Part shown: piece after piece, positions 1 through 64,000 of the stretch
How positions within the stretch are numbered: the stretch's first letter is position 1
Layout: every line of letters starts with the position of its first letter
Origin: Thermodesulfobacteriota bacterium
Lineage (GTDB): Bacteria > Desulfobacterota > WTBG01 > CAIYCZ01 > CAIRTM01
Assembly: GCA_028278025.1 (NCBI GenBank)
Contig: JANQFE010000045.1
Span: 658 to 64,657, forward strand
Length of the DNA: 64,000 bases
Reading direction: 5' to 3'
Notes under the pieces: model-generated
What the model was told of the DNA's origin: nothing
Databases searched by the model: none
Seen by the model: the letters and a program-made list of their open reading frames with translations, nothing else
Translations under genes and position numbers: made by a program

Positions 1-164
1 AGATAAAGAAGTTCGGCAAGGGCGGCATTTCGCAGCACGGAAGCGTGATCTCTTTGTAAGATTTCAAGAGTCATTCCGGTCGGCGAAGTGCCCGGTGTCC
101 ATATTTTAGAAGTTTCTGATTCTTTAAATTGTCCTGATAAGTAGTTAATCTGACAATTCCGAAA
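1..164 (-). pseudogene. 5'-truncated fragment resembling the HATPase_c_4/RecG-C-terminal-like domain of AlbA-type ATP-binding regulators; continues off the left edge
   Basis: Manual translation gives ...KIWTPGTSPTGMTLEILQRDHASVLRNAALAELLY, similar to the WNPGxLPxGxTxExL...SxxRNPxIAxxxY pattern. An in-frame stop at 165-167 removes the N-terminus. Confidence 0.4.
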
Positions 165-317
165 TCAAAACTTTATTTGACACTACCCATATTAGATGAC
201 CATAAAAATCAAAAATGGAAAAATTCTGCTATTATCAGAAGTAATATTAACACCGGCCATACTCAAGAGTCTGGCACGTAATATTGATTTTAAGGTTTGT
301 TAATATTGATAATGGTT

Positions 318-378
318 ATGTAACACATTGCTCAAGGGCATGCGAGTATCGTGCGTTTCTTGCAACAGGATGTTATGC
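318..378 (-). mobile_element. attC-like integron cassette recombination site
   Basis: On the minus strand GCATAAC...GTTACAT with an imperfect internal palindrome. The stop codon of ORF 373..954 lies in the GCATAAC box, as is typical of cassettes. Confidence 0.55.
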
Positions 379-954
379 ACCGGAATCTTCTTCAAGGAAT
401 TCCTTTAACCATGGTTCAAAGAAATAGCTAATTTCAAGTGAATCTTTCCTGAATTTTTCTAAACCCTTGGGAGTAAAAACATTAACCCCTTTATATGTTC
501 GCTTAGATTTTTTCAGATCAGAAAGAAAAAATGCATGGGCAACTCCGTTTCTAAGGTCATTTATTGCAGTTATTTTGCTAGTTATTGATCTTGGTATATT
601 CTTAAAGGTTTTGACAATTGACAATTTTTGTAACAAGTACATGTTTTGCAGTATCATATGAAATGTGCGGAAGCGTTTTGTTCTTCTCACATTACGCAGC
701 TTATTGCCAGATCCAAACACGTGCTCAATTAACAAGAAATCTAGATGGGAGTCTATCATTGTGTATTCTAAAATAATTTCACTTCTTACCACCTGATCAA
801 TCATTGTTCTAAGAACTGGGACTACGGCATCAGACTCTTCATCTGCAATATGAAATATGCGATCAGGATTCAATGCACATTTTTCAAGTATTTTTTCATA
901 GTCGAGTAGGATGCGAGATTGATAATTCGTGAGTTTCTGTTTTCCTTTGGCCAT
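373..954 (-). CDS. Cassette-borne protein with HEPN-like RxxxxH motif (putative RNase/toxin)
   Basis: 193 aa, helical, INDLRNGVAHA motif, AT-rich, followed by an attC-like site. Confidence 0.6.
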   Translation of the reverse strand: MAKGKQKLTNYQSRILLDYEKILEKCALNPDRIFHIADEESDAVVPVLRTMIDQVVRSEIILEYTMIDSHLDFLLIEHVFGSGNKLRNVRRTKRFRTFHMILQNMYLLQKLSIVKTFKNIPRSITSKITAINDLRNGVAHAFFLSDLKKSKRTYKGVNVFTPKGLEKFRKDSLEISYFFEPWLKEFLEEDSGA

Positions 955-1252
955 TTATTTATCTCGCTGTTATTTCAAATATTAAAAAAGGGTACAGATT
1001 TATTTTTGTTTTCTATGTCAACATAACTCCCGATACACTGAACATTTAAACAGCCTTCAATAGTCAAACATAGCGATAACACCGCCAAAAAAGTACTTCA
1101 CGAAATTGTTATCATAATCAGGAGTAACAGGAAATGAATTTTTGTGAAATAAAATCAAGATGCTGGCACGTTATCTAAACTCGGAATTCTTTTATGTTAC
1201 TAATGATTATGTAACGCCCTTGCTCACGTGCACATCCAATCTTGAATTTTAT

Positions 1253-1312
1253 ACATAACGTTGCTAATCAGCAGCGCGGCTTTTTGCGTCGGCTGAATTA
1301 GCCTTGTTAGGC
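1253..1312 (-). mobile_element. attC site (canonical-looking, 60 bp)
   Basis: Minus strand GCCTAACAAGGCTAATTCAGCCGACGC...GCGCTGCTGATTAGCAACGTTATGT: RYYYAAC and GTTRRRY-like boxes with a CAGCCGACGC/GCGCTGCTG stem. Confidence 0.8.
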
Positions 1313-1319
1313 CTTGTCT

Positions 1320-2153
1320 TCATATAACTCGATAGGATGTTTCTGAAAGCACTATTTCCCATGCTCTAATCCTCCCAAGAAATTCATCTACAGAAATACG
1401 ATTCAATTCTTGTTTACTGGAAGGACCCACCACAATTAATCCACTCAACCATTCCCCTATACATTTCCTGTCCGTTAAAGGGGGAGTTTTATCGTTTGGT
1501 AATGAGAAAGGAAGCTTAGCAAATGGAATTATTGCATCTGTTGAAACTCGGAAATCTGTGGTGCCCGCATAAGAGACTATACGCCATTCCTTCTCCTCCT
1601 TGAATGATGGATGTTTTATAATTGGCTCAATATTCGTGAGATTCTCGCACATTTCATTGCATATTTTTGCTATAGCATCGGGGTCACCTTGATGTTCATT
1701 TTTATGAAAGCTTTGAAGTGCAGGGTCACAAATAGGTTTGAGAAGATGTAATTGAGACTGATTGTCATATAGACAGCGTTTTAAATTGTAATTTTGCACT
1801 TTGCATATTTCATCTATCTCTGATTTTTTGAAACCTAATGCAAATCCACCAGATTTAGGGCAGTAGGCGCGCCACTGGCTCAATAAGTCTCCATCTTCTG
1901 ATAAAGAGAAGACAAAAGGATAAAATTTAACGGAAAGTTCGTGTTTAAGAATATCAAGAATGAGGTATAGGTCTTGATGTCCTTTAAGAGACTTTTCAAA
2001 TAAGGACAACACAAGTCTTGATGAGAAATGTATTTCCTCAGAATCGTTTAAGAATCTTGAGTCGGTAGCCCAAACAGTTTGATCTTTGAATATTCCATAT
2101 AATCCCTCTGCTGATGTATAGTGAAATAAATATTCAGGGTCTTCATGATTCAT
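1320..2153 (-). CDS. DUF2971-family protein (cassette-borne, possible defence protein)
   Basis: Motifs LFHYTS..G..GI, FLNDSEE, FVFSLSEDGDLLSQWRAY and KHPSFKEEKEWRIV are characteristic of DUF2971. Confidence 0.8.
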   Translation of the reverse strand: MNHEDPEYLFHYTSAEGLYGIFKDQTVWATDSRFLNDSEEIHFSSRLVLSLFEKSLKGHQDLYLILDILKHELSVKFYPFVFSLSEDGDLLSQWRAYCPKSGGFALGFKKSEIDEICKVQNYNLKRCLYDNQSQLHLLKPICDPALQSFHKNEHQGDPDAIAKICNEMCENLTNIEPIIKHPSFKEEKEWRIVSYAGTTDFRVSTDAIIPFAKLPFSLPNDKTPPLTDRKCIGEWLSGLIVVGPSSKQELNRISVDEFLGRIRAWEIVLSETSYRVI

Positions 2154-2350
2154 AATATCCTATCCGATTAAGCTTTATAATTCCAGTTATCGAATTGACT
2201 GTCAATTAACCTAAATGGTCTCTGCCTAAGCTCAGATGGCGATGCGTCACCTGGATCGTTTTGTTGTGCTTTAATCTTTTCCTGCAAAAGACGTGTTTCG
2301 AGTCTGGCACGAAATTGTGACTTTGGTGTTTGTCAATATTACTCATGATT

Positions 2351-2438
2351 ATTTAACGTTAAGCTCACAAGCTGCGCCACTCAACTTTCGGAAAATTGAA
2401 CGGCGTTTCTCGCAGTCTGGTGCAGTGTCTAGTTCGGT
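2351..2438 (-). mobile_element. attC-like site
   Basis: Plus strand ATTTAACGTTAAGCTCACAAGCTGCG...CGCAGTCTGGTGCAGTGTCTAGTTCGGT, 13 nt after the stop of 2452..3525. Confidence 0.6.
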
Positions 2439-2451
2439 GATTTTCTCTGTA

Positions 2452-3525
2452 TTAATAAAAGTTATCCATTGCAGTTCTCGTGATTTCAATAATTGCAACA
2501 AGCACAGGGAGATTAGCAGATATTCCAAATTTAGAAATAGTTGACGTGTTAAATGGCCAAGTCGGCAATTGCTTTGTTTCATTATAGATTTTCAATACGT
2601 TATCTTTCTGTTCAATGATTTCGTCAATATCTTTAGAAAATGAATCAAAACCCCCTGCAAGTTTATCAATGAGCACATCATTAATGGACTTCTGCATAAG
2701 TGAAAGATGTTCCATTAGATTTATTTTTTTTGTCAACATTGCTTTGTGAGGTTGAGATAGCGGCAGAAAGAATACAACATACAATGCCATAATTTGAATA
2801 AATACTCCGCCCGCAAATGGCATGGTGACTCCATGTGTATGATATAGGGCAAAGGAGTTTAAAAATGTAAACAAAACGCCCCCATTAAACCTTAATGACA
2901 TTTTACCAAGATTCCCCATTCCGCCTGCTCCATCTGGATGTAACGGTTGTAGGTTTAACATGTCATTTTTTTCTACAACTTTAAATACATGACGCAGCCA
3001 CGCAATAATAATTACTAAGCGATAAAATATGTAAGGAAAAACTATGCCCCACCAAAATATAAAGAAAACTAGTTGACCACAATACCCCCAAGCGTGTTGA
3101 ATCGAATCATAAACATCGTGCCCATATATTGGTATCGGATTAATCCTGTTGATTGCATTGATTACAACACAACATAAACCTAAAGCTGTGAAAGAAATTC
3201 CAATAGAAAATCTAAATTTTTTGTTTGGATTATAGCCTTTTAGATAATCTGGACTAACTGTTTTTCCTAATACATCTTTTCTATCAATTATGGAATCGAG
3301 GGAATTGACGAAAATTTTAAATAAATGAAATCCGCGAAGAAAAAAATGAAGTGTAAGTGGAAAGATAATAGTGTTTGCAATATTGCTATAATGTTCTAGA
3401 ATTCCTACACTGTCCCCTTCAAGAAATAGACTATTGTCAATCCAAGCACACAAATATGGCAAAGCAGATAGCAAGAATGTAAAAGATATGATTCTACCTT
3501 CAGGTAGTTTTTCTTGGAAAATCAT
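2452..3525 (-). CDS. Polytopic membrane protein of unknown function (cassette)
   Basis: 357 aa, about 7 hydrophobic segments, HPDGAGGMGNLG and LPTWPF motifs. Confidence 0.75.
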   Translation of the reverse strand: MIFQEKLPEGRIISFTFLLSALPYLCAWIDNSLFLEGDSVGILEHYSNIANTIIFPLTLHFFLRGFHLFKIFVNSLDSIIDRKDVLGKTVSPDYLKGYNPNKKFRFSIGISFTALGLCCVVINAINRINPIPIYGHDVYDSIQHAWGYCGQLVFFIFWWGIVFPYIFYRLVIIIAWLRHVFKVVEKNDMLNLQPLHPDGAGGMGNLGKMSLRFNGGVLFTFLNSFALYHTHGVTMPFAGGVFIQIMALYVVFFLPLSQPHKAMLTKKINLMEHLSLMQKSINDVLIDKLAGGFDSFSKDIDEIIEQKDNVLKIYNETKQLPTWPFNTSTISKFGISANLPVLVAIIEITRTAMDNFY

Positions 3526-3943
3526 TTGATAAGCACCACACTCTCATGTTTTGGGGCTATATTTTAGGTAACCGAACTTATATATATTGAACGGAATCTT
3601 GTTTTACCCCTTTTTTGACTGCTTTAACGACCCCGTATAAGACGCTTATTTGATGGCAAAAACGGAAATTACAAAATGCGTGACAAATTACATCACTTAA
3701 AATAACCTTTGATAACATCAGCAAATCAACGACTCGCAAAAGTAAGGATTAGCGATAAGAATCCGAACTGTCACGGCCCATTAATCTCTGAACATCGGCC
3801 ATATTTAAGATGCTGGCACGCAAACTTAACTCTGAAGAATCTTAGTATTACTCATTATAATAGTAACGAATAGTAAAGGACTTGGTTTCAGCTGCCCTAG
3901 ACAGAAGCAGTGAATTTCTAAAATAGAATGAATCTAGACTAAG

Positions 3944-4001
3944 GCCTAAAACCATAATAAGCCAGCCGCTGCCTCAGGTCAGCTAGAAATCTGGGTTAGA
4001 C
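3944..4001 (-). mobile_element. Degenerate attC-like site
   Basis: Minus strand GTCTAAC...AGCTGACC...GGCTGGCT...TTTAGGC; the R' box is mutated. Lies just downstream of 4035..4736. Confidence 0.45.
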
Positions 4002-4034
4002 GATAGCAACCTTATATAACTTAGAAATACATTC

Positions 4035-4736
4035 TTAACGTTGCCAATGCTCGGTTAATATTACAAATTCAGAAATATACTTAGAATTTTTTTCTAAAAA
4101 CGGAAGAAATTTACTTATATATTGTTCAAGTATTTGTTGATCAAATTTAATGTATAGAATCCCAACTACTTTAGAATCTTTTTCAAAAGATATTATAACT
4201 TTATTAGAAATATCTTCTATAGTATGCGGCACATTTCGAAGTACTGAAACTTTTTCCAGTTTGTTTTCTTGATCTTCTAATTTTGATAAGATGTCCATTC
4301 TAAAAAGATAACCTTGTTTAAGCGACATTCCTAAAGGGATATAATGACCAATATTAATCTTTGCTTTACCATCCATAGAAATTTGAAAAATTCTATTAAA
4401 TGACTTTCGCGTTGAAGATACAAATACAGAAATAGAAGAATTAACATTGAATTTATGCTTTATACTACTTTGGATTTCTTTTGACCTATCAATAAAATGT
4501 CTTTTTTTAATATGATTTTTAAAGGAGTCCCGAATTAGTGATTCTCTAATTATTAAAGGAAAAATACCTATTAATAAGCCAGATAAATAAATATACCATT
4601 CGGAAAAATCAACACCTGAACGATTTATTATAAATGTTAATAATATTGAAAGCCCTGAACTTATTGCTCCCCATCGTTTTCTTCCAGTTAGAAAACTTAT
4701 GATAAAACTTTCATTGTTTTTTTCTTCATTAAACAT
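4035..4736 (-). CDS. Two-TM membrane protein with soluble C-terminal (GAF-like?) domain
   Basis: ORF track 4035..4775. A better start is ATG at 4736, after GGAGG at the end of the upstream ORF. Two N-terminal TM helices. Confidence 0.65.
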   Translation of the reverse strand: MFNEEKNNESFIISFLTGRKRWGAISSGLSILLTFIINRSGVDFSEWYIYLSGLLIGIFPLIIRESLIRDSFKNHIKKRHFIDRSKEIQSSIKHKFNVNSSISVFVSSTRKSFNRIFQISMDGKAKINIGHYIPLGMSLKQGYLFRMDILSKLEDQENKLEKVSVLRNVPHTIEDISNKVIISFEKDSKVVGILYIKFDQQILEQYISKFLPFLEKNSKYISEFVILTEHWQR

Positions 4737-4738
4737 TT

Positions 4739-5062
4739 TTAGCCCTCCAGACGGCTGCGGATCGCTGCTGTCCAAGTCATTCCCGCTAGAATGGCACCAT
4801 ATGATTCATCAGGTCGTATTAGAAATGCAGAAACCATCGCTCCGGCCAAAACTGATATTAAAAGTTTCAATATTATAATTAATAAAACACGCAAAACACT
4901 TGATAAATGATAAACATCTTCTGATTGATTTACCATGCTAGCTTGAATGTCTGGTAAAGCTCCATAAACTTGATACATCAATAATAAAAGTGCACCTAAA
5001 CCTCCAAAAAAAAGATCCCTATGAAGGTTTGGTAATTCTGAAAGTAATTTAATGGGGTCCAT
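4739..5062 (-). CDS. Small 3-TM membrane protein, translationally coupled to the downstream ORF
   Basis: 107 aa, hydrophobic; its stop is 2 nt from the next ATG. Confidence 0.65.
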   Translation of the reverse strand: MDPIKLLSELPNLHRDLFFGGLGALLLLMYQVYGALPDIQASMVNQSEDVYHLSSVLRVLLIIILKLLISVLAGAMVSAFLIRPDESYGAILAGMTWTAAIRSRLEG

Positions 5063-5083
5063 TTCTTAATTATTTTTTCTCTA

Positions 5084-5155
5084 TTTGAAATACCAAGGCT
5101 CACCTGTGGCAGGAAGCGAAGCTGAAGGCCATCCACGTGCAACCTCTGGTTATAT
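5084..5155 (-). mobile_element. Degenerate attC-like site
   Basis: Plus strand GGCTCACCTGTGGC...GCCATCCACGTGCAACCTCTGGTTATAT, same layout as the site at 2351; left box decayed. Confidence 0.45.
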
Positions 5156-5416
5156 TATAGGTGCTTTTCTAATTCCTTAAGTGCAATAATCTTGCTTGTC
5201 AATATTTTCAAATCTCTTCCTGAATGATGACCTATGGTAACATTATTAAATCAGCACACCTGAAGAATCAATGTTAGCCATAAGACCTGCAAATAATTTC
5301 TTAACAAAATTGTTACCATAATCAAATGTACTTTTGAATTATTTTTAGCGAATGCCGGTTTTCTTGTTTGGCACGAAACTTTGATTTTGTATTTTGTTAA
5401 AGTTAATTCTGATTAT

Positions 5417-6436
5417 TTAAATTATCTGGCTTAAAGATTCAATCCATTCACTAACATTAAATGATTGGTAAACTCCCTTAGCTGTATCAAATAATTCCTT
5501 TGTCATCTTGACGTTACCAAGACAATTTTTTGCATTCTGAAGCCATTTTGATATTCGATTTGTATCGGGGCTTTCTTCGTCTTCAAGTTCACCTTTAACC
5601 TTTTCAAGTTCAACCACTGCTTTTTGAGCTGCCTGATTGTCTGAAGTTGTCTTTATCAGCTCAATTAACTTTGCCAGTTCGTCGATTTGATTTTTTCGTT
5701 CATTAAATGAGTTTGAGATACTAACAGAATTGTCATTAGATATTTGGGTAAGCTGATTGTATTCACCCTGAACAACATTTTGCGCCCCAGGTGCATTATA
5801 AGATCGTGATTCCAATTGACCACCTGTTTGCACAATGACGGGAGGTGCAGAATGAAAACCACTTTGAAGGGGTGCAGCTTTTAACAGTTTTTCATAATAT
5901 TCAATTGTATGTTTGGATAAATTGTAACTATGTTGCAAAAAATTAACTCGATTTTTCAGACAAGTTAAAAGAAGGGCATGCTCTTCATCTGACACTATTA
6001 CCGGTAAATCATCTAATGGCTCACCTGATTCTACTTTTCTTAAATACTCATTAAAGTCATTTCGAACTCTATCCGTACTTACCGAAATACCAGAGTCAAG
6101 TATTGTGAATTTAAATTTAAACTCCGGCTCGTGTGACGAATCTACAGAAAAAGAAACTTTATACCCTCGTATTTTGGCATAATCTTCGAACCCCTTTAAG
6201 AAATCGTGAAATAGGGATCTATGTTTTTCGGGAATATCTATTGTAATAAATCCCCCATAATTGTTCTGATTGTTTGTTTGATTTCCTATTTCTTCAAGGG
6301 TTCCTTTTTGAAGGGACAATTCACGTCTGTTACGTTGCAAGTCTCTTCTCCACATCATTAGGAAAAAAAATCCCAAAACAACTGCCATCATCAAGATGGT
6401 CGTATTCATAAGCTCAGTAAAAGTTGTATCATACAT
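5417..6436 (-). CDS. Hypothetical protein with N-terminal TM anchor and C-terminal helical domain
   Basis: 339 aa AT-rich ORF with an AAGGA RBS and one TM segment. Confidence 0.7.
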   Translation of the reverse strand: MYDTTFTELMNTTILMMAVVLGFFFLMMWRRDLQRNRRELSLQKGTLEEIGNQTNNQNNYGGFITIDIPEKHRSLFHDFLKGFEDYAKIRGYKVSFSVDSSHEPEFKFKFTILDSGISVSTDRVRNDFNEYLRKVESGEPLDDLPVIVSDEEHALLLTCLKNRVNFLQHSYNLSKHTIEYYEKLLKAAPLQSGFHSAPPVIVQTGGQLESRSYNAPGAQNVVQGEYNQLTQISNDNSVSISNSFNERKNQIDELAKLIELIKTTSDNQAAQKAVVELEKVKGELEDEESPDTNRISKWLQNAKNCLGNVKMTKELFDTAKGVYQSFNVSEWIESLSQII

Positions 6437-7186
6437 TTTGTATTTCCTTTGTTATGGAAACATATAATTATTATACGGAATGTCGTATTTTGTTATGCTC
6501 CCAACATTTTGCGACAAGTCGTATATTATAAACATATTAATGTTATGCAACACAGTTCAAAGGAAGTGCCAATTCAACAAATTTATAGAGTCAGTCTATG
6601 TCAATATAACACCCAGCACACTGAACATTTCAGCATCCTTTAAAAGTCAACAGTAGCGATAAACATCTGGCCTGGACACTACCCAAAAAGATTTTGATAT
6701 TATCTATCGTACTATTAACAGGCGGGAATTTCAATGTTATCTTGAAAATCACAACTTGCATTAAAGTCACGTTCTGATTTTCACATTTTTAAATTTCATG
6801 ATATCGTGTTATTCAAAAAAAAAGCTGTCCGGAATTTCCGGATAGTTCATTCAACATTTTTTACGCCTTCGTCTTGAACTGTTGCAAATTTTACAACAAC
6901 TGACCTGTCCTGATTTAACTTGTCATCACCTTATTTAGCATTGTTTTGAAAAAGTTTTGTAGTGCTGATTTTTTTAAAGTACGAAGTATGGTACTATAAG
7001 ATTTTTTTTCATTAAACAATCTATTTTAGTAATAATTTTATTTTTACTAAATAGTTATTACTTTTTCAATGAATTATTAAACCAATGACAACTTTTTAAT
7101 ATGATTTGCATTGACAAGTCTATATTATGTATTTTATTGTTCTATTTTTTTAGAAAGCACATTATTAAACAAGTTACTATAGCAGG

Positions 7187-7684
7187 ATGAATGAACAAGA
7201 AACCGTATTCATCGGACTCGGCACCAACCTGGGAGACCGGGAAAAAAATCTGCGCCAGGCTCTTGAGCACATACAAGCATTTATAGACATAGAAAGAAGC
7301 TCATCTATCTATGAGACTGAACCGGTCGGCTATGAAGACCAGGACTGGTTTTTAAATATGGTGGTTGAGGGGCACACAAGGCTTTCACCTCTGCAGCTGC
7401 TCAGAAAGCTCCAGGAAATAGAAAACAGGATAGGCCGCAAGCGTACAATCAAGAACGGCCCCCGAATAATTGATTTGGATATTCTGTTTTATTCTGATAA
7501 AGTATTAACCGCTGAGAATTTAATAATACCGCACCCGGCAATACAAAATCGCAGCTTTGTGCTTACCCCCCTGCATGAAATTGAACCTGATTTTGTGCAC
7601 CCGAAGCTTAACCGGGATATAAAAAGTCTGTTTGAAACACTCAGCCAGGATAAACATGTTAAAAAATGGATAAAAAAAGAGTAA
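7187..7684 (+). CDS. folK: 2-amino-4-hydroxy-6-hydroxymethyldihydropteridine diphosphokinase
   Basis: IGLGTNLGDR, SSIYETEP, GPRIIDLDIL and IPHP motifs. Confidence 0.95.
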   Translation: MNEQETVFIGLGTNLGDREKNLRQALEHIQAFIDIERSSSIYETEPVGYEDQDWFLNMVVEGHTRLSPLQLLRKLQEIENRIGRKRTIKNGPRIIDLDILFYSDKVLTAENLIIPHPAIQNRSFVLTPLHEIEPDFVHPKLNRDIKSLFETLSQDKHVKKWIKKE

Positions 7685-8217
7685 CAGAGTTAATCCGGGA
7701 ATTAATCCAGGAAATTGACAAACACCCTGACCGGGAAGGACTGGAGGATACCCCTCAAAGGGTAGCCCAATCTTTTGAGAAGCTCTTTGGCGGTTATCAT
7801 AAAGACTTAAACGGCCTGGTGACCAAATTTGAAGGCGAAGACTATGATGAGATGATCATCTGCAAAAATATCGACTTCTACTCAACCTGCGAACATCATA
7901 TGCTGCCCTTCTTCGGTAAAGCTCATATCGGCTACCTGCCCAATAAAAAAATTATCGGCATCTCCAAACTTCCCCGAATCGTAGAAATATATGCCCGGCG
8001 GTTGCAAAATCAGGAACGTCTGACCATGCAGGTTGCCAAAACGATCAATAAACTTGTGAAACCGAAGGGGGTCGGCGTGGTCATTGAAGCCCAGCACCTG
8101 TGCATGATGGCCCGCGGCGTGGAAAAGCAAAATACCATTATGACAACATCTTCCTTTATCGATGCATTCAGGGCCAGTGAAAAAACCCGCAGTGAATTTT
8201 TGAAACTAATTGGATGA
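7666..8217 (+). CDS. folE: GTP cyclohydrolase I
   Basis: DREGLEDTPQRVA, CEHHMLPF, RRLQNQERLT and HLCMMARGV motifs. Confidence 0.95.
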   Translation: MDKKRVTELIRELIQEIDKHPDREGLEDTPQRVAQSFEKLFGGYHKDLNGLVTKFEGEDYDEMIICKNIDFYSTCEHHMLPFFGKAHIGYLPNKKIIGISKLPRIVEIYARRLQNQERLTMQVAKTINKLVKPKGVGVVIEAQHLCMMARGVEKQNTIMTTSSFIDAFRASEKTRSEFLKLIG

Positions 8218-8774
8218 TCTTACTTATAGACAACTACGATTCCTTCACCTACAATCTCTACCAGCAGCTGGAATCCCTGGGGGCCGAAACAACGGTAGCG
8301 GCCCATGACAACATCACCATCAAGGAAATCAAAAAACTGAAACCTGCCCGGATTGTTATCTCCCCAGGCCCCAAACGCCCTGCCGACAGCGGCATCAGCA
8401 TGCCGGTTATTAAAAATTTTTACAAAACAATCCCCATCCTGGGTGTGTGCCTGGGGCATGAGTGTATCGGTGAGGTGTTCGGCTCCCGGGTGGTACATGC
8501 CAAAAAAATTCTTCACGGAAAAACCTCCAAAATTTATCACGGCGGCAACGGCATCTTCAAAGGATTGCCGAACCCCTTTGAGGCTGCCCGGTATCACTCC
8601 CTGGTGATTGACCGCGCACCGGACAATTTCACCTTAGCAGCCTGGGACCGCACCAAAGAAGTCATGGCCATCAGCCATAACACCTATCCCCTGCACGGTA
8701 TTCAATTTCATCCCGAATCTTTTATGACAAGAACAGGTGATACGATCATAAGAAATTTCTTACATGAAGATTAA
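8214..8774 (+). CDS. pabA: Aminodeoxychorismate synthase glutamine amidotransferase subunit
   Basis: IDNYDSFTYNL, SPGP, GVCLGH, RYHSL and QFHPES motifs; folate-gene context. Confidence 0.9.
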   Translation: MILLIDNYDSFTYNLYQQLESLGAETTVAAHDNITIKEIKKLKPARIVISPGPKRPADSGISMPVIKNFYKTIPILGVCLGHECIGEVFGSRVVHAKKILHGKTSKIYHGGNGIFKGLPNPFEAARYHSLVIDRAPDNFTLAAWDRTKEVMAISHNTYPLHGIQFHPESFMTRTGDTIIRNFLHED

Positions 8775-10005
8775 AAAAATACAATTACATCCGATTGATT
8801 TTTTCCTGAAGCTGAGCAACGAAAAAAATATCTGCTTTTTTAAAAGCACAACTAAAGAGGGCTGGGGCACACTCATTGCCTTTAACCCCGCTGATACGTT
8901 TTCATCCAAAAACGGCAGCAGCAACAGGTTTAATGCATTTATACAACGCAATACACAGCAAGGCCGCAAGCTGGTCGGCTATATTTCATATGATATCGGC
9001 TACGGGCTTCATCACATCAAAAAAACAGCCCGCGATGACCTGCAGCTTCCCGATATCTGCTTCTATGCATTTGAGAATTTTATACTCTTTAAAAATAAGA
9101 TTGCAGAGATTCACTATACGGATCCCGGCTTCCCCGAAACCGTTACGGCAATCAGCCGGCGCAAAAAACAAAACACCTCTGCAGCAAAAAGTGAAAACTT
9201 CACACCTGCAATCACACAAGCCCGGTATGAACGGGCTTACAAAAAAATTAAAAAGTATATATTTGAAGGCGACATCTATCAGATCAACCTGACCCATCGG
9301 CTGGAAGCACGTACCAGCCTGCCTGCGCGTATCCTTTTCACTAAAGTAATTAAGGCAAACCCTGTTGATTTCCTGGCATATATTGAAGGGGACGGCTTTG
9401 AAATACTGAGCGCCTCCCCGGAACGGTTTGTTAAAGTGAAAAACCGCACAATTGAGACCTGTCCCATCAAAGGCACCCGTCCCCGCGGCAGAACCCCGCA
9501 CAGTGATCTGAAATACAAAAAAGAGCTGCTGGAAAATAAAAAGGAGGCGGCCGAGCTCAATATGATAACTGATCTGCTCAGAAATGATCTGGGTAAAGTC
9601 TGTGAAACCGATAGCGTAAAGGTAACCGGCAACAGGCTTTTGAGCAGGTGTCCCACCGTCTGGCACACCTATTCTAAAATTACCGGTAAAATTGCCAAGC
9701 AGTTCACCCCCGTTGATGCGCTTATCTCCATGCTGCCCGGGGGATCAATAACGGGCTGCCCCAAGAAACATGCTATGGAGATCATAGATGAGCTGGAGCC
9801 GACCACCAGGTCTGTTTATACCGGGGTTATCGGCTGCATCGAGCCCAACCTGGATCTGGATTTCAGCATCGCAATCAGGACGATTATCAAAAAAGACGAC
9901 CGGCTGTACCTGCAGGTCGGCGGCGGGATCGTGTATGACTCACGGGAAAAGGCCGAGTTTAAAGAGACCCTGGATAAAGCCAAATCATTTATGAAAATAT
10001 TGTAG
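8764..10005 (+). CDS. pabB: Aminodeoxychorismate synthase component I
   Basis: GDIYQINL, SASPERF, PIKGTRPR, DLLRNDLG, PGGSITGCPK and GGGIV motifs. Confidence 0.92.
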   Translation: MKIKKIQLHPIDFFLKLSNEKNICFFKSTTKEGWGTLIAFNPADTFSSKNGSSNRFNAFIQRNTQQGRKLVGYISYDIGYGLHHIKKTARDDLQLPDICFYAFENFILFKNKIAEIHYTDPGFPETVTAISRRKKQNTSAAKSENFTPAITQARYERAYKKIKKYIFEGDIYQINLTHRLEARTSLPARILFTKVIKANPVDFLAYIEGDGFEILSASPERFVKVKNRTIETCPIKGTRPRGRTPHSDLKYKKELLENKKEAAELNMITDLLRNDLGKVCETDSVKVTGNRLLSRCPTVWHTYSKITGKIAKQFTPVDALISMLPGGSITGCPKKHAMEIIDELEPTTRSVYTGVIGCIEPNLDLDFSIAIRTIIKKDDRLYLQVGGGIVYDSREKAEFKETLDKAKSFMKIL

Positions 10006-10056
10006 ATATCATCAAGGGGCTAAAAGATATCCACCACATCACGTTCCTCTACTCCT

Positions 10057-10542
10057 TTAATCTACAGGGGGCCTGCCTTTTTCCGGGGGGTAGTATTTAC
10101 CTCCCTTTTTATGTTCCTTTCCGTCAAATTTCCTTCTAAATTTTTTAGACCTCGCCTTTATTTTTTCAATATTTAGATCAAATTGTTGCTGCTGGTCTTC
10201 ATCCAGAAGCGCCCTGATTTCCCGGCGGGTCTGCTCAAATACTTTTTTCAGCTCGGGCTTTATCTTTTTCCTAAGCCCCCGCATTCTGTTTCGGGCCTGA
10301 TCGAGAATCTGCTCTATCTGTATGCGCTGCTGCTCGCTTAAATCAATATCCCTGGCAATTTTTTCCAGACGCAGCGGCGGACCGGGAGGCGGGGGGAAAT
10401 GCTCGACATCCTTAAAAAACGGAACCGGTGGACCCTTTATATACAGAAACGTGCCCAGGGCGCCGATACCTGCAAAAAAACCGATAACAAAAACCAGGAT
10501 TATAACTATGCCCGCCTTAAGCATTGTTCTAGTAGTCTTCAT
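10057..10542 (-). CDS. Membrane-anchored Spy/CpxP/ZraP-like helical periplasmic protein
   Basis: N-terminal TM segment, proline-rich linker, LSEQQ and LDEDQQ (LTxxQ-like) motifs. Confidence 0.65.
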   Translation of the reverse strand: MKTTRTMLKAGIVIILVFVIGFFAGIGALGTFLYIKGPPVPFFKDVEHFPPPPGPPLRLEKIARDIDLSEQQRIQIEQILDQARNRMRGLRKKIKPELKKVFEQTRREIRALLDEDQQQQFDLNIEKIKARSKKFRRKFDGKEHKKGGKYYPPEKGRPPVD

Positions 10543-11011
10543 AGTGCACCTCTTCTATAAAAACCGATGACAAAACCAGATCAGTATGTACCTGCATATT
10601 TTCCTCAGAAAACATAATATCCTCGATAGTAAGCACTGCATTGCTTTGAGAAGTATCTTTGGAAACATATGCCAGAGTGCCTGTCAGAAAAAGCAATAGT
10701 GCCGCCATTATCGGCACCAGACGCACGCCTGCCTGCAGCAGCACGTCTGAGATCATACTTTGTTTGTTCCCGGCTTCATGCGCTATAATTTTTTGCCGGA
10801 TCCCTGAAAAAAACCTCTCTGAAGGCCCCGGCGTGTCAACATCATAGGACTTTTGCAAGAGTGAGGACAAGTTGCCGGTGTATGCAAACTGCCGACAGAC
10901 AGAACATGTTTTCAGATGCGCTTCTATCTCGTGCAGCTCCTTCCTGCTCAACAAAGCACCCTTCGCAGACGTTTCCCATTTCTTGCGTACATACGTGCAT
11001 GTGCGTTTCAT
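10529..11011 (-). CDS. Zinc-binding anti-sigma factor
   Basis: HLKTCSVC (HxxxCxxC) motif, single TM segment, overlaps the sigma gene. Confidence 0.8.
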   Translation of the reverse strand: MKRTCTYVRKKWETSAKGALLSRKELHEIEAHLKTCSVCRQFAYTGNLSSLLQKSYDVDTPGPSERFFSGIRQKIIAHEAGNKQSMISDVLLQAGVRLVPIMAALLLFLTGTLAYVSKDTSQSNAVLTIEDIMFSEENMQVHTDLVLSSVFIEEVHYEDY

Positions 11012-11628
11012 AGCGTAACAGCCTTTTTTAAATAAACAGATTCTTTTTTGCCGGATAAACCGGTTAGGGCTTTTACTGCCCGTTTGCGGGCACGAAAATT
11101 AGACACTTTGATATTAACTTGTGACAGCCCCATGGCCTGGGCCGCTTCTTTTATGCTCAGGCCCTCAACCGCTGTCAGCATCAAAACCATTCGCTCTTTG
11201 GGTGACAGCCTGTCCAGAACCTGGTCCATGATATCCCGCAACAGTAGTTTTTTTTCGGGGCTGCAGGAGTCCGGATTGTTGGGGGCCGCACATATAGTAT
11301 CCAGCAGGGCATACTGTTTAGTTGAAAAATCACTTTCAGGATAATCCCTGCGGCTTTTTTGTTTTTTAAGCTCGCGATAGCACATCCGCACTGCTATTAC
11401 GGCAAGCCAGTTTGCAAAGGGGCTTGCCTGGCTGTATGTTCTTAAAGAGGTGTACGCTTTCATAAAAACATCCTGGGCTATATCTTCTACAGTCGGCCTG
11501 TCCCGAAAAAAGCGGCAGATAATCTGAAATACCTTCTGCCAGTGCCGTTTAACGAGCAGGTCAAATGCTTCCCGCTGGCCGGCAAGTGTTCTTTTTACCA
11601 AACCGATATCATCATCGTGCACATTCAT
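11008..11628 (-). CDS. ECF RNA polymerase sigma factor
   Basis: Region 2 (EDIAQDVFMKAY...FANWL) and region 4 (LSPKER...EGLSIKEAA) motifs. Confidence 0.9.
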   Translation of the reverse strand: MNVHDDDIGLVKRTLAGQREAFDLLVKRHWQKVFQIICRFFRDRPTVEDIAQDVFMKAYTSLRTYSQASPFANWLAVIAVRMCYRELKKQKSRRDYPESDFSTKQYALLDTICAAPNNPDSCSPEKKLLLRDIMDQVLDRLSPKERMVLMLTAVEGLSIKEAAQAMGLSQVNIKVSNFRARKRAVKALTGLSGKKESVYLKKAVTL

Positions 11629-11702
11629 ATTTTTTTAATTATATATCGAATAGAGGTCAGTTCAACTACTTTATAGTGTAACGTACTCACAGGAGCGGGA
11701 GA

Positions 11703-11731
11703 AACAAAGGGGGGGTGCGCCCCCCTTTGTT
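11703..11731. terminator. GC hairpin (terminator or mRNA-stabilising element)
   Basis: AACAAAGGGGGG...CCCCCCTTTGTT inverted repeat between the Spy-like gene and the sigma gene. Confidence 0.55.
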
Positions 11732-11752
11732 ATAAGGCTACACACTGCATGG

Positions 11753-12226
11753 CTATCTTCGTCCGCGGCGGCCCTTGCCCCCGCTGCCCTGCTGCTTGCA
11801 CTCCTCAATCTTATCGAGTAACAGCTGGCGCTGCTCAGGTGTTACTATCTGGGAGACGGCCATTTGCGACTGCAACTTAATGGTCCCGATCCGGGATTTG
11901 AGCTCAACCACTTCTGCTATTTTAGCTGCAACTTCAGTTTCATCAATCTCTTCAGCCAGGAGTGCTTTATAAAGCTCAACGGCTATAATCTGTTCTACAA
12001 GTGGTTCAATCTGATTGCAGGTTTCATTTTTAAGCTCTTCCATGGCTGCCTGCTGATCGACTGACAGACCAAGCTCCTGCACGGCTTTCTGCATGCACTT
12101 GGGATTGGGCCTTTGACGCTCGAAATCACAAGGGGGCCCGTGAAATCCTTTTGCAAAACAGAGCTGACATAATGCCGGTCCTAAAAACAAAACTGCTGCT
12201 ATTACTGATACTACCTTCTTTGACAT
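11753..12226 (-). CDS. Spy/CpxP-family periplasmic chaperone
   Basis: Signal peptide, LGLSVDQQ and VTPEQR LTxxQ motifs. Confidence 0.8.
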   Translation of the reverse strand: MSKKVVSVIAAVLFLGPALCQLCFAKGFHGPPCDFERQRPNPKCMQKAVQELGLSVDQQAAMEELKNETCNQIEPLVEQIIAVELYKALLAEEIDETEVAAKIAEVVELKSRIGTIKLQSQMAVSQIVTPEQRQLLLDKIEECKQQGSGGKGRRGRR

Positions 12227-12284
12227 ACTGTAACCTCCTTCTAATGTTTTATTATTTGTACCAGGTCGACCTTTTCATAAATAA

Positions 12285-12312
12285 AGACTTCAATCAGTAC
12301 GAAAAGGTTACA
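12285..12312 (-). promoter_or_regulatory. Putative ECF-type autoregulated promoter
   Basis: Minus strand TGTAACC-N16-AGTCT about 60 nt upstream of the Spy-like gene heading the ECF operon. Confidence 0.45.
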
Positions 12313-12486
12313 ACAAGGTTAATAATTCTCACATTTTTTTAATTCAGATTGACCGCATCTGACAAAACCATAAGCTAAACTTATTGCTAAAAAAGAAACA
12401 ATTTTATTGAAAAACATAACTACTGAAAAAATAGTTGTTTTTTAGGCAAAAGGTACGCTATATACATTCCCGAGGAGGGCCGCGCA

Positions 12487-12764
12487 TGACCGGAAAGATT
12501 ATCACACCTTGTATCACCATTGCGGTGCAACACCACACTCGGGGAAGAACATCCCGGCAATTACAGCACCAACCCTTGCGGCAGCGATTCAATTGTCAAC
12601 CCAGACAGTCCTGCGGAAAGCACCTACAACTCAAAAAGCACAGCAGATGCGGCAGCCTCTTATCACCCGGCAGTATCAACTACTCGTTCGACACCGGGAG
12701 GCCCTATCCTCCTGAGATTTCGAATAATCCGTACGGCAGTGGGCTGCAGATATATGGGAAATAA
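12487..12764 (+). pseudogene. Frameshifted remnant of a small NPYG-repeat protein
   Basis: One frame gives GEEHPGNYSTNPCGSDSIVNP and another gives GSLLSPGSIN...SNNPYGSGLQIYGK: two halves of an SNPY/SINNPYG repeat protein. GGAGG precedes ATG 12487. Confidence 0.5.
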
Positions 12765-12976
12765 AAGAAAAGAAACGGTACGGCTAAAAGCTGACAGTTG
12801 GATATAGTTACAATATGCATTTAATAAATGCCTGACACCAAATTGACCAAATGAGCACTGTTTTCTTTATATTATATAAAGAATTCCTTCAAAACCCCCT
12901 GATTCTTTATATGATATTAAGAATGTGCCGTTTCATTTTATAGGAAAAAACAAATAACCATATATTTAAAATTAAA

Positions 12977-14692
12977 ATGGATTCAACCAGCGTAACAATC
13001 GGGCCTCGTTTTGTAAAACAAAATGCTGCAGGGTTACGGCCTTTTCAGTCCGAGACATTACGTGCAGTTAAGGATTGCTTGCATAAATTAATATTTGTAG
13101 AAGCTCCTGTCGGTGCCGGCAAGAGCTTCGTTTTTAAACTCATCGCAGAGGAACCTGCCTTTCAGAACATTCCGGTTATTTTGACATATCCAACGAAAAT
13201 ATTGCTGGATACACAAGTAGAATCTCTAAAGAAACATTTTAATAACAGCGCTGTCTGGCCTGACGATTCTGATATTTTCCCGATTGATTCTAAGAATGCA
13301 ATAAATATTTTAAAGTATTCCACAGATTCGCTGGTCCAATATATTAAGGAATCACCGGAGAGATTTGAAGCCTTCAAAAACAAGGGTGAGTTGCTACGGT
13401 CAGGACTTTTTGCATTAACATATGGAAAAAGACAACTTTTTGTTACGACACCCGATGTATTGTGGCTGATTTATTCGATGAAATATCGTGGAGCAAAAAT
13501 ATTACAGGCCCAGCTAAATTCCGCGCTGGTTTTTTTTGATGAGTTTCACACATATGCCAACCTGTATAATTTTTATGGTTTGCTTGATAATCTACTGTTT
13601 AAATCGAAGGTAAACAAGATTGTTTTGCTGTCTGCAACGCCGTATTTGAAACAGGAAGCATGGTCTGAGTTTGAAAAAAAAGTCAATCAAAAACAAATTC
13701 CTGTTAGGCATGTGGATTTCGGTAAATCCGAAGCAGATAATGATGGAGCCGTGTTTAATTTTCCTCTTCATCTTAATCTGCGAAATTTTAAATATACCGA
13801 TCGTCATCTTTTACTGAAAAATATCTCTGAGATACTCGATTGTATTCAAACGCCCGCAGCGATTATATTCGATTCCATTTTCAGGTTGAAGCACCTTAAA
13901 AAAGAGATTGAAAAAGCACATTCAGGTTTCGTTTTTCGCGAATGGAGCGGCATGCAAAAGGATACCGACATCCCTGACCTTATTGAACGCCAAGCAAAAG
14001 TTATTGTCCTTGGCACATCAGCAATTGAAGTGGGTGTCAATATGAAATTCCGTTCCCTGATTACTGAATCGTCGACATGGGCAAGTGCTATTCAGAGAAT
14101 CGGACGTGTCGGAAGAATCCCTTATTTGCCGGACGGCGGCATTATGGCAAACGCAGGCCATGTGTATCTTTTTATCAACTCACGGGATACAATGCTGAGC
14201 TTAAAAAACGCTCAAGAATTGTCAAGAAACGAATTTGAAAGCATTCTGCAGGATACGCTGCGAGATAGTGTGGGCGGCATGTCCGGGGGTGAGCTGTTTC
14301 GCGGTGACAGCTATCAGTTCATAATTATCGACTCATATCTTGAGAGGCCCCTGATCTATTCACAGACGCTTTTTTCCATGTACGAGATAGACGAATCACG
14401 TATCATGGAATTTTATGGAACAGAATCGGAAAAAATAGATATTATAAAAAGGACTGGTGTTACGGATAAAGGAGTGATTGAAGAAATTATTCTAAGGGAC
14501 AGGCTGGTTCCGATCTGGGGAATTATTAAGTCGGATGGTCTGAGACAAACATATGACCGTATAACGGACACTCACAAGAGCGGCGACCCTGAAGAAGTGA
14601 CCATTTTCACGGAATCAAACCCTGCAGGATTTCGATTTAGGCGCAGTGGTTTGAAATCTTCAAATACATATCCTGAGGACAGTTTATGGTGA
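12977..14692 (+). CDS. cas3: Type I-D CRISPR helicase Cas3' (no HD domain)
   Basis: APVGAGKS, YPT, DEFH, LSAT, TSAIEVGV and QRIGRVGR motifs; 571 aa; the HD domain is on Cas10d. Confidence 0.88.
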   Translation: MDSTSVTIGPRFVKQNAAGLRPFQSETLRAVKDCLHKLIFVEAPVGAGKSFVFKLIAEEPAFQNIPVILTYPTKILLDTQVESLKKHFNNSAVWPDDSDIFPIDSKNAINILKYSTDSLVQYIKESPERFEAFKNKGELLRSGLFALTYGKRQLFVTTPDVLWLIYSMKYRGAKILQAQLNSALVFFDEFHTYANLYNFYGLLDNLLFKSKVNKIVLLSATPYLKQEAWSEFEKKVNQKQIPVRHVDFGKSEADNDGAVFNFPLHLNLRNFKYTDRHLLLKNISEILDCIQTPAAIIFDSIFRLKHLKKEIEKAHSGFVFREWSGMQKDTDIPDLIERQAKVIVLGTSAIEVGVNMKFRSLITESSTWASAIQRIGRVGRIPYLPDGGIMANAGHVYLFINSRDTMLSLKNAQELSRNEFESILQDTLRDSVGGMSGGELFRGDSYQFIIIDSYLERPLIYSQTLFSMYEIDESRIMEFYGTESEKIDIIKRTGVTDKGVIEEIILRDRLVPIWGIIKSDGLRQTYDRITDTHKSGDPEEVTIFTESNPAGFRFRRSGLKSSNTYPEDSLW

Positions 14693-14701
14693 TATTAAGT
14701 C

Positions 14702-14751
14702 TTGACTTAATAGAAAAAATAAATAAACTTATTTATAAATAAACTTATTTA
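14702..14751 (+). promoter_or_regulatory. Sigma70-like promoter overlapped by a tandem palindromic operator
   Basis: TTGACT-N17-TAAACT. Two exact 16-bp copies of TAAATAAACTTATTTA at 14720-14735 and 14736-14751. Confidence 0.55.
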
Positions 14752-14765
14752 TTTTCTGTATTAAA

Positions 14766-16448
14766 ATGATTCCGACCAGTTATCCTGTCAGCGGCGATGA
14801 TTTTATAAACAGGCGAGAAATCATGGAAAAACTCTTCCTGGCATTCAATTCTCGCCAGAATGTTGCCCTTGTTGGTTTGCGAAGAACGGGGAAAACATCC
14901 ATAGCTAAAGAGCTGTTGAGGGACCTTTGTGAACGGGAGAAGAAGAAAACGGTAAAACTGATATTCGATGTTCAGGAAAACGCCGGCGCGCCCGGCAGGT
15001 TTGCATACCGCCTGCTTATCTCGTTCCTGCGGGCTTTTAAAGAGGAAATGTTTCCCCGCCATGTCCTTGAAACACAGCCGGGCGATTTGCTTGAAATTGC
15101 CTCGCACATAGACAGCACAAGCCTTGATCAGCTCTCAAGATTTTTAACAGCCTATTTCCCGCCTTCAAATGCAGATAATGAGCGCACTGTTTTCGAGAGG
15201 ATATGGCGCTTTCTGGATGAGTTCGCCGTCGAACAGGATATTCAGGTAGCCCTCGTCCTTGATGAGTTCCAGTCAATCAAAGCACTGCAAGCCTACAGGC
15301 AATGCAAGGATATTTTAGGATTACTCCAGGGTATTATATCTTCATCTCAGCGACACATATGGTATTTGTTCACCGGTTCGATGGTCAGTATGATGGATGA
15401 AATCATCGAGGGATCAAAATCACCCTTTTACGGCAGAGTACAGCGTCTTGATGTGGGAAGTTTTACAAAGGAAGACACAATCATTCTGGCAGAAAAAACC
15501 TCTCAAAAACAGTTCAGTGGTGAAGCCATTGAGCTGCTTTGGTTGTTATCGGGGGGTATACCCTATTACATATTGGCAATTGTAAATGAGGCTGTTCATA
15601 TCAGCCAGCGGGCAAGATTCATATCCAGATCAGACATTGAAAACTCTTTTGTTAAGAGCCTTACAAGAGGTGAACTGGGGTCGCATTGTAATTATCTCTT
15701 AAACATCTCTCTGGAACGATCTAAAAAATCAGCTTTACTAAAAGAGGTTATAAAGCTGCTCGCATTCGAGCCCCTTCCTCCCGGCGAGCTGGCAAAAAAA
15801 CTTCGAAAAGAAATCGGCTATACATCCCTTCCTCTGAGAAATTTACAGAATATGGACTTGGTCAGGAAAGAGGGAAAAACATATAAAATTGTCGATTCCA
15901 TTCTTGCCATGTGGCTGAAATATGTTTACTCCTTTGAGGAGCCTTTCCTTGACAAAATACAAAAAGATGTCGACCGAAACTACAATGAATATATTGCGAA
16001 GCTGAAAAAAGAGCGCGGTTTCCTTTTTGAAAGTTATGTACGGGAGCTGCTGGGAAAGTTCGATGGAACCCGTTTGGAAAAAAAGGTTTTGCCACGATTT
16101 GCGTCAGTCGATTCAATCAATATTTTTGATGACGCGGGAATGGTTTTCGACAAGCCGAGCAATGTTGAAATCGACGCATTGTGCATTGGGTATGAAAACT
16201 GGCTATGCGAATTCAGGTTTCGGGGAAAAACTGTGGGCAGCAAGGATATAAAAATCCTTTCCCGAAAAAAAGAGCTTGTCGAAAAAAAATTAAATCTAAA
16301 AATACAAAAGCAGGTGTTTGTCTCCATGTCCGGATTCAGCCATAGTGTTTTGAAACAGCGCACTGTGTGGTGTGTTGGTCAAGCTGCATTGAACACTCTT
16401 TTAAAGAACTTCAGTATGCGCCGGTTGGATCGGCAGGAAGAGGAATAA
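14766..16448 (+). CDS. Archaeal-type AAA ATPase with wHTH and C-terminal PD-(D/E)XK-like domain (ATPase_2/DUF234-like)
   Basis: FINRREI, GLRRTGKTS Walker A, VLDEFQ Walker B, TGS, SPFYGR, GGIPYY, FESYVRE and EIDAL...CEFR motifs. Confidence 0.8.
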   Translation: MIPTSYPVSGDDFINRREIMEKLFLAFNSRQNVALVGLRRTGKTSIAKELLRDLCEREKKKTVKLIFDVQENAGAPGRFAYRLLISFLRAFKEEMFPRHVLETQPGDLLEIASHIDSTSLDQLSRFLTAYFPPSNADNERTVFERIWRFLDEFAVEQDIQVALVLDEFQSIKALQAYRQCKDILGLLQGIISSSQRHIWYLFTGSMVSMMDEIIEGSKSPFYGRVQRLDVGSFTKEDTIILAEKTSQKQFSGEAIELLWLLSGGIPYYILAIVNEAVHISQRARFISRSDIENSFVKSLTRGELGSHCNYLLNISLERSKKSALLKEVIKLLAFEPLPPGELAKKLRKEIGYTSLPLRNLQNMDLVRKEGKTYKIVDSILAMWLKYVYSFEEPFLDKIQKDVDRNYNEYIAKLKKERGFLFESYVRELLGKFDGTRLEKKVLPRFASVDSINIFDDAGMVFDKPSNVEIDALCIGYENWLCEFRFRGKTVGSKDIKILSRKKELVEKKLNLKIQKQVFVSMSGFSHSVLKQRTVWCVGQAALNTLLKNFSMRRLDRQEEE

Positions 16449-16451
16449 ACG

Positions 16452-19139
16452 ATGGATCAGCAGCAGGCCGTTCAGATACTCAAGCCTCTTATGTGGAAAG
16501 TCGGCAAATCAAACGGCGAGCAGCTCTGGATGCATCAGTTCACGGTCTGGCATGTTTTCAGACAGATGTCGGATATCGGCGCTTTCCCGGCCCTGGAGAA
16601 GGAAAAGAGAGAGCTTCTGGAGCTGGCCTGTCTCCTGCATGATGTAAAAAAAAGCACTCCCTGGAACCAGATGGTGATTTCCGGTGAAACCGATGCAGAC
16701 ACATTGCTCGGCACCTATCTCAGCTGGTGGCACGGCAAAGGCGTTTCGATTGATGCGCGCGAGAAGGTTGCTGTTAAAGCCCTGTTTTCACGCGGCCGGA
16801 CAGACCATCAGATTGAGACAGAGCGCGACCTCGAATTTTTTTTAAAAGACTATTTAAACCGGGTTAAAGCCTCTATTCCATTTGAACTGAATGACGGCCG
16901 GATCAGAACGGTTTTTGATCTTATCAAACATCATTTTCTCAAAGAGGAAGATATATCCACCTCGGATGTGCCGGGATTCGGCAGCAACCTGTATACCCTG
17001 AAGCTCTGTGATCGTTTGGCCTCCATGGAGTCAATTGATCCGGCCGTGATACATGAGTTAAGAAACATAAATCGGCTTGGACGCAGGATTTTCGATGTTA
17101 CGTATTTCACCATATCACGGCCGTTCGGGCCATTTACCGCTCTTGTATCTGATGTAGTGTTTGAAAGTTACCGGCAGTGCGGCTGGCAGCCCCTCCTTTA
17201 CTTCGAAGGCGGTGGTGTCCTGGTGGGAAAGGGAGAAACAGAGCTGCCTGATAAAACAGCGATACTCAAAAAATTAAATGAACAGTTTCTTGAGAAGTCT
17301 TTAGATGCGGCACCCCTGCAGTTCGGCAGAAAGTCTGTGCTTGAGGGAATGGCCGGGGACTATGTGCATACATTTTTAAAAGTCAAAAAAGACGAGCTTC
17401 TCAGGAAATTTAATGAAGCAGATGGTGGTATCGCCTTTTTTAAACTGCTCACCGAGATAGTGGACAGATGCGGATACAACACCAGAACAGAACGGGAGAA
17501 ACGGCCCGCTCTCGATGTGCTGTTCGGCTTGACGGGAGGAACCCGAGGCATTCCTCTGGCAGGCCCAAAATGGGAGCACTATAGAAACGAACATCTGCCT
17601 TATAAAGCCGATGGGTCAGGTAAGGTCGATAAGCAAGGGGCTATCTCACATGTTTTTAATTGTTTAAATATTCAAGAGGCGATCCCGGAAAAGTTGTTTG
17701 AAGAATTGAATATTGCTGACGCGCCACTCAAAGACTGCACCTCGCGGGTACTTTTTGATGTTTTAGCAGGGTTGGCCGTCCAATATGAACGAGAGGGTGA
17801 AGCTGCGTTGCAGACCTATTTTGATGAGATCATCTCAATAGAGGAAGAGAAAAATTTTAGAAGCATTACCTTAAATCGTTTTGAGCAGTATAAAGCCTAC
17901 AAACGGAATCCGTCTGACACAACAACAGGGGTGTGTGAGATATGTGGCTGCACCATAACACAGAAACCGGGCGCCGACTTTGCAAAAGGGCAAATCCAGG
18001 CGTTTACCCAGATCAAAGCAAGACCGGACGTGCCTCGAAAAATTTGCCCCTTCTGTGCATATGACAACAGCATCATGCGGCAAGGAGTCGGGAAGTGGAT
18101 ACCTGTTTATGTGAAGGTGTATACAAAAGTCCCGATGATTTTCCGGGAAGAAATCACTGAAATAATCAAGGTTCTTAAAGACGGCATCATCCGGCTCCAG
18201 AATATTGAAAGCATGGAGAAGCGCTGGGGACTCTTATTTCCGTCCGTTGACATCCCTGTGGCTTCAAGCGATTACGATGTCCTGGAATATGTGGCAACAT
18301 CGGACAGGGGTGAAATGATCCTTCGGCTTGAATCCGTAGACGCTAAGAAATACAGCCCGAAGGATATGCAGGCAAAATATGAACCACTGTATCACCTTCT
18401 CAATCTGCTCGGTTTTCGGGTCAGCATCGGCAGGGAAGAGCAGGTTGGCCTTTTTGGTGAAACGATACTCGGCACAGAGAGCGACTATTTAAAATCACTT
18501 GCCGTTGTTCTGTTAAGCTCTGCTGTTGATAAAATGCGGAAATATCTTTTTGCAAAAGATCTCATTGCCAAATCACCAAGCGTTGCGGTTGCCTATGCAG
18601 GGCAGGAGGAAAAAGATCGAAAGGGGAATAGCTATTTTAGGCTTTCGGATGAATCCGCCGAAAAATTTTTTGAATATATATATACGTCGAATATTAATTT
18701 ATTTAGATTGAATGGGGGAGGTGGCTATCTTATGAAAAATTTACTTGAAGATGCGGTCTTTTTTGCTGAGGGGATTCCGAAGTTTTGCTGGAGATTCGAT
18801 GATGAGTGGAAAAAGTGGCATCAAAGCAGCTCCAAACACCTTATTACCAAGCCCCTCAGCCGGGCACTGAATGAAATTTTACAGGGAAGAAGTTTTGATG
18901 AGGCCTTTGCAAAGTTTCTTGAACAGCTTAGGGAAAATATTGCTAAAGAGCAATCAGATGAAGCCAAAACAGATGTAACAGAGTTGAATGCCTTTGTTAA
19001 GGAAGCAAAATCAAAATTGGAAAAATATTATGAACTGAAACAGAAAAACATTACTGAATTCATAAGGGTGAAAAACGCTCTCCTTTCAACAGTATATGTT
19101 TTTAAACGATATGACAATTTAAAGGAGGTAATACAATGA
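16452..19139 (+). CDS. cas10d: Type I-D large subunit Cas10d (Csc3) with N-terminal HD nuclease
   Basis: H...LLHDVKK HD motif, HH, CDRLAS, CEICG/CPFC zinc finger, 895 aa, upstream of cas7 and cas5. Confidence 0.85.
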   Translation: MDQQQAVQILKPLMWKVGKSNGEQLWMHQFTVWHVFRQMSDIGAFPALEKEKRELLELACLLHDVKKSTPWNQMVISGETDADTLLGTYLSWWHGKGVSIDAREKVAVKALFSRGRTDHQIETERDLEFFLKDYLNRVKASIPFELNDGRIRTVFDLIKHHFLKEEDISTSDVPGFGSNLYTLKLCDRLASMESIDPAVIHELRNINRLGRRIFDVTYFTISRPFGPFTALVSDVVFESYRQCGWQPLLYFEGGGVLVGKGETELPDKTAILKKLNEQFLEKSLDAAPLQFGRKSVLEGMAGDYVHTFLKVKKDELLRKFNEADGGIAFFKLLTEIVDRCGYNTRTEREKRPALDVLFGLTGGTRGIPLAGPKWEHYRNEHLPYKADGSGKVDKQGAISHVFNCLNIQEAIPEKLFEELNIADAPLKDCTSRVLFDVLAGLAVQYEREGEAALQTYFDEIISIEEEKNFRSITLNRFEQYKAYKRNPSDTTTGVCEICGCTITQKPGADFAKGQIQAFTQIKARPDVPRKICPFCAYDNSIMRQGVGKWIPVYVKVYTKVPMIFREEITEIIKVLKDGIIRLQNIESMEKRWGLLFPSVDIPVASSDYDVLEYVATSDRGEMILRLESVDAKKYSPKDMQAKYEPLYHLLNLLGFRVSIGREEQVGLFGETILGTESDYLKSLAVVLLSSAVDKMRKYLFAKDLIAKSPSVAVAYAGQEEKDRKGNSYFRLSDESAEKFFEYIYTSNINLFRLNGGGGYLMKNLLEDAVFFAEGIPKFCWRFDDEWKKWHQSSSKHLITKPLSRALNEILQGRSFDEAFAKFLEQLRENIAKEQSDEAKTDVTELNAFVKEAKSKLEKYYELKQKNITEFIRVKNALLSTVYVFKRYDNLKEVIQ
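18732..19139 (+). CDS. cas11d: Internally translated small subunit Cas11d
   Basis: GGAGGTGG RBS at 18717-18724 and an in-frame ATG at 18732; gives a 135-aa helical C-terminal product. Internal Cas11d translation is established for type I-D. Confidence 0.7.
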   Translation: MKNLLEDAVFFAEGIPKFCWRFDDEWKKWHQSSSKHLITKPLSRALNEILQGRSFDEAFAKFLEQLRENIAKEQSDEAKTDVTELNAFVKEAKSKLEKYYELKQKNITEFIRVKNALLSTVYVFKRYDNLKEVIQ

Positions 19140-19912
19140 CCCTTTTAACAGAGCCGACGATATTGTCCAGGGGTGTTTATCTTCAGCTTGTGGTGAACAT
19201 AAAACTGCTCGATGATGCGATCATCAGAAGCAATGAGCCGGAAGAAGTTTTGACCTGTAGTTACTCGTCTCTGGGTAATCGCTTTATTATTCCCTGGCGC
19301 AAGGTGAAAGGCAAGCTCAGGCGGCTTGTCATGGAGAAACAGCGTGGCTTTGATATTATGCCGGCTTGTCATCTGAAGGATGATTTATGCATGGAATGTC
19401 CCTCTTGTTTTTTATTCGGCGGTACAGGTGAAACCTCCAGTAAAAAAGCATCATATAACATTCTTTCCCGGGTTCTCGGAGAAAGTTTTATTTCAAAAAC
19501 CAAGGTCGGGGAAGTACAGCCATATACCGCTAATGCAGTTGATGAGGTTGATCTAACAACGGGTCAGGCATTGATGACTATCGTGACCGTTCCCAAAGAA
19601 ACGGAGTTTCTGGGGGTCGTCACGCTTCGCGACCCCACCGCAGCAATGGTTTCTATTGTTGCAGACAACCTGCAACGCCTGACAAGAATCGGGGCAAGCA
19701 CGCGCGAGTGGGGCCGTGTAAAAACGGAGATACTGGGATACAAAATATCAGACCGTGAAGACCTGACCGCATATGATCTGGTAAACAACGACACTTTGCC
19801 GGATGGTCTCGACAAAATCTCCGAATCGAATTTGCCCGATGTTAAAGATTCTTATACAAGTCTTGATCTCGAAGTAAAGAGACTTTTGAATGAACACGGA
19901 TTAATAAAATGA
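19136..19912 (+). CDS. cas7: Type I-D Cas7 (Csc2)
   Basis: KVKGKLRR, CHL...CMECPSCFLFG, SRV, NAVDE and RIGASTR motifs. Confidence 0.85.
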   Translation: MTLLTEPTILSRGVYLQLVVNIKLLDDAIIRSNEPEEVLTCSYSSLGNRFIIPWRKVKGKLRRLVMEKQRGFDIMPACHLKDDLCMECPSCFLFGGTGETSSKKASYNILSRVLGESFISKTKVGEVQPYTANAVDEVDLTTGQALMTIVTVPKETEFLGVVTLRDPTAAMVSIVADNLQRLTRIGASTREWGRVKTEILGYKISDREDLTAYDLVNNDTLPDGLDKISESNLPDVKDSYTSLDLEVKRLLNEHGLIK

Positions 19913-20613
19913 TTCTGTTTAAATATACAATCAGACTGCTTGACCCGCTGTTTTATTCCCGTGAGGGGTTGGGCGCGGCTGTTACGCCGCGGTATATACA
20001 CGCAACAGCCGTCAACCATGCGGTAGCCTATGCAACCGGGGCGGGCGAGAACCAGCCGTATATAATGTCTGAAGAGAACGGCGGCCGTAATGTTCCCCGT
20101 TATAAAAGCTCGCACATAGCCCTTGATTTCTACTTTACGCCTGCCCGCATGAAGGGCAACCCGCGATACATGCCGGAAATTGTGAAGGGAGAACTTGACG
20201 GCTTTGTCTGTAAAGGCTATCCGGGTGCCGAAGTCCTGCGGGCTTCGCAAATTTTCTCCCTTGCGCCGGATACGGAATTCGAGGGTTTTGGATATTGTAA
20301 TGATATGTCTTCTGTTCCTGAGATAATCAGGCTCGGCAGTTTCAGAGGTAAGGCTCGTCTTGCAATTCACTCTGGAAGATTCCTTGGGAAGGCAGAAAAC
20401 CAAATTGTAGACCACCCGACAGATCCGCTGGTGACCGATACCACACGGGGCACTATGGTCACTATGTTTCCCTATCCCATAATAGAAAACCCGGTATGCA
20501 GAACATGCTGTAAAATAAAATTAAAAGGTGAGCGATTCCCCTTTACCATAGCCGTGCCGGTCACCTTTTCTTTTGATGAAACACCCATCAAGGGAGATAC
20601 TGCTGTGTTTTAA
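19909..20613 (+). CDS. cas5: Type I-D Cas5 (Csc1)
   Basis: LFYSRE...T..YIHATAVNHA, YFTPA and IRLGSFRGKA motifs. Confidence 0.8.
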   Translation: MILFKYTIRLLDPLFYSREGLGAAVTPRYIHATAVNHAVAYATGAGENQPYIMSEENGGRNVPRYKSSHIALDFYFTPARMKGNPRYMPEIVKGELDGFVCKGYPGAEVLRASQIFSLAPDTEFEGFGYCNDMSSVPEIIRLGSFRGKARLAIHSGRFLGKAENQIVDHPTDPLVTDTTRGTMVTMFPYPIIENPVCRTCCKIKLKGERFPFTIAVPVTFSFDETPIKGDTAVF

Positions 20614-20627
20614 TACGGAGTTATGCG

Positions 20628-21302
20628 GTGGATGCAACCATGCTGATAACAACATTCAAAACCGACCGGACGGTTACCCAGTCAGCGTCTTTTTTTCGGG
20701 GCTTTGTTGCCGGCCGATTTCCCGAATCCGTACTCCTGCACCAGCATGACGGACAAAATCTTATATATGCTCATCCCTTGGTTCAATACAAGCTGCTTGA
20801 TGATTTGATGATTGTTGGAATGTGCGATGGTGCTGAAGCTTTACATAATATTTATAACCGGATTGACAGGATTGTATTAGGTGGGGAAATGTATAATGTA
20901 ACCGAGAAAAGCATGCACGAAAAAACAGTTGATTTTTCACACTCACCATCATTTGTTTCCTACACCTTCCTCACCCCCTGGCTGGCCCTCAATGAAAACA
21001 ACTACAAAAAATACCAGCGGCTCGGCACGTGGCAGAAGCGAAAAGAGCTGTTGTCTAAAATCCTGATCGGCAACATACTGTCCATGTCAAAGAGCCTGGG
21101 CTATACCGTGCCGGCACCGATCGAGGTAGAGCTGGGGAAACTGCGCGAAGTTCCCACAAAGCTCAAAGGCACGCCCATGATTGGGTTCCTCGGAAGTTTT
21201 TCGGTGAACTTCGAGATACCCGATCTGTGGGGCATCGGCAAATCGGTTTCGCGCGGGTTCGGGACTGTGAAAAGAATAAGGAAAGCAGAAAAGCAGGAGT
21301 AA
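20628..21302 (+). CDS. cas6: CRISPR endoribonuclease Cas6 (Cas6b-like)
   Basis: LLHQH, YAHPLVQYK, TPWLALNENNY and G-rich loop GIGKSVSRGFG. Confidence 0.88.
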   Translation: MDATMLITTFKTDRTVTQSASFFRGFVAGRFPESVLLHQHDGQNLIYAHPLVQYKLLDDLMIVGMCDGAEALHNIYNRIDRIVLGGEMYNVTEKSMHEKTVDFSHSPSFVSYTFLTPWLALNENNYKKYQRLGTWQKRKELLSKILIGNILSMSKSLGYTVPAPIEVELGKLREVPTKLKGTPMIGFLGSFSVNFEIPDLWGIGKSVSRGFGTVKRIRKAEKQE

Positions 21303-21318
21303 AAACGGAGGGGGAGCA

Positions 21319-21693
21319 ATGGGCTTGGCACACGAAGAGCTGAGCAGTGAAATAATCGGTGCTGCAATTGCCGTTCACAGGGAGTTGGGTCCTGGATTTC
21401 TGGAATCGATCTATGAAAATGCTATGGCGATCGAGTTGCAAAGAAAGGGGCTGTCCTTTACCAGGCAGAAGGAGGTGGTTATTTGCTATGATGGCTTTGA
21501 CGTAGGCAGGCATCGGCTTGACCTTTTTGTTGAGAACACATTCGTGGTAGAACTCAAGGCCATTAAGAATCTGGAGGATATACATTTCGCAGTTGTGCGA
21601 TCATATCTGAAAGCAATGGAAAGGGAGCACGGTCTTTTACTGAATTTTGCAAAAGCGCCGCTCGAAATCAAAAGGGTCATTTTAACAATCTGA
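21319..21693 (+). CDS. GxxExxY family protein (PD-(D/E)XK fold)
   Basis: HRELGPGFLESIYENA, RLDLFVE..VVELKA and GLLLNF motifs. Confidence 0.9.
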   Translation: MGLAHEELSSEIIGAAIAVHRELGPGFLESIYENAMAIELQRKGLSFTRQKEVVICYDGFDVGRHRLDLFVENTFVVELKAIKNLEDIHFAVVRSYLKAMEREHGLLLNFAKAPLEIKRVILTI

Positions 21694-21828
21694 CCGGATG
21701 TTTCCTTATTTCCTGCGTTCCTTATTGATTATAAACCGCTAAGTGGAGCAATATGAAGGACACTGCTGAGATATCAGCATGAGTCTTTATCGGTTGTTGA
21801 AGAGTATGGGAGCTGAGGAGTTGAATGC

Positions 21829-22373
21829 ATGCGTAAAAAAACAAAAAAGACACTTACCTCTGAATATCAGAACCTGTTAGGTGATATCAAGAATCGTATC
21901 CGCTCGGCACAATATGAAGCACTGCGTGTGGTGAACAAGGAGTTGATAGCCCTTTACTGAGATATCGGCCGCATGATTGCAGAGCGGCAGGGCAAAGGCA
22001 GTTGGGGGAAATCCGTGGTTGAACAACTGTCCAAAGACCTGCGGTTGGAGTTTCCGGGCATACGGGGTTTTTCTGCCCGAAATATATGGTACATACGAGA
22101 ATTTTATCTCAACTATGCTGGTCACAAAAAACTGCAAACAATGGTTGCAGCAATTGGCTGGACACATAATGTTATCAGGTGAGTTTTGCATTTGCTATCC
22201 GCCGGACACTGTCTTGCAAATCTGATGCTAGCCAAGGAACAATAATAATTTCCGAGACAATGACTCGGAAATTCAATACTCAGGAACTTTTTGAATATAA
22301 ACTGCAATTGTCCGATGAAAAAACACTTGCAGATGAAATAAATAAGGCCCGAAGGGCTATCGAAAACAATTAA
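21829..22373 (+). pseudogene. Disrupted DUF1016/YhcG-family gene
   Basis: N-terminus AQYEALRVVNKELIALY*DIGRMI has TGA at 21958 where W is expected. WGKSVVEQLSKDL and GFSARN follow, then the middle is lost. A C-terminal remnant EYKLQLSDEKTLADEI is in another frame. Confidence 0.8.
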
Positions 22374-22382
22374 GGGGTACAC

Positions 22383-22766
22383 ATGAAAATCAAACGCAAG
22401 AATCCATTAAAGAAAAAAGCTAAAAAAGGTTTTCGAGGGTATCCGATTGCCACCGTTGCATATTACGATCCTGATAATAAACGGGCCTCAAAGGTTACGG
22501 TAGGTATTGTAGTCGGTGAAAGTGAGGATGATATGGCCGCTCTCGAACGATGGTATTCTGAGGACGGCGATGTACGGTTGGATCGAAAAATTAATGAAGA
22601 GATTCTTGCATTTATCGAAAGCCATGCTCCCAAAAGCGTCATTATGACCGACGGTATTATAGGCTGCCCGCACGAAGAAGGTATCGATTACCCCGAGGGT
22701 GAAAAATGTCCGGAATGTCCGTTTTGGGCACACAGAGACAGATTTACGAATGAGATAACACATTAA
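22383..22766 (+). CDS. Conserved hypothetical protein with Cys/His cluster
   Basis: 127 aa, GCPHEEGIDYPEGEKCPECPFW, GGGG RBS. Confidence 0.75.
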   Translation: MKIKRKNPLKKKAKKGFRGYPIATVAYYDPDNKRASKVTVGIVVGESEDDMAALERWYSEDGDVRLDRKINEEILAFIESHAPKSVIMTDGIIGCPHEEGIDYPEGEKCPECPFWAHRDRFTNEITH

Positions 22767-22782
22767 CTCTTTAACTCATTTT

Positions 22783-23802
22783 ATGCAGCTTTTTATCAAC
22801 ACCCCCGGCACTATGGTCAGGCAGAAAGATGAATGTTTCTGCATTATAAAGGATGACCGGAAGACTGAGATCACACCCCGCAAGGTGGAAAGCATCGTGT
22901 TTACCAACCAGGCATTTGTCTCCACGCAGGCGTTGGTGCTGGCACTGGAACATAATATAGATGTCATCTTTCTTGACAGGTACGGTGATCCTGCAGGCCG
23001 TGTGTGGCATTCCAAGATGGGCAGCACCGCTCTTATCCGACGCAGGCAGCTCGAAGCGGCAGAAACAGAGACAGGATTTGATCTGGTTGCAGAAATGATT
23101 ACCGCGAAACTCAACAACAAAATCAGATTTTTAAAAAAATTGAAAGCAGCAAGGCCCGGGTCAGACGACAGCTTCAATCAATATATAGAACGGATCGAGA
23201 CCGCCTGCACATCCGTAAAAAATATGCAGGGAAGCCTTGAAGAAAAAAGGGGCTCTCTTATGGGGATCGAAGGGGCCGCCGGAAGGGCCTATTTTGAATG
23301 CCTGTCTTATATCATGCCTGAAAAATACCGGTTTTCAGGCAGATCAAGGAGGCCGGCCCGCGATGAATTTAACGCCGTGCTTAACTATATGTACGGTATT
23401 CTTTATTCACATATAGAAAAGTCTTTGATTCTTTCCGGACTTGATCCTTTTGTCGGGTTTCTGCACGTCGACAATTATAATAAAAAATCCCTGGTCTTTG
23501 ATTTTATAGAACCGTTTCGTATTTCTGCTGAACAGTGCACTGTGTATCTTTTTACCGGCAAAAAAATCAAAGATGAATATTTTGACAGGGCTCAGGATGC
23601 CGTCAGCCTGAACCAGGATGGCAAACCTGTAGTCATAGAATCCATTAACAATCATCTTGATGAAAGTATTCGCTATCGCCGCAGGAATGTGAAACGCAGG
23701 CATATCATGTTGCATGAAGCTCACAGAATAGCTAATATGCTGCTGGACGACACGGAAGAAAGAAAACGCCGACCGGCCTGGCTTGATATAAAGGAGCTGT
23801 GA
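22783..23802 (+). CDS. cas1: CRISPR-associated endonuclease Cas1
   Basis: LMGIEG.AGRAYF, NAVLNYMYG, GLDPFVGFLH and SLVFDFIEPFR motifs. Confidence 0.95.
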   Translation: MQLFINTPGTMVRQKDECFCIIKDDRKTEITPRKVESIVFTNQAFVSTQALVLALEHNIDVIFLDRYGDPAGRVWHSKMGSTALIRRRQLEAAETETGFDLVAEMITAKLNNKIRFLKKLKAARPGSDDSFNQYIERIETACTSVKNMQGSLEEKRGSLMGIEGAAGRAYFECLSYIMPEKYRFSGRSRRPARDEFNAVLNYMYGILYSHIEKSLILSGLDPFVGFLHVDNYNKKSLVFDFIEPFRISAEQCTVYLFTGKKIKDEYFDRAQDAVSLNQDGKPVVIESINNHLDESIRYRRRNVKRRHIMLHEAHRIANMLLDDTEERKRRPAWLDIKEL

Positions 23803-24110
23803 TGACACGGGGAACCGATCTTCTTTTGTGGGTACTGTACGATATTGTTGAGGACAAGCCCAGAAACAAGGTAGCCGGTCTCTGCAAGAAGGCCGGTTTG
23901 ACCAGGGTCCAAAAAAGTGCTTTTCTGGGCAGAATCGAACGCAACCGTTACGATGAGCTGGCCGAGGCATGTCGTGATCTGATAAATGAAGAAACCGACA
24001 GTGTCTATCTTTTCCCTTTTTGTGAAGACGATTTTAAAAAGATCAGGGTACATGGTCAGGGTTTTGACAAAAAACTGGTAAATGATGAAATCCTCCAGCA
24101 ATTTTTTTAA
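23799..24110 (+). CDS. cas2: CRISPR-associated Cas2
   Basis: WVLYDI, RVQKSAF and DSVYLFP motifs. Confidence 0.93.
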   Translation: MMTRGTDLLLWVLYDIVEDKPRNKVAGLCKKAGLTRVQKSAFLGRIERNRYDELAEACRDLINEETDSVYLFPFCEDDFKKIRVHGQGFDKKLVNDEILQQFF

Positions 24111-24714
24111 GAATGATTTTGAGACGTCACCGATCGAACTCACCGCAACGGATTTGCTTGAGTATATCTTCTGTCCGCGCTTTACCTATTTTGAGCTGTA
24201 TCTGAAAATTCCACAGCACGAGGAAAAACGCTACAAGGTTGAAAAAGGAAGGACGGTTCATGAACAAAAAAACAAAATCAACCCACAGTATCTGCGAAAA
24301 AAAATCGAGTGTACCGACCGGAAATTTTCTGTTTATATTGACGGGCTTGACGGCTGTAAGGGAATTGTTGATGAAGTTCTTACTCTGGCGGATGGCACGA
24401 TGGCACCACTTGACTATAAATATGCCGAGTATAAGGAGACGACATTCAGGAATCATCGACTACAGCTTGTATATTATGCAAAGCTCATAAAGAGCCGCTA
24501 TGGCAAACCTGTAAATCGTGGATTTATAATTTATACCCGCAGCAAAAACAAGATAGTCGAGGTGCCAATACATGAAAGGGACTTTAATAATCTTGAAAGT
24601 ACAATTTCAGAAATGTTCAAAATTATAACAACAGGCAAATATCCTGAACCTACCGCATACAGAACCGCCTGCTTTGATTGTTGCTATAAAAATATTTGCG
24701 AAGGGCGAGTGTAG
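24082..24714 (+). CDS. cas4: CRISPR-associated exonuclease Cas4
   Basis: EYIFCPR, G..VH, GIVD, LDYK, QLVYY and C..C..K.IC Fe-S cysteines. Confidence 0.9.
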   Translation: MMKSSSNFFKNDFETSPIELTATDLLEYIFCPRFTYFELYLKIPQHEEKRYKVEKGRTVHEQKNKINPQYLRKKIECTDRKFSVYIDGLDGCKGIVDEVLTLADGTMAPLDYKYAEYKETTFRNHRLQLVYYAKLIKSRYGKPVNRGFIIYTRSKNKIVEVPIHERDFNNLESTISEMFKIITTGKYPEPTAYRTACFDCCYKNICEGRV

Positions 24715-24867
24715 GTAAAAAAGTGGTTTTTTTTTAAATAGATAACTATATTCTGATACAAGCAAAAACATTGTAAAACGAAGACAATAAGTGACTAAGA
24801 AGGACAATATTAACATTTCAAAAATAATGCAATTATCTTTAAAGTCTTGCAAATTTGGGCAAATGCT
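24715..24867 (+). promoter_or_regulatory. CRISPR leader
   Basis: AT-rich non-coding stretch between cas4 and the first repeat; the degenerate repeat is at the opposite end. Confidence 0.7.
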
Positions 24868-25412
24868 GTTGAAATGCTAAATCCATTAAAACAAGGATTG
24901 AAACTAAGGGCATTAAAGAAAGCCGGAAAGGTGGCGTCATGTTGAAATGCTAAATCCATTAAAACAAGGATTGAAACTTCAACTGACGTGGAGGGCAATG
25001 ACAAAAGTCGAACGTTGAAATGCTAAATCCATTAAAACAAGGATTGAAACCGAAGAACTTCGTGACCGCTGTGATTTTGAAATTGTGTTGAAATGCTAAA
25101 TCCATTAAAACAAGGATTGAAACAACTCAGGCAATTCTGTTAATAAAGGCAATTTACAGTTGAAATGCTAAATCCATTAAAACAAGGATTGAAACAATCT
25201 CTCTATTGCCTCTGTCCATAAAGACAACCAGTTGAAATGCTAAATCCATTAAAACAAGGATTGAAACTCTCCGTATCTTTCTTCCAAGATAAACATTGTC
25301 TTTGTTGAAATGCTAAATCCATTAAAACAAGGATTGAAACAAATGCTTCAGCCACTGCGCACTGGATCGATCACCGTTGAAATGCTAAATCCATTAAAAT
25401 AAGGATTGAAAA
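24868..25412 (+). CRISPR. CRISPR array, 8 repeats (37 bp) and 7 spacers (35-36 bp)
   Basis: Repeat GTTGAAATGCTAAATCCATTAAAACAAGGATTGAAAC at 24868, 24941, 25014, 25087, 25159, 25231, 25304; terminal copy at 25376 has 2 mismatches. Confidence 0.98.
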
Positions 25413-25490
25413 GGTTCAACACTTTTCTCTTGCCTTTTAGCATTAATACCTATATTTTCAGGGAAAACCTCAATTTACAGGGAGCACACT

Positions 25491-25694
25491 ATGATTGGCG
25501 GCTTTGGATTACCTGAGTTGATAATAATTCTGGTAATTATACTTATAATTTTTGGTGCCGGCAAACTGCCCGAGATTGGCAAGGGATTAGGTAAAGCGAT
25601 AGGAAACTTTAAAAAATCCGTTAAGGAAGACGATAGTGCGCAGTCTTCTTCGCAGCCGGAAGAACTGGACGACAAAGCTGCAAAGGACAAATAA
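25491..25694 (+). CDS. tatA: Twin-arginine translocase subunit TatA/E
   Basis: [37 protein letters not shown]. Confidence 0.95.
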
Positions 25695-25729
25695 AGCCAT
25701 AAAGTATATTAGTGAACTGCTAACCCCCG

Positions 25730-26575
25730 TCAAGCATAGCTGTGCAGCCCTGAGAGCAAATAGTTCACCCCCAGAAAGGTGAAAAGCACCCCGCAAAAAC
25801 CAATAATTGACAGAACCGCTGTTTTGGTGCCCCGCCAGCCCCTGGTTATCCGTGCATGCAGGAACACCGCATAAATAAGCCATGTTATCAGCGACCAGGT
25901 TTCTTTGGGATCCCAGCTCCAGTAACTGCCCCAGGCATAGTTTGCCCAGACCGCTCCTGTTATGATACCGACCCCCAGCAGTAAAAAGCCGACGGCGTTG
26001 GCTTTGTAGATAACTTCATCCAAAACATCTGTTGACGGAAGCACACCGCCCGAGTCTTGAGATGCTTGTTTGCTTTTTTTGTTTTTCATCAAGAATGCAA
26101 TGCTGGATCCAAAGGAAATCGCAAAAGCGGCATACGCAATAAAACAGGTGAGCACATGGTAGGTAAGCCAGTTGCTTTGCAGGGCCGGAATCAGGGGTTC
26201 AATCTCATCTTGAATATTAGGTGAAAGAGAAGCAAATGCCATGGCAAGCGAAACAAGTGGAAAAATAAAAACTCCCAGGATATCGGTTTTATATTTTTTT
26301 TCCATTATGAAATAAACCAGCACCGTACACCATGACATCGACATCAGAGTCTCATACATGTTAGATAACGGGATATGGCCGAAGCCTAATTCATATGATT
26401 CATACCAGCGAAGGCCCAATCCGGCTGTATGGGCTACCAGGCCTGCTATAACAACAAACTGCAGGATAAAACCCAGTTTTTTATTCCTGAAAAAAAGGTA
26501 GTAAAAACTAAGCGCCATTGCCAGCAGATAGGCAATTGTCGTAATACCGAGAAAAAAGGAACTATTCATATGCAT
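25730..26575 (-). CDS. ccsA: System II cytochrome c biogenesis protein CcsA/ResC
   Basis: HIPLSNMYE, PALQSNWLTYHV, WANYAWGSYWSWDPKETW (WWD domain) and GLHSY motifs. Confidence 0.95.
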   Translation of the reverse strand: MHMNSSFFLGITTIAYLLAMALSFYYLFFRNKKLGFILQFVVIAGLVAHTAGLGLRWYESYELGFGHIPLSNMYETLMSMSWCTVLVYFIMEKKYKTDILGVFIFPLVSLAMAFASLSPNIQDEIEPLIPALQSNWLTYHVLTCFIAYAAFAISFGSSIAFLMKNKKSKQASQDSGGVLPSTDVLDEVIYKANAVGFLLLGVGIITGAVWANYAWGSYWSWDPKETWSLITWLIYAVFLHARITRGWRGTKTAVLSIIGFCGVLFTFLGVNYLLSGLHSYA

Positions 26576-26706
26576 ATCTCCATATAGTTAACAGTCTGTT
26601 GTATAAACACCGTGCCTTTGAAACGTATTCAATCCTGAATAACCGCCGGACAGCCGGAAGCTAATCCCTCTTGGCTATTGGCCATTCGCTGCTCGGCTAT
26701 TAAAGG

Positions 26707-28107
26707 CTATTTGTCTTTGCCGGCCTGTTTCAACTCCTGAAAAATATTCTCAAACACACCTTTAAAAGACTGCAGGTGCTTATCTGCTGAGCCGGCCACG
26801 GTAACAAAAAGTCCGTCCTGTTCCGGCTCTGCTTTAACCCACAGTCTGCGATGACTCATAAAAAACATAAGATAGCAGCCCAGCGTCAACATAAAACATC
26901 CGACCCATACTACCCAGACGCCCGGATCCCTGGTCAACTGCAGCCCCGTATACTCCTTGCCGAAAAAGGCTTCAAAGGTAAACCGGTAGGCACCCTCCTT
27001 GGCGCCATGAAAATCAGGAAAGTTTGCAAATACCCATTTTTCATAGAGTTTGTTGCCATCCAGTAAAAGAGCTATTTGTACTGCCGGATTTCGCAACTGC
27101 TCTGAGCGGCTAATGACCTGATTGTTTTGCCCCAGGGTAAAATCGGGCACAAACCGTTGTATCTTAACCGCATAGCCGTTCTCAAGTTCAGCCTGTTCAC
27201 CTATTTTGATCCTGTATTTAGTAACCTTCTGCGGCTCAGATTGGGGAGCAACCCCCAAAAGGACATCACCCGCTCCTGTAGCCGTACCGTAACTGGATTG
27301 ATAGATATATATACCTTTATATTGCAGGGGATCATTGACCTCGATAACTTTTGTCAGAACCTCCTGGCCCCCCTCAATAACAGTAAGACTGCTTTTATAA
27401 TCCTTAGGCCGCTGTGAACCCTGGTAGTACGTGGCTTCAAAATCATTACATCGAATCGAAAAATCAAGCTTGATGTGTTCCCCGGAACCCCTCAGTACCA
27501 CCTTATCAGAAGCTTCACCCTCAACCAGTTTCATGAAGCCCTGAAAACCTAAGTTTCCAAGAATGCCGCCGACTATAATCAGGATGATGCCGATATGGGT
27601 AATATAAAAGCTCAGCCGGGAATAGCGACCCTTTTCTGCAAACAGGCTGAAAGCGCCTGACTCGCTTTGCTGCACAACAGGGGCGCTCATGTTTTTCTGG
27701 ACACCGCTGATGAAGGCTTTGCTGGTATTGTCGTCACTTTTTTTTATATGGAAGGTCTTTTTCAGCGGAAAAACCTCAATAGCCTTTTCATCCGGCTGCT
27801 TTTCTTTTTGCATCATGAGACGCAGGAACCCGGGTAAGCGCTTACATGTGCAGCAGGCCAGATTAAGGGTAAATAATGACAGTGTTGCCACAAACCACCA
27901 GGCATGATACATGTCATCGAGCTTCAGGGTTTTTATTATAGTGTATATCGTTGGTGAGTAAAATTTGTGATAAAAATGAGGTGCTTCGTTCTGCGGTATA
28001 ATCGTGCCGAAAATAGAAGTGGTAGCAATTATTATAAGGATAACAATAGTCAGTTTAAGTGAGGTAAGAAAGGAAAAGAGCTCTTTAAAAAATGAATTTT
28101 TCAACAA
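26707..28107 (-). CDS. resB: System II cytochrome c biogenesis protein ResB/Ccs1
   Basis: SLKLTI...GTIIPQ, YHAWWF, H.GIILIIVG, IEVNDPL..KG..IYQSSY and TGLQ..RDPG motifs. Confidence 0.92.
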   Translation of the reverse strand: MLKNSFFKELFSFLTSLKLTIVILIIIATTSIFGTIIPQNEAPHFYHKFYSPTIYTIIKTLKLDDMYHAWWFVATLSLFTLNLACCTCKRLPGFLRLMMQKEKQPDEKAIEVFPLKKTFHIKKSDDNTSKAFISGVQKNMSAPVVQQSESGAFSLFAEKGRYSRLSFYITHIGIILIIVGGILGNLGFQGFMKLVEGEASDKVVLRGSGEHIKLDFSIRCNDFEATYYQGSQRPKDYKSSLTVIEGGQEVLTKVIEVNDPLQYKGIYIYQSSYGTATGAGDVLLGVAPQSEPQKVTKYRIKIGEQAELENGYAVKIQRFVPDFTLGQNNQVISRSEQLRNPAVQIALLLDGNKLYEKWVFANFPDFHGAKEGAYRFTFEAFFGKEYTGLQLTRDPGVWVVWVGCFMLTLGCYLMFFMSHRRLWVKAEPEQDGLFVTVAGSADKHLQSFKGVFENIFQELKQAGKDK

Positions 28108-28381
28108 TAAATCCTTTCAAATAGAAATTTATAATTAAATTGAATTTTTATATTTAACACAATTATAATAAATTTTCAATAACATATCCAACCCTAATGG
28201 TGCTGCGAAACCTCTGTACCGCTTTTCGCCTGTGGTTATAGTATTTAGGACTTTTTTTTCGATCTTGTTTGGAACAGTATATGCATTAATAGTTTACCGA
28301 ACGTTTAAAACTGGTTTATGTAAAGAATCAATTCATTTCCTGGAAAAAGCATGTATAACTTACAGCAAGGATAATCTTCTT

Positions 28382-29161
28382 ATGAAAACATACTCTCACT
28401 TCACAATATTTATCATTATTCTTTTTCTTCTTGTGTCTGCATGTGAGCAGGAAGAGCCTGAAGATCCTGATGAACAGACAACAACGACGACAACAATATT
28501 TACTCTTGATTTGTCCTGGGTCACAATTCCGGAAGGCACCTATGAGATGGGTTGTTTAGCCCACGATCACAGTTGCGCAGAGGACGCCCTTCCCGTCCAT
28601 ACCGTCACAATCCCGTTATTTGAAATGACCACAAACGAAATAACCCTGTCGCAATATATCGCTGTTACCGGTGATAATGCCAGCTGGTTCTCCGGCTGTC
28701 CTGAGTGTCCTGTAGAGCGAGTCGGCTGGAGCGATGCTGCTATGTTTTGTGAAGCTGTTGGAGGCCGACTGCCGACCGAAGCCGAGTGGGAGTATGCCGC
28801 CCGGGCCGAAACAGAATCACTGTTTACGTGCGGGGATGATGAAGGCTGTTTGGAAACAGTTGCCTGGTATGATGAAAATTCAGACAACCGTACACATCCA
28901 GTCGGACTGCTGGAACCTAACGCTTTCGGCCTCTATGATATGAGCGGCAATGTCTGGGAGTGGGTTGCAGACTGCCGGAACGATTCCTATATAGGGGCCC
29001 CGACCGACGGCAGCGTATGGGATGCCGGAACATGCTCTCAGCGCGTACTGCGCGGCGGCGCATGGAACAGTACTGTTGATGTACTGCCGGTCTGGTATCG
29101 GGACCACCGCAATTTTGCAGGTTTGAACAACACTATCGGATTTCGATGCGCCAGGGATTAG
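28382..29161 (+). CDS. FGE-sulfatase (SUMF1-like) domain lipoprotein
   Basis: Lipobox LVSAC from ATG 28382; RLPTEAEWEYAAR, PNAFGLYDMSGNVWEW, RGGAW and GFRC motifs. Confidence 0.85.
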   Translation: MKTYSHFTIFIIILFLLVSACEQEEPEDPDEQTTTTTTIFTLDLSWVTIPEGTYEMGCLAHDHSCAEDALPVHTVTIPLFEMTTNEITLSQYIAVTGDNASWFSGCPECPVERVGWSDAAMFCEAVGGRLPTEAEWEYAARAETESLFTCGDDEGCLETVAWYDENSDNRTHPVGLLEPNAFGLYDMSGNVWEWVADCRNDSYIGAPTDGSVWDAGTCSQRVLRGGAWNSTVDVLPVWYRDHRNFAGLNNTIGFRCARD

Positions 29162-29213
29162 GCTGCAGAGAGCATACCGGGGATGGTGTGAGGCATAGTA
29201 TTAAATCCTGCGC

Positions 29214-30188
29214 TTAAAGAAATGAATCAATATAATTAAAAAGTTCTTCCAGGGCCTTTCCGGGAGTTTGAGGTGTTCTGTCCGAAAACATTCCATGAGC
29301 TCCCTGCTCAGCAACAAAAAACCGGTCTATGTTGCCGCCGTAACTCACGACAAAATCCCGGGCATTATCCATAACCTCGCACATGGTAGCATTATCAACA
29401 CCGGTTTCCGTCATATCGTTTTGGCCGCAGTACAGCCAGAAACGGGCATCATCAAAAGCATTATACCGGTCGTTTTGGACAACCTCCTGCAGTGTGTCGG
29501 GAAGCGGTCCCTCCGCAGACCATGCTCCTGAATCTGCAACAAAAGCCGAAAACAGGTGCAACCCTTCAGCGGCCCTGTCATCCACTGCAATGGAAAATGT
29601 CAGGGTTGAACCGCGTGAGAACCCGTAGAGAAACTTTGGGAGTTCGGCAACCGGGCAATGCTCTGCAATCTCGGTTGTTATAGAAACCAGGTTTGCATAA
29701 ACGCTCTGATCATCATCATACGCATCAAGCTGAAAGGGGCGTTCAGGATCCCAGTATTGCAGACTCACAATAGCATAGTCCCGGGGCACGGACATTTGCT
29801 GCGTCATGGTATACCAGTCTTCAAAAACATCTTCGGCGCAGCCGGCGGGCCCATGCAACGTGAACACTACGGACATGCCGTCAAACTGATCCCGGGAGGC
29901 CGGAAACCGGACAAGGTAATACATATTATCACCAGCGGGGAAAATGCCGCCACCGGCTTCTATAATCTCATTGCGCCCCTTTTCGGATTCATCCGGGCAT
30001 CTTGAGGAGGGTACTGTCGCGGGATATGCTGCACTGTGCGCAATCCACTCCTGGCAGGTCTCCCACGTAGGAAGCTGGGCGGTATTGTTGTCATTATCAT
30101 CATCATTGTCGCCACCTTCATCACAGCCGCCTATCAAAAGTATTCCTATAAGTATTCCAAAAATCCAATACTGTTTTAAGCTTTGCAT
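29214..30188 (-). CDS. Alpha/beta-hydrolase-fold lipoprotein
   Basis: Lipobox LIGGC, TLHG, GFSRG nucleophile motif, GQND and GAHG. Confidence 0.7.
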   Translation of the reverse strand: MQSLKQYWIFGILIGILLIGGCDEGGDNDDDNDNNTAQLPTWETCQEWIAHSAAYPATVPSSRCPDESEKGRNEIIEAGGGIFPAGDNMYYLVRFPASRDQFDGMSVVFTLHGPAGCAEDVFEDWYTMTQQMSVPRDYAIVSLQYWDPERPFQLDAYDDDQSVYANLVSITTEIAEHCPVAELPKFLYGFSRGSTLTFSIAVDDRAAEGLHLFSAFVADSGAWSAEGPLPDTLQEVVQNDRYNAFDDARFWLYCGQNDMTETGVDNATMCEVMDNARDFVVSYGGNIDRFFVAEQGAHGMFSDRTPQTPGKALEELFNYIDSFL

Positions 30189-30366
30189 GTCCGCCTTTCC
30201 GTTACGTGATTATAACATATCATGTTTATACCATACGCCTGAACCGACTCAACTGCAATTGCGTTCCATGTTTCACCGTATACCATTACAGCTGCCGACC
30301 TGTTTTATAAAAAATCTTTTCCAGATGTCGTTATGTTATCAGTTAACACTAATACCCGACTAACTT

Positions 30367-30382
30367 AACATATATCATGCCA
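30367..30382 (-). promoter_or_regulatory. Possible sigma54 promoter for the hydrolase gene
   Basis: Minus strand TGGCATGATATATGTT (good -24, atypical -12); TTAAC repeats 100-140 nt upstream. Confidence 0.35.
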
Positions 30383-30534
30383 AAAGACCTCAAGTGTATG
30401 GTTATTTTTTTAAATTATTGTAATTACACATTTTTTTTACTACAGGGTTGCACTCATCACAATTAAAAGTTATAATAGGGGCATTAACAAATTAGCTTTT
30501 TTAGTTAACAGACTTAACAGTTTAGGATGCACCC

Positions 30535-31899
30535 ATGCAGGAAAAATTTTTACATGAGAAAAATTATGACTTTATTTTGGATAACATGGTCGATGGCCTT
30601 TTCACCGTAGATGAAAATTGTATTATTACCTACTGGAACAAGGCCGCTGAAAAAATCCTGGGATATAAACAGCAGGAAGTCGTAGGGAAAAAATGTGATT
30701 TTCTCAACAGCCCTACCTGTATGGGCGCAAAAGTTGCAAATGATTATAACCGGTGTACACTTTTTTCTAAAGGTAAAATTGTGCGCAAGCGTTGTATTGT
30801 CACTGCTAAAGACGGCTCCACTAAATATGTGCTTAAAAATGCCCAAATCCTCAGAGATAAGCAGGGTAATGTTCATGGAGGAATTGAAAACATCGTTGAT
30901 ATCACCGAACAGGTTGAGAAAGAACAGCAGCTCTGTCTGTTACAGCAGGAGTTGAAAGGCCGAAGCTCCTACTGTAAAATCATAGGGAACCATTTCTCCA
31001 TGCAAAATATCTATTCCCTAATTGAGCTTGCCAAGGATAGTAATTCTTCGGTTCTTATTTTTGGTGAAAGCGGTACCGGCAAAGAACTTGTTGCTCATGC
31101 CATTCATACATCAAGCTACCGAGAAAAAGGTCCTTTTATAAAGGTTAATTGTGCTGCACTTGCCGACACACTTCTTGAAAGTGAACTTTTTGGTCATGTC
31201 AAGGGCGCCTACACTGATGCCATTCGTGATCGCAAAGGCCGCTTTGAAGAGGCCGATGGCGGAACAATTTTTCTGGATGAGGTCGGTGATATCCCCCTTT
31301 CTGTTCAGATTAAGCTGCTCAGGGTGCTGCAGGAAAAAGAGGTGGAACGGGTAGGTGATAACAAAACAATAAAAGTGGACACCCGCATAATTGCGGCGTC
31401 CAATAAGGATCTGCGCAAACTTATAGCAGAGGGCCAGTTCAGGGAAGACTTTTTTTACCGCCTCAATGTAATCCCCATTAATGTACCGCCTTTGCACGAG
31501 CGCAAAACCGATATCCCCTTGCTCGTTGATCATTTTATTAAGAAATTTTGTCAAGAAACCGGAAAATATATCGTAAGCTGCGACCAGGACGTGATTGACA
31601 TATTAATGAAATATGATTGGCCCGGTAATGTGCGCGAGCTTGAAAACGCAGTCGAATATGCGTTTGTTACCTGCCGCACAGATACAATCCAGCCTCACAA
31701 TATTCCTGAACAGATATCAAACAGTGTGCTGTCCGGCAGCGAGATCATAGAAAACCAAAAAGAGACTCTGGGTGAAAAATCACGCATATTGCGGGCGCTT
31801 GACTCTGCCCGCGGTAACAAAACCAGGGCTGCCCAGCTGCTCGGCTACAGCCGCGTAACACTCTGGAAAAAATTAAAAAAACACAATATCGAAGCCTAG
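30535..31899 (+). CDS. PAS-domain sigma54-dependent transcriptional activator (bEBP)
   Basis: PAS domain, GESGTGKE, ESELFGHVKGAYTDA (GAFTGA variant), LDEVG, WPGNVRELEN and Fis-type HTH. Confidence 0.93.
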   Translation: MQEKFLHEKNYDFILDNMVDGLFTVDENCIITYWNKAAEKILGYKQQEVVGKKCDFLNSPTCMGAKVANDYNRCTLFSKGKIVRKRCIVTAKDGSTKYVLKNAQILRDKQGNVHGGIENIVDITEQVEKEQQLCLLQQELKGRSSYCKIIGNHFSMQNIYSLIELAKDSNSSVLIFGESGTGKELVAHAIHTSSYREKGPFIKVNCAALADTLLESELFGHVKGAYTDAIRDRKGRFEEADGGTIFLDEVGDIPLSVQIKLLRVLQEKEVERVGDNKTIKVDTRIIAASNKDLRKLIAEGQFREDFFYRLNVIPINVPPLHERKTDIPLLVDHFIKKFCQETGKYIVSCDQDVIDILMKYDWPGNVRELENAVEYAFVTCRTDTIQPHNIPEQISNSVLSGSEIIENQKETLGEKSRILRALDSARGNKTRAAQLLGYSRVTLWKKLKKHNIEA

Positions 31900-32012
31900 C
31901 ACCTGTGTTATATCTGACCCCCTGTGCCGGATCAATCCGGCACCCACATCATCTATAATTCTTTACCTTCACGGGACATCCATAACTATTTTTATTTTAC
32001 TATAGACAGCTT

Positions 32013-32028
32013 TGGCACAATTCTTGTC
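32013..32028 (+). promoter_or_regulatory. Sigma54 -24/-12 promoter of cytochrome module 1
   Basis: TGGCACAATTCTTGTC, one mismatch from TGGCAC-N5-TTGC, directly after the bEBP gene. Confidence 0.65.
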
Positions 32029-32048
32029 TATACCAATAAGTATAACCT

Positions 32049-33197
32049 ATGTCACGAAGTGCGAAACATGAGACGTGTATTATGTTGATGCTTGCTGAAT
32101 CAATAAAAAATAGTTTTCTTATAGTCGTTCTTGCCTGTTTCACAATAGCACTGCCGGGCACTCCTGCCGGTAGCCTGTACGCCCATGAGCTCCAAAATAT
32201 AACTGTTCTAAATGCCGAGGGCTCGGAACAGACCGCGTTCACCCCTGGTGATACCATACAGTATCAGGCCATTTTCAGCTTTGAGGGGTTCAGAGGCAAA
32301 GCAGAGCTGCAGGGCACCATAACGGCAGAAAACTGGTCGGACACCCTGGCGAAAAAGGTATTTTATCCATGGCAGGATAACAACACAGCAAACTGGGTAG
32401 AAACCATACCGTCACATGCCGCCGGGCCGGCTTCTGTTGAAATTTCAGTAAGCGCTCCACTGCAGCAGGTGTCTGCACAATCAGCCTCTTTTACTGTCAT
32501 GCCGCTGGAAGCCGAGTATAGCGGCTCCCTAATCTGCAGTTCGTGTCATCAGGATTTGTATACCGGCTGGCAGGCTTCCGGCCACGCACCCCATGTCGGC
32601 TGTGAAATCTGTCATGGCCCCGGCGGTGATCATATAAAAGATTTATCCAAAGATTCTATTATTGTTGATATAAAATCTGAATTATACAGCCGCTGTCATT
32701 CCCGCAATGATGGAACCGACCTTGAAGCTCAAAACGGGTTTATCAAACCCTTGCAGCAATTTTACGAGGCAGAGAACTCTCCGCACCCACCGGCTGCTGA
32801 TTGCCTTACCTGCCACAACCCCCATTTCAGCCCATCGCAGGACAAGGGGCTGGCTATAAAAATTTCTTGCCGGGAGTGCCATGCCGACAAAACAGTCGGC
32901 CTTAACATGCAGCATCTTGATTGTGAGGACTGCCATATGCCTTTGGCCGTGCTCAAGGGAACATTCACCGGTCATGACATATATCGCAAGGCTGATGGCC
33001 GGTCACATATTTATCGGATTAAGGCAAAAGCAGGGCCTTATGATATGTTTTCCGCTGACGGCACTATGGTCATTGAAGATTCACACGGCCTCTTTCTATC
33101 CCTGAACTTTGCCTGCCTGACCTGCCACAATGGAACAGAGGAGTTCATGATGGATATGGAAGCAGCCCGTCAAACGCATACATTGGTTCATGAATAA
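32049..33197 (+). CDS. Multiheme cytochrome c with N-terminal beta-sandwich-like domain (6 CxxCH + 1 degenerate YSRCH)
   Basis: Signal peptide; CSSCH, CEICH, CLTCH, CRECH, CEDCH, CLTCH; paralog of 61643..62770. Confidence 0.85.
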   Translation: MSRSAKHETCIMLMLAESIKNSFLIVVLACFTIALPGTPAGSLYAHELQNITVLNAEGSEQTAFTPGDTIQYQAIFSFEGFRGKAELQGTITAENWSDTLAKKVFYPWQDNNTANWVETIPSHAAGPASVEISVSAPLQQVSAQSASFTVMPLEAEYSGSLICSSCHQDLYTGWQASGHAPHVGCEICHGPGGDHIKDLSKDSIIVDIKSELYSRCHSRNDGTDLEAQNGFIKPLQQFYEAENSPHPPAADCLTCHNPHFSPSQDKGLAIKISCRECHADKTVGLNMQHLDCEDCHMPLAVLKGTFTGHDIYRKADGRSHIYRIKAKAGPYDMFSADGTMVIEDSHGLFLSLNFACLTCHNGTEEFMMDMEAARQTHTLVHE

Positions 33198-33213
33198 AGG
33201 GAGTTACTAAACG

Positions 33214-34050
33214 GTGCAGGGCTTGATGCGTATATTAGCGGGGAAGTCACAGGTAGGACTGCTTATTGTTCTAAGCGCAGGTCTTCTGGGGGCGGCAGCC
33301 GGCTGCCGAATTCCTCCGGCCAGAGTCAATCCCGGCCAACTAAACGGCAGTATTGACTTACCCGGCAAAATTATTCACGCAACAGATAATGCAACCATGG
33401 TCCTGATACCCGGTGGAACGACTACAGTCGGTTCAGATCATGGTGATCCTGATGAGCAGCCTGCGCACGCAGTGTATCTCGAACCATTTTATATAGATAT
33501 CCATGAGACTACCAATAAACAGTACCGGGTGTTTTTAGAAGAAACCTCACACGCAAGGCCTAAGTTCTGGAGTCCCGACCTCGATCGGCCTGATGAGCCT
33601 GTTATCGGTATCAGTTGGTATGACGCGGTTGCATACGCACAGTGGGCCGGCAAGCGGCTGCCGACCGAAGCAGAATGGGAACACGCAGCCCGCGGGGGGA
33701 ACGGTGATGCTGTTTACCTCTGGGGCAAGGCAGACGCCCGCCGGTATGTTAACTATGACTCTTTTGGTTTGTTGTCTGTTATGCAGCTGCAGCCGAACGG
33801 GTATGGTGTGTATGATATGATCGGTAATGTCTGGGAATGGTGCGCCGACTGGTATGAAAATGAATACTACAGCATGAGTCCAAAAAAGAATCCCCAGGGA
33901 CCGTTCACAGGCACCCATAAGGTTCTGCGGGGCGGCGCCTGGTATTGTGATAAAAAACACCTTCGTACTGCTAATCGCTATTACGCTCTTCCTGATGCTC
34001 AAAGTTTCCATTACGGGTTCAGGTGCGTAAAAAGTGCACAAGCAGAATAA
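33214..34050 (+). CDS. FGE-sulfatase domain lipoprotein (module 1)
   Basis: Lipobox AAGC; RLPTEAEWE, GNVWEW and GFRC motifs; paralog of 56695..57504. Confidence 0.85.
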   Translation: MQGLMRILAGKSQVGLLIVLSAGLLGAAAGCRIPPARVNPGQLNGSIDLPGKIIHATDNATMVLIPGGTTTVGSDHGDPDEQPAHAVYLEPFYIDIHETTNKQYRVFLEETSHARPKFWSPDLDRPDEPVIGISWYDAVAYAQWAGKRLPTEAEWEHAARGGNGDAVYLWGKADARRYVNYDSFGLLSVMQLQPNGYGVYDMIGNVWEWCADWYENEYYSMSPKKNPQGPFTGTHKVLRGGAWYCDKKHLRTANRYYALPDAQSFHYGFRCVKSAQAE

Positions 34051-34089
34051 GTAAAATAAAAACCATGTAGAAAGAACAAAGGTCACCCT

Positions 34090-35196
34090 ATGCAGGTTGC
34101 AACACAAAAACAGCGTATGCATGCCAACCGATACAAAAAGAGTTTTCTGTTCATAGTAGCTCTGATGATTGCCGTGCTCTGTGTGTTTTCACACGTTCAG
34201 GCGGTTGATGAAGAAAATTGTCTGTTTTGCCATCAATACCGGGGGCTGAGCTATATTCATAAAAACGGCAGTTTCAGACTGCTCTACGTAACAGAAGACC
34301 TGTACCTGAACAGCCCGCACGGCAATTTGAAATGCAGCGACTGCCATACCGAAATAGACAAATTTCCTCATGGAGAGACAAAAAAGGTTGACTGTCTCAC
34401 CATATGTCATATCGATGAACCTTCATCAGGTCTGCCGTTCTCACACCAAAAGGTAGGAGATTTTTTAGCCCAAAGTGTACACAGCAAGACCGACCCGTCC
34501 GGCAATCTCAAACCCTATGCTGAAGATTATCCTGACTGTGTTACCTGCCATATGGATCCGCTGTATCGTCCGCTGGCATTCTTAAAAAAAGACATGCCCG
34601 GTCTTGAAGAAAAAACAATTCAGCGCTGCTCAATTTGTCATGAAGAAAGCGCCTTCATGCGCAAATTCTTCAACCACTTCACCTCCCGGATGCAGAAGTT
34701 GCGCAAACCGCGCGAAGTTGTGGAAATGTGTTCGAGCTGTCATGACAACATTGCAATGATGCAGCGACACAACCGCCCTAATGTCGTTAAGTCCTATATG
34801 GAAACATTTCACGGCAAGGCGGTCTATTTTGGTGATGAAAAATCAGCCGACTGCACGGACTGTCACGTCATGCCGGGTGAATCAATCCACGCGATCCACT
34901 CTATGGACGATCCTGCATCTGCATCCTATAAGGATAACATATACAAAACATGCTCCGACATTGACTGCCACCCTGATGCGCAGATGAATCTTGCCGGATA
35001 CAAAGCCCATGTTGTGGTTTCATCAAAACGCAATCCTGCCGAATTTGCATTCTGTGTTTTCTTTGTGGTTTTGACTCTGGGAAGCTTTATCCCTCTGATG
35101 ATTTTTACTGTTCTAGATATGGCCCGCAGCGTGTTTCCCAATTTTACATTGATTAAGAAAAAGGTAAAAAAAGAAAAAGGTAAAAAGGCACAATGA
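34090..35196 (+). CDS. Membrane-anchored multiheme cytochrome c (Cbc-like c subunit)
   Basis: 6 CxxCH plus CX3CH and CX4CH, C-terminal TM segment, overlaps the cytochrome b gene. Confidence 0.85.
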   Translation: MQVATQKQRMHANRYKKSFLFIVALMIAVLCVFSHVQAVDEENCLFCHQYRGLSYIHKNGSFRLLYVTEDLYLNSPHGNLKCSDCHTEIDKFPHGETKKVDCLTICHIDEPSSGLPFSHQKVGDFLAQSVHSKTDPSGNLKPYAEDYPDCVTCHMDPLYRPLAFLKKDMPGLEEKTIQRCSICHEESAFMRKFFNHFTSRMQKLRKPREVVEMCSSCHDNIAMMQRHNRPNVVKSYMETFHGKAVYFGDEKSADCTDCHVMPGESIHAIHSMDDPASASYKDNIYKTCSDIDCHPDAQMNLAGYKAHVVVSSKRNPAEFAFCVFFVVLTLGSFIPLMIFTVLDMARSVFPNFTLIKKKVKKEKGKKAQ

Positions 35197-36854
35197 AAAA
35201 AATCCGGATTGTTGTCAAGGATGGAGAGCTTTACTTTCAGCGGCTTACATTAAATCAGCGTATCCAGCATATTTTCCTGTTCGTTTCGTTTACCCTGCTG
35301 GCAGCTACCGGACTGCCGCTTAAGTTTCATCATACCTGGTGGGGCGAGGGGCTGTATACTCTTGTCGGCGGCATAACTATTGCACCGATTATACACCGCA
35401 TAAGCGCTGTTGTTATGACTCTGACCTTTTTGTATCATCTCTGTTATGTGATTGTATGTGCTTGGAAATATTACATACTACCCTTGAAAAAAGACCGGGA
35501 CCTGGATTTGAAAACCGTTCTGCAGGCCGTGCTCCAACTCCCTATGGTGCCTAACGCAACCGATCTAAAGGAGCTTAAAACAACTCTCAAGTATTTTCTG
35601 TTTCTTTCCAGCCAGCGTCCGTCACTTGTTGCACACGGCTTAAAAGAAAAATTCGGTTACCTGGCGGTCTTCTGGGGTATTCCGGTAATCGGGATCTCAG
35701 GGTACCTGCTGTGGGGTGAAACGTTCTTTACCGGCTATTTCAGCGGAAATGTTCTAAATTTTGCCTACATTGCTCACAGCGATGAAGCCCTGCTTGCAAG
35801 CATCGTTATTTTTATCTGGCATTTATATAACGTGCACTGGGCTCCGGCGGTCTTTCCCATGGGTAAAGCTTGGCTGGACGGGTTCATGAGTGAAAAAGAA
35901 ATGTCACTGTATCATTATGCGGACTACGTAAGGGCCATGGAAGATGCCGGGCTGCAGGACCAGATCAAAAGCAACTGCTTGCAGGAACAGTTTAAGGGCG
36001 GTTTCCTTAAACAGGTTTTCCAAAAAATATATATGGGCGTTATGATTGTGGCAATATGTTATGCCACAGTGGTAATTTGCCGTGTTATATACGAATCGGT
36101 GTTTGTTCTGGGATATCAAATTGTAACAACAGAACCGACTGCCGAGGTCAAACCGCTCGTTGAACCGCAATTTCTTGAGGAAATCATGCTGGAAGACGAT
36201 GAGCAAAAAACTTTTTACCGCGGGTACCGCTTTGTAAAAGAAAAAGAAATCAAAAATCATTATCACCGGATTGAGCTGGAGGTCGGCCCTGATACGATCT
36301 CCCACTGCATAACCTGTCATGGAGACCTGCCTCACGGCAATTCAGTCCACATCAGATCGTTTCTGAATATGCATAATCTATACTTTGCATGTCAAACATG
36401 TCATGTACGTCCCGGAGAGAGTGCTGAACGTTTATACTATTACTGGTACAAGCGTACAACCGGTGAGATTATTTCTAATCCGGACATCGGTAACCGGATG
36501 ATTGATACTCTTGATATTAAACTGACGCCCTGTGAGACATGCACAGCACCTCCTGAAAATTCTGATATCAAAAAAGAAAGAGCTGCGGTCAAAGACCTCA
36601 TGGACAGGATTCAGGCGGCAACAACAAGTGTGCAGGAGAAAAAGCAGATTGTCGCAACACTCCACCAGAATGTTGCAGAGCGCCCCCTTGCGTGCAGCGA
36701 ATGTCACAGCCGCAAAGAGCAGTTTTTACCCCTTCAGGAAATGGGTTTTTCTGAAGATCGGATTGCCCTGGTTGCGAGTGACCAGATAACGAAAATGATA
36801 CAGGAGTATAAGGAGTTCCATACTCCGGAGTTCCTCGAACCCGGTACACAATAA
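35193..36854 (+). CDS. Cytochrome b (FdnI/hydrogenase-b type) fused to a triheme c domain
   Basis: RIQH, IHR, EKFGYLAVFWG, AHSDEA..A...WHLY; C-terminal CITCH, CQTCH, CSECH. Confidence 0.85.
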   Translation: MKKIRIVVKDGELYFQRLTLNQRIQHIFLFVSFTLLAATGLPLKFHHTWWGEGLYTLVGGITIAPIIHRISAVVMTLTFLYHLCYVIVCAWKYYILPLKKDRDLDLKTVLQAVLQLPMVPNATDLKELKTTLKYFLFLSSQRPSLVAHGLKEKFGYLAVFWGIPVIGISGYLLWGETFFTGYFSGNVLNFAYIAHSDEALLASIVIFIWHLYNVHWAPAVFPMGKAWLDGFMSEKEMSLYHYADYVRAMEDAGLQDQIKSNCLQEQFKGGFLKQVFQKIYMGVMIVAICYATVVICRVIYESVFVLGYQIVTTEPTAEVKPLVEPQFLEEIMLEDDEQKTFYRGYRFVKEKEIKNHYHRIELEVGPDTISHCITCHGDLPHGNSVHIRSFLNMHNLYFACQTCHVRPGESAERLYYYWYKRTTGEIISNPDIGNRMIDTLDIKLTPCETCTAPPENSDIKKERAAVKDLMDRIQAATTSVQEKKQIVATLHQNVAERPLACSECHSRKEQFLPLQEMGFSEDRIALVASDQITKMIQEYKEFHTPEFLEPGTQ

Positions 36855-36864
36855 AAAGTAGTCC

Positions 36865-37812
36865 ATGATGAAAAAGTTACTTTGTCGCTATCTTTCTATA
36901 GGCCTGTTTTTATTGCTATGCGTTGATAACACACCGGCATATTGTCAAACAAGCGCACTCCCTATCATTAAATCACGTCATCTTTTTACTATTGACGCCG
37001 GCTTGCTGCATCCCAGTGATGTGGCCGTAGGCCCCCAGGGCAGGATATATGTTGTTGACGGTGTTCATCATCAAATTAAAATCTATAATCGGGACGGTAC
37101 CTTTATCTCTTCCTTCGGCTCCCAGGGTTCAGCCGGTGGCTCGTTCCATTACCCGTTAGGCTTGGATGTCAGCAGAGAAGGAAGCGTGTATGTAGCTGAT
37201 GCGGGCAATCATCGTGTTCAGATTTTTGATGCTTCCGGTCTGTTCCTGCAGCAGTTTTCCCTCCCGCCCCCCAAGAATGCAAAAATGTCTGATCCCAGCG
37301 ATGTTGCTGTTGATGACACTACCGGACGCTGCTATGTTGTTGACAATGATAATCATAGAATCCTGGTCTATACCAAGGATGGTTCCCGTCTTATAAAAAT
37401 ATGGGGTGAAAGCGGCGAGAAACTGGGGCAATTTCAGTATCCGTTCCTGGTATCTATGGACAGGCATGCACACCTTTATGTCGTGGATGTGCTTAATACG
37501 CGCGTACAGGCGTTTAATCCCGAAGGTCGTGTTATGGCCTATATCGGCAAATGGGGTGTTGACAGAGGACAGTTTTACCGGCCCAAAGGGGTTACCGTTG
37601 ACCACAAAGACCGCATCTTTATCAGCGACAGCTATCTGGGGGTCATACAGATTTTTAAACGGTTTCGTAAATTTATCGGCATCCTCGGTGATCAGGCCGG
37701 TGAAATGCTGCGGTTTAAAACCCCTACGGGCATATATATCGATACTACGCTGAGGCTCTATGTTGTAGAAATGGCCCAAAACCGGGTCTCAGTCTATCAA
37801 ATTCTGGAATAG
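36865..37812 (+). CDS. NHL-repeat beta-propeller protein
   Basis: Repeated P.DVAV...IYV.D..N.R.Q.F units; signal peptide. Confidence 0.9.
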   Translation: MMKKLLCRYLSIGLFLLLCVDNTPAYCQTSALPIIKSRHLFTIDAGLLHPSDVAVGPQGRIYVVDGVHHQIKIYNRDGTFISSFGSQGSAGGSFHYPLGLDVSREGSVYVADAGNHRVQIFDASGLFLQQFSLPPPKNAKMSDPSDVAVDDTTGRCYVVDNDNHRILVYTKDGSRLIKIWGESGEKLGQFQYPFLVSMDRHAHLYVVDVLNTRVQAFNPEGRVMAYIGKWGVDRGQFYRPKGVTVDHKDRIFISDSYLGVIQIFKRFRKFIGILGDQAGEMLRFKTPTGIYIDTTLRLYVVEMAQNRVSVYQILE

Positions 37813-37845
37813 TTTGTGAATCAAGCAGTTTGTGAAGCGATTACT

Positions 37846-39891
37846 ATGCAGAAATATGTTATTAAAACAATACTATCTATTTGGTATGCCGCCGCGATGC
37901 TGGCCGGCTCCTCGGCAGCTGCCCAGATGTTTCATGCCGATAAGCCTGACACGGCCAAACGATGTGCTGTTTGCCACTACCAATGGGTATATCCCTTTTA
38001 TGCTGAGCAGCGTGACGGAGAGTTGGCACCGCGCCCACAGGCGAAGGCTGTTGCAAGCCCTGAGATGTGCCTGTCATGTCACGATGGCTCTGTTGCAGAT
38101 TCACGCAAACGGGTTTTTCACAGTCCCGGACATCATACCGGCATTGTGCCGTCGGACAAGGTTTCCATTCCTGAAGAATTTCCTCTTGACGAATCAGGGC
38201 AGATACAATGTGCCACGTGCCATTCCCCGCATGCCCTTCCCAGCGAGACTGATACCGGCTTTGGCCTTTTCTTACGGGCAGAAAACAAAAACTCTCAGTT
38301 CTGCAAGACCTGTCACACGAATAATGAGGGCGGCCCCGCGCAGGGTAATCATGCAATTGACATAAGTGCTACTGCAAAAACTTCGGATATCATTAAGAAC
38401 GGCGGTCGCTTCGGTACGGACCGCGAAAAACAAATTATCTGCGAAACCTGTCACAGTGCTCACGGCGGCTTATCTGAAAAACTGTTAATACTTCCTGTTG
38501 CTGAAAACTCCCGGAGGTCTGCCCTGTGTGAAGCATGTCATTCACAAAATCCGGGCACGGCAAACGGTCAACCCGATCCCGGCGGCAGCCACCCGGTAGG
38601 CACCCTGCCGCAAAAAACAAAAATTCCCTCTCAGTGGTCCAGCGGGGCAAAAATCGTTCTGAACCCTTCCGGTGCCCTACTGTGCAGGACCTGCCACACC
38701 CCTCACGGCGCAGCAGGGCAAAAAGCACTGCTTGTCGACCACAATCATCAGGACTCCCTCTGCATGCAGTGCCATAAAAGTCAAAAAACAATTGTAGGTT
38801 CCAGCCATGATATGAAAATTACGGCGCCGGATGAAAAAAATATCCGTGGACACCGCGCTGCTGAAACAGGCCCATGCAGTTCATGTCATCTTGCACATAA
38901 AAGCAACACCCTCTTGCTATGGGCACGACAACTTCATCCGACATCTCAGAGCACCGTCCTGGAGGAGTTGTGTATCAGCTGTCATGCGCCGGGGCAATGC
39001 GGGGGAAAAGCACTACCGGGTGAGGCATCTCACCCTGTTAATGTACTATTTGAGCCCGACACCCCCCTGCCGTCGTTACCTTTATTTGATACAGATAACA
39101 GGCCAGCACCGCAAGGCACCCTAAGCTGCCTGACCTGTCACCGGGCACATGATCCCGCCCCGCTGTATATGCACGACCCGACCGCACCCGTTAAGCGGGG
39201 GGCATTTCTTAGACTAGCCCGGGCAGGAGTAACAAACCTGTGCATCAGCTGTCATAAACAGCAAGCGTCGATTATCGGCACCGACCATGATTTAACCCTT
39301 TCCGCCCCTGATTTCATCAATGTGTTCGGGCAGAAAGTCGAACAGAAAAATATATGCAGTTCCTGTCACGTTGCTCATAATGCATCACTGGAGAAATACT
39401 TATGGGCCGGGCCGCTGGGCAAAGTCTCCGCTAAAGAAGAGGAAGGCGAGCCAAAAGCTGAAGCAAACAGTATGGAAAGGACGTGCACCGGATGCCATTC
39501 CGGGGGCAATGCTGCGGCAGCTCAGATTCCACGATACGGACAACACCCCCCAGGGGTACAAATCCAGGAGGACTTGTTGAAAGTCGCCCTGGATTCCTCT
39601 GATACCCCGCTCCCGGTTTTTAATGACCAAAACGAAGCACCATCACATACAGGACCTATTATCGTATGCTCAACATGTCACAATCCGCACCAGTGGGACC
39701 CTAAAAAAAACATGCCGGGACCGGGTATCCCAATAGAAGGTGATGCAACCAACAGTTTTTTGCGGCCGGGACTGCCTGTTATGTTTTGTGCAGGCTGCCA
39801 TGGGCAAGAGGCCCTCTTCAAATTCAAATACTTTCACAGTCATATCGGCCGCAAACAAAACAACAATTCTTTCTCTTTTAAAAAGCACTGA
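37846..39891 (+). CDS. 16-heme cytochrome c (doubled-CxxCH type)
   Basis: 16 CxxCH by manual count, SHP motifs, signal peptide from ATG 37846. Confidence 0.9.
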   Translation: MQKYVIKTILSIWYAAAMLAGSSAAAQMFHADKPDTAKRCAVCHYQWVYPFYAEQRDGELAPRPQAKAVASPEMCLSCHDGSVADSRKRVFHSPGHHTGIVPSDKVSIPEEFPLDESGQIQCATCHSPHALPSETDTGFGLFLRAENKNSQFCKTCHTNNEGGPAQGNHAIDISATAKTSDIIKNGGRFGTDREKQIICETCHSAHGGLSEKLLILPVAENSRRSALCEACHSQNPGTANGQPDPGGSHPVGTLPQKTKIPSQWSSGAKIVLNPSGALLCRTCHTPHGAAGQKALLVDHNHQDSLCMQCHKSQKTIVGSSHDMKITAPDEKNIRGHRAAETGPCSSCHLAHKSNTLLLWARQLHPTSQSTVLEELCISCHAPGQCGGKALPGEASHPVNVLFEPDTPLPSLPLFDTDNRPAPQGTLSCLTCHRAHDPAPLYMHDPTAPVKRGAFLRLARAGVTNLCISCHKQQASIIGTDHDLTLSAPDFINVFGQKVEQKNICSSCHVAHNASLEKYLWAGPLGKVSAKEEEGEPKAEANSMERTCTGCHSGGNAAAAQIPRYGQHPPGVQIQEDLLKVALDSSDTPLPVFNDQNEAPSHTGPIIVCSTCHNPHQWDPKKNMPGPGIPIEGDATNSFLRPGLPVMFCAGCHGQEALFKFKYFHSHIGRKQNNNSFSFKKH

Positions 39892-41417
39892 TGTTAAACC
39901 GCAATAATATACATTATTATCTTTATCTAAATCTACTTGGCCTCCTGATAGGCCTCGGCAATGCTGTAGCTGAAACTGAGGAGCCCGTAAACCCTCACTG
40001 GACTGATAAGCACTGCACGGAATGTCATGTCAAAGCAGAAAAGCCGGATTTACTCTTTGAAGGCGACAGTGTACAAATGTGCAATCGCTGCCATGCCGAA
40101 TCTTTTGCCCGCACAGATATTCATCCGGTTGGGGTAAAACCGACTGCAGATATGCAAAAAATCATGCCGGACACCTGGCCGCTGGAAAACGGAGCAATTA
40201 CTTGTATTACCTGCCACGACGTCCTGGTTCAGATGAAAGAAAATGCTGCTCAAAGACTGCTGAATCCCTCGTTCCTGCGGGGTGCCCCGTATGAACAGAT
40301 ATCGTCCTTTTGCTTCTCGTGTCATCAGCAGAATCAGTTTGCAAAAACCAACCCCCACGAGCAGCTGGACGCACAGGGTACCATCATTGCAGGACGCTGC
40401 CTTTTCTGTCACCAGTCGCTGCCGAATCCACAGCAGGCTCAAAGCATCAATGACGTTACGTTTAATAATGGCCGGACTGACATGTGTGTCAATTGTCACA
40501 GCGATAAACAAACTGCCCATCCCGCGCGCGCAGACCATCTGGTGGAACTGTCTGCAGACCGGCTCACGTCTTTGCAGTTTGAGGGCGGCAAGCAAGGCAT
40601 CGAACTGCCGATCTTTCGCGGAAGCGTTGTGTGCGGCACCTGCCACAACCCGCACCAAAAAGGTGTCATGCACCGGCAGGAGATTGGTCACGGCGCCGGC
40701 ACAGAAAATTTTCTTCGTCTTAACGGTGGATATGCATTGTGTGTTTTCTGTCATACGGACATGCGTATAACTGCAAAGCGATCTTTCAGCCGACCGAGTC
40801 GTAATGCGCTGAAAACTGCTCCCGAGGTTATGAGGAATCACAAACCCTGGGCAGAAAACAAATGCAAAATGTGCCACACCATCACACCTAAAAACCGAAC
40901 AAAACCTGCTGCGGTGTTGCTGTGCTTCAAGCAGGGCTGCCATCAAACCGACATGCTTGAAAAAGAATTCGTGCATGCAAAAAGTGTCGGCGAAAACTGC
41001 TATTTTTGCCATGAGTCGCACAACGCCGGCTACAAGAAATTGCTGCGGATAAATGAAAAGCGCCTGTGCTACACCTGCCATCCGTTGATACAAAACGAAA
41101 ACATGAGTGAGTCTGTACAACCGGCGTCAAAATGGCATGATGAGTACTTAGCCTATATACAGACTACCGACATACCGCAGGAGCGGGCCTGTGAATTTTG
41201 CCACAGCAGCAGTCACCAAAAAGAAATAAGCACCATCAAAACCGGCTCGTGTGCTGATTGTCATATTTATGTACGGCAACGCTTAGCTGAAGCGGCTATA
41301 CAGCCGATAAACAGTCACCAGCAGTTTGAAAAACAATCATGCTCTGCATGTCATGACCCGCATGCAGCAGCATATCCGTTTCAACTAAAAAATCCTGTGG
41401 AGACCTATACGCAATGA
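39891..41417 (+). CDS. ~15-heme cytochrome c
   Basis: 14 CxxCH plus CFKQGCH; signal peptide. Confidence 0.9.
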   Translation: MLNRNNIHYYLYLNLLGLLIGLGNAVAETEEPVNPHWTDKHCTECHVKAEKPDLLFEGDSVQMCNRCHAESFARTDIHPVGVKPTADMQKIMPDTWPLENGAITCITCHDVLVQMKENAAQRLLNPSFLRGAPYEQISSFCFSCHQQNQFAKTNPHEQLDAQGTIIAGRCLFCHQSLPNPQQAQSINDVTFNNGRTDMCVNCHSDKQTAHPARADHLVELSADRLTSLQFEGGKQGIELPIFRGSVVCGTCHNPHQKGVMHRQEIGHGAGTENFLRLNGGYALCVFCHTDMRITAKRSFSRPSRNALKTAPEVMRNHKPWAENKCKMCHTITPKNRTKPAAVLLCFKQGCHQTDMLEKEFVHAKSVGENCYFCHESHNAGYKKLLRINEKRLCYTCHPLIQNENMSESVQPASKWHDEYLAYIQTTDIPQERACEFCHSSSHQKEISTIKTGSCADCHIYVRQRLAEAAIQPINSHQQFEKQSCSACHDPHAAAYPFQLKNPVETYTQ

Positions 41418-42352
41418 ACCGTAAGAACCTCTTCAAAGTTTTCAGGGGCGCTGCCCGTATTGTTGCCGTATGTGCTTTAGTCTTACTTCCGGCAGGTTGC
41501 AAAAATGCCCCTGTGCTTCAAAGCACATCCCCAGTGGTGCAGCTCCTTGAGGGCGCGTTCTACACGGGTACAGATTCATGTATCCCCTGCCACGATGATG
41601 TGTACGGTCAATATAAACAAACTATACATTACAGGCTGGCACCTCATGAATTAACAGATGCAACAAGAGGTTGTGAAACATGCCATGGGCCGGGAAGTCT
41701 TCATGTGCAGGCCAAGGGGGGCCTTGATAACATCATCAGCTTTTCAGAGCTTTCAGCCGAAGAGAGTTCAGAAATCTGTCTCTCCTGTCACCGTGGAGAA
41801 CCGATAAGGGACTGGCGTGCCAGTGTGCACATCCTCAACGGCGTCGGCTGTAATGCCTGTCACAAGTCTCATAAAATTACCGCTCCCAAGATGGTGCATC
41901 TGGGAGACCCCGATATCTGCTTTACCTGTCACCAGGGCAAAAAAGCCCAGCATATGCTTCCTTCGCACCATCCGATTAAGGAAAAAAAGATGAAGTGCAG
42001 TGACTGTCATAACAACCATGGTTCCGAGAACAACAACCTGAACAAGCCGACACTGAATGATGTCTGTTTTGAATGCCATGCTGAATACCAGGGCCCGTTT
42101 GTGTATGAGCACAAACCGGTCTTTGAAGACTGTTCCATATGCCATGACCCCCATGGAACAATTGCAAACAACCTGCTGAAACAGAGCCAGCCCTTTCTCT
42201 GTCTGCGTTGTCACCGGGGGCATAAACGCAATCCAAAAATCGGCCCTCATCCAAGTGTTGCGGCTTTTCTGACATCCTGCACCCAGTGTCATGCACAGGT
42301 CCATGGCAGTGATATGCCGTCGCAACTCAATGGAACCGGACTAACCAGGTAG
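41414..42352 (+). CDS. Decaheme cytochrome c lipoprotein, DmsE/MtrA-like
   Basis: 10 CxxCH, GCETCHGPGS.H, SHHPI and GPFVYEH.PV motifs; lipobox LPAGC; upstream of the porin gene. Confidence 0.9.
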   Translation: MNRKNLFKVFRGAARIVAVCALVLLPAGCKNAPVLQSTSPVVQLLEGAFYTGTDSCIPCHDDVYGQYKQTIHYRLAPHELTDATRGCETCHGPGSLHVQAKGGLDNIISFSELSAEESSEICLSCHRGEPIRDWRASVHILNGVGCNACHKSHKITAPKMVHLGDPDICFTCHQGKKAQHMLPSHHPIKEKKMKCSDCHNNHGSENNNLNKPTLNDVCFECHAEYQGPFVYEHKPVFEDCSICHDPHGTIANNLLKQSQPFLCLRCHRGHKRNPKIGPHPSVAAFLTSCTQCHAQVHGSDMPSQLNGTGLTR

Positions 42353-42362
42353 GACGAGATAA

Positions 42363-44204
42363 ATGAGCACGTATAGTCATAAAATCAAAGCTTTCCTTTT
42401 TGCAATTCTGTTTTTTCTTATGCCCCTGACGTCAAGAGCTCAGGAGCAAACTGAACAGCAACCCGATGTGAGCTATACTGCGGAGGCATCAATCGGATAC
42501 CGCCACTATAATGTTAAAGGCTACCGGGGTAAAGTCGGCGAGTATGACACCCTTGACAGCGGGGCCGAAGCCGGCTTTAATCTACAGGGACGTGCCGGTA
42601 GTAAGTATTTCGATTTTACTGGTGAAATATTCGACAAACGCGACCAGTCGTATATGCTTAATGTCGATGTGGACCGCATCACCCAATTTGAGTTCTCCTA
42701 CCGCCGCTTCCGTCACTTTCTGGACAACGATCCGCTCACCAATCAGGACTTTTACACAAACTTTGACGCCGACATGGACAACGGTATAACTCTGGAAGAG
42801 ATAAAGGCATACAACACTGTGCGTATTCCGGCAGTGCCCTTTCTAAAGTTTACCGCTGACTATCGCCGCTACAGCAAACGCGGCCATCGACAGGCAACTA
42901 CGGTAGCGAAATGCTCGCAGTGCCATGTGAGCTCCCGCAATAAAAGAATTAATGCACACACCGATGATGTCACCCTGGGCCTTGAAGGACGTTTTGGACC
43001 TGCAACTATCAGCTATCAGCACCTGTGGCGAAGCTTTAAAGAGGATGGGGCCGCACCCCTAACCAACTATGGCAACGGGGCTCCTTCCTTCAGGGTACGG
43101 GGCCGGGCCCTCTACAGCCGTGTTCCCGACAGTAAAACCCGCATACATAAAATTAATGTTAATTCAAAGCTCCCCTTTGCTTCTGCACTCTTTGCAAGCT
43201 ACCAGTGGGGTGAACGATCAAACAGAGACACCCGCAATGAAATAGATTTTAACAACTTTGCGGCACGCCTTTCAAAAATAATTTCCAGGTATTTTTCTGC
43301 CGATGTATTCTACAGCAGTTACCATATGGACAACAACGCCCCCGACGCGATGGATCGTGATATTGAACGCGGAGGATTTAATATTAAGGCCCGGCCGCTG
43401 AAGCGCACGGGACTTAAGTTCACGTATCAGTGGGAAATGGTTGACAGAAATAATTATACAGAAACATCAACCTATAAAAAGATTTACCGCGTCAGCCTGA
43501 ACCGGAGAGTCTCGCGCAGTTTTCGCCTTCACCTCAGATATCAGAAAACAAAGATTGATGACCCTTTTATTCTTAAGGATAAAACTTTTCGGCGCCTTGT
43601 CCAGACTGCGCTTCCCCGCAATGAAGATGAAATATATGTTGCTGCGAGCTGGAGCCCGCGCCCGAATTTTTCCCTTAATACAAATCTGCTCTATATCAAC
43701 AGCCAACACAGCCACTATGATGTTGATGAAGACCGTTACGAATTCGTCATCAGTCTCTGGTATATGCCGTTTGAACGTATGACCCTTACCGGAACATTCA
43801 CACTCATTGATGCGAAAGTCGATACTCCCGCAACATTCAAGACCTACCATGCACATGGCCTTGATAGTCTTTTTCTGTTTGATGAGGTACCCTATGATGA
43901 TCGCAGCCGGTCATATTACATGGCAGTCAGCTATCAGCTCAATCCGCGTCTTTCTCTCACAGGGGATATAGCCTATACCGCGAGCAATGCTGATTTTGAT
44001 GTTCGGCTTGATTCTCAGAATGTCGGTGATCTATCTGATCTTGATATTGATCAGCTGGAGACATCTCTGGGCATTATCTATCTCTACAACAAGCGTCTGG
44101 TCTTCTATGCAAAGTATATGTATCGCGAATATGACGACCGGGAAGTCTCCGATTTTGATGGGCAATTCAGCCTGATCAGCTTTGGGATGAGCTGGTCTTT
44201 TTAA
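42363..44204 (+). CDS. Outer-membrane beta-barrel (MtrB/PioB-like) containing one CxxCH
   Basis: Signal peptide, amphipathic strands, C-terminal WSF, KCSQCHV motif, follows the decaheme gene. Confidence 0.85.
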   Translation: MSTYSHKIKAFLFAILFFLMPLTSRAQEQTEQQPDVSYTAEASIGYRHYNVKGYRGKVGEYDTLDSGAEAGFNLQGRAGSKYFDFTGEIFDKRDQSYMLNVDVDRITQFEFSYRRFRHFLDNDPLTNQDFYTNFDADMDNGITLEEIKAYNTVRIPAVPFLKFTADYRRYSKRGHRQATTVAKCSQCHVSSRNKRINAHTDDVTLGLEGRFGPATISYQHLWRSFKEDGAAPLTNYGNGAPSFRVRGRALYSRVPDSKTRIHKINVNSKLPFASALFASYQWGERSNRDTRNEIDFNNFAARLSKIISRYFSADVFYSSYHMDNNAPDAMDRDIERGGFNIKARPLKRTGLKFTYQWEMVDRNNYTETSTYKKIYRVSLNRRVSRSFRLHLRYQKTKIDDPFILKDKTFRRLVQTALPRNEDEIYVAASWSPRPNFSLNTNLLYINSQHSHYDVDEDRYEFVISLWYMPFERMTLTGTFTLIDAKVDTPATFKTYHAHGLDSLFLFDEVPYDDRSRSYYMAVSYQLNPRLSLTGDIAYTASNADFDVRLDSQNVGDLSDLDIDQLETSLGIIYLYNKRLVFYAKYMYREYDDREVSDFDGQFSLISFGMSWSF

Positions 44205-44274
44205 AGCAGACACCGTTAGAAGGGCAACCGGCCTAAACAGTTTTCTTATAACGTTTTTTACAGGGGGTAGCACA

Positions 44275-44859
44275 ATGACAAAAAAAATTTTTATGCTTTT
44301 AATTGTCTGGATCATGTGCCCGTCTTTACACGCAGGCGCGCTGCTCGTCGACCTTTCTGAGGAACAGATCAAATCGGCCCTAAGCTTTCATGAAAAACAA
44401 AAAGTAAACCCTGAAATGCTGCTCGCTAAAACCTATACAACAGGCAGTACGGATATGTTTGCCGACCATGTCATTGTCCGTACAAAATGGTATAAACTTG
44501 CCCATATCGCCAACATAAAAGCATCCCAGGGGCTGGAATTCCCCGTAAAAGAGCAGGCCCATATCCTTGATGATCCGTCACTTCAAATTGATATAATCGT
44601 GTATGGTTACACAATAGATTTTGCCGGCAATTATACCGTCATGATGACTCAGGGCAGCTGCATGATAGCGCCTGAAAAACTGCACGCCGACCATTTCGAC
44701 TATAAAAAAAAGTCCTTAAAGGGCTTCCCCACCTATCGGGCTACTATCCGGGCCTATTTCAGTTACAGCCGGTTTGATCCCACGGGAAAAGCAACCCTGG
44801 TGCTGAAAAAGGATGGTGCCGAAAAAAAATTTACAATTGATTTTAGTCAGTTTAATTGA
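44275..44859 (+). CDS. Exported hypothetical protein (paralog of 60729..61340)
   Basis: Signal peptide; shared RTKW.KLA, LQID...YG.TIDFA and GFP.YRAT motifs. Confidence 0.8.
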   Translation: MTKKIFMLLIVWIMCPSLHAGALLVDLSEEQIKSALSFHEKQKVNPEMLLAKTYTTGSTDMFADHVIVRTKWYKLAHIANIKASQGLEFPVKEQAHILDDPSLQIDIIVYGYTIDFAGNYTVMMTQGSCMIAPEKLHADHFDYKKKSLKGFPTYRATIRAYFSYSRFDPTGKATLVLKKDGAEKKFTIDFSQFN

Positions 44860-45028
44860 ACTACCACCCCGCTCCAGCGGGGTGGATTGGTTCCCGACTA
44901 AAGCCGGCTAAAGTAAAAACAACATACCTTTGAAATTCTCACGAGGGGTATCTTTTTTCATAGCACCTTCGGTGCTTACTCAAGTCTTCGCCTACAGGCG
45001 AGGGTTTTGCTCCCCGAGTGCGACAATA
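44859..45028. mobile_element. Non-autonomous IS200/IS605-like remnant (ends only)
   Basis: Subterminal hairpins CCACCCCGCTCCAGCGGGGTGG and TCGCCTACAGGCGA with no transposase between them. Confidence 0.55.
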
Positions 45029-45093
45029 GTTCCCGGCGATAGTGCATTTTCCTGACGGCACAGGCCCTCGCGACGGTTCTGCCGCCCATTGCC

Positions 45094-45247
45094 TTAACAA
45101 CATATGTTAACAATGTTAACGATTATGGTTAACATGTTAACCAAACCTTAACTTCCCCCAAAATGCCGCTCCTATTGGGTAAAAATATAAAGCTATTATA
45201 ATGGCTTATATTTTTATTCAACGCTTCATTCTGGCACAAAAAATGTA
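45094..45247 (+). promoter_or_regulatory. TTAAC repeat array plus possible sigma54 promoter upstream of the Sec-cytochrome gene
   Basis: Six TTAAC in 45094-45152; TGGCACAAAAAATGTA at 45232. Confidence 0.45.
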
Positions 45248-45304
45248 ATATAATACCAGTGTAAACACCTATATCATTAATGCCGTAATAAACAGGTAGT
45301 AAAC

Positions 45305-46699
45305 ATGTACTATACACAGCCGATTCATATTTACTCCCGGGGGCATCGTGTGCTGTTCATAGCACTGATACTGCTGTTGGCAAGCTGCGATGAATACGGT
45401 CTGTTGCAAAATGCGACAGAAGGTACCGATCAATGTGTTTCCTGCCACACGGATAAGGATTTGTTAAAAGAAATTGCCGACCCCATAGAGCACAGTGAAG
45501 GCAGCGGTGAAGGCTGAGGCGGCTCTGTGACTCCGTTGGAGCCATGGAAAAGAGTCTTTGTGAGTGAAGAGTATCTGGAAACAGCCCACGGAAAGATGAG
45601 CTGCACCTGGTGTCATAACGGCAATCCGCAAAGCCCTGACAAGGAAGAGGGGCATAAAGGAATAATTGCATATCCCAGTGAAGACGCAGATTTTTACTGC
45701 GGCCCCTGTCATGCAGAGGAAGTAAAAAATAATAAAATCAGTATCCACACAACCCAGGAAGGCTATTTTGAGCGTTTCAGAATACGTGCCGGTTATGACT
45801 GGCGCGATCCGGGGCGTGAGCATGAGCTGGAAGAGTTTAAAGCTGAATGCGGGGTCTGTCATGCCACCTGCGGGCAATGCCACATAAGCAGGCCCAGAAC
45901 AGTCGGCGGCGGTTTTAACTGGGCCCATGAATTCAAAAAAACTCCTGATCTGCAGACCAACTGCACTGCCTGCCACGGCTCTCGCATAGGAGAGGAATAC
46001 ACCGGGGCTCATGAAGGGTTTAAAGCTGACGTGCACTATATCCCTCATGTCAAGAATTGCGAGTATTGTCATCCCGCCCATCAAATGCATGGCGGTGACG
46101 GTAAAAAGCTGACCTATCGTTATGATGAGCATAATACCGCGGCAATTCGCTGCGAAGACTGTCATGACGATACGATCGAAAGCAACCAGTATCACCTCAT
46201 GCACTGGGCCGGCGAGGCCGGTGTGGTACATTCCTGTGAGGTGTGCCACTCACAGCCCTATAAAAACTGTAACGGCTGCCATGCCGGTGGTGGTATTACC
46301 GGGTCATCCTACCTCTCGTTTGAAATCGGCCGCAACTATCTTAAAGATAATAGACGTTATAAAGACTATGATTATATTACCGTACGCCATATTCCCATAG
46401 CACCCAATACTTATGAAGAGTGGGGCATTGAGGATTTGAAATATTTTGAATTTTCAGAACCCACCTGGAAGTTTACCAGGCCGCATAACACCCTGCTGTG
46501 GACCCCCCAGACTGAGGTTGCAGAGGGACAATCATGCAATGCCAACTGCCATGACAGTGCCTACTTGCTGCGTCCGGAGGATATTGAATATTATGAAGAT
46601 GCCAACTACAAGGAAGAAAACGGTGAGTTCGGCTATGGCTTTGATGACCTTGAACGGGAACGTCTGGCAAATAAAGATGTGATTATTCCATATAAATGA
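45305..46699 (+). CDS. Probable selenocysteine-containing multiheme cytochrome c lipoprotein (464 aa, Sec71)
   Basis: ORFs 45305..45517 and 45527..46699 share a frame and are joined by TGA GGC GGC TCT. The lipobox LLASC and first CxxCH are upstream of the TGA. 10 CxxCH plus CX3CH in total; a SECIS-like hairpin follows the TGA. Confidence 0.8.
45518..45548 (+). promoter_or_regulatory. Bacterial SECIS-like stem-loop
   Basis: CTGTG(A)CTCC-GTT-GGAG(C)CATGG hairpin; the apical loop starts with GU, 18 nt after the UGA. Confidence 0.7.
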
Positions 46700-46900
46700 T
46701 TGCTGTGGAAAGGAGGTGAACCGTATTAGAGTAACATTTCTGTTCAGGAGACTGCACCAGTTATACTGCAGCCCCCTGAACACTGCTCTGTTTTCTGTTG
46801 TTTTGGGTCGATAATCCCAAAATGACTCAGCATGTTTGCTATACGTACTCTTTAAGACAGAAACCTGAAAAATACTTATTTTGTTGGAGGATGAAACATC

Positions 46901-47905
46901 ATGAAACATAAAAACTTTTTTTTAACGGTTTGCCTGCTGGGTGCCCTTGCCGTAATGTGTGGCTGTGTTCAGCCACCGGAAGAAATAGACGAATTTGCAA
47001 TACTGGCTGCGGCCGGTGATGCCTATTTCACCAACTATACAACACCGTCAACTGGTGTAAGCCCCAACATTGCCATCGCTGATCTTTTTCAATTACTGAA
47101 TGACGGTGATGAAAGCAATGACCCTTATCTTATCGACTGGCGCTCTGCTGAAGACTTTGCGGCCGGCCATATACAGGGTGCTGTTAACATTGCATTGGGA
47201 GACCTTGGTTCTAAGATTAATGAGCTCCCTACTGATCAGATGATTGTTAATGTCTGCTATACCGGTCAGACAGCCAGCTTTGCAACCGCTGTTATAAACC
47301 TGGTCGGTCAGCAGGACGAGTTTGCAGGACTGGAAGCCCGCAATCTGAAATTCGGCATGTGCTCGGTAACAAACGATACCTCTATTGTTCCTAAAACCGA
47401 TAAGTGGGTAAACGCGGTCGCCGAAGATGAATTCACCGACAGCCTGGAACAGACCGCCAATACGACCGATACTGAATATGAATTTCCGGCAATCAGCAGC
47501 GACGAAACAACCCTGGCCGGTATTATTGCCGCCCAGGTTGATGATGCGGTTTCTGATTGGAGCATAGATGCCGCCACCGTATTTGCCAACACTGATGACT
47601 ATTTCATCATCAACTACTGGCCTGAAGATCAGTACCTTGACCCGGGCCATATCCCCGGAGCTTATCAGTTCAGTCCCAAAGGGTCGTTGGCAACAGATGC
47701 CGATTTGAACCTGCTGCCCACGGACCAGACGATCGTGGTGTACTGCTATACCGGTCAGACTTCCGCCCAGGTTGCACCTTATCTGAGGATGCTGGGCTAT
47801 GATGCCAAAAGCCTGCTGTTTGGTGTTAACGGCTTTGCATTTGAGGTCTGCCCGGGAACTACGTATCATGGACCGGAAAATGATTATACCAGCATACTAG
47901 AATAA
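46901..47905 (+). CDS. Tandem rhodanese-domain lipoprotein (sulfur/selenium transferase)
   Basis: Lipobox MCGC; two domains with GHIQGA and GHIPGA and active loops CYTGQTA and CYTGQTS. Confidence 0.88.
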   Translation: MKHKNFFLTVCLLGALAVMCGCVQPPEEIDEFAILAAAGDAYFTNYTTPSTGVSPNIAIADLFQLLNDGDESNDPYLIDWRSAEDFAAGHIQGAVNIALGDLGSKINELPTDQMIVNVCYTGQTASFATAVINLVGQQDEFAGLEARNLKFGMCSVTNDTSIVPKTDKWVNAVAEDEFTDSLEQTANTTDTEYEFPAISSDETTLAGIIAAQVDDAVSDWSIDAATVFANTDDYFIINYWPEDQYLDPGHIPGAYQFSPKGSLATDADLNLLPTDQTIVVYCYTGQTSAQVAPYLRMLGYDAKSLLFGVNGFAFEVCPGTTYHGPENDYTSILE

Positions 47906-48036
47906 ACTGTTGAACTATTAGCCCCTCAATGTTCCCCTCGCCGGGCTGCAGATTTTTTACAGCCCCCTTTTACTGCAGCCCGGCATATCCTCTAAAACAA
48001 TAACTACTGCACCCCTGAGCAGTGCTGTGGGACCGG

Positions 48037-48262
48037 CTAGCCCGCATTATTCATCAGCATGTAGTGAGCGCACTATCCCTGGTGTTTACTACAAAAAAAC
48101 CTTCCGGCACGCCTGCAGCCGGTGGCATCGGATGGGGCTGCAAAGGCGGTGCGAGCGATGTCTGGTAATCAAGAAAACAGCTGTTTTTGCGAGCACATAG
48201 CCTGAAGCACGCAGTCCGATGCCGCAGGCTGGCCGCTAATAGTCATCAATAATGCGGGCTAG
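48037..48262. mobile_element. MITE-like element (226 bp)
   Basis: Terminal inverted repeats CTAGCCCGCATTATT...AATAATGCGGGCTAG; internal palindromic core related to the elements at 52231 and 61458. Confidence 0.65.
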
Positions 48263-48278
48263 TACTTTTGGACAAACT

Positions 48279-48312
48279 AAAAAGGCAGATCTTTTTAAGA
48301 CCTGCCTTTTTA
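48279..48312. terminator. Bidirectional rho-independent terminator between convergent operons
   Basis: AAAAAGGCAG...CTGCCTTTTT. Confidence 0.7.
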
Positions 48313-48331
48313 ATTTTTTTAAAAACTCTTG

Positions 48332-49297
48332 TTATCTTTTTAAGGCCAGGACCTTCACTCGGTCGGCCAGCATCTCTACTACATATAATCTGTTCTTATG
48401 CACGAAGAGACCGGTCGGTGATTTGAATTTCATGATAGTGCCCTGGCTGTCACCAACAACCGACAGAAACGTTCCCCTTTTATCAAACACCTGGACAACC
48501 CCCAGGTAGCTGTCACTTACATACACCCGGCCCTGGGCGTCGACTGCAATACCTTTCGGGCGGTACAACTCACCCTTCTCTACTCCCCACCGGCCGATAT
48601 TGGCAAGATAGGCGCCTTCAGGGTCCAGCACCTTAATACGGGTATTGATTACTTCCACAATATAGATATTTCCGTCCTGATCAATATCGGCAAGGAATGG
48701 AAAACGAAATTCTTTCCGTTCCATGCCCATAATACCGTGTACCCGGAGGATTTCCTGCTTTACAAGATCATAGATAAGCACGCAGTGGTTATCGTTATCC
48801 ACAACGTAACATTTCTGCTGAGAGCTGTTTACAACCACATCGGTCGGGTCGGAAGGCTTAAACCCTTTCCGGCCGGTGTCGGTTGAAAACTGGGACAGGT
48901 AGGTTCCCTCAGGGCTGAACACCTGCACCCGGTGATTGCCCGAATCAGCCACGTATATTCGACCCTCCGCATCAATACCGATACCCAGGGGTGCTTTTAG
49001 TTTGCCGCGGCCCTGGCCGGCACCTCCAAATGAGGAAAGATACTTGCCACTGCTGCTGAAGACTTTAACCCTGTTATTAACCCCGTCCAGCACATATATT
49101 CTGCCGTTTTTTCCGACAACGACATCACTGGGCTTGTCAAAGTCGGCTGTAAGGGTAAAAAGACTTTTGACCGGCAGGACAGGAACTGCATACTCCTGCC
49201 CATATGATACCGGAACATACATCAGTACCATGCCGATAGTTATAAACCGAAATATGTTTTTGAAAAAACTCAATACAACCTCCGTAAATATTGTCAC
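48332..49297 (-). CDS. NHL-repeat beta-propeller protein (module 2)
   Basis: Paralog of 36865..37812; shared CYVVDNDNH, WGV..G..YRPKG and SDSYLGV. Confidence 0.9.
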   Translation of the reverse strand: MTIFTEVVLSFFKNIFRFITIGMVLMYVPVSYGQEYAVPVLPVKSLFTLTADFDKPSDVVVGKNGRIYVLDGVNNRVKVFSSSGKYLSSFGGAGQGRGKLKAPLGIGIDAEGRIYVADSGNHRVQVFSPEGTYLSQFSTDTGRKGFKPSDPTDVVVNSSQQKCYVVDNDNHCVLIYDLVKQEILRVHGIMGMERKEFRFPFLADIDQDGNIYIVEVINTRIKVLDPEGAYLANIGRWGVEKGELYRPKGIAVDAQGRVYVSDSYLGVVQVFDKRGTFLSVVGDSQGTIMKFKSPTGLFVHKNRLYVVEMLADRVKVLALKR

Positions 49298-49419
49298 CAG
49301 TCAGTTGAATGTTGTCAGTAGTATAATCAGTAACGAGCAATGAGTGCTGAGTAACGAGTATCCCCCTTAACAGCTTTTTCAGCATTTACTGTTTACGGTT
49401 CACGGTTTACTGTTTTGCT

Positions 49420-50199
49420 TCAGTCGTTTTTTCTGCCTGCTTTGCTCGGATCAAACATAGTAGGTAGATAAAATTCCTTATACTCATCGATTAGCTGCAT
49501 GATCTCCAGGCGTACCAGCCTGTTGATGTAGTTCTGTGTATATCCCAGAGATGCAAGGTCGATATACCCGTCCTGCTGATGACATTCCTTGCATGTTACG
49601 GCTTCTTCGGAAATATGGGCCATAAGCTCTTCCTGGATTTTTTTCTTCTCGGCTTCACTATAGCCGGCCTCATTGGCCATGTATTCACGCGCTAAAGCTT
49701 CCTTGGGAAATACATCCAGCCGTTTGCCGTCTTTTACTGCTACAATTTTAGCCCCGTAGCTGCCCTGCTGTCCGACGATTTGGGTAACCTGCTGCCCGCT
49801 TTTGTTATCAAACCATTTAAAACTGATGGCTTCACCTTCTTTCTTTCTGATGTGACAGGTCTCGCAGGCTACATAAAAAGTGTGCATGTTATAAAACGAC
49901 CGGAGCTCCTTTGACTCAGTATGGCAGAAGTTGCCATGACATTGCAAACACAGGGGAGCATTATCGGCATCACTGTATACTTCTTCATCAAGTATGTGAA
50001 AATGTTCATTGGCCCTGACAGGGTGAACAATTGTTTTAGTAAACTTATTGACCGGTTGCTCCTCAGGGACTGCCGTCGGCTTTGCGGGGAAATAGAGAAA
50101 TTTCAAAAGCAGGAACACACAGATGGCCGTCACAACTGCAAAAACCACCCCTAAGAAATTACCGATTAATCTCAGGAAAATATTTGTTGATCTACTCAT
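49420..50199 (-). CDS. Membrane-anchored triheme cytochrome c
   Basis: N-terminal TM segment; CLQCH, CETCH, CKECH; matches the C-terminal half of 35193..36854 (RSF.NMH..Y.AC.TCH). Confidence 0.85.
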   Translation of the reverse strand: MSRSTNIFLRLIGNFLGVVFAVVTAICVFLLLKFLYFPAKPTAVPEEQPVNKFTKTIVHPVRANEHFHILDEEVYSDADNAPLCLQCHGNFCHTESKELRSFYNMHTFYVACETCHIRKKEGEAISFKWFDNKSGQQVTQIVGQQGSYGAKIVAVKDGKRLDVFPKEALAREYMANEAGYSEAEKKKIQEELMAHISEEAVTCKECHQQDGYIDLASLGYTQNYINRLVRLEIMQLIDEYKEFYLPTMFDPSKAGRKND

Positions 50200-50218
50200 A
50201 TCTGATTCCTCAAAATAT

Positions 50219-50923
50219 TTATGCCTTGGAGGCGGCCGAAGCCTCTTCAGCCTGTTTTATACGCTGATACTGCAAAGGATGTTCTTCCTCGAGTTCATGT
50301 TCGGGTATTTTACCGTTCAGGAAAATTTTGGACATCGGAAACTTGCCCGGTTTCAGGTGCACCTCGTAAAAATGCCACACCATTATGGCACACGATGCCA
50401 GGATAGCCTCCATGGTATGCACCAGAATAGAAACATCAAAAAAGAATTTGGGAAACAGGTGCTCCAGCCACAGCACAAACCCGGTCAGGGTAATAATAAT
50501 ATTACCGATCCAGCCGGTCCAGTATTCCATTTTCTCTTTATAGTTAAAACGGTCAAATTGCGGCTTGTCTTTGGAGATCCTTAGATAATAAAGCATATTA
50601 AACAGCATGTCCTTGGCATCCTGGAGTGTGGGCAGCATGTCCATAAAGTAACTGCGTCCATCCCTGGTAAACGCAAGATACCACGTCTGATAAAACAGGT
50701 TTGCTATCATAACAACTGCAGCAATCCGGTGCAGCAGGCCCCGCCAGTAAAAAACAGGTTCCCTGTATTGTCCGAAAACGGCAATCCACTCCTCAGGAAA
50801 CTCCACCATGAAACCGGTAACGGCCAGGGTAATAAAGGTAGACCAGACAAGATGGTGCTGAATTCTTTCATGTATGGTCATGCGAATATAGTGTTTTTCT
50901 TCAGCATGATTGGAACGCGCCAT
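50219..50923 (-). CDS. Cytochrome b (FdnI-type) membrane subunit
   Basis: RIQH, LHR, RFNYKEKMEYW and VHTMEA..A...WHFY motifs. Confidence 0.88.
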   Translation of the reverse strand: MARSNHAEEKHYIRMTIHERIQHHLVWSTFITLAVTGFMVEFPEEWIAVFGQYREPVFYWRGLLHRIAAVVMIANLFYQTWYLAFTRDGRSYFMDMLPTLQDAKDMLFNMLYYLRISKDKPQFDRFNYKEKMEYWTGWIGNIIITLTGFVLWLEHLFPKFFFDVSILVHTMEAILASCAIMVWHFYEVHLKPGKFPMSKIFLNGKIPEHELEEEHPLQYQRIKQAEEASAASKA

Positions 50924-52101
50924 CAGTGGTGACCCCCTTTCTTCATTTCTCTTCTGGTTGCAAAGAAGTCCAGAATTTGATGAATTATCATAAAAGAGAT
51001 AAGTCCGGCGATAAGTATTTTATAAAAGTATTTTATAAGCAAAAGAATAAGACTTTGATAGTATTCCAGGGTGGTCATATCTTCCTGGGCCCGTTCCTGC
51101 ATAAGGGATTTGAAAGGCCTGGCTTCTCCCTTCTTGATCAGTTCCTTCACCTCAAAGGTATCCAGCTTGGTATCAAAAACTTTGGCCTTGGCCCCGGACG
51201 GGTGGATTTTTCCCTGGGCGAATGCCGCTGTAGCATCCGGGTGGCACTGCTGCAGGCCGTTTATGTTGCTGCAGGTCTGCACCAGGTTATCCTGGTGGAT
51301 TGCAGAACCGGGATCTGTTTTCGGTTTGATTTCATGGGCAAGGTAACCGACCGGTGCATGGCAGTCTATACAGTTAGGGGCATTGGGATCATTATACTTT
51401 ATAGACTGCCAGTGAAACGTGTCACGGTAGGTGCCGGTGGCTTCCAATCCGTGCCTGCTCATCTTTTCCTGGTCTTCATGGCATGAAGCACACAGCGTTA
51501 CGGTGTCGTATGATGATCGGCGCTCTTTCATCCGGTGAGTCACATGGCTGTAAAACGTCTGGGCCCAGCGCTCATCCTCATGGCATGCCAAACAGCGGTC
51601 AAGGAGCTCACAGGCAATAGTATTCGGTTTGCCCGGTTCGCACAGCAACGGCTCAAAAATCCGGTTAGCGTGGCAATAGGTGCAGCCGGGCAGATCATCG
51701 GCATTATCTTTAAGCTTTTCGCCGTCATATTTGCTGTGAACACTTTGTTCATATTTTTCAACATCCTTGGCGTGTGAGAATTTTTTTTCAACCGAAGGCT
51801 CAACTATATGACATTCGGTAGCACAATCAACTTTCTCCAAATCAACATGGGGAAACTTTTCAACATTGACATGACAGCCTTTGCATTTAACCCGGGCATG
51901 GACCGAGTGTGCATATAAATCTTCATTCACGTAAAAGAGCCGCTTCTTGCCGTCGTCATCTATCCTGCCGAGTCCACTGTATTTGTGACATAAAGCGCAG
52001 TTCTCTACATCGGCAGCCCGTACCTCCGGGGGGGCCTGCAGCCACAGTGTCATTGACACTAAAATGACAAAAGTCCTTATTAAGAGAGTTTGCGGTTTCA
52101 T
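50923..52101 (-). CDS. Membrane-anchored multiheme cytochrome c (Cbc-like c subunit, module 2)
   Basis: 6 CxxCH plus CX3CH and CX8CH, C-terminal TM segment; paralog of 34090..35196. Confidence 0.85.
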   Translation of the reverse strand: MKPQTLLIRTFVILVSMTLWLQAPPEVRAADVENCALCHKYSGLGRIDDDGKKRLFYVNEDLYAHSVHARVKCKGCHVNVEKFPHVDLEKVDCATECHIVEPSVEKKFSHAKDVEKYEQSVHSKYDGEKLKDNADDLPGCTYCHANRIFEPLLCEPGKPNTIACELLDRCLACHEDERWAQTFYSHVTHRMKERRSSYDTVTLCASCHEDQEKMSRHGLEATGTYRDTFHWQSIKYNDPNAPNCIDCHAPVGYLAHEIKPKTDPGSAIHQDNLVQTCSNINGLQQCHPDATAAFAQGKIHPSGAKAKVFDTKLDTFEVKELIKKGEARPFKSLMQERAQEDMTTLEYYQSLILLLIKYFYKILIAGLISFMIIHQILDFFATRREMKKGGHH

Positions 52102-52230
52102 AAATTCTCCCTTGCATATGATAGAAATAATATTTCTAGGTCCAATGTGTATAAACCCTGCATTCTATTTAAATGATGCTGGTTGCTTGCTCCTTGATAC
52201 CGGATAAGAAAACAACTATCATCCAGCATT

Positions 52231-52419
52231 TAGTACAGCGTCACATGTGAATTTGTCTGTTCATCGGTGAGGGTCTTTGGTTTTTGGGCCGCCAGGGCGC
52301 TGCGAGCACTTGCCTATACTATAAGAGACGGTCATTCAAGCGAGCACATAGCCCGCTGCATTCAAAATCAAAGACCCTCGCTAAATCATACCCACACATT
52401 CAAATGTGGTGCTGTACTA
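52231..52419. mobile_element. MITE-like element, copy 1 (~190 bp)
   Basis: TIRs TAGTACAGCGTCACA...TGTGGTGCTGTACTA; near-full-length homolog at 61458..61645. Confidence 0.75.
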
Positions 52420-52437
52420 GTATCCAGAAGCCGGCAA

Positions 52438-54021
52438 CTATTTATACGACTCCGGTTCCTCCCTCAGCAAAAATTCATACGGTGCGCTGTGAGGATTGTG
52501 ACACACCGTGCAGTTGTTACCTGCAAACCGCGGCAGATTTTCGTGAATATTCTCTGTTCCTCCTCGCTCATCCTTCACCAGCTGCTCGATATAATTATGG
52601 CACTGATAGCAGACAATAATGCCCTTTTCCTTTACGAGCCCGCTATGGTCTTCTCCGTGACAATACCCGCAGGTCAGCTCCTGTTCAGGAACCGTTTCTT
52701 GAAACAGCCCGTAGTAGTAATCATGCAGATCCTGTTTCTGCTGCTGAGCTTCATCCTCCTCAATCGGCGGCAAGAGCGGATGGCAGGCCCTGCAGAGTTT
52801 CTGTTGGTCATTTACAATATGGGCACCAAACTGGCTGCCATGTTGACTGTGACACAAAAGACAGTTTCCTTCAGCAGCATCCTTATGGGTAAACCGTGCT
52901 CCCAGAAGGGCGGGGGTATCATGACAGTCCGACACAAAACACATTTTAAAGACATTGGGCACACCGGGTTCTTCCCTGGTTACTGCGTGACAGGCCCGGC
53001 ATTTTTTTTCCAGAAATGCTTTATGATACGAGGGTATACCCTCTCCCTTGGTAACCGGGATTAGATCCGTTCGCTGAATTTCTTCCAGGGGAATATCCCT
53101 GGCACTGACCTCCTCCTTATCGCTGTGGCAGGCAACACACATATCCTTGGAGCGGTCAAGCCGCAGTTTATACTCTGCCTCTGCGCCCTTTGCAGCCGCT
53201 TCCCGTTGTATAATACCCTTGTCATGAGGATTGTGGCAGGTTCCACAAAACACATGTTCCTCAAACAACGGCAGGATGACATTATATTTTTCTTCGGATG
53301 CCTCAATTGCCGCAAGCATTTCCTCGGAAGGTTTGTGCATGTGATTTGCTTTGGCCGGATGCAGGGTTTCCTCCTCGCCATGACACGCAGCACAAAAGGT
53401 TGACTGTTTGGTTTTGAAATTGACTCCGGTAATATCTGTGACTGCATCAGGATCAGGCAGCGATTCGTGACAGTACAGGCACTGTTTTTCATCAACGTTA
53501 CCCTCATCGTCAACCTGTTCATGCGGATTAGTCTTGGCATACACATCCCGGTTATGACAGCGAAAACAAAATTCGGTTACCTTTTTGTAAGGTGCCCCCC
53601 ATAGAAAATTAATATTTTCAAACTGCGCTGCAGGCTCTGCCTGGCATTGCAGGTATACATCATGACAGGTCCTGCAGGTAACCTTACCGTCATACAGGGG
53701 AAGCTCTTTAGGAATTGTTACAGCTTCCCCCACTGAGGGAGCAATCCCGACCGGGTGGAGCTCACCTTTGACATTCTCCTTTTCATGGCATGAATTGCAC
53801 ATGGCTATATCATCACCGCCAAACTTGAGCTTCAGATTTTTGTCACCCGGCTGCGGTGCCGACACGTGACATTCTTCGCAATGCTTTCCGGTGAAGTGCG
53901 GATTAATAACTTCCTCCTCATCCTTTGCCTGGACAAAAGCAGGACACAACAAAAGGCAAAACGCAAAGATAATCATGTTCCTTATCACTGTATTTATATG
54001 TACTGCTTTCGTCCTCATCAC
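52438..54021 (-). CDS. ~15-heme cytochrome c (module 2)
   Basis: 14 CxxCH plus CFVSDCH; paralog of 39891..41417. Confidence 0.9.
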   Translation of the reverse strand: MMRTKAVHINTVIRNMIIFAFCLLLCPAFVQAKDEEEVINPHFTGKHCEECHVSAPQPGDKNLKLKFGGDDIAMCNSCHEKENVKGELHPVGIAPSVGEAVTIPKELPLYDGKVTCRTCHDVYLQCQAEPAAQFENINFLWGAPYKKVTEFCFRCHNRDVYAKTNPHEQVDDEGNVDEKQCLYCHESLPDPDAVTDITGVNFKTKQSTFCAACHGEEETLHPAKANHMHKPSEEMLAAIEASEEKYNVILPLFEEHVFCGTCHNPHDKGIIQREAAAKGAEAEYKLRLDRSKDMCVACHSDKEEVSARDIPLEEIQRTDLIPVTKGEGIPSYHKAFLEKKCRACHAVTREEPGVPNVFKMCFVSDCHDTPALLGARFTHKDAAEGNCLLCHSQHGSQFGAHIVNDQQKLCRACHPLLPPIEEDEAQQQKQDLHDYYYGLFQETVPEQELTCGYCHGEDHSGLVKEKGIIVCYQCHNYIEQLVKDERGGTENIHENLPRFAGNNCTVCHNPHSAPYEFLLREEPESYK

Positions 54022-54095
54022 TCGTTACTCATTGCTCATTACTTATTATTTGTTACTCAGCACTCATCACTCATTGCTCATTACTCATCATCACT
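54022..54095. repeat. Degenerate heptamer tandem repeat (TTACTCA/TTGCTCA-like)
   Basis: About 10 units with 7-nt periodicity filling the intergenic gap. Confidence 0.7.
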
Positions 54096-54096
54096 T

Positions 54097-56688
54097 TTAT
54101 TGTTCTTCCTCATCAACCTGTTCCAGCTTTATGCGTCCCTTATGGATGTGAAAATATTTAAACATAAAGAGCGCGTCCTCCCCATGACAGCTGGCACAAA
54201 AACTAAAGGAAATATTTCTTCTTAGAAAACTGTTGGTAGCATTACCCTCAATTTCTTTGCCTGGAACCTTGCCGGGTCTGCGAGCATCCCACAGGTGCAC
54301 ATCATGGCAGGTACTGCAGACAATATTGCCCTCAACAGATTTCTCACCCTCATCGGTGTAGATCGGAAAACGCTCAAGATACTCCTCATATTCTTCCGCA
54401 TTCATGGAACCGGCCTTCTCCTGAAGCAGAGCCATATAGATCCGGTCAGGATGAAGACCATAGTCCGGTACTTTATCAGCAGCACAGTCACCCTCAACAT
54501 GACAGCTGGTACACACCCCGATCATGGTGTTATTGGGCAAGGTAAATTCTTCATTCCAGTTTTCAACTACTGAAGGGCCCAAAGCGCGATTCCACAGAAA
54601 CTCATCTGTCTGGGCATTATGCACTGCATGGCAGGCACCGCATACCCCTGACTGGTCCGGAGATACACCCTGACTGTTTTGCTCGGCAGGGGCGGTTATA
54701 GTAAGATCATGGTCGGTTCCGATTACAGTGGATTGATCCTCATGGCATGCCTTGCACAGAGGGGCACTATCAGCACTTGTCAGACGCAGGAAACTATCTG
54801 CAGCAGTCCCCTCCTCTGCCTTATCCTGGGGATCCCGGGGATTCCACTGGTGCGGGTCGTGACAGGTTGAGCAAAAGACCTTCCCATCGGGCTCTTTGCG
54901 GCCCTCAGCACTGTACAGCGGAAGGGTGTTCTCGGTGTTCTCTTTCAGTTTTTCATCAATGGGATGAGAAAATTCACCGGTCAGCTTTTCTTCAGCGCAG
55001 CTGCCCTTGCTGTGACAGTCTACACAGAGCTTTGTCATAAGGGCTTCTTCACCCTGGGGAATCTGTCTGCTCCACATGTAGATATCGGCTCCGCCATGGG
55101 CCAGATGGCAGCTGCCGCACACGCCGGATTCTTGCGGCAGCTGATCGCGGATGTTTTTTTCTTGCGGGGCTGTAACCGCAAGATCATGATCTGTTTTTTC
55201 AATTGCAGCCTGTTTCTTATGACACCCCAGACAAAGGTTTGAACCCTCATGTGCGGTTCTCAGAAAACTGTTGGTAATGTCGCCCTGATCGTCCTTGGAT
55301 CCTTTGTTCTGCGGGTTTAAAGGATCCCACTGATGGCTGTTATGGCAGCTGGAGCAGTAGATAAATCCCTTGCTGCTTTTCTTGCCGGTTGCGGTAAAAA
55401 GCGGGAAGTCCATGACTTCTGTTTCATCTTCCGGTTTCACACCGACGGGGTGCCCGGTTTCAGGTATAAGCACCTCCTCGGCACTTTTACCTTCGGCATG
55501 ACAGCTCTTGCATATACCAATAGCGGTTTCCTCTTGGCCTTCCCACCAGCGGGCCCACATGAACGGGCCTATCCCCTCATGCATAAGGTGGCAGCTGCTG
55601 CAGGGGCCTGATTGCGAAACCGTTTCGCCCCGTATGTTTTTTGCATCAGGGGCCATTTCCCTCAGATCATGTTTGGTTCCGCTGATAAGTTTCTCCTGGG
55701 AAGCATGACATTGCAGACAAGCTGAATCTTGTTTGTTCTGATCTAACAATAAAGATTCAGGGACAGGCGCTTCATGGGTTGCATGGCAGCTGACACAAAT
55801 CAACTCCCCCTGTGAACCCAGTCTGATCTCTCTGCCGTTTTGCCAGTTTTTGGGAATCTCGGCCTTCTCCGGCTTTACATCAACGCTGTGAGAAAAGCGA
55901 TTTCTGTTTTTATGCTCACTCAGACCGGGTGCTTTGCCATGGCATTGTTCACAAAGCACGGGATAGACAGCCGGACGGTCAACCGGCAGTACCAGACGCT
56001 TATCACTGAAACCGCCATGGGCAACATGACAACTTTCACAAATTACCTGGTTGGGTTTGCTGCCTGTATACCCGCCGTATAAAATAATCTTTTCAGAAAC
56101 TTCCAGGGTGGTTTCATCAACAGGATGGTGCCCCTTCTCCGGACCGCCGACCTGCCCCTCATGGCACATGGTACACATCTGCGAGTTTTCGTTTGAGGTG
56201 CGCAGGAAAATGGTTTTTTCTATGCCCGGTTCGGTTGAGACCCCATGAGCACTGTGACAGGTGGCACAATCCATCTTGCCCTCTTCGTCAAGGGGGAAGA
56301 TTTCCGGCACGCTAATTTTTTCAGAAGGTTTAACACCTACCTGATGCATCCTGTCATTAAACACCTGTTTGCGCGAATCAACTGTTGAGCCGTCATGACA
56401 GGAAAAACACATCTCGGCATCAGCCGCGGTGGGTTTTTCAGGCAAAGCGGCAAGCTCAGTGCCTCTGTGCTCCACAAAAAAGGTGTCCACCCAGCTATAG
56501 TGGCAGATGGCACATTCCTTGGCAGAATCGGGCTCCAGCTTACTTGCCGGTGTCGCCGTATCAACCTGGGCAACCACAAACCCGGGACTACCTAAAAACA
56601 GCAGCACAAAAAGCAGTATGCGCACATCCGGTATTGAGCCGGTTACCTTTGAACTTTGAAATTCGAAATTCGAACTTTTTTCTGTCAT
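54097..56688 (-). CDS. 20-heme cytochrome c (module 2)
   Basis: 20 CxxCH by manual count; paralog of 37846..39891 with one extra 4-heme repeat. Confidence 0.9.
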   Translation of the reverse strand: MTEKSSNFEFQSSKVTGSIPDVRILLFVLLFLGSPGFVVAQVDTATPASKLEPDSAKECAICHYSWVDTFFVEHRGTELAALPEKPTAADAEMCFSCHDGSTVDSRKQVFNDRMHQVGVKPSEKISVPEIFPLDEEGKMDCATCHSAHGVSTEPGIEKTIFLRTSNENSQMCTMCHEGQVGGPEKGHHPVDETTLEVSEKIILYGGYTGSKPNQVICESCHVAHGGFSDKRLVLPVDRPAVYPVLCEQCHGKAPGLSEHKNRNRFSHSVDVKPEKAEIPKNWQNGREIRLGSQGELICVSCHATHEAPVPESLLLDQNKQDSACLQCHASQEKLISGTKHDLREMAPDAKNIRGETVSQSGPCSSCHLMHEGIGPFMWARWWEGQEETAIGICKSCHAEGKSAEEVLIPETGHPVGVKPEDETEVMDFPLFTATGKKSSKGFIYCSSCHNSHQWDPLNPQNKGSKDDQGDITNSFLRTAHEGSNLCLGCHKKQAAIEKTDHDLAVTAPQEKNIRDQLPQESGVCGSCHLAHGGADIYMWSRQIPQGEEALMTKLCVDCHSKGSCAEEKLTGEFSHPIDEKLKENTENTLPLYSAEGRKEPDGKVFCSTCHDPHQWNPRDPQDKAEEGTAADSFLRLTSADSAPLCKACHEDQSTVIGTDHDLTITAPAEQNSQGVSPDQSGVCGACHAVHNAQTDEFLWNRALGPSVVENWNEEFTLPNNTMIGVCTSCHVEGDCAADKVPDYGLHPDRIYMALLQEKAGSMNAEEYEEYLERFPIYTDEGEKSVEGNIVCSTCHDVHLWDARRPGKVPGKEIEGNATNSFLRRNISFSFCASCHGEDALFMFKYFHIHKGRIKLEQVDEEEQ

Positions 56689-56694
56689 GCTTTG

Positions 56695-57504
56695 CTACTT
56701 TATATCTTTAACCGTGATCACGCACCGAAAGCCGATATTAAAGCTGCCCAGCGCAGGATCATTCTTATGCCGGTTTGCTATACGCAGTGCCACCTCATTT
56801 GAATACCAGGCACCGCCTTTTACAACTTTGCGCATGCCCTGCAAAGGGCCTTGAGGATTTCTACCGGAGCTTACACTATAGTAGTCACTGTCATACCAGT
56901 CCTGGCACCATTCCCACACATTCCCGGCCATGTCATACAGGCCAAAACCGTTGGGCGCATAACTCTTAACCGGCATGGTCCCGAATGAATTGTAGTTGGC
57001 CTGCTGCTGATGTATCCCCTCACCCCATGGATATAGTTTCTCTGCCAGGCCGCCACCGGCGGCCTTTTCCCACTCCGCCTCGGTAGGTAGCCTCTTGCCG
57101 GCCCACCGGGCAAAAGCTTCGGCATCATACCAGCTTACGCCGACTACGGGTTCCTCCGGGCGGTCATATTTCGGATCCCATAAGGGATGGGGAGGATAAC
57201 CGGTTGCTTCTAAAAAATGTGCATAGCGGGCGCAGGTAACCTCGGTTTCATCTATATAAAATGCATCAAGGTACACACTGTGCTGCGGTTGTTCATCATC
57301 ATCCCCGGCGCTGCTGCCCATCACAAAAGAGCCGGCCGGCACCAGGACCATAGTAACGGAATCCGTGTTGCTGACAAGTGTTTTAGGATAGGGCTGCCCG
57401 CTATCAATAGTATCATGAGGGGCGGGAACAAATGAGCGGCATCCCCATAAAAAACATACTATAAAAGAGAGCACCCCAACAATGCGATATCGCTTCCTAA
57501 ACAT
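56695..57504 (-). CDS. FGE-sulfatase domain lipoprotein (module 2)
   Basis: Lipobox LWGC; RLPTEAEWEKAA, PNGFGLYDMAGNVWEW and GFRC motifs. Confidence 0.87.
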   Translation of the reverse strand: MFRKRYRIVGVLSFIVCFLWGCRSFVPAPHDTIDSGQPYPKTLVSNTDSVTMVLVPAGSFVMGSSAGDDDEQPQHSVYLDAFYIDETEVTCARYAHFLEATGYPPHPLWDPKYDRPEEPVVGVSWYDAEAFARWAGKRLPTEAEWEKAAGGGLAEKLYPWGEGIHQQQANYNSFGTMPVKSYAPNGFGLYDMAGNVWEWCQDWYDSDYYSVSSGRNPQGPLQGMRKVVKGGAWYSNEVALRIANRHKNDPALGSFNIGFRCVITVKDIK

Positions 57505-57753
57505 CTGATTTCTTTCTAACGGTTCCCCAAAATGCAGTACGATGTGGAATTATCCTTGCCCCTTTTTTGTTATGAAGCCATGATAAAAAAAAGAACGGTG
57601 AAAAAAAATATTAGAATATGATATTTTTTTTTGCATTTATCAAAAGAATTTGATATTGAATGAGGTGTTTTTACAAAATAAAACTTTTTTATTATATGTA
57701 GCAGAATAAGTCAAGGCGTTATTTCAATAATTTATATAAACCTTGCTCATTAT

Positions 57754-58680
57754 ATGGCTTTTACCAAAAAAATTTTGCTAAAAATCCTCTCACCCGGCAT
57801 TCTTGTGCTCATCATTGCCGCTGCATGTGTTCGCTATACAGACCAGATTAAACTTGCAATTCCATTTCCCGATGCAACCTATGTTGGTTCTGAAGAATGC
57901 GCCGTATGCCACGAGGACGTGTTTGAATACTTTAAAAAAACAGTCCATTTTAAACTGCGTGACTTTGAAGTGCCCGGGCAGATGCGGGGGTGCGAATCCT
58001 GTCACGGCCCGGGCAGCGCGCATGTTGCCGAGCGGGGCAAGGTTGATCAAATACTTAGCTTTAGCAAACTGACTCCGGAGCAGGGTTCGGCAATCTGCCT
58101 GCAATGTCACCGGCAGGAACCGCTCATGGACTGGAACAACAATCTACATGCCACCAGTGCAGTAGGGTGTAACGACTGTCACAAATCCCATAAAATTACT
58201 GCAAAAAAGATGGTTTACAAAGGTGACCCGGAGCTGTGCTATGACTGTCACCAGCAGATGCGGGCACAGGCTGAATTTCCATCCCATCATCCTATCCGCG
58301 AAGGTAAGATGACATGTACAGACTGTCATAATACTCATGGTGCCGACCCCGGTGCTTTAAAGGTAGGCACCGTGAATGATCTCTGCTATGAGTGTCATAC
58401 TGATAAGCAGGGACCTTTTATCTATGAACATCCGCCGGTTGAGGAAGGCTGCTCACTGTGCCATGACCCTCACGGCACTATTGCCAACAACCTGTTAAAA
58501 CAAAATGAGCCGTTTCTTTGTTTGCGCTGTCACCGGGGACACCGGGGTAATCCGGTTCCGCGCGGTGGGCTAAGGCATCCGAGCATGCCGACCCTGCTGA
58601 CATCCTGTTCTCAGTGTCATTCACAGGTCCATGGCAGCGATCTGCCTTCCCAGATGGGTGAAGGCAATTTGACAAGATAA
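57754..58680 (+). CDS. Decaheme cytochrome c lipoprotein, DmsE/MtrA-like (module 2)
   Basis: 10 CxxCH; lipobox AAAC; paralog of 41414..42352. Confidence 0.9.
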   Translation: MAFTKKILLKILSPGILVLIIAAACVRYTDQIKLAIPFPDATYVGSEECAVCHEDVFEYFKKTVHFKLRDFEVPGQMRGCESCHGPGSAHVAERGKVDQILSFSKLTPEQGSAICLQCHRQEPLMDWNNNLHATSAVGCNDCHKSHKITAKKMVYKGDPELCYDCHQQMRAQAEFPSHHPIREGKMTCTDCHNTHGADPGALKVGTVNDLCYECHTDKQGPFIYEHPPVEEGCSLCHDPHGTIANNLLKQNEPFLCLRCHRGHRGNPVPRGGLRHPSMPTLLTSCSQCHSQVHGSDLPSQMGEGNLTR

Positions 58681-58812
58681 TAACAGAACATTGCTGACTG
58701 CTGGCAGGTATCCAGAAGCTGGAATCCAGCATCACTTACCTATAGCAGTACATTATTGATATATTAATTTTTTTTAAAATACTCACTGTTTGTATCTTGA
58801 AAGAATAATAAA

Positions 58813-60672
58813 ATGGCTATACCATGCCGATGCGTTCTTAGCTTTTTCCTTGCGGTTGTAATCGTTGCTTGCATCTGTGCCGGCACTTCCGCCTGGGCTG
58901 AGGAAGCGCAAAAGAAAGATTCCGCAAAAGCCGTTGAGTATTCTTTTGATGCCAGCATCGGGTATCATCATGCCAATGTAAACAGTTATCGCGGAAAAGT
59001 GGGCGAATATGAAGTGCTGGATCCGGGCATGGAGGCCGCATTCAGTTTTGAAGCCTATACGCGCAGCAAATACCTTGATATTATCGGTGACATTAAAGAC
59101 AAACATGACCAGCGGTACCTGCTCGGCTTTGATAGTGACCGGATTTTTCAAACCGAAACATCTTACAATCGTTTCAGGCACTACCTTGACCATGATCCTT
59201 TAAAAAATCAGGACTTTTATACCGATTTTGATGCAGGCAAAACTAACTCCATTACCTGGGAAGAGGTAAAAAGCAAAAACACTTTTCGTGTTCCTTTTGT
59301 TCCGGGCCTGAAACTTACGGCAGATTACCGGCAGGTGAACAAGCGCGGCCACCGACAGGCTACTACTGTCAGCAAGTGCACCCAGTGTCACGTTAGCTCT
59401 CGAAACAGGCGCATTAACCAGACCATTAAGGATATTAAAGTGGGCGCTGAAATGGCGGTTGGCCCGCTTACGCTCAACTACAGTCACCTCCAGAGAAACT
59501 ATAATGAGGGCGGCAGTGCGCCCATTGCGTATTACAGTAATGCCGCAACCTCCTTCCCCGTTAAAGGGTATAACCGCTACAATTCAGTGTCAGATTCACG
59601 CACCTATGTGAACCAAATTAAAGCTCGGGTGGACCTCCCCCTTCAGTCTACTTTTTATTTTGATTATGAGACCGGTAAAAACCACAACCGGGAAACCCGC
59701 AATGAACGGGAGTTCCAAAGCTATGCGGTTCGCTTGGCAACTGCCTGCTTAAAATATGTTTCTTTCAACTTTAATTATTATGATTATGACATGGAAAATG
59801 ATGTTCCGAATGCTATGGAACGGGATGTTACCAGAAGCGGTTTTTCATTCAGGACAATTTCCTGGAAAAAAACGTTTTTACGGGGCAGCTACCGCGTGGA
59901 GGATATAGAACGGCGCAACAGCGCCGAGGAATCGACCCTGAAACAGATTTTTACGCTGGCACTGTTTAGCAGGCCGCACCGTAAGCTGAATTTTAACATA
60001 CAGTACCGTAATGAACAGATTGATGATCCCTTTATTTCTGAACAGTGGGAATTGATCAGGTTCACGCAAACCAGTCTGCCTACCAGAAGAGATGAGCTGC
60101 AGCTTGCGCTGAACTGGACACCCCGCGGCAACCTGTCCTTTTCCTCTACCATCCGCTATGGAGATTCTGAAAGCAGCCGCTATGTAATAGATGAAGAAAG
60201 GCTGGAAATGATATTCAGCATGTGGTATGCACCCAATGACAGGCTCATGCTCACAGCTTCCTATAGCCTTATTGATACGGATATCGATACCCGCGCAATC
60301 TATAAAACCTATCACCGCAGCGGGAGCCTTTCGGATTATCTATTTGACCGCAGTGTTCCCTATGATGACTCAAGCCACTGCTACAACCTGACGATTAACT
60401 ATCGCCTCAGCAAAAGGGTGGCCTTGACAGGCAGTGCTACCTATGTAGACTCCAGTGCTGATTATGACTCTTATATTAATACAAAAAATATCGGTAAATT
60501 CTCCGACCTTAACATTGAACGCCTTGATACGGCCCTCGGACTGGATTACCTCTACAAGCCCAACCTCTCTTTCTACACACGCTATAATTATCGGGACTAT
60601 GATGACCGGGAAGTGAGTGACCTTGATGGGGAAGCCCACATTATTAGTTTTGGTGTAAACTATTCATTTTGA
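58813..60672 (+). CDS. Outer-membrane beta-barrel with CxxCH (module 2)
   Basis: KCTQCHV motif, C-terminal YSF; paralog of 42363..44204. Confidence 0.85.
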   Translation: MAIPCRCVLSFFLAVVIVACICAGTSAWAEEAQKKDSAKAVEYSFDASIGYHHANVNSYRGKVGEYEVLDPGMEAAFSFEAYTRSKYLDIIGDIKDKHDQRYLLGFDSDRIFQTETSYNRFRHYLDHDPLKNQDFYTDFDAGKTNSITWEEVKSKNTFRVPFVPGLKLTADYRQVNKRGHRQATTVSKCTQCHVSSRNRRINQTIKDIKVGAEMAVGPLTLNYSHLQRNYNEGGSAPIAYYSNAATSFPVKGYNRYNSVSDSRTYVNQIKARVDLPLQSTFYFDYETGKNHNRETRNEREFQSYAVRLATACLKYVSFNFNYYDYDMENDVPNAMERDVTRSGFSFRTISWKKTFLRGSYRVEDIERRNSAEESTLKQIFTLALFSRPHRKLNFNIQYRNEQIDDPFISEQWELIRFTQTSLPTRRDELQLALNWTPRGNLSFSSTIRYGDSESSRYVIDEERLEMIFSMWYAPNDRLMLTASYSLIDTDIDTRAIYKTYHRSGSLSDYLFDRSVPYDDSSHCYNLTINYRLSKRVALTGSATYVDSSADYDSYINTKNIGKFSDLNIERLDTALGLDYLYKPNLSFYTRYNYRDYDDREVSDLDGEAHIISFGVNYSF

Positions 60673-60728
60673 TCCTGCATTCTTTCCATCTACTCTGATA
60701 AATATGCTATAACTATAGTAAAGTACCT

Positions 60729-61340
60729 ATGGAGGCATCCGGCATGAAAAAATTTGTGTATATTAGTTGTGTCTGTCTGCTGATATGTATACCCTGCCGG
60801 AATGCTGCGGCTGTCCGGGTAAACCTTACCAGTGAGTCTGTAACGGAGGCCGTAGATACCGGAACAAAGCATGGGTCAAAAATTACCGCTTACCTTAAGC
60901 AACAATATAGTTTCGGCAATGAGGATATGTTTGAAGAATATGGAATTATAAGGAGCAAGTGGTCAAAACTTGCAATGCTGGCCGGCTTGTTAGCCGCCAG
61001 GGACAAACAACCCTCGGAACGGGAAATAAATCACATTACCGGTGACACCCATCTGCAAATAGATGTCGTTACTTATGGCAATACAATTGATTTTGCCGAA
61101 AAATGTAAGGTTCACCTGGTGCAGAACGGCACCATCATAGAGCCGGAAAAAACCTCTGCAACGCATTCCTCTCATATACCCGGTAAAAAAACAGCAGCCT
61201 CAGGTTTTCCGAAATATCGTGCCACCGTAGGATCATATTTTGCCTACGGCACGTTCTGCCCTGACTGCAAAGTTGAAATTGTTTTGACCAAAGATGGTAA
61301 AACAGTTACCTTTGCAGTCAATCTTGCTGATTATAAATAA
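60729..61340 (+). CDS. Exported hypothetical protein (paralog of 44275..44859)
   Basis: Same position after the porin gene; shared motifs. Confidence 0.8.
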   Translation: MEASGMKKFVYISCVCLLICIPCRNAAAVRVNLTSESVTEAVDTGTKHGSKITAYLKQQYSFGNEDMFEEYGIIRSKWSKLAMLAGLLAARDKQPSEREINHITGDTHLQIDVVTYGNTIDFAEKCKVHLVQNGTIIEPEKTSATHSSHIPGKKTAASGFPKYRATVGSYFAYGTFCPDCKVEIVLTKDGKTVTFAVNLADYK

Positions 61341-61366
61341 GCAAGAGTACTCCAGCGCAGGTTAAT

Positions 61367-61405
61367 AATAAAAAAACCACCCCGATATCGGGGTGGTTTT
61401 TTATT
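61367..61405. terminator. Bidirectional rho-independent terminator
   Basis: AAAAAACCACCCCGAT/ATCGGGGTGGTTTTTT palindrome between convergent genes. Confidence 0.8.
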
Positions 61406-61457
61406 TTACATGTTCAGTTTGAGCTATATGGCAGATGGGGGTTTTCCGACAGCCTCC

Positions 61458-61645
61458 AGTACAGCGTCACACTTTAATTTGTCAGTTGATCGATGAAGGT
61501 CTTTGGTTTTGGGCAGCAAGGGCGGTGTGAGCAATTGCCTATACTATAAGACACAGTCGTTCCAGCGAGCACAGAGCCCGCTGCAATCAACACCAAAGAC
61601 CCTCGCTAAATCTTTACCCCCAAATTCAAAAGTGACTCTGTACTA
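61458..61645. mobile_element. MITE-like element, copy 2
   Basis: AGTACAGCGTCAC...GTGACTCTGTACTA; homologous to 52231..52419; its end supplies the TAG stop of 61643..62770. Confidence 0.75.
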
Positions 61646-62770
61646 GTCCGCATGTATCAATGTTGCCGCCTGCACTGCCCAGTCAAAATCATGCGCCCTG
61701 CCGAAACTGCCGTCATGGCATCCCAGACAGGTAAAATTCAGGGTGAGAAAACCATTGGTATAGGTTTTACCATCCTCCTGGAAAAACATTGCAGCAGGTT
61801 CTGCAGCCGTATCCACACTGTAGAGATGTGCACGTGTGTCGCCTTTCAGGTTATCTCCTGCACCGGTTGATGTCTGTTTCTTCACGGCCAACGGCATATG
61901 ACAATCAATACAGTCAACTCCTGCTGCGATATGAAACTGATTTATCGTCTCAGTGTGGCATGTAGTGCAATCAATAATAATGGCGTCCTGAGGATTGTTT
62001 TGCACACTGACGTGGGGATTGTGGCAGCGTACACACTTAAAGGCTGCTTTACCGCCGGTAAGCAGCTCATCAAACTGCTGGTTGTGTTTTATCAGGCCGT
62101 CCTCTGCCTCCACCCTGTTCTGGCTGTCCCCCCTGGTATGACAACGCCCGCACAACTCGGCAGACGTATCGACAATGATGTTATCCTTTGAAGGAGAGCC
62201 AACATGGTTACTGCCGGGGCCATGACAGTTTTCACAATCTATAAATACATGCAGGGAGTCCTGCAGGTCCTCCGCGATATCTGCATGGCACAGCTTGCAA
62301 GTCTCTGAACCCACCGCGACCGGCGGCTCATCAGGGGTAGCCTCCGTAATACTGAAGGTGGCTTCACGAGTTGAAATTGCATCTATGATACCGACAAAGG
62401 ATATCCGTGCTGTTGCCGTACCGCTTGCATTAGCAGGAATGCTCACATCCCAGGTGGTGGTATATGATCCGGCAGGCAGAAAGGCGTACTCTGCCGGAAG
62501 CGTTTCCTGAAAATTGGTTGCGCTGATTTCTCCCCATAAAAAAACAGCCGTCATGCGACCGTCCACGCTAAAATCAACTTTAACCCGCATATCATCACCA
62601 GGTTCAAAAACTGTTGTGGCAGTGCCGCCCGGATCAGTAGTGAGTACTTCATCAACACTCATTGTCTCAGCACAGAAACCCGTTTGAACGGAGATCATAA
62701 CCGGCACCAAACACACAGCTAGAACAACAGCCGGAAAAGCATAGCGTCTAAAAAAAATAGTAAGCATCAT
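61643..62770 (-). CDS. Heptaheme cytochrome c with N-terminal beta-sandwich-like domain (module 2)
   Basis: 7 CxxCH; signal peptide; paralog of 32049..33197. Confidence 0.88.
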   Translation of the reverse strand: MMLTIFFRRYAFPAVVLAVCLVPVMISVQTGFCAETMSVDEVLTTDPGGTATTVFEPGDDMRVKVDFSVDGRMTAVFLWGEISATNFQETLPAEYAFLPAGSYTTTWDVSIPANASGTATARISFVGIIDAISTREATFSITEATPDEPPVAVGSETCKLCHADIAEDLQDSLHVFIDCENCHGPGSNHVGSPSKDNIIVDTSAELCGRCHTRGDSQNRVEAEDGLIKHNQQFDELLTGGKAAFKCVRCHNPHVSVQNNPQDAIIIDCTTCHTETINQFHIAAGVDCIDCHMPLAVKKQTSTGAGDNLKGDTRAHLYSVDTAAEPAAMFFQEDGKTYTNGFLTLNFTCLGCHDGSFGRAHDFDWAVQAATLIHAD

Positions 62771-62843
62771 GAATTTCTGTCTCCTTTTAGTTGCTGGATC
62801 ATGGTAAAGCTGAAAACAGCATTCTATATCTATAGATTATAAA

Positions 62844-63257
62844 TTATAACGAGCCCAACAGATACCCTGCAGCCAGAACGGTCTGGGTATCATCCCCGAC
62901 ATAGGCAATGCCGCTGGCCAGGAGGACAGGGTCAAGTGCAAACCCGGTAAAAAACAGTGTTAGATCCCTTCCCGAAAAAAAGTCAGGTGCCCGATAAACG
63001 GCTACAAAGGCATTGCCGGCAGACAGGTATGTGCCGAAACCATCCATACAGCCAATCACTAAAATATTATCTGGTCTGAAGGTTATGGCTGTGGGATTAC
63101 ACCCCGGCAACGGATTCAGCATAAACACTTGGTAGCGCTTGTTGGCAACATCTGTTGCTTCGGCGGCGGCTGCCGGCAGTGTACCGGCAGCGATAAGCAA
63201 AAGCACGAGACTTAAGATGATTAGTGGTTTTGTATGCTTCATAGGGCAGACCCTCAC
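62844..63257 (-). CDS. Small exported hypothetical protein
   Basis: 137 aa, signal peptide, co-oriented with the heptaheme gene. Confidence 0.6.
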   Translation of the reverse strand: MRVCPMKHTKPLIILSLVLLLIAAGTLPAAAAEATDVANKRYQVFMLNPLPGCNPTAITFRPDNILVIGCMDGFGTYLSAGNAFVAVYRAPDFFSGRDLTLFFTGFALDPVLLASGIAYVGDDTQTVLAAGYLLGSL

Positions 63258-63544
63258 TTGTTATGAATTGATGCTCATGCGTGAAATACTATTACTTTTT
63301 TGGTCAGTAAATCAAAAAAAAAAAAATCCGTCAAGAAAAAAGATGATGGATTTCTGTTTTGTTATCGCAGCTATGATCTATGGCGTTTGGTATAATAAAG
63401 CATTCTAATTATAGCAAAATATCTAACGATAGAAAAGCTCAACTCTTTGGCCGTAATAACGCAATTGCAGAATAGGTGTTTTTTTTGTTGACAATTCGCA
63501 CCACTTTTACTAATTCATACAAATATGATTCCCAAAGTTTCGTC

Positions 63545-63650
63545 TCTAAGGCAAATCGTGCTATGAGATGTGACCGAAAGGGTAATACTCTAAAGGGTCT
63601 TACCTCCCGTACTTGGAAAGGGAAAAGAAATGTTGGCCATTACCTTCCGA
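63545..63650 (+). ncRNA. Possible degenerate c-di-GMP-I (GEMM) riboswitch
   Basis: AAGGCAAA...GACCGAAAG GGTAAT...CTAA...ATGTTGGCC ATTACCTT follows the GEMM-I motif order; P2 is weak and lacks a GNRA loop. Confidence 0.35.
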
Positions 63651-64000
63651 TATACGGGTGCTGGCCTTTTTTAGCCTGGCAGGATATATATATAACTTAT
63701 ATTTATATAATTGCTCATTAAACGGGTTGACAAATCAGGAAATTTTTATAGGCCTGGCTGTTTACCGCTGTTCCGGGGTTGTGTTTTTTACTCATAATGG
63801 AATAAACAAACAGAGCATACTTTCAAACAAGAATAGATAATTGTAATAACAAATACCGATAGTATCTATTTGATGCAGCAGATGCTGTTAACGTAATTAG
63901 TTTCTCCGAGTGGGCTGTTTTGATTCAAATCGTTTTTTTGATGCCACGACACCGCGCGGCACTTATAAAACGTGATTGCATAACGCACGGGGGAGTTTAC

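Follow-up and report, generated by a model that had tools for sequence, protein, structure and literature searches.

The described system closest to the outer-membrane part of the locus studied here is the OmcK/OmcL pair (GSU2203 and GSU2204 in Geobacter sulfurreducens, with counterparts in HotSeep-1 and Seep-SRB2), in which a DmsE/MtrA-like decahaem cytochrome is followed by a CxxCH-bearing barrel. The pair was named a porin-cytochrome conduit in a report on ANME partner bacteria, where it is expressed, and that report notes no periplasmic cytochrome beside omcKL in HotSeep-1 (PMC10553843). GSU2203 and GSU2204 are described as up-regulated on iron oxides (PMC4070692). For the inner-membrane part, the closest system is CbcBA of Geobacter (GSU0593-0594), whose architecture and sigma54 control are outlined in a preprint (bioRxiv 10.1101/2021.04.15.440034). 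Finally, the Uet cluster of Candidatus Tenderia and DFE_448-465 of Desulfovibrio ferrophilus are described as having NHL beta-propellers among multihaem cytochromes, and Uet as having cytochrome-maturation genes close by; the island shares both features.

We analyzed 64,000 nucleotides of contig JANQFE010000045.1 (hereafter, the window). We consider it reasonably probable that its cytochrome island carries a modular multihaem pathway twice, in intact copies that diverged long ago, with the pathway most likely connecting the cell surface with the menaquinone pool. Two such old sets, with about 120 haem groups, stand side by side in one genome, probably wiring the inner-membrane quinone pool to the surface. 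The parts are mostly of known kinds; the conserved combination and the haem site in the outer-membrane pore are so far unstudied. The host is an uncultured sediment-type bacterium.

Table. Features of the island and its flanks, in window coordinates (strand "." where a feature belongs to neither strand)
Feature	Position	Strand	Basis
ccsA, System II cytochrome c maturation	25730..26575	-	PF01578, 188 bits
resB/ccsB	26707..28107	-	PF05140, 324.8 bits
u3, third FGE-fold paralogue	28232..29161	+	PF03781, 157.7 bits
PAS-domain sigma54 activator	30535..31899	+	PF00158, 237.8 bits, with PAS and HTH_8
Possible -24/-12 sigma54 promoter, weak	32013..32028	+	TGGCACAATTCTTGTC, 2 mismatches to consensus
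A1, multihaem cytochrome, 6 CxxCH, pair of B12	32049..33197	+	motif count, BLASTP
A2, FGE-fold lipoprotein, not catalytic FGE	33214..34050	+	PF03781, 217.5 bits; lipobox AAAGC
A3, Cbc c-type subunit, 6 CxxCH + CxxxCH + CxxxxCH, C-terminal membrane helix	34090..35196	+	motif count, pairing with B4
A4, cytochrome b fused to membrane-anchored trihaem c domain	35193..36854	+	PF01292
A5, exported NHL beta-propeller	36865..37812	+	PF01436, 104.6 bits
A6, 16-haem periplasmic cytochrome	37816..39891	+	motif count
A7, cytochrome, 14 CxxCH + 1 CxxxxCH	39891..41417	+	motif count
A8, OmcK-type decahaem, GSU2203 family, DmsE/MtrA-like, lipoprotein-like signal	41414..42352	+	NF041028, 340.1 bits (cut-off 325); TIGR03508, 257.3 (cut-off 192.2)
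A9, OmcL-type 26-strand barrel, CxxCH at residues 184-188	42363..44204	+	NF041027, 310.3 bits (under cut-off 350); PF11854, 36.8 bits
A10, small exported protein, helical N-terminal half + Ig-like sandwich	44275..44859	+	model pLDDT 92.8
Sec multihaem lipoprotein, TGA codon 71, 10 CxxCH + 1 CxxxCH	45305..46699	+	motif count
Double-rhodanese lipoprotein	46901..47905	+	PF00581, 79.4 bits, two stretches
B1, NHL propeller	48332..49297	-	pair of A5
B2, membrane-anchored trihaem c	49420..50199	-	motif count, pairing with A4
B3, cytochrome b	50219..50923	-	PF01292, 39 bits
B4, Cbc c-type subunit, C-terminal helix	50923..52101	-	motif count, pairing with A3
Intergenic direct repeat	52224..52387	.	second copy 61450-61612, 83-86% identical
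B6, cytochrome, 14 CxxCH + 1 CxxxxCH	52438..54021	-	motif count
B7, 20-haem cytochrome	54097..56688	-	motif count
B8, FGE-fold lipoprotein	56695..57504	-	PF03781, 225.5 bits
B9, OmcK-type decahaem	57754..58680	+	NF041028, 361.3 bits (cut-off 325)
B10, OmcL-type barrel, CxxCH at residues 189-193	58813..60672	+	NF041027, 313.5 bits (under cut-off 350)
B11, small exported protein	60729..61340	+	pair of A10; profile match at 2.5e-82
Two-way intrinsic terminator between B11 and B12	61371..61402	.	14-pair stem, T runs both strands
B12, heptahaem cytochrome, pair of A1	61643..62770	-	PF22113, 35.9 bits
d1, small exported protein	62844..63257	-	accompanies module B in f4 genomes

The sequence-only reading had matched every gene of module A (32049-44859) with a counterpart in module B (48332-62770), and this pairing holds for all 10 module A genes. 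BLASTP among the window's own proteins gave E-values from 1e-26 to 0 and identities of 29-59%: 36% for A1/B12, 49% for A2/B8, 39% for A3/B4, 29% for each half of A4 (N-terminal with B3, C-terminal with B2), 43% for A5/B1, 38% for A6/B7, 35% for A7/B6, 59% for A8/B9, 47% for A9/B10 and 36% for A10/B11. The open reading frames lie where that reading had placed them (taking the first in-frame start codon as the gene start), and all genes of both modules are intact. Pfam and NCBIfam bear out its assignments of FGE-sulfatase, NHL, rhodanese, cytochrome b561, MtrB/PioB-like porin, CcsA, ResB and the PAS-sigma54 activator. Its estimate of about 127 canonical CxxCH motifs agrees with our recount of 127, i.e., 56 in module A, 61 in module B and 10 in the selenocysteine (Sec) cytochrome, counting the part upstream of the latter's TGA. 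Three descriptions were correct only in part. The supposed heptahaem pair has seven canonical motifs in B12 but only six in A1; the "15 haem" pair does have 15 motifs, but one of them is CxxxxCH; and cytochrome b and the trihaem domain occur in both modules, but are fused only in A4.

Module A was proposed to be one operon, which its single strand and gaps of -4 to 70 bp fit. Module B, said to be reshuffled into three transcription units, indeed has at least three, with a strong two-way terminator after B11. A single public contig of 4508 bases spans B8, B9, B10 and B11 with 0 differing letters and a depth equal to that of its neighbors, and the second copy of the intergenic repeat has a high word depth in public contigs. 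An additional ORF at 52267-53064 (+) is probably spurious, as it overlaps B6 and has no family match.

The inner-membrane unit of each copy is CbcBA-like: its c-type subunit is anchored at the C terminus, and a cytochrome b and a trihaem domain, likewise anchored, complete it. An exported NHL propeller lies alongside. The likeness to CbcBA is one of features: both combine a PF01292 cytochrome b with a multihaem c subunit carrying a C-terminal anchor (the helix is common to A3, B4 and C3), and a sigma54 activator adjoins module A much as the sigma54 regulator BccR goes with CbcBA. However, the anchored trihaem domain, whether fused or separate, is additional here, the NHL propeller comes after the complex, and the activator has a PAS domain rather than a receiver domain. 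The order c subunit, cytochrome b, trihaem, NHL also occurs outside the class to which the host belongs, in 3 of 23 loci (G383, G063 and G022) viewed through 1.5 kb flanks only, and the NHL propeller stays with the Cbc-like unit even in other families. Uet and DFE_448-465 differ from the island in cytochromes and pore, and their descriptions, as far as available, include neither an FGE-fold lipoprotein nor a Cbc-type unit, both of which are present here.

Each copy also contains two long periplasmic cytochromes, one with 16-20 haem motifs and the other with 15, together with a lipoprotein of the FGE fold. It had been suggested that the FGE-like proteins are structural, and we favor this non-catalytic role because the FGE cysteine pair is lacking: the second cysteine is missing from A2, both are absent from B8, and the second is absent from u3 (identity 35% with B8, 32% with A2). 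The PorK/GldK ring lipoprotein of the type IX secretion system is likewise an FGE-fold lipoprotein that is structural rather than catalytic, and a PDB sequence search matched the FGE-fold lipoprotein to PorK (E 1.6e-18). However, its score against GldK, 122 bits, is far under the cut-off of 350, and it is about half as long and lacks a secretion-system context.

The outer-membrane part of each copy comprises an MtrAB-like OmcK and OmcL pair, a small exported two-domain protein and the heptahaem-type cytochrome. Both decahaems exceed the OmcK family cut-off and belong to the same NCBIfam subfamily as MtrA/DmsE, while both barrels fall slightly under the OmcL cut-off. The predicted model of A9 is a 26-strand barrel like that of Shewanella MtrCAB (PDB 6R2Q), and MtrB is its sole strong structural match (6r2q_B, E 1.7e-19, TM 0.76/0.72; the next has TM of about 0.4); B10 had no MtrB_PioB match in the Pfam search. 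In contrast to MtrCAB, no MtrC-type decahaem adjoins the pair, the decahaem has a lipoprotein-like signal, and a long loop of the barrel, lying between strands 7 and 8 and predicted to face outward, carries a haem-binding motif. This CxxCH is invariant in the 28 of 28 pores that were aligned, and 37 of 39 pore ORF rows (including three duplicates) have it, Nitrospirae and Zixibacteria records among them. The OmcK/OmcL pair itself is kept in all 8 of the distant loci examined. Unlike in the named conduit, it is embedded here in a set of 10-11 genes, which also encode Cbc-like proteins, the NHL propeller, the FGE-fold lipoprotein, large cytochromes and the small exported protein. For the latter, searches of Pfam and NCBIfam with A10 found no family; proteins of this type adjoin the pore in 22 of 27 class loci and are confined to the class among the loci compared.

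These parts fit the quinone-to-outer-membrane route that had been proposed: a b/c complex resembling Cbc, then the long cytochromes of the periplasm, then a decahaem and barrel resembling MtrAB. Electrons might pass from quinol to the Cbc unit, to the periplasmic cytochromes, to OmcK inside OmcL, and then by the barrel's putative haem or the heptahaem to the outside; the non-haem proteins may be scaffolds or assembly aids. It is important to consider that sequence alone gives no direction. The pathway could run inward, carrying electrons from a mineral, cathode or syntrophic partner to the quinone pool, with the two copies serving different donors. OmcKL homologues are reported to be highly expressed in sulfate-reducing partners of methane-oxidizing archaea, where flow is inward and CbcBA has been proposed to run in reverse (PMC10553843), and NHL-plus-cytochrome clusters are reported from electron-uptake organisms (bioRxiv 10.1101/2022.05.06.490989, PMC5815863). 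However, Geobacter CbcBA and GSU2203/2204 are tied to outward flow in the corresponding accounts (bioRxiv 10.1101/2021.04.15.440034, PMC4070692), and our analysis identified no terminal reductase for incoming electrons. The gene dsrA was not found in the window's 93.5%-complete genome (best 22.7 bits, cut-off 392.85), which argues against a standard sulfate reducer. We regard inward flow as rather unlikely.

All of the genomes with which we compared the window are metagenome bins. Among them, both module types are conserved down to the individual genes elsewhere in the class, as expected of a set conserved as a unit. G108 and G202 share the order A1 to A10, as does G141 across a contig break; the run B8-B7-B6-B4-B3-B2-B1 recurs in G108, G202, G141, G408 and G422, and also in G424, where B6 and B8 were detected by tblastn only. 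The divergent B8|B9 layout is shared with G424 and G339, and d1 homologues (44-46% identical) lie beside B11 or B12 in G424, G339 and G422. However, the earlier idea of a 10-component machine does not hold as an obligate one. Relatives have the B inner part with no adjoining pore (G108, G202, G141), no more than the decahaem, pore and small protein (G035, G261), or hybrid arrangements (G408, G172), and the window's own genome, though it has only two pores, carries another two inner modules on contig C51. The three parts are thus separable sub-modules that relatives shuffle, lose and recombine. As to whether the organization was already characterized, parts of it match named systems that are un- or partly characterized (OmcK/OmcL, CbcBA-like).

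A pore is present in 25 of 42 class genomes, and only the window's genome has both types. Otherwise, B-type pores are limited to family f4 (7 of 11 genomes) and A-type pores to families f1 and f2. Since A- and B-type modules are also found in related genomes, the A/B split predates at least two families of the class and is not a recent duplication. In the careful pore tree, clade B (100/100) consists of seven f4 rows, one a duplicate record, and B10, and clade A (96/99) of 13 f1 rows and three f2 rows, including A9. For our other trees, which were built quickly, support is SH-aLRT only. Those of the decahaem and the small protein place the window's B copy with f4 (98 and 99), and the B1 clade of the NHL tree (99) contains five f1 and three f4 rows. 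The concatenated tree of all seven proteins places B1-B8 together with G202 and G141, both of f1 (99); this grouping has 98 for B1-B4 and only 60 for B6-B8, and letter make-up is uneven among rows in both concatenated trees that include B6-B8. In the seven-protein tree, the f1 genome G408 is placed with f4 genomes (83-84).

These distributions might also arise if B9-B12 and d1 were a xenologue, i.e., if A- and B-type OmcK/OmcL were the f1/f2 and f4 orthologues and an f4-type set had been transferred beside the window's own B inner module. This would require one gain, where retention requires several losses; the pore tree matches the families; direct repeats lie at 52224-52387 and 61450-61612; and inter-clade transfers of the OmcKL conduit have been proposed (PMC10553843). 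B9 also lies inside the f4 rows of the decahaem tree (nodes 46 and 87), which fits lateral transfer better than retention. However, the f4 rows together form the sister group of the window's copy, which is not nested among them, in the longer pore and small-protein trees (99/97; 91). Moreover, the B8|B9 layout and nearby d1 are as in f4 while B1-B8 group with f1, so a transfer would have had to rebuild the ancestral layout exactly. We found no breakpoint signal, and B6-B8 fall, weakly, on the f1 side (60 and 73). Transfer is a doubtful if serious alternative; an old duplicate, retained by the window's lineage and lost by closer relatives, is the likelier route.

Between the modules lie the Sec-cytochrome, whose TGA and GEGUGG motif are kept in G108 and G202, and the rhodanese; selB is present in the window's genome. 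This arrangement raises the possibility that the island serves mainly to respire sulfur or another chalcogen rather than to transfer electrons to or from minerals or electrodes, with Cbc and the long cytochromes feeding the Sec-cytochrome and rhodanese, and OmcK/OmcL as side branches. Both genes lie between or beside modules in the window, G108 and G202, and the Sec-cytochrome shares a contig with module genes in five of the seven class genomes that have it. In G108 a single array, all in one direction, takes in module A, the Sec-cytochrome, the rhodanese and B8-B1 and has just one pore. ExtHIJKL of Geobacter likewise has a rhodanese lipoprotein adjoining a Sec multihaem cytochrome near an outer-membrane conduit: MccSep/ExtKL is described as a polysulfide reductase encoded near rhodanese-like ExtH (PMC13510729). 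However, the Sec-cytochrome has no detectable sequence relation to MccSep, no NCBIfam match and no PDB sequence match below E 0.3; it is a lipoprotein with 10-11 haem motifs instead of five, and its Sec lies within GEGUGG near the N terminus. It also occurs in only 7 of 42 class genomes, whereas the modules occur in 25-27, and f4 genomes such as G424 have module B without it. We consider chalcogen respiration as the main task to be improbable, and prefer the link between quinone pool and surface.

The maturation genes and activator described just upstream are present. The possible sigma54 promoter before A1 is one of 41 promoter-like matches in the window, where 40.6 are expected by chance, i.e., no excess. 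A homologue of the activator (67%) lies upstream of A1 in G108 in our synteny map, and ccsA homologues directly follow B1 in three f4 genomes.

The genes of the island fall into two modules, A and B, and are of known kinds: OmcK/OmcL pairs (MtrAB-like), CbcBA-like units and NHL accessories. ORFs were found where the sequence-only reading had placed them, in a window sequence with zero N, and BLASTP among the window's proteins bears out its pairing of the modules, as each A gene has a B match that covers almost its whole length at 29-59% identity. The pairs are A1/B12, A2/B8 (FGE-fold lipoproteins), A3/B4 (c subunits), A4/B3+B2 (cytochrome b and trihaem), A5/B1 (NHL propellers), A6/B7 (16 and 20 haems), A7/B6 (15 haems), A8/B9 (decahaems), A9/B10 (barrels, i.e., the pores) and A10/B11 (small exported proteins). 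The modules differ structurally in one respect only: B3 and B2 correspond to the two halves of A4, which is a fusion. An earlier manual count of about 127 canonical CxxCH motifs proved exact: 56 are in A, 61 in B and 10 in the Sec-cytochrome between the modules, the last figure including a motif upstream of its TGA. A1 had been called a heptahaem protein, but it has six canonical CxxCH motifs, not seven. Reading frames are intact in both modules, and signal peptides or lipoboxes and membrane anchors are present in both.

Contigs built independently from a public DNA run span all of 44-64 kb at an even depth of about 50, and one public contig of 4508 bases joins B8 to B11 with zero differing letters. 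It is important to consider that this run may have been made from the source sample itself; the comparison tests the assembly and not the biology. The sequencing runs listed were three of DNA, all from one study, and none of RNA. In this stretch, the public contigs break solely at high-depth intergenic repeats. There is a direct repeat of about 165 nucleotides (copies 83-86% identical), and at several intergenic spots round the modules the public contigs break and their depth is 3-16 times the local one; together, the spots and the repeat suggest a multi-copy intergenic element. Matches to the sigma54 promoter pattern within the window are no more numerous than expected by chance. Homologues of d1, a small gene beside B12, have four CxxCH motifs in G339 (247 aa) and two in G422 (164 aa), and given these, the window's d1 may be shortened.

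Positions and arrangement of features in the window, elsewhere in its genome (G000) and in compared genomes (f1, f2 and f4, families of the window's class; f54, another family)
Feature	Position or genome	Strand or arrangement	Content
Module A	32049-44859	one direction	ten genes, A1-A10; gaps -4 to 70 bp
Module B	48332-62770	B8-B7-B6-B4-B3-B2-B1 minus; B9-B10-B11 plus; B12 minus	d1 upstream of B12
Two-way terminator	between B11 and B12		14-pair stem
Gene d1	62844-63257	minus	no haem motif
Third FGE-fold paralogue	28232-29161
Direct repeat	52224-52387		gap between B6 and B4
Direct repeat	61450-61612		after B11
Other high-depth spots	~48037-48262; ~44970-45190		intergenic
14-nt tandem repeats	54007-54090		CTCATTACTCATTG-like; fill gap between B7 and B6
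Inverted relative of tandem repeats	49323-49360		gap between B2 and B1
Type I CRISPR-Cas locus	12977-24714		Cas3-like helicase, Csc2, Cas6b, Cas1, Cas4
CRISPR array	24868-25412	after Cas genes	8 repeats matching Rfam CRISPR-DR7
Molybdenum/tungsten cofactor riboswitch	63518-63640	plus; just beyond island	RF01055, 59.2 bits vs gathering 36
Low-G+C stretch	1-8000		32-36% G+C; remainder of window 45-50%
Second Sec-cytochrome family copy	G000 contig C22:19490-20656	minus	63% identical to window's
C51 island (L103, L104)	G000 contig C51, ~49500-78600	all CxxCH on one strand; E-C arrangement found again in G407	upstream: 5-haem lipoprotein, NHL proteins, 11-, 7- and 13-haem cytochromes, 671-residue family-less protein (possible pore); downstream: ChaN-like haem-binding protein, periplasmic binding protein
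Module C	C51		FGE, c subunit, b+trihaem, NHL, 16-haem cytochrome
Module D	C51		NHL, 889-residue protein uniting the three Cbc parts, 16-haem and 22-haem cytochromes
Gene set	G108 (f1)	one strand	sigma54 activator, A1-A10, Sec-cytochrome, rhodanese, B8-B7-B6-B4-B3-B2-B1; single pore
Gene set	G202 (f1)	one strand; B8-B1 divergent	Sec-cytochrome, rhodanese, tetrahaem, A1-A10
Gene set	G141 (f1)	spread over three contigs	sets as in G202
Gene set	G408 (f1)		B8-B1, then A3, A4, A8, A9
Gene set	G172 (f1)		A1, A2, D-type inner genes, A7, A8, A9
Gene set	G035, G261 (f2)		A8-A9-A10 by themselves
Gene set	G424 (f4)	window's divergent B8/B9 layout	B1-B4, split B7 in ORF map; B6, B8 by tblastn only
Gene set	G422 (f4)	B11-B10-B9 divergent from inner run	longer inner run ending B8-B7-B6-B4-B3-B2-B1
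Gene set	G420 (f4)	B11-B10-B9 divergent from inner genes	B4-B1 only
Gene set	G339 (f4)	window's divergent B8/B9 layout	short contig
Decahaem/CxxCH-barrel pair	L006 (Nitrospirae record)		outside phylum
Decahaem/CxxCH-barrel pair	L008 (Zixibacteriota record)	Cbc-like genes 5-9 kb upstream	outside phylum
Tandem B3-like cytochrome b genes	G358, G334, G227, G197, G284, G136, G310, G103 (f54)	~2 kb apart	3-4 genes

The decahaems A8 and B9 (10 CxxCH motifs each) score 340.1 and 361.3 bits, above the cut-off of 325 for NF041028, the GSU2203 family decahaem, and they also exceed the DmsE/MtrA subfamily cut-off. GSU2203 is OmcK, according to the available portions of PMC4070692 and PMC13194489. The barrels A9 and B10, at 310.3 and 313.5 bits, fall below the cut-off of 350 for NF041027 (GSU2204 family CXXCH-containing (seleno)protein), a model with no match above cut-off in the whole genome of the window. 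A9 reaches 36.8 bits with MtrB/PioB (PF11854, gathering score 23), with which B10 has no match at E <=0.01. The decahaem gene is directly upstream of the barrel in both modules and in all eight of the eight distant loci. An AlphaFold2 model of A9, made from 28 aligned pores (mean pLDDT 78.9), has 26 long strands, and its sole strong Foldseek match in the PDB is MtrB (6r2q_B, E 1.7e-19, TM 0.76/0.72), the next being at TM ~0.4. Judging from this model of the A9 barrel, A8+A9 and B9+B10 are MtrAB-like pairs. To our knowledge, structural understanding of outer-membrane electron conduits is limited to MtrCAB.

A9 and B10 have in common the stretch KRGHRQATTV-x-KC-x-QCHVSSRN, and a CxxCH motif is found at the same barrel position in 37 of 39 pore ORF rows (three of which are duplicates), drawn from the window's class and from other families of its phylum, with one record each from Nitrospirae and Zixibacteria. 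Residues G174, Q177, C184, C187 and H188 are invariant in the 28-sequence pore alignment. In the A9 model, the site falls within residues 178-192, a loop of low confidence that joins strands 7 and 8. Even-to-odd connections in the model invariably span 2-5 residues, and each long loop comes after an odd strand; given these lengths and the usual topology of outer-membrane barrels, the CxxCH loop would lie on the outer side or be folded into the lumen. A predicted complex of A9 (27-613) with A10 (22-194) scored 0.28 and 0.15 (mark 0.32) without controls, which speaks neither for nor against binding.

The barrel motif had already been noticed, as is evident from the NCBI family name and from an old Geobacter annotation, "cytochrome c family protein, putative" (PMC4070692, in the text available). 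The accessible part of PMC10553843 describes OmcK/OmcL as a porin-cytochrome conduit that is present in HotSeep-1 and Seep-SRB2 and expressed in methane-oxidising consortia, with expression in HotSeep-1 four-fold over that of OetABI. Our literature search found no biochemical work on OmcK/OmcL and, in the open literature, supplements aside, no study of the barrel's CxxCH or its function.

For the inner membrane, A4 (N-terminal part, 33.2 bits) and B3 (39 bits) exceed the cut-off of 30.1 bits for PF01292 cytochrome b and are of the putative membrane dihaem type. The c subunits A3, B4 and C3 (the last from a further module, C, of the same genome) each carry one or two variant motifs besides six CxxCH; hydropathy peaks mark a C-terminal hydrophobic helix in each (321-339, 350-380 and 320-338, respectively). 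No NCBIfam model matched the Cbc subunits. Their likeness to CbcBA of Geobacter is one of features (haem motifs, C-terminal helix), not of sequence comparison; its c subunit has the same features and the complex is under the control of a sigma54 activator (bioRxiv 10.1101/2021.04.15.440034, available text). A PAS-sigma54 activator gene lies just upstream of A1 in the window and in G108. NHL repeats are clear in A5 (104.6 bits) and B1 (103.7; Pfam cut-off 20). Outside the class, the order c subunit, cytochrome b, trihaem, NHL occurs in G383, G063 and G022, i.e., in 3 of 23 cytochrome-b loci viewed through 1.5-kb flanks. Because the NHL gene trails the other three outside the class too, the NHL propeller goes with the inner-membrane unit. 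NHL proteins next to multihaem cytochromes have been reported previously (bioRxiv 10.1101/2022.05.06.490989 and PMC5815863, in the portions available).

An FGE-sulfatase fold and a lipobox are found in A2, B8 and a third paralogue. Among PDB sequences, A2 matches bacterial FGEs best (E 2.6e-44), and it also matches PorK (E 1.6e-18), a lipoprotein with a structural role in the type IX secretion ring. The active-site cysteine pair of FGE was placed by alignment to 6s07. The C-x4-C stretch of the enzyme is interrupted in A2, which retains the first cysteine but has a three-residue gap at the second. The short stretch after GGAW has a second cysteine in none of 17 module FGE-like proteins, the eighteenth aligned protein being truncated ahead of the GGAW/cysteine stretch. 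Most A2-type proteins and two others retain the first cysteine, which the window's B8 (win_B8) and most B8-type proteins lack. Since the pair is missing, we ruled out A2/B8-type proteins as formylglycine-generating enzymes; a binding or scaffold role would be the simplest reading.

The small proteins A10 and B11 have no family in Pfam or NCBIfam. In all loci compared and in the window's whole genome, a profile built from 19 members matches solely directly after class pores. BLAST places an A10-like protein beside the pore in 22 of 27 class pore loci; three of the other five are cut by contig ends (one has a partial profile match), one has a distant pore, and that of G408 has no such protein although sequence is available there. 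Among 1.84 billion representatives, there are 210 matches to A10/B11 at E <=0.001 and 30 at <=1e-30. The A10 model (pLDDT 92.8) has a helical N-terminal half and a beta-sandwich. Foldseek found nothing in the PDB at E <=0.001; the C-terminal half bore only a faint resemblance to immunoglobulin constant domains (TM ~0.3/0.47). In the open literature, supplements aside, we found no paper on FGE-fold or small accessory proteins with OmcKL.

Among the 42 species genomes of the class, an A4-like gene is present in 27 and a pore in 25, and a phylum sample of 401 genomes has a pore homologue in 44 and a B3-like cytochrome b in 150. Pores below 400 residues, and decahaems below 230 residues or 150 bits, were excluded from the pore-locus survey. 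The gene sets of relatives are given in the table; in G424, G422 and G420, resB-ccsA directly follows B1. Within the window's own genome (a 4.8-Mb bin), contig C51 has 152 further CxxCH motifs and two more inner modules, C and D; by blastp, the module C counterparts of A3 and A4 are 72% (76% over a shorter stretch) and 65% identical to them. Despite these four inner modules, the genome has only two pores. From the partial sets of relatives and from modules C and D, it follows that the gene set consists of separable sub-modules that were mixed and matched in evolution. The sequence-only reading had proposed a ten-component machine; the conserved gene set and its recognisable parts have held up, but an obligate ten-part unit has not.

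Of the 42 genomes, only the window's combines an A-type pore with a B-type one; in G404, two A-like pores are present. In the pore tree, B10 and seven f4 rows, one a duplicate record, form a clade at 100/100, within which the f4 rows group at 99/97 without B10; the A clade (13 f1 and 3 f2 rows, including A9) has 96/99, and f2 forms one group. Quick trees of the decahaem and of the small protein (leaving out proteins of at least 240 residues) join the window's B copy to f4 at 98 and 99; in the decahaem tree, B9 lies inside the f4 group, though the nodes are weak (46 and 87). One of two histories that fit would be that B9-B12 were gained laterally from an f4-like lineage, which we consider the less likely. 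For the inner genes, a tree of seven proteins (2842 columns; G261 and G407, with <900 filled columns, left out) groups the window's B1-B8 with the f1 genomes G202 and G141 at 99; G408 (f1) joins f4 with weak support. In the NHL tree, a B1 clade (99) holds five f1 and three f4 rows, a clade with D5 of module D (99) holds f1, f2 and f4 rows, and A5 and C5 group without resolution. Because the B1 and D5 clades span families, several paralogue lines are older than the f1/f4 split.

We favour, at somewhat better than even confidence, an old duplication after which most lineages lost one of the pore types. This is based on the f1-like inner genes of module B, the divergent B8/B9 layout shared with f4, and the position of B10 as sister to f4 rather than nested in it. 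Under either history, a recent duplication within the genome is rejected as the origin of the two copies. We had also suspected a mosaic module B with a breakpoint at the repeat between B6 and B4, as B6-B8 are closest in identity to G422 (f4) and B3-B4 to f1 genomes; this was dropped as unsupported, since both halves fall on the f1 side in separate trees (98 for B1-B4, but only 60 and 73 for B6-B8).

The Sec-cytochrome, which lies with a rhodanese between the modules, has one CxxxCH in addition to its CxxCH motifs. The TGA and the GEGUGG motif are kept in all three homologues read, selB is present in the genome, and a hairpin 7 nt past the TGA has ordinary energy (z -0.36). Judged by the conserved TGA and selB, and not by the hairpin, it is a genuine Sec-cytochrome. 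It occurs in 7 of the 42 class genomes. It has no NCBIfam match, including to NF040886 (MccSep/ExtKL), and no sequence relation to MccSep/ExtKL of Geobacter was detected; those have five haems (PMC13510729, available text), in contrast to 10 CxxCH and one CxxxCH here. A rival reading, which is not our main one, is that the Sec-cytochrome and rhodanese tie the island to sulfur or another chalcogen.

In the electron path that we propose instead, menaquinol electrons would enter the Cbc-like unit, pass through the 16-20-haem and 15-haem cytochromes to the barrel-threaded decahaem, and then reach the outside. The haem count of the long cytochromes would be enough to span the periplasm, as argued for PCC3. 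We did not find dsrA in the 93.5%-complete genome, which encodes 393 CxxCH motifs in 46 ORFs with at least three motifs each. By this gene content, the organism looks like an extracellular-electron-transfer specialist, not a sulfate reducer.

A further proposal has three parts, and it is doubtful that all of them hold jointly. First, the OmcL-type barrel may itself be a cytochrome, with a covalently attached haem on the strand 7-8 loop, either inside the MtrB-like pore's lumen or at its outer mouth; this haem would be the last relay past the decahaem, making an MtrC-independent two-protein conduit. Second, the FGE-fold lipoprotein, the NHL propeller and the small Ig-like protein might form a non-haem scaffold that holds a continuous haem wire from the Cbc-type quinol oxidase to the surface. 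Third, the two copies could be set to different potentials or partners.

Within the open literature, supplements aside, four points are new: a wider gene set that includes an FGE-fold pseudo-enzyme and a small protein specific to the class is conserved, the haem motif of the barrel is invariant, the sub-modules evolved by mixing and matching, and this one genome retains both conduit types. The locus and its relatives define a conserved wider gene set round OmcK/OmcL, and the constancy of the barrel haem motif extends over several phyla-level groups. Genomes with the inner part alone, the pore alone or both copies are natural "experiments" that reveal how the parts depend on each other. The locus also offers a testable non-catalytic role in cytochrome-rich envelopes for FGE-fold and NHL proteins, which recur in genomes of electroactive organisms and have so far been without explanation. 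Several of the tandem cytochrome b genes of family f54 (see table) are fused to 9-11-haem domains.

Follow-up and report, generated by a model that had tools for sequence, protein, structure and literature searches.

Does a TGA codon inside a cytochrome gene end the protein or encode selenocysteine (Sec), and what might a protein with such a residue do? These questions are raised by a locus within a window of 64,000 nt (the whole stretch of DNA analysed, from a Thermodesulfobacteriota bacterium, assembly GCA_028278025.1, contig JANQFE010000045.1), for which an earlier note, made before any database search, had proposed a hidden Sec-containing multiheme cytochrome paired with a double-rhodanese lipoprotein. 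Gene calling with translation table 11 gives a 70-aa ORF (45305-45517) that terminates at TGA 45515-45517 and a 390-aa ORF (45527-46699) that starts at a GTG and has no signal peptide. As that note had described, the two form one frame interrupted by the single TGA, reading ...HSEGSGEG-U-GGSVTPLEPW... with U as residue 71 of 464, and both the lipoprotein signal and the first CxxCH are found in the upstream part. The features of the locus are collected in Table 1.

Table 1. Features of the Sec cytochrome locus, with coordinates in the window
Feature	Coordinates	Strand	Details
Same-strand upstream run, multiheme cytochromes and others	34090..41417	+	Pfam and NCBIfam
GSU2203-family (DmsE/MtrA-like) decaheme cytochrome	41414..42352	+	NF041028 340.1 bits (cut-off 325); TIGR03508 257.3 bits
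MtrB/PioB-like outer-membrane beta-barrel, GSU2204 family	42363..44204	+	One CxxCH; NF041027 310.3 bits, below the cut-off of 350
Secreted 194-aa protein between porin and Sec cytochrome	44275..44859	+	Homolog in only 1 of 80 other loci
Sec multiheme cytochrome c lipoprotein gene	45305..46699	+	464 aa; frame read with TGA as U; stop TGA 46697-46699
Signal peptide with lipobox L-A-S-C	45305..45388	+	LLLAS-C28; Cys28 (45386-45388) predicted lipidated; read from the translation
11 heme-binding motifs	45434..46552	+	From C44xxCH (45434-45448) to C411xxxCH (46535-46552)
UGA codon for Sec, U71, motif GEG-U-GG	45515..45517	+	TGA conserved in homologs; Sec machinery in the genome
SECIS-like hairpin	45524..45548	+	Helix 45528-45534 / 45538-45544; apical loop GUU 45535-45537; minimum-energy fold
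Double-rhodanese lipoprotein, 334 aa	46901..47905	+	Lipobox Cys22; CYTGQT loops at Cys119 (47255-47257) and Cys282 (47744-47746)

The TGA codon is conserved in frame in homologs

Homologs were compared at the 80 best loci, drawn from species-representative genomes of many phyla, and in 61 related genomes, eight of which gave nine matches, including a second copy (paralog) in the genome under study. All 80 loci and all nine matches span the TGA position in a single frame. The codon is TGA in each of the nine matches and in 77 of the 80 loci, the remainder having Cys (TGC in L035 and TGT in L036) or Arg (CGG in L045). The same TGA within the same GEG-U-GG motif in so many loci of many phyla is beyond chance. 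In an 83-sequence alignment, conservation is 95% or more for each of the surrounding residues C44, C47, H48, L54, G68, G70, G72 and G73.

The site is also covered by 44 of the 150 best cluster representatives of the wider family. Cys is present in 17 of these, several times in the context G-x-G-C-G-G, and neither Sec nor Cys in the other 27 (five Trp, four Tyr, four Ala and others). These Cys forms came from an exhaustive search; a word-based search with residues 40-125, in which the downstream ORF itself stood alone among 11 candidates, was little informative about them. A conserved TGA or Cys at position 71, which the earlier note had put forward as the mark of a selenoprotein, is thus what nearly all of the best loci hold. 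The Trp, Arg or Gly that it had named as a sign of a nonsense mutation or sequencing error was encountered once among these loci, as Arg, and in the wider family, where the five Trp occur. The 27 representatives and the close relative L045 suggest that the fold can work without a chalcogen, and such relatives are perhaps plain electron carriers.

The genome encodes the machinery for Sec. We detected selA (610 bits, cut-off 268), selB (375 bits, cut-off 242), selD (242 and 157 bits on two contig ends, cut-off 125) and, using ARAGORN, one tRNA-SeC, which completes the set of genes that the earlier note had named for checking. selA was above the cut-off in all seven other TGA-form genomes tested. 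A general use of TGA as a sense codon was ruled out, since this gene and ~20 homologs also end with TGA as their stop codon.

A covarying hairpin follows the TGA codon

The earlier note had described a hairpin with a GU-initiated apical loop 18 nt after the UGA; this structure is identical to the minimum-energy fold given in Table 1. Its helix, 11-27 nt after the UGA, has compensatory changes with both sides altered in all seven pairs, and its covariation score of 0.295, compared with 0.114 in shuffles, was reached by none of 500 shuffles. Across 80 distinct sequences, 78.9% of cells are paired, versus 44-50% when the partner strand is slid. The stability of the hairpin is not above that of shuffled sequence (z -0.24, with 84 of 200 shuffles folding as well), and Rfam, run in evalue mode over 45300-45800, returned no SECIS family, giving only chance-level snoRNA and RNase P matches. 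We therefore accept the hairpin as real on the basis of its covariation, not its folding energy.

If the TGA were a true stop, either as a nonsense mutation or as the end of the first of two genes, the 70-aa and 390-aa ORFs would be independent or dead. Such a reading would be in keeping with the two ORFs produced by table-11 gene calling, with the unremarkable thermodynamics of the hairpin and with the lack of an Rfam match, but it is contradicted by the position of the TGA, shared across phyla and flanked on either side by conserved coding sequence in a single frame, by Cys-form homologs that are single polypeptides, and by the covarying hairpin together with the full Sec machinery. In addition, the downstream part has no export signal, yet c-type hemes require export. 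A true stop is close to refuted, and we consider 45305-46699 to be, almost certainly, one gene for a single Sec protein in which the TGA is decoded as Sec. The hidden selenoprotein of the earlier note is thereby borne out, as is its expectation that standard pipelines split the gene: the 120 best database homologs are only 346-429 aa long and cover 74-89% of the joined protein. A promoter and terminator scan of 44200-48400 gave nothing decisive. We noted a weak promoter-like site at 45107-45135, within the 445-nt gap upstream of the cytochrome gene. Among sequencing runs, none of RNA was listed as containing this sequence, and one DNA run, which contains 0.99 of the sampled words, may be its source.

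The product is a predicted lipoprotein with 11 heme motifs

The joined protein contains ten CxxCH motifs, the first at C44-H48, and one CxxxCH motif (C411-H416), matching the ~11 hemes estimated earlier; each motif is kept in 79-83 of 83 aligned family members. In the same alignment, ten extra His residues (H95, 117, 148, 208, 244, 262, 297, 300, 362 and 394) are invariant or nearly so, and the lipobox Cys28, aligned with Cys in 78 of the 83, is the sole conserved Cys outside the motifs. Four Arg residues are also conserved (R161, R227, R272 and R361). The residue at +2 after the lipobox Cys is Asp, which favours inner-membrane retention in E. coli, a rule not necessarily valid in this host.

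Pfam Cytochrome_C7 matched the protein with 30.1 bits (cut-off 24.8), and the MtrC/MtrF domain II/IV gave a weak match of 26 bits, below its cut-off of 30. No relative in the PDB was found, either by sequence or by fold. The earlier note had put the Sec on a flexible Gly-rich arm; in the AlphaFold2 model, built without hemes, U71 instead forms part of the turn in a short beta-hairpin (E68-70/E73-75), where the pLDDT is ~67-74.

A double-rhodanese lipoprotein is the near-constant partner

The product of the next gene matched Pfam PF00581 with 79.4 bits in two stretches, and a gene for such a double-rhodanese lipoprotein adjoins the Sec cytochrome gene in 73 of the 80 loci. Both CYTGQT-loop cysteines, C119 and C282, are invariant in all 33 aligned partners, and 2 of 10 long relatives examined (P0145 and P0173) are cytochrome-rhodanese fusions. 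The second copy of the cytochrome in the same genome has no rhodanese nearby. The pairing that the earlier note had seen at this one locus is a feature of the family, and the cytochrome and the rhodanese are very likely functionally coupled.

The porin-cytochrome context is particular to this lineage

The genes at 34090-41417 encode a multiheme cytochrome, a cytochrome b-multiheme fusion (35193-36854), an NHL propeller and two large multiheme cytochromes, so that the context in the window is a respiratory cluster of multiheme cytochromes, cytochrome b and a porin. The barrel at 42363-44204, two genes upstream of the Sec cytochrome, matched Pfam MtrB_PioB with 36.8 bits (cut-off 23) and is a Cys form of the GSU2204 family. 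The 194-aa protein at 44275-44859 has no Pfam or NCBIfam match.

This arrangement resembles MtrCAB conduits, in having a GSU2203/DmsE-type decaheme cytochrome and an MtrB/PioB-like barrel, after which a multiheme lipoprotein cytochrome stands where MtrC would be. Unlike MtrC/OmcA, the lipoprotein here has Sec and a rhodanese partner, and the barrel itself carries a CxxCH. The combination of decaheme cytochrome, barrel (310 bits against the cut-off of 350) and lipoprotein cytochrome recurs in 1 of the 80 other loci, and a porin adjoins the Sec cytochrome in the same low number, 1 of 80, by tblastn, which has limited reach. The porin link is confined to this lineage, and a surface location is therefore not general. 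Elsewhere, cytochrome b neighbours the Sec cytochrome in 19 of the 80 loci, and NrfD with 4Fe-4S proteins does so in others. We also observed a ~400-aa putative barrel after the rhodanese in other loci.

The family is distinct from known Sec cytochromes

The earlier note had compared the locus with the Geobacter ext operon. MccSep/ExtKL (GSU2937-2936, NF040886) of Geobacter sulfurreducens is a Sec pentaheme polysulfide reductase whose gene lies with those of a rhodanese-family lipoprotein, a porin-like protein and a small protein (PMC13510729; PMC6148476). MccSep was the first Sec-heme polysulfide reductase to be reported, as late as August 2026 and chiefly for Desulfobacterota and Nitrospirota. 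The two systems are alike in being multiheme c-type cytochromes with one Sec at an in-frame UGA followed by a hairpin, in being split by gene callers, in having rhodanese-family lipoprotein, porin-like and small protein genes alongside and in the interchange of Sec and Cys forms. They differ in heme number (five in MccSep, 11 motifs here), in the position of Sec (residue 325 in a PDGUPTP motif within MccSep's C-terminal Ig-like domain; U71 in GEG-U-GG here), in the heme-ligating Cys239, which is conserved in MccSep and has no equivalent in our family, and in form, MccSep being a soluble periplasmic tetramer and the protein described here a predicted lipoprotein.

The joined protein matched no NCBIfam family at E <= 0.01, and so none of NF040886, NF041027 and TIGR04315, leaving the search for known seleno-cytochromes empty; nor did the genome contain an NF040886 match above the family cut-off of 250 bits. 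An hhalign comparison with an alignment of four true ExtKL proteins gave a probability of 47.7%, extending over 42 columns that surround one CxxCH. When the neighbours were compared with a Geobacter-like extHIJKL locus, the best E values were 0.14 for the rhodanese, 1.1 for the porin and 4.2 for the 194-aa protein, and their kinship with the ext cluster was likewise rejected, as was that of the ~400-aa putative barrel of other loci with ExtI (E 0.31). The Geobacter comparison is thus useful as an analogy and fails as kinship, with no significant similarity to ExtH, ExtI or ExtJ, and since homology between the Sec cytochrome and MccSep is lacking, conclusions on function drawn from MccSep may not apply.

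Two heme c families with Sec forms, the GSU2204 family (NF041027) and octaheme tetrathionate reductase (TIGR04315), are listed in the table of a 2026 review (PMC13188914); the protein studied here is likewise a heme c protein with Sec, but matches neither model. We detected 581 confirmed stretches of the family in species-representative genomes and 1683 protein clusters at E <= 0.001. The labels that submitters gave to carriers include Calditrichota, KSB1, Marinimicrobia, Gemmatimonadota, Eisenbacteria, Krumholzibacteriota, Phycisphaerae, Anaerolineae, Chloroflexota and Ignavibacteria. The protein Atlas, with the downstream ORF as query, returned only generic 'multiheme c-type cytochrome' clusters. 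The family was not found in the paper texts searched, though the supplementary tables of PMC13510729 (Data S1/S2), PMC13188914 and PMC12013277 could include it. The Sec cytochrome founds a large family distinct from ExtKL/MccSep, with the double-rhodanese lipoprotein as its constant partner.

A possible role in sulfur reduction

The near-constant rhodanese neighbour points to selenium-dependent sulfur respiration. We infer, as the most likely and on balance probable function, that the protein reduces polysulfide or sulfane sulfur in a Sec-dependent manner, supplied by the rhodanese and by the porin-cytochrome chain next to it; for reductive sulfane-sulfur or polysulfide chemistry as such, we see about an even chance. 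With the UGA decoded as Sec, helped by the hairpin just downstream, the product would be a lipid-anchored 11-heme cytochrome c with Sec71 in the GEG-U-GG turn near the N-terminus. The rhodanese may take up sulfane sulfur, derived from polysulfide or S0, as a cysteine persulfide and pass it to the Sec71 selenolate; the heme chain would then supply the electrons that reduce the Se-S bond so formed, with release of sulfide. Electrons could run here from quinol through the cytochrome b and multiheme proteins to the upstream GSU2203/GSU2204 porin-cytochrome pair, making the Sec cytochrome the terminal, possibly surface-exposed, sulfur reductase. In Sud/Psr of Wolinella succinogenes, as with other rhodanese sulfur suppliers, a periplasmic or exported protein of the rhodanese type brings polysulfide sulfur to a respiratory reductase, there a molybdoenzyme. 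The system proposed here is similar, by description, in its rhodanese-type sulfur supplier and differs in having heme and Sec. The reductase reading also leans in part, by analogy, on MccSep/ExtKL, a Sec multiheme cytochrome shown to reduce polysulfide, whose gene is accompanied by those of a rhodanese lipoprotein and a porin-like protein.

The sequence does not tell whether the reaction runs as a reduction or as an oxidation. Rhodanese-bound sulfide, thiosulfate or sulfane sulfur might instead be oxidised at the Sec/heme site, with electrons passing to quinone or an external acceptor, as at the His/Cys hemes of TsdA/SoxAX. Multiheme chains can work in either direction, carriers of the family belong to many lineages that are, by submitters' labels, not sulfur reducers (such as Gemmatimonadota, Phycisphaerae and Anaerolineae), and the MccSep authors themselves point to a link with the TsdA/SoxAX reaction run in reverse (PMC13510729). 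However, just one Sec multiheme enzyme next to a rhodanese has been characterised, and it is a reductase, and the quinol-dehydrogenase-type neighbours (cytochrome b, NrfCD) are compatible with both directions, so that nothing specifically favours oxidation, which we regard as possible but doubtful.

An unlikely role is that the enzyme respires or detoxifies selenite, tellurite or another such chalcogen oxyanion by reducing it, with the rhodanese handling the selenium product. MccSep reduces selenite, and deletion of ExtI impairs selenite and tellurite reduction (PMC13510729; PMC6148476), and the four conserved Arg residues could bind an oxyanion; selenite is nevertheless the poorer substrate of MccSep (PMC13510729), and a family of 581 stretches in hundreds of genomes of many phyla is easier to reconcile with a plentiful substrate such as sulfur than with one present in traces.

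It is less likely still that Sec71 is merely a heme axial ligand or redox tuner in a protein that delivers electrons to minerals or partner cells, with the rhodanese serving another purpose. The excess of hemes (11) over conserved extra His residues (10), the many distant relatives without Sec and Cys and the resemblance of the window to an extracellular-electron-transfer-type cluster are in line with such a role. The near-universal rhodanese adjacency, the two invariant catalytic cysteines and the fusions argue against it, suggesting shared sulfur chemistry, and the cost of Sec is generally paid for catalysis.

Within the favoured reductase reading, a more specific proposal concerns the one heme of 11 that lacks a conserved distal His, Sec71 appearing to be the sole other invariant residue capable of ligation. 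It is possible, though doubtful, that Sec71 is the distal axial ligand of this heme, or its immediate persulfide-carrying neighbour, forming a natural His/Sec heme centre. This would recall TsdA/SoxAX, where sulfur chemistry takes place at a heme with a chalcogen distal ligand, although the ligand is Cys, not Sec, and there are two hemes (PMC13510729). No sequence relation of the Sec cytochrome to TsdA or SoxAX was detected.

Implications

In nearly all database entries the proteins of this family are cut short at the Sec codon, and NCBIfam has no model for it, so that metabolic reconstructions miss heme count, export signal and catalytic residue. Which enzyme is responsible for S0 or polysulfide reduction in many anaerobes is a question of long standing. 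This family is a second group of Sec multiheme cytochromes, unrelated to MccSep and, like it, partnered by a rhodanese. If the His/Sec heme centre is real, it would mark a further class of selenium-heme sulfur reductases, the second and one of separate evolutionary origin, in which a lipid-anchored, possibly cell-surface terminal enzyme, fed directly by a rhodanese and invisible to annotation, is present in a dozen or more phyla. If the proposed function holds, the family would provide a testable case of convergent Se-heme chemistry, and selenium availability would bear on sediment sulfur cycling far more widely than assumed.

A TGA very probably read as selenocysteine in a multiheme cytochrome gene

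The two ORFs called in this part of the window, of 70 and 390 aa, share one frame, and translation with the TGA between them read as selenocysteine (Sec, U) gives a 464-residue product with U71 in the context ...HSEGSGEG-U-GGSVTPLEPW... and with ten CxxCH motifs and one CxxxCH motif. Taken alone, the 390-aa ORF has no signal peptide as judged by reading its sequence. The elements listed in the earlier note, a lipoprotein signal and first CxxCH before the TGA and a double-rhodanese lipoprotein gene after the cytochrome, were all recovered by ORF listing, translation and Pfam, and the gene structure is as settled as sequence analysis can make it.

Features of the Sec cytochrome-rhodanese region (positions of the whole stretch)
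Feature	Position	Context	Basis or remark
FGE-sulfatase-domain protein	33214-34050	head of cytochrome gene run	sub-threshold matches to EgtB and selenoneine synthase SenA (125 bits, cut-off 420)
Multiheme cytochrome; cytochrome b fused to multiheme domain; NHL propeller; two large multiheme cytochromes		upstream run, first members	Pfam/NCBIfam
Cytochrome b/multiheme cytochrome/NHL-repeat beta-propeller module	35193-37812 (+)	flanks Sec pair	paralogous to 48332-50923
GSU2203-family decaheme		upstream run	340 bits, cut-off 325
GSU2204-family MtrB/PioB-like outer-membrane barrel	42363-44204		310 bits, just below cut-off 350
194-aa protein		upstream run, before Sec cytochrome	no known family
445-nt gap	44860-45304	between 194-aa gene and Sec cytochrome gene	no convincing ORF
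Weak promoter-like site	45107-45135	inside gap	single site
Joined Sec cytochrome gene	45305-46699 (+)		open to terminal TGA 46697-46699 if TGA = U
70-aa ORF	45305-45517		stop TGA
In-frame TGA	45515-45517	residue 71
390-aa ORF	45527-46699
Lipobox L-A-S-C28		N-terminus of Sec cytochrome, end of signal sequence	read from translation
First CxxCH	C44-H48	Sec cytochrome	read from translation
Double-rhodanese lipoprotein, lipid Cys22	46901-47905 (+)	next gene	two PF00581 stretches (Pfam, 79.4 bits), two CYTGQT loops
Second cytochrome b/multiheme/NHL set	48332-56688	other strand
Module paralogous to 35193-37812	48332-50923 (-)	flanks Sec pair

A six-frame search gave nine matches in eight of 61 related genomes, each with one in-frame TGA (the match at locus L016 additionally extends into its gene's terminal TAG). 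The motif was GEG-U-GGSVxPLEPW in eight and GGG-U-AGAPPP in the ninth, and the window's own genome accounts for one of the nine, a second copy (contig C22, 63% identity). At the species level (one genome per species) there were 581 confirmed relatives; in the best 80, the codon was TGA at 77 loci, TGC or TGT at two (L035 and L036) and CGG at one. This last locus (L045:5111, a Bacterium BMS3Bbin03 record) alone among the close relatives has Arg at the site, in the motif GEI-R-GG, and has no rhodanese within its 12 kb. When 1.84 billion cluster representatives were searched exhaustively with HMMER, 1683 clusters matched at E <= 0.001, of which 636 reached E <= 1e-10 and 203 reached E <= 1e-30. 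Among the best 150, the site is uncovered in 106, and many entries begin just past it, the pattern that a gene caller would give; with the two ORFs called here, this bears out the suggestion that pipelines split the gene. The 44 clusters that cover the site have Cys (17, several in G-x-G-C-G-G), W (5), Y (4), A (4), L, G, H, V, P or S (2 each), M (1) or R (1); for the five Trp, the source pipeline could have translated a TGA under table 4. Homologs with Cys or a conserved TGA at position 71, for which the earlier note had proposed to look, thus exist.

The Sec machinery, also named there for checking, was found complete: the genome has selB (375 bits), selA (610 bits), one tRNA-SeC, and selD on two contig ends (C33:4-369 and C91:28978-29631). 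An in-frame TGA in the N-terminal selD piece makes SelD itself a probable selenoprotein here. Elsewhere, selA scored above cut-off in all seven further TGA-form genomes tested, in the Arg-form genome and in one of the two Cys-form genomes, and was absent from the other. In a genome of the same phylum (G042, contig C83, locus L021; 4149-5501, 7134-8183), selA lies ~1.6 kb upstream of a distant homolog of the cytochrome. TGA as a general sense codon was ruled out, because the same gene is terminated by TGA.

A conserved SECIS-like hairpin

For the hairpin, 80 distinct 45-nt stretches from the TGA onward were aligned gap-free. A helix at columns 14-20/24-30 encloses an apical loop that is GUU in most stretches, and its cells are paired in 78.9% of cases versus 44-50% with the 3´ arm slid by 1-3 columns. 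All seven helix pairs show both-sided changes, and the covariation score of 0.295 (0.114 in shuffles) was reached by none of 500 shuffles. Covariation links column 29, which sets the amino acid (P/A/G/V), to column 15, where the third position of a Val codon is synonymous, and this is hard to account for without selection on the RNA. Many of the unpaired cells come from loci, mostly of Phycisphaerae type, whose hairpin is shifted. By eye, this downstream form (consensus CCCCGCUGGAAGCGUGGG, loop UGGAA) replaces the GUU-loop form in the first 45 nt after the TGA at L054, L058, L065, L072, L075, L076, L081, L082, L086, L090, L091, L097 and L100. By itself the window's hairpin did not fold more stably than shuffles (z -0.24), and Rfam gave no match there. 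We consider it very likely that the TGA is decoded as Sec; a real stop codon, as the two separately called ORFs would have it, is scarcely credible with TGA at 77 of the best 80 loci.

Sec71 and the heme ligands

Alignment of 83 full-length members shows every one of the eleven heme motifs kept, the lipobox Cys28 conserved in 78, and ten further His (95, 117, 148, 208, 244, 262, 297, 300, 362 and 394) invariant or nearly so. The candidate distal His are therefore one short, and Sec71 is the sole other invariant residue capable of acting as a ligand. We infer that Sec71 may lie at the active site, with one heme short of a conserved distal His; that its role is purely electronic seems very improbable. 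In an AlphaFold2 model (30-sequence alignment, without hemes; mean pLDDT 74.1, pTM 0.72), U71 occupies the turn between strands E68-70 and E73-75 of a short beta-hairpin instead of lying on the flexible Gly-rich arm that had been envisaged. No PDB relatives were found by Foldseek or by phmmer on PDB sequences, Pfam matches were generic (Cytochrome_C7 and a sub-threshold MtrC/MtrF domain), and the joined protein matched no NCBIfam family.

A rhodanese partner in a respiratory setting

The proposed pairing with a rhodanese held up well. By tblastn, 73 of the best 80 loci have a rhodanese homolog adjoining the cytochrome gene, usually directly downstream and, in some Calditrichia, upstream; of the other seven loci, three (L066, L069 and L100) break off within ~240 nt of that gene and one is the Arg form. 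The partners are lipoproteins of ~325-360 aa with CYTG[QH]T loops or, in Chloroflexota, forms of 4-6 domains whose loops read CGSG[HW]R. Across 33 aligned partners neither catalytic Cys ever varies, and two of ten long relatives examined (P0145 and P0173) join the cytochrome and two rhodanese domains in a single protein. The rhodanese ORFs at the Cys-form loci are short (L035:7244-7411, 56 aa; L036:3352-3876, 175 aa), where the gene may be broken, the contig faulty or the start-codon rule misleading.

The pair stands at the end of a same-strand gene run. The gap before it and the promoter-like site suggest that it may be its own transcription unit. The barrel has a CxxCH (KCSQCH) and is the Cys form of the GSU2204 '(seleno)protein' family. 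Clustering of ORFs at 81 loci gave multiheme cytochromes (36 loci), a sigma-54 activator (29) and a hexaheme cytochrome (17) as recurrent neighbors; cytochrome b is a neighbor in 19 of 80 loci, and 4Fe-4S and NrfD proteins occur in Chloroflexota. This make-up is that of a respiratory terminal module. A ~400-aa protein follows the rhodanese at 26 of 81 loci in many phyla (e.g. L030:8586-9785); it matched no Pfam or NCBIfam family and showed no similarity to ExtI, and its nearest Atlas cluster is auto-named 'Porin family protein', a lead only. The second copy (C22:19490-20758, locus L022; L103:7485-8850, minus strand) has the same TGA and hairpin, no rhodanese nearby, and as neighbors a class-V aminotransferase (cysteine-desulfurase-like), a metallo-beta-lactamase-fold protein and a DUF1847 protein.

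Comparison with Geobacter ExtHIJKL and a possible function

The nearest known system is Geobacter ExtHIJKL. ExtKL, now MccSep, is described as a periplasmic tetrameric pentaheme selenoprotein with Sec325 beside a Cys-ligated heme, and as a demonstrated polysulfide reductase required for S0 respiration (PMC13510729); ExtH is a rhodanese lipoprotein, ExtI porin-like and ExtJ a small protein (PMC6148476). Both systems combine a Sec multiheme cytochrome with rhodanese, porin-type and small-protein genes. However, hhalign against a profile of true ExtKL proteins from same-phylum genomes reached a probability of 47.7% over a 42-column stretch around a single heme motif, and neither the rhodanese, the barrel nor the small protein of the window was significantly similar to ExtH, ExtI or ExtJ. 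The parallel drawn in the earlier note thus stands for composition and fails for descent. Among 201 same-phylum genomes, ExtKL scored above cut-off in 22, none of them the window's genome or its family. The main-text table of a May 2026 review of prokaryotic selenoproteins has the cytochrome-type families ExtKL (NF040886), GSU2204 (NF041027) and octaheme TIGR04315 (PMC13188914), and the joined protein matched none of these. The main text of the deep-Sep paper does not mention cytochrome, heme or rhodanese, and a full-text literature search, which covered articles without supplements, found no published description of the family.

At the level of sequence, the comparisons establish one Sec codon with decoding signals, eleven heme motifs, a constant two-site rhodanese partner and a respiratory context. 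The function we propose is a well-motivated hypothesis: the rhodanese would hand sulfane sulfur, bound as a persulfide, to Sec71, and the heme chain would then reduce the resulting Se-S adduct with release of sulfide; in this genome, electrons would arrive via the upstream cytochrome b/multiheme proteins and the porin-cytochrome pair. The same chemistry run in the oxidative direction is unlikely, and reduction of selenite or tellurite, in place of rhodanese-borne sulfur, improbable. Against a rhodanese-fed Sec reductase, there is no homology to MccSep, both Sec and Cys are missing in 27 of the 44 site-covering distant relatives, the second copy lies beside the aminotransferase and metallo-beta-lactamase-fold genes rather than a rhodanese, and a barrel of the window's type adjoins only one of 80 other loci. 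Judged by its homologs, the family is real and widespread, and it is apparently so far undescribed; it would represent a second kind of Sec multiheme cytochrome linked to rhodanese sulfur chemistry.
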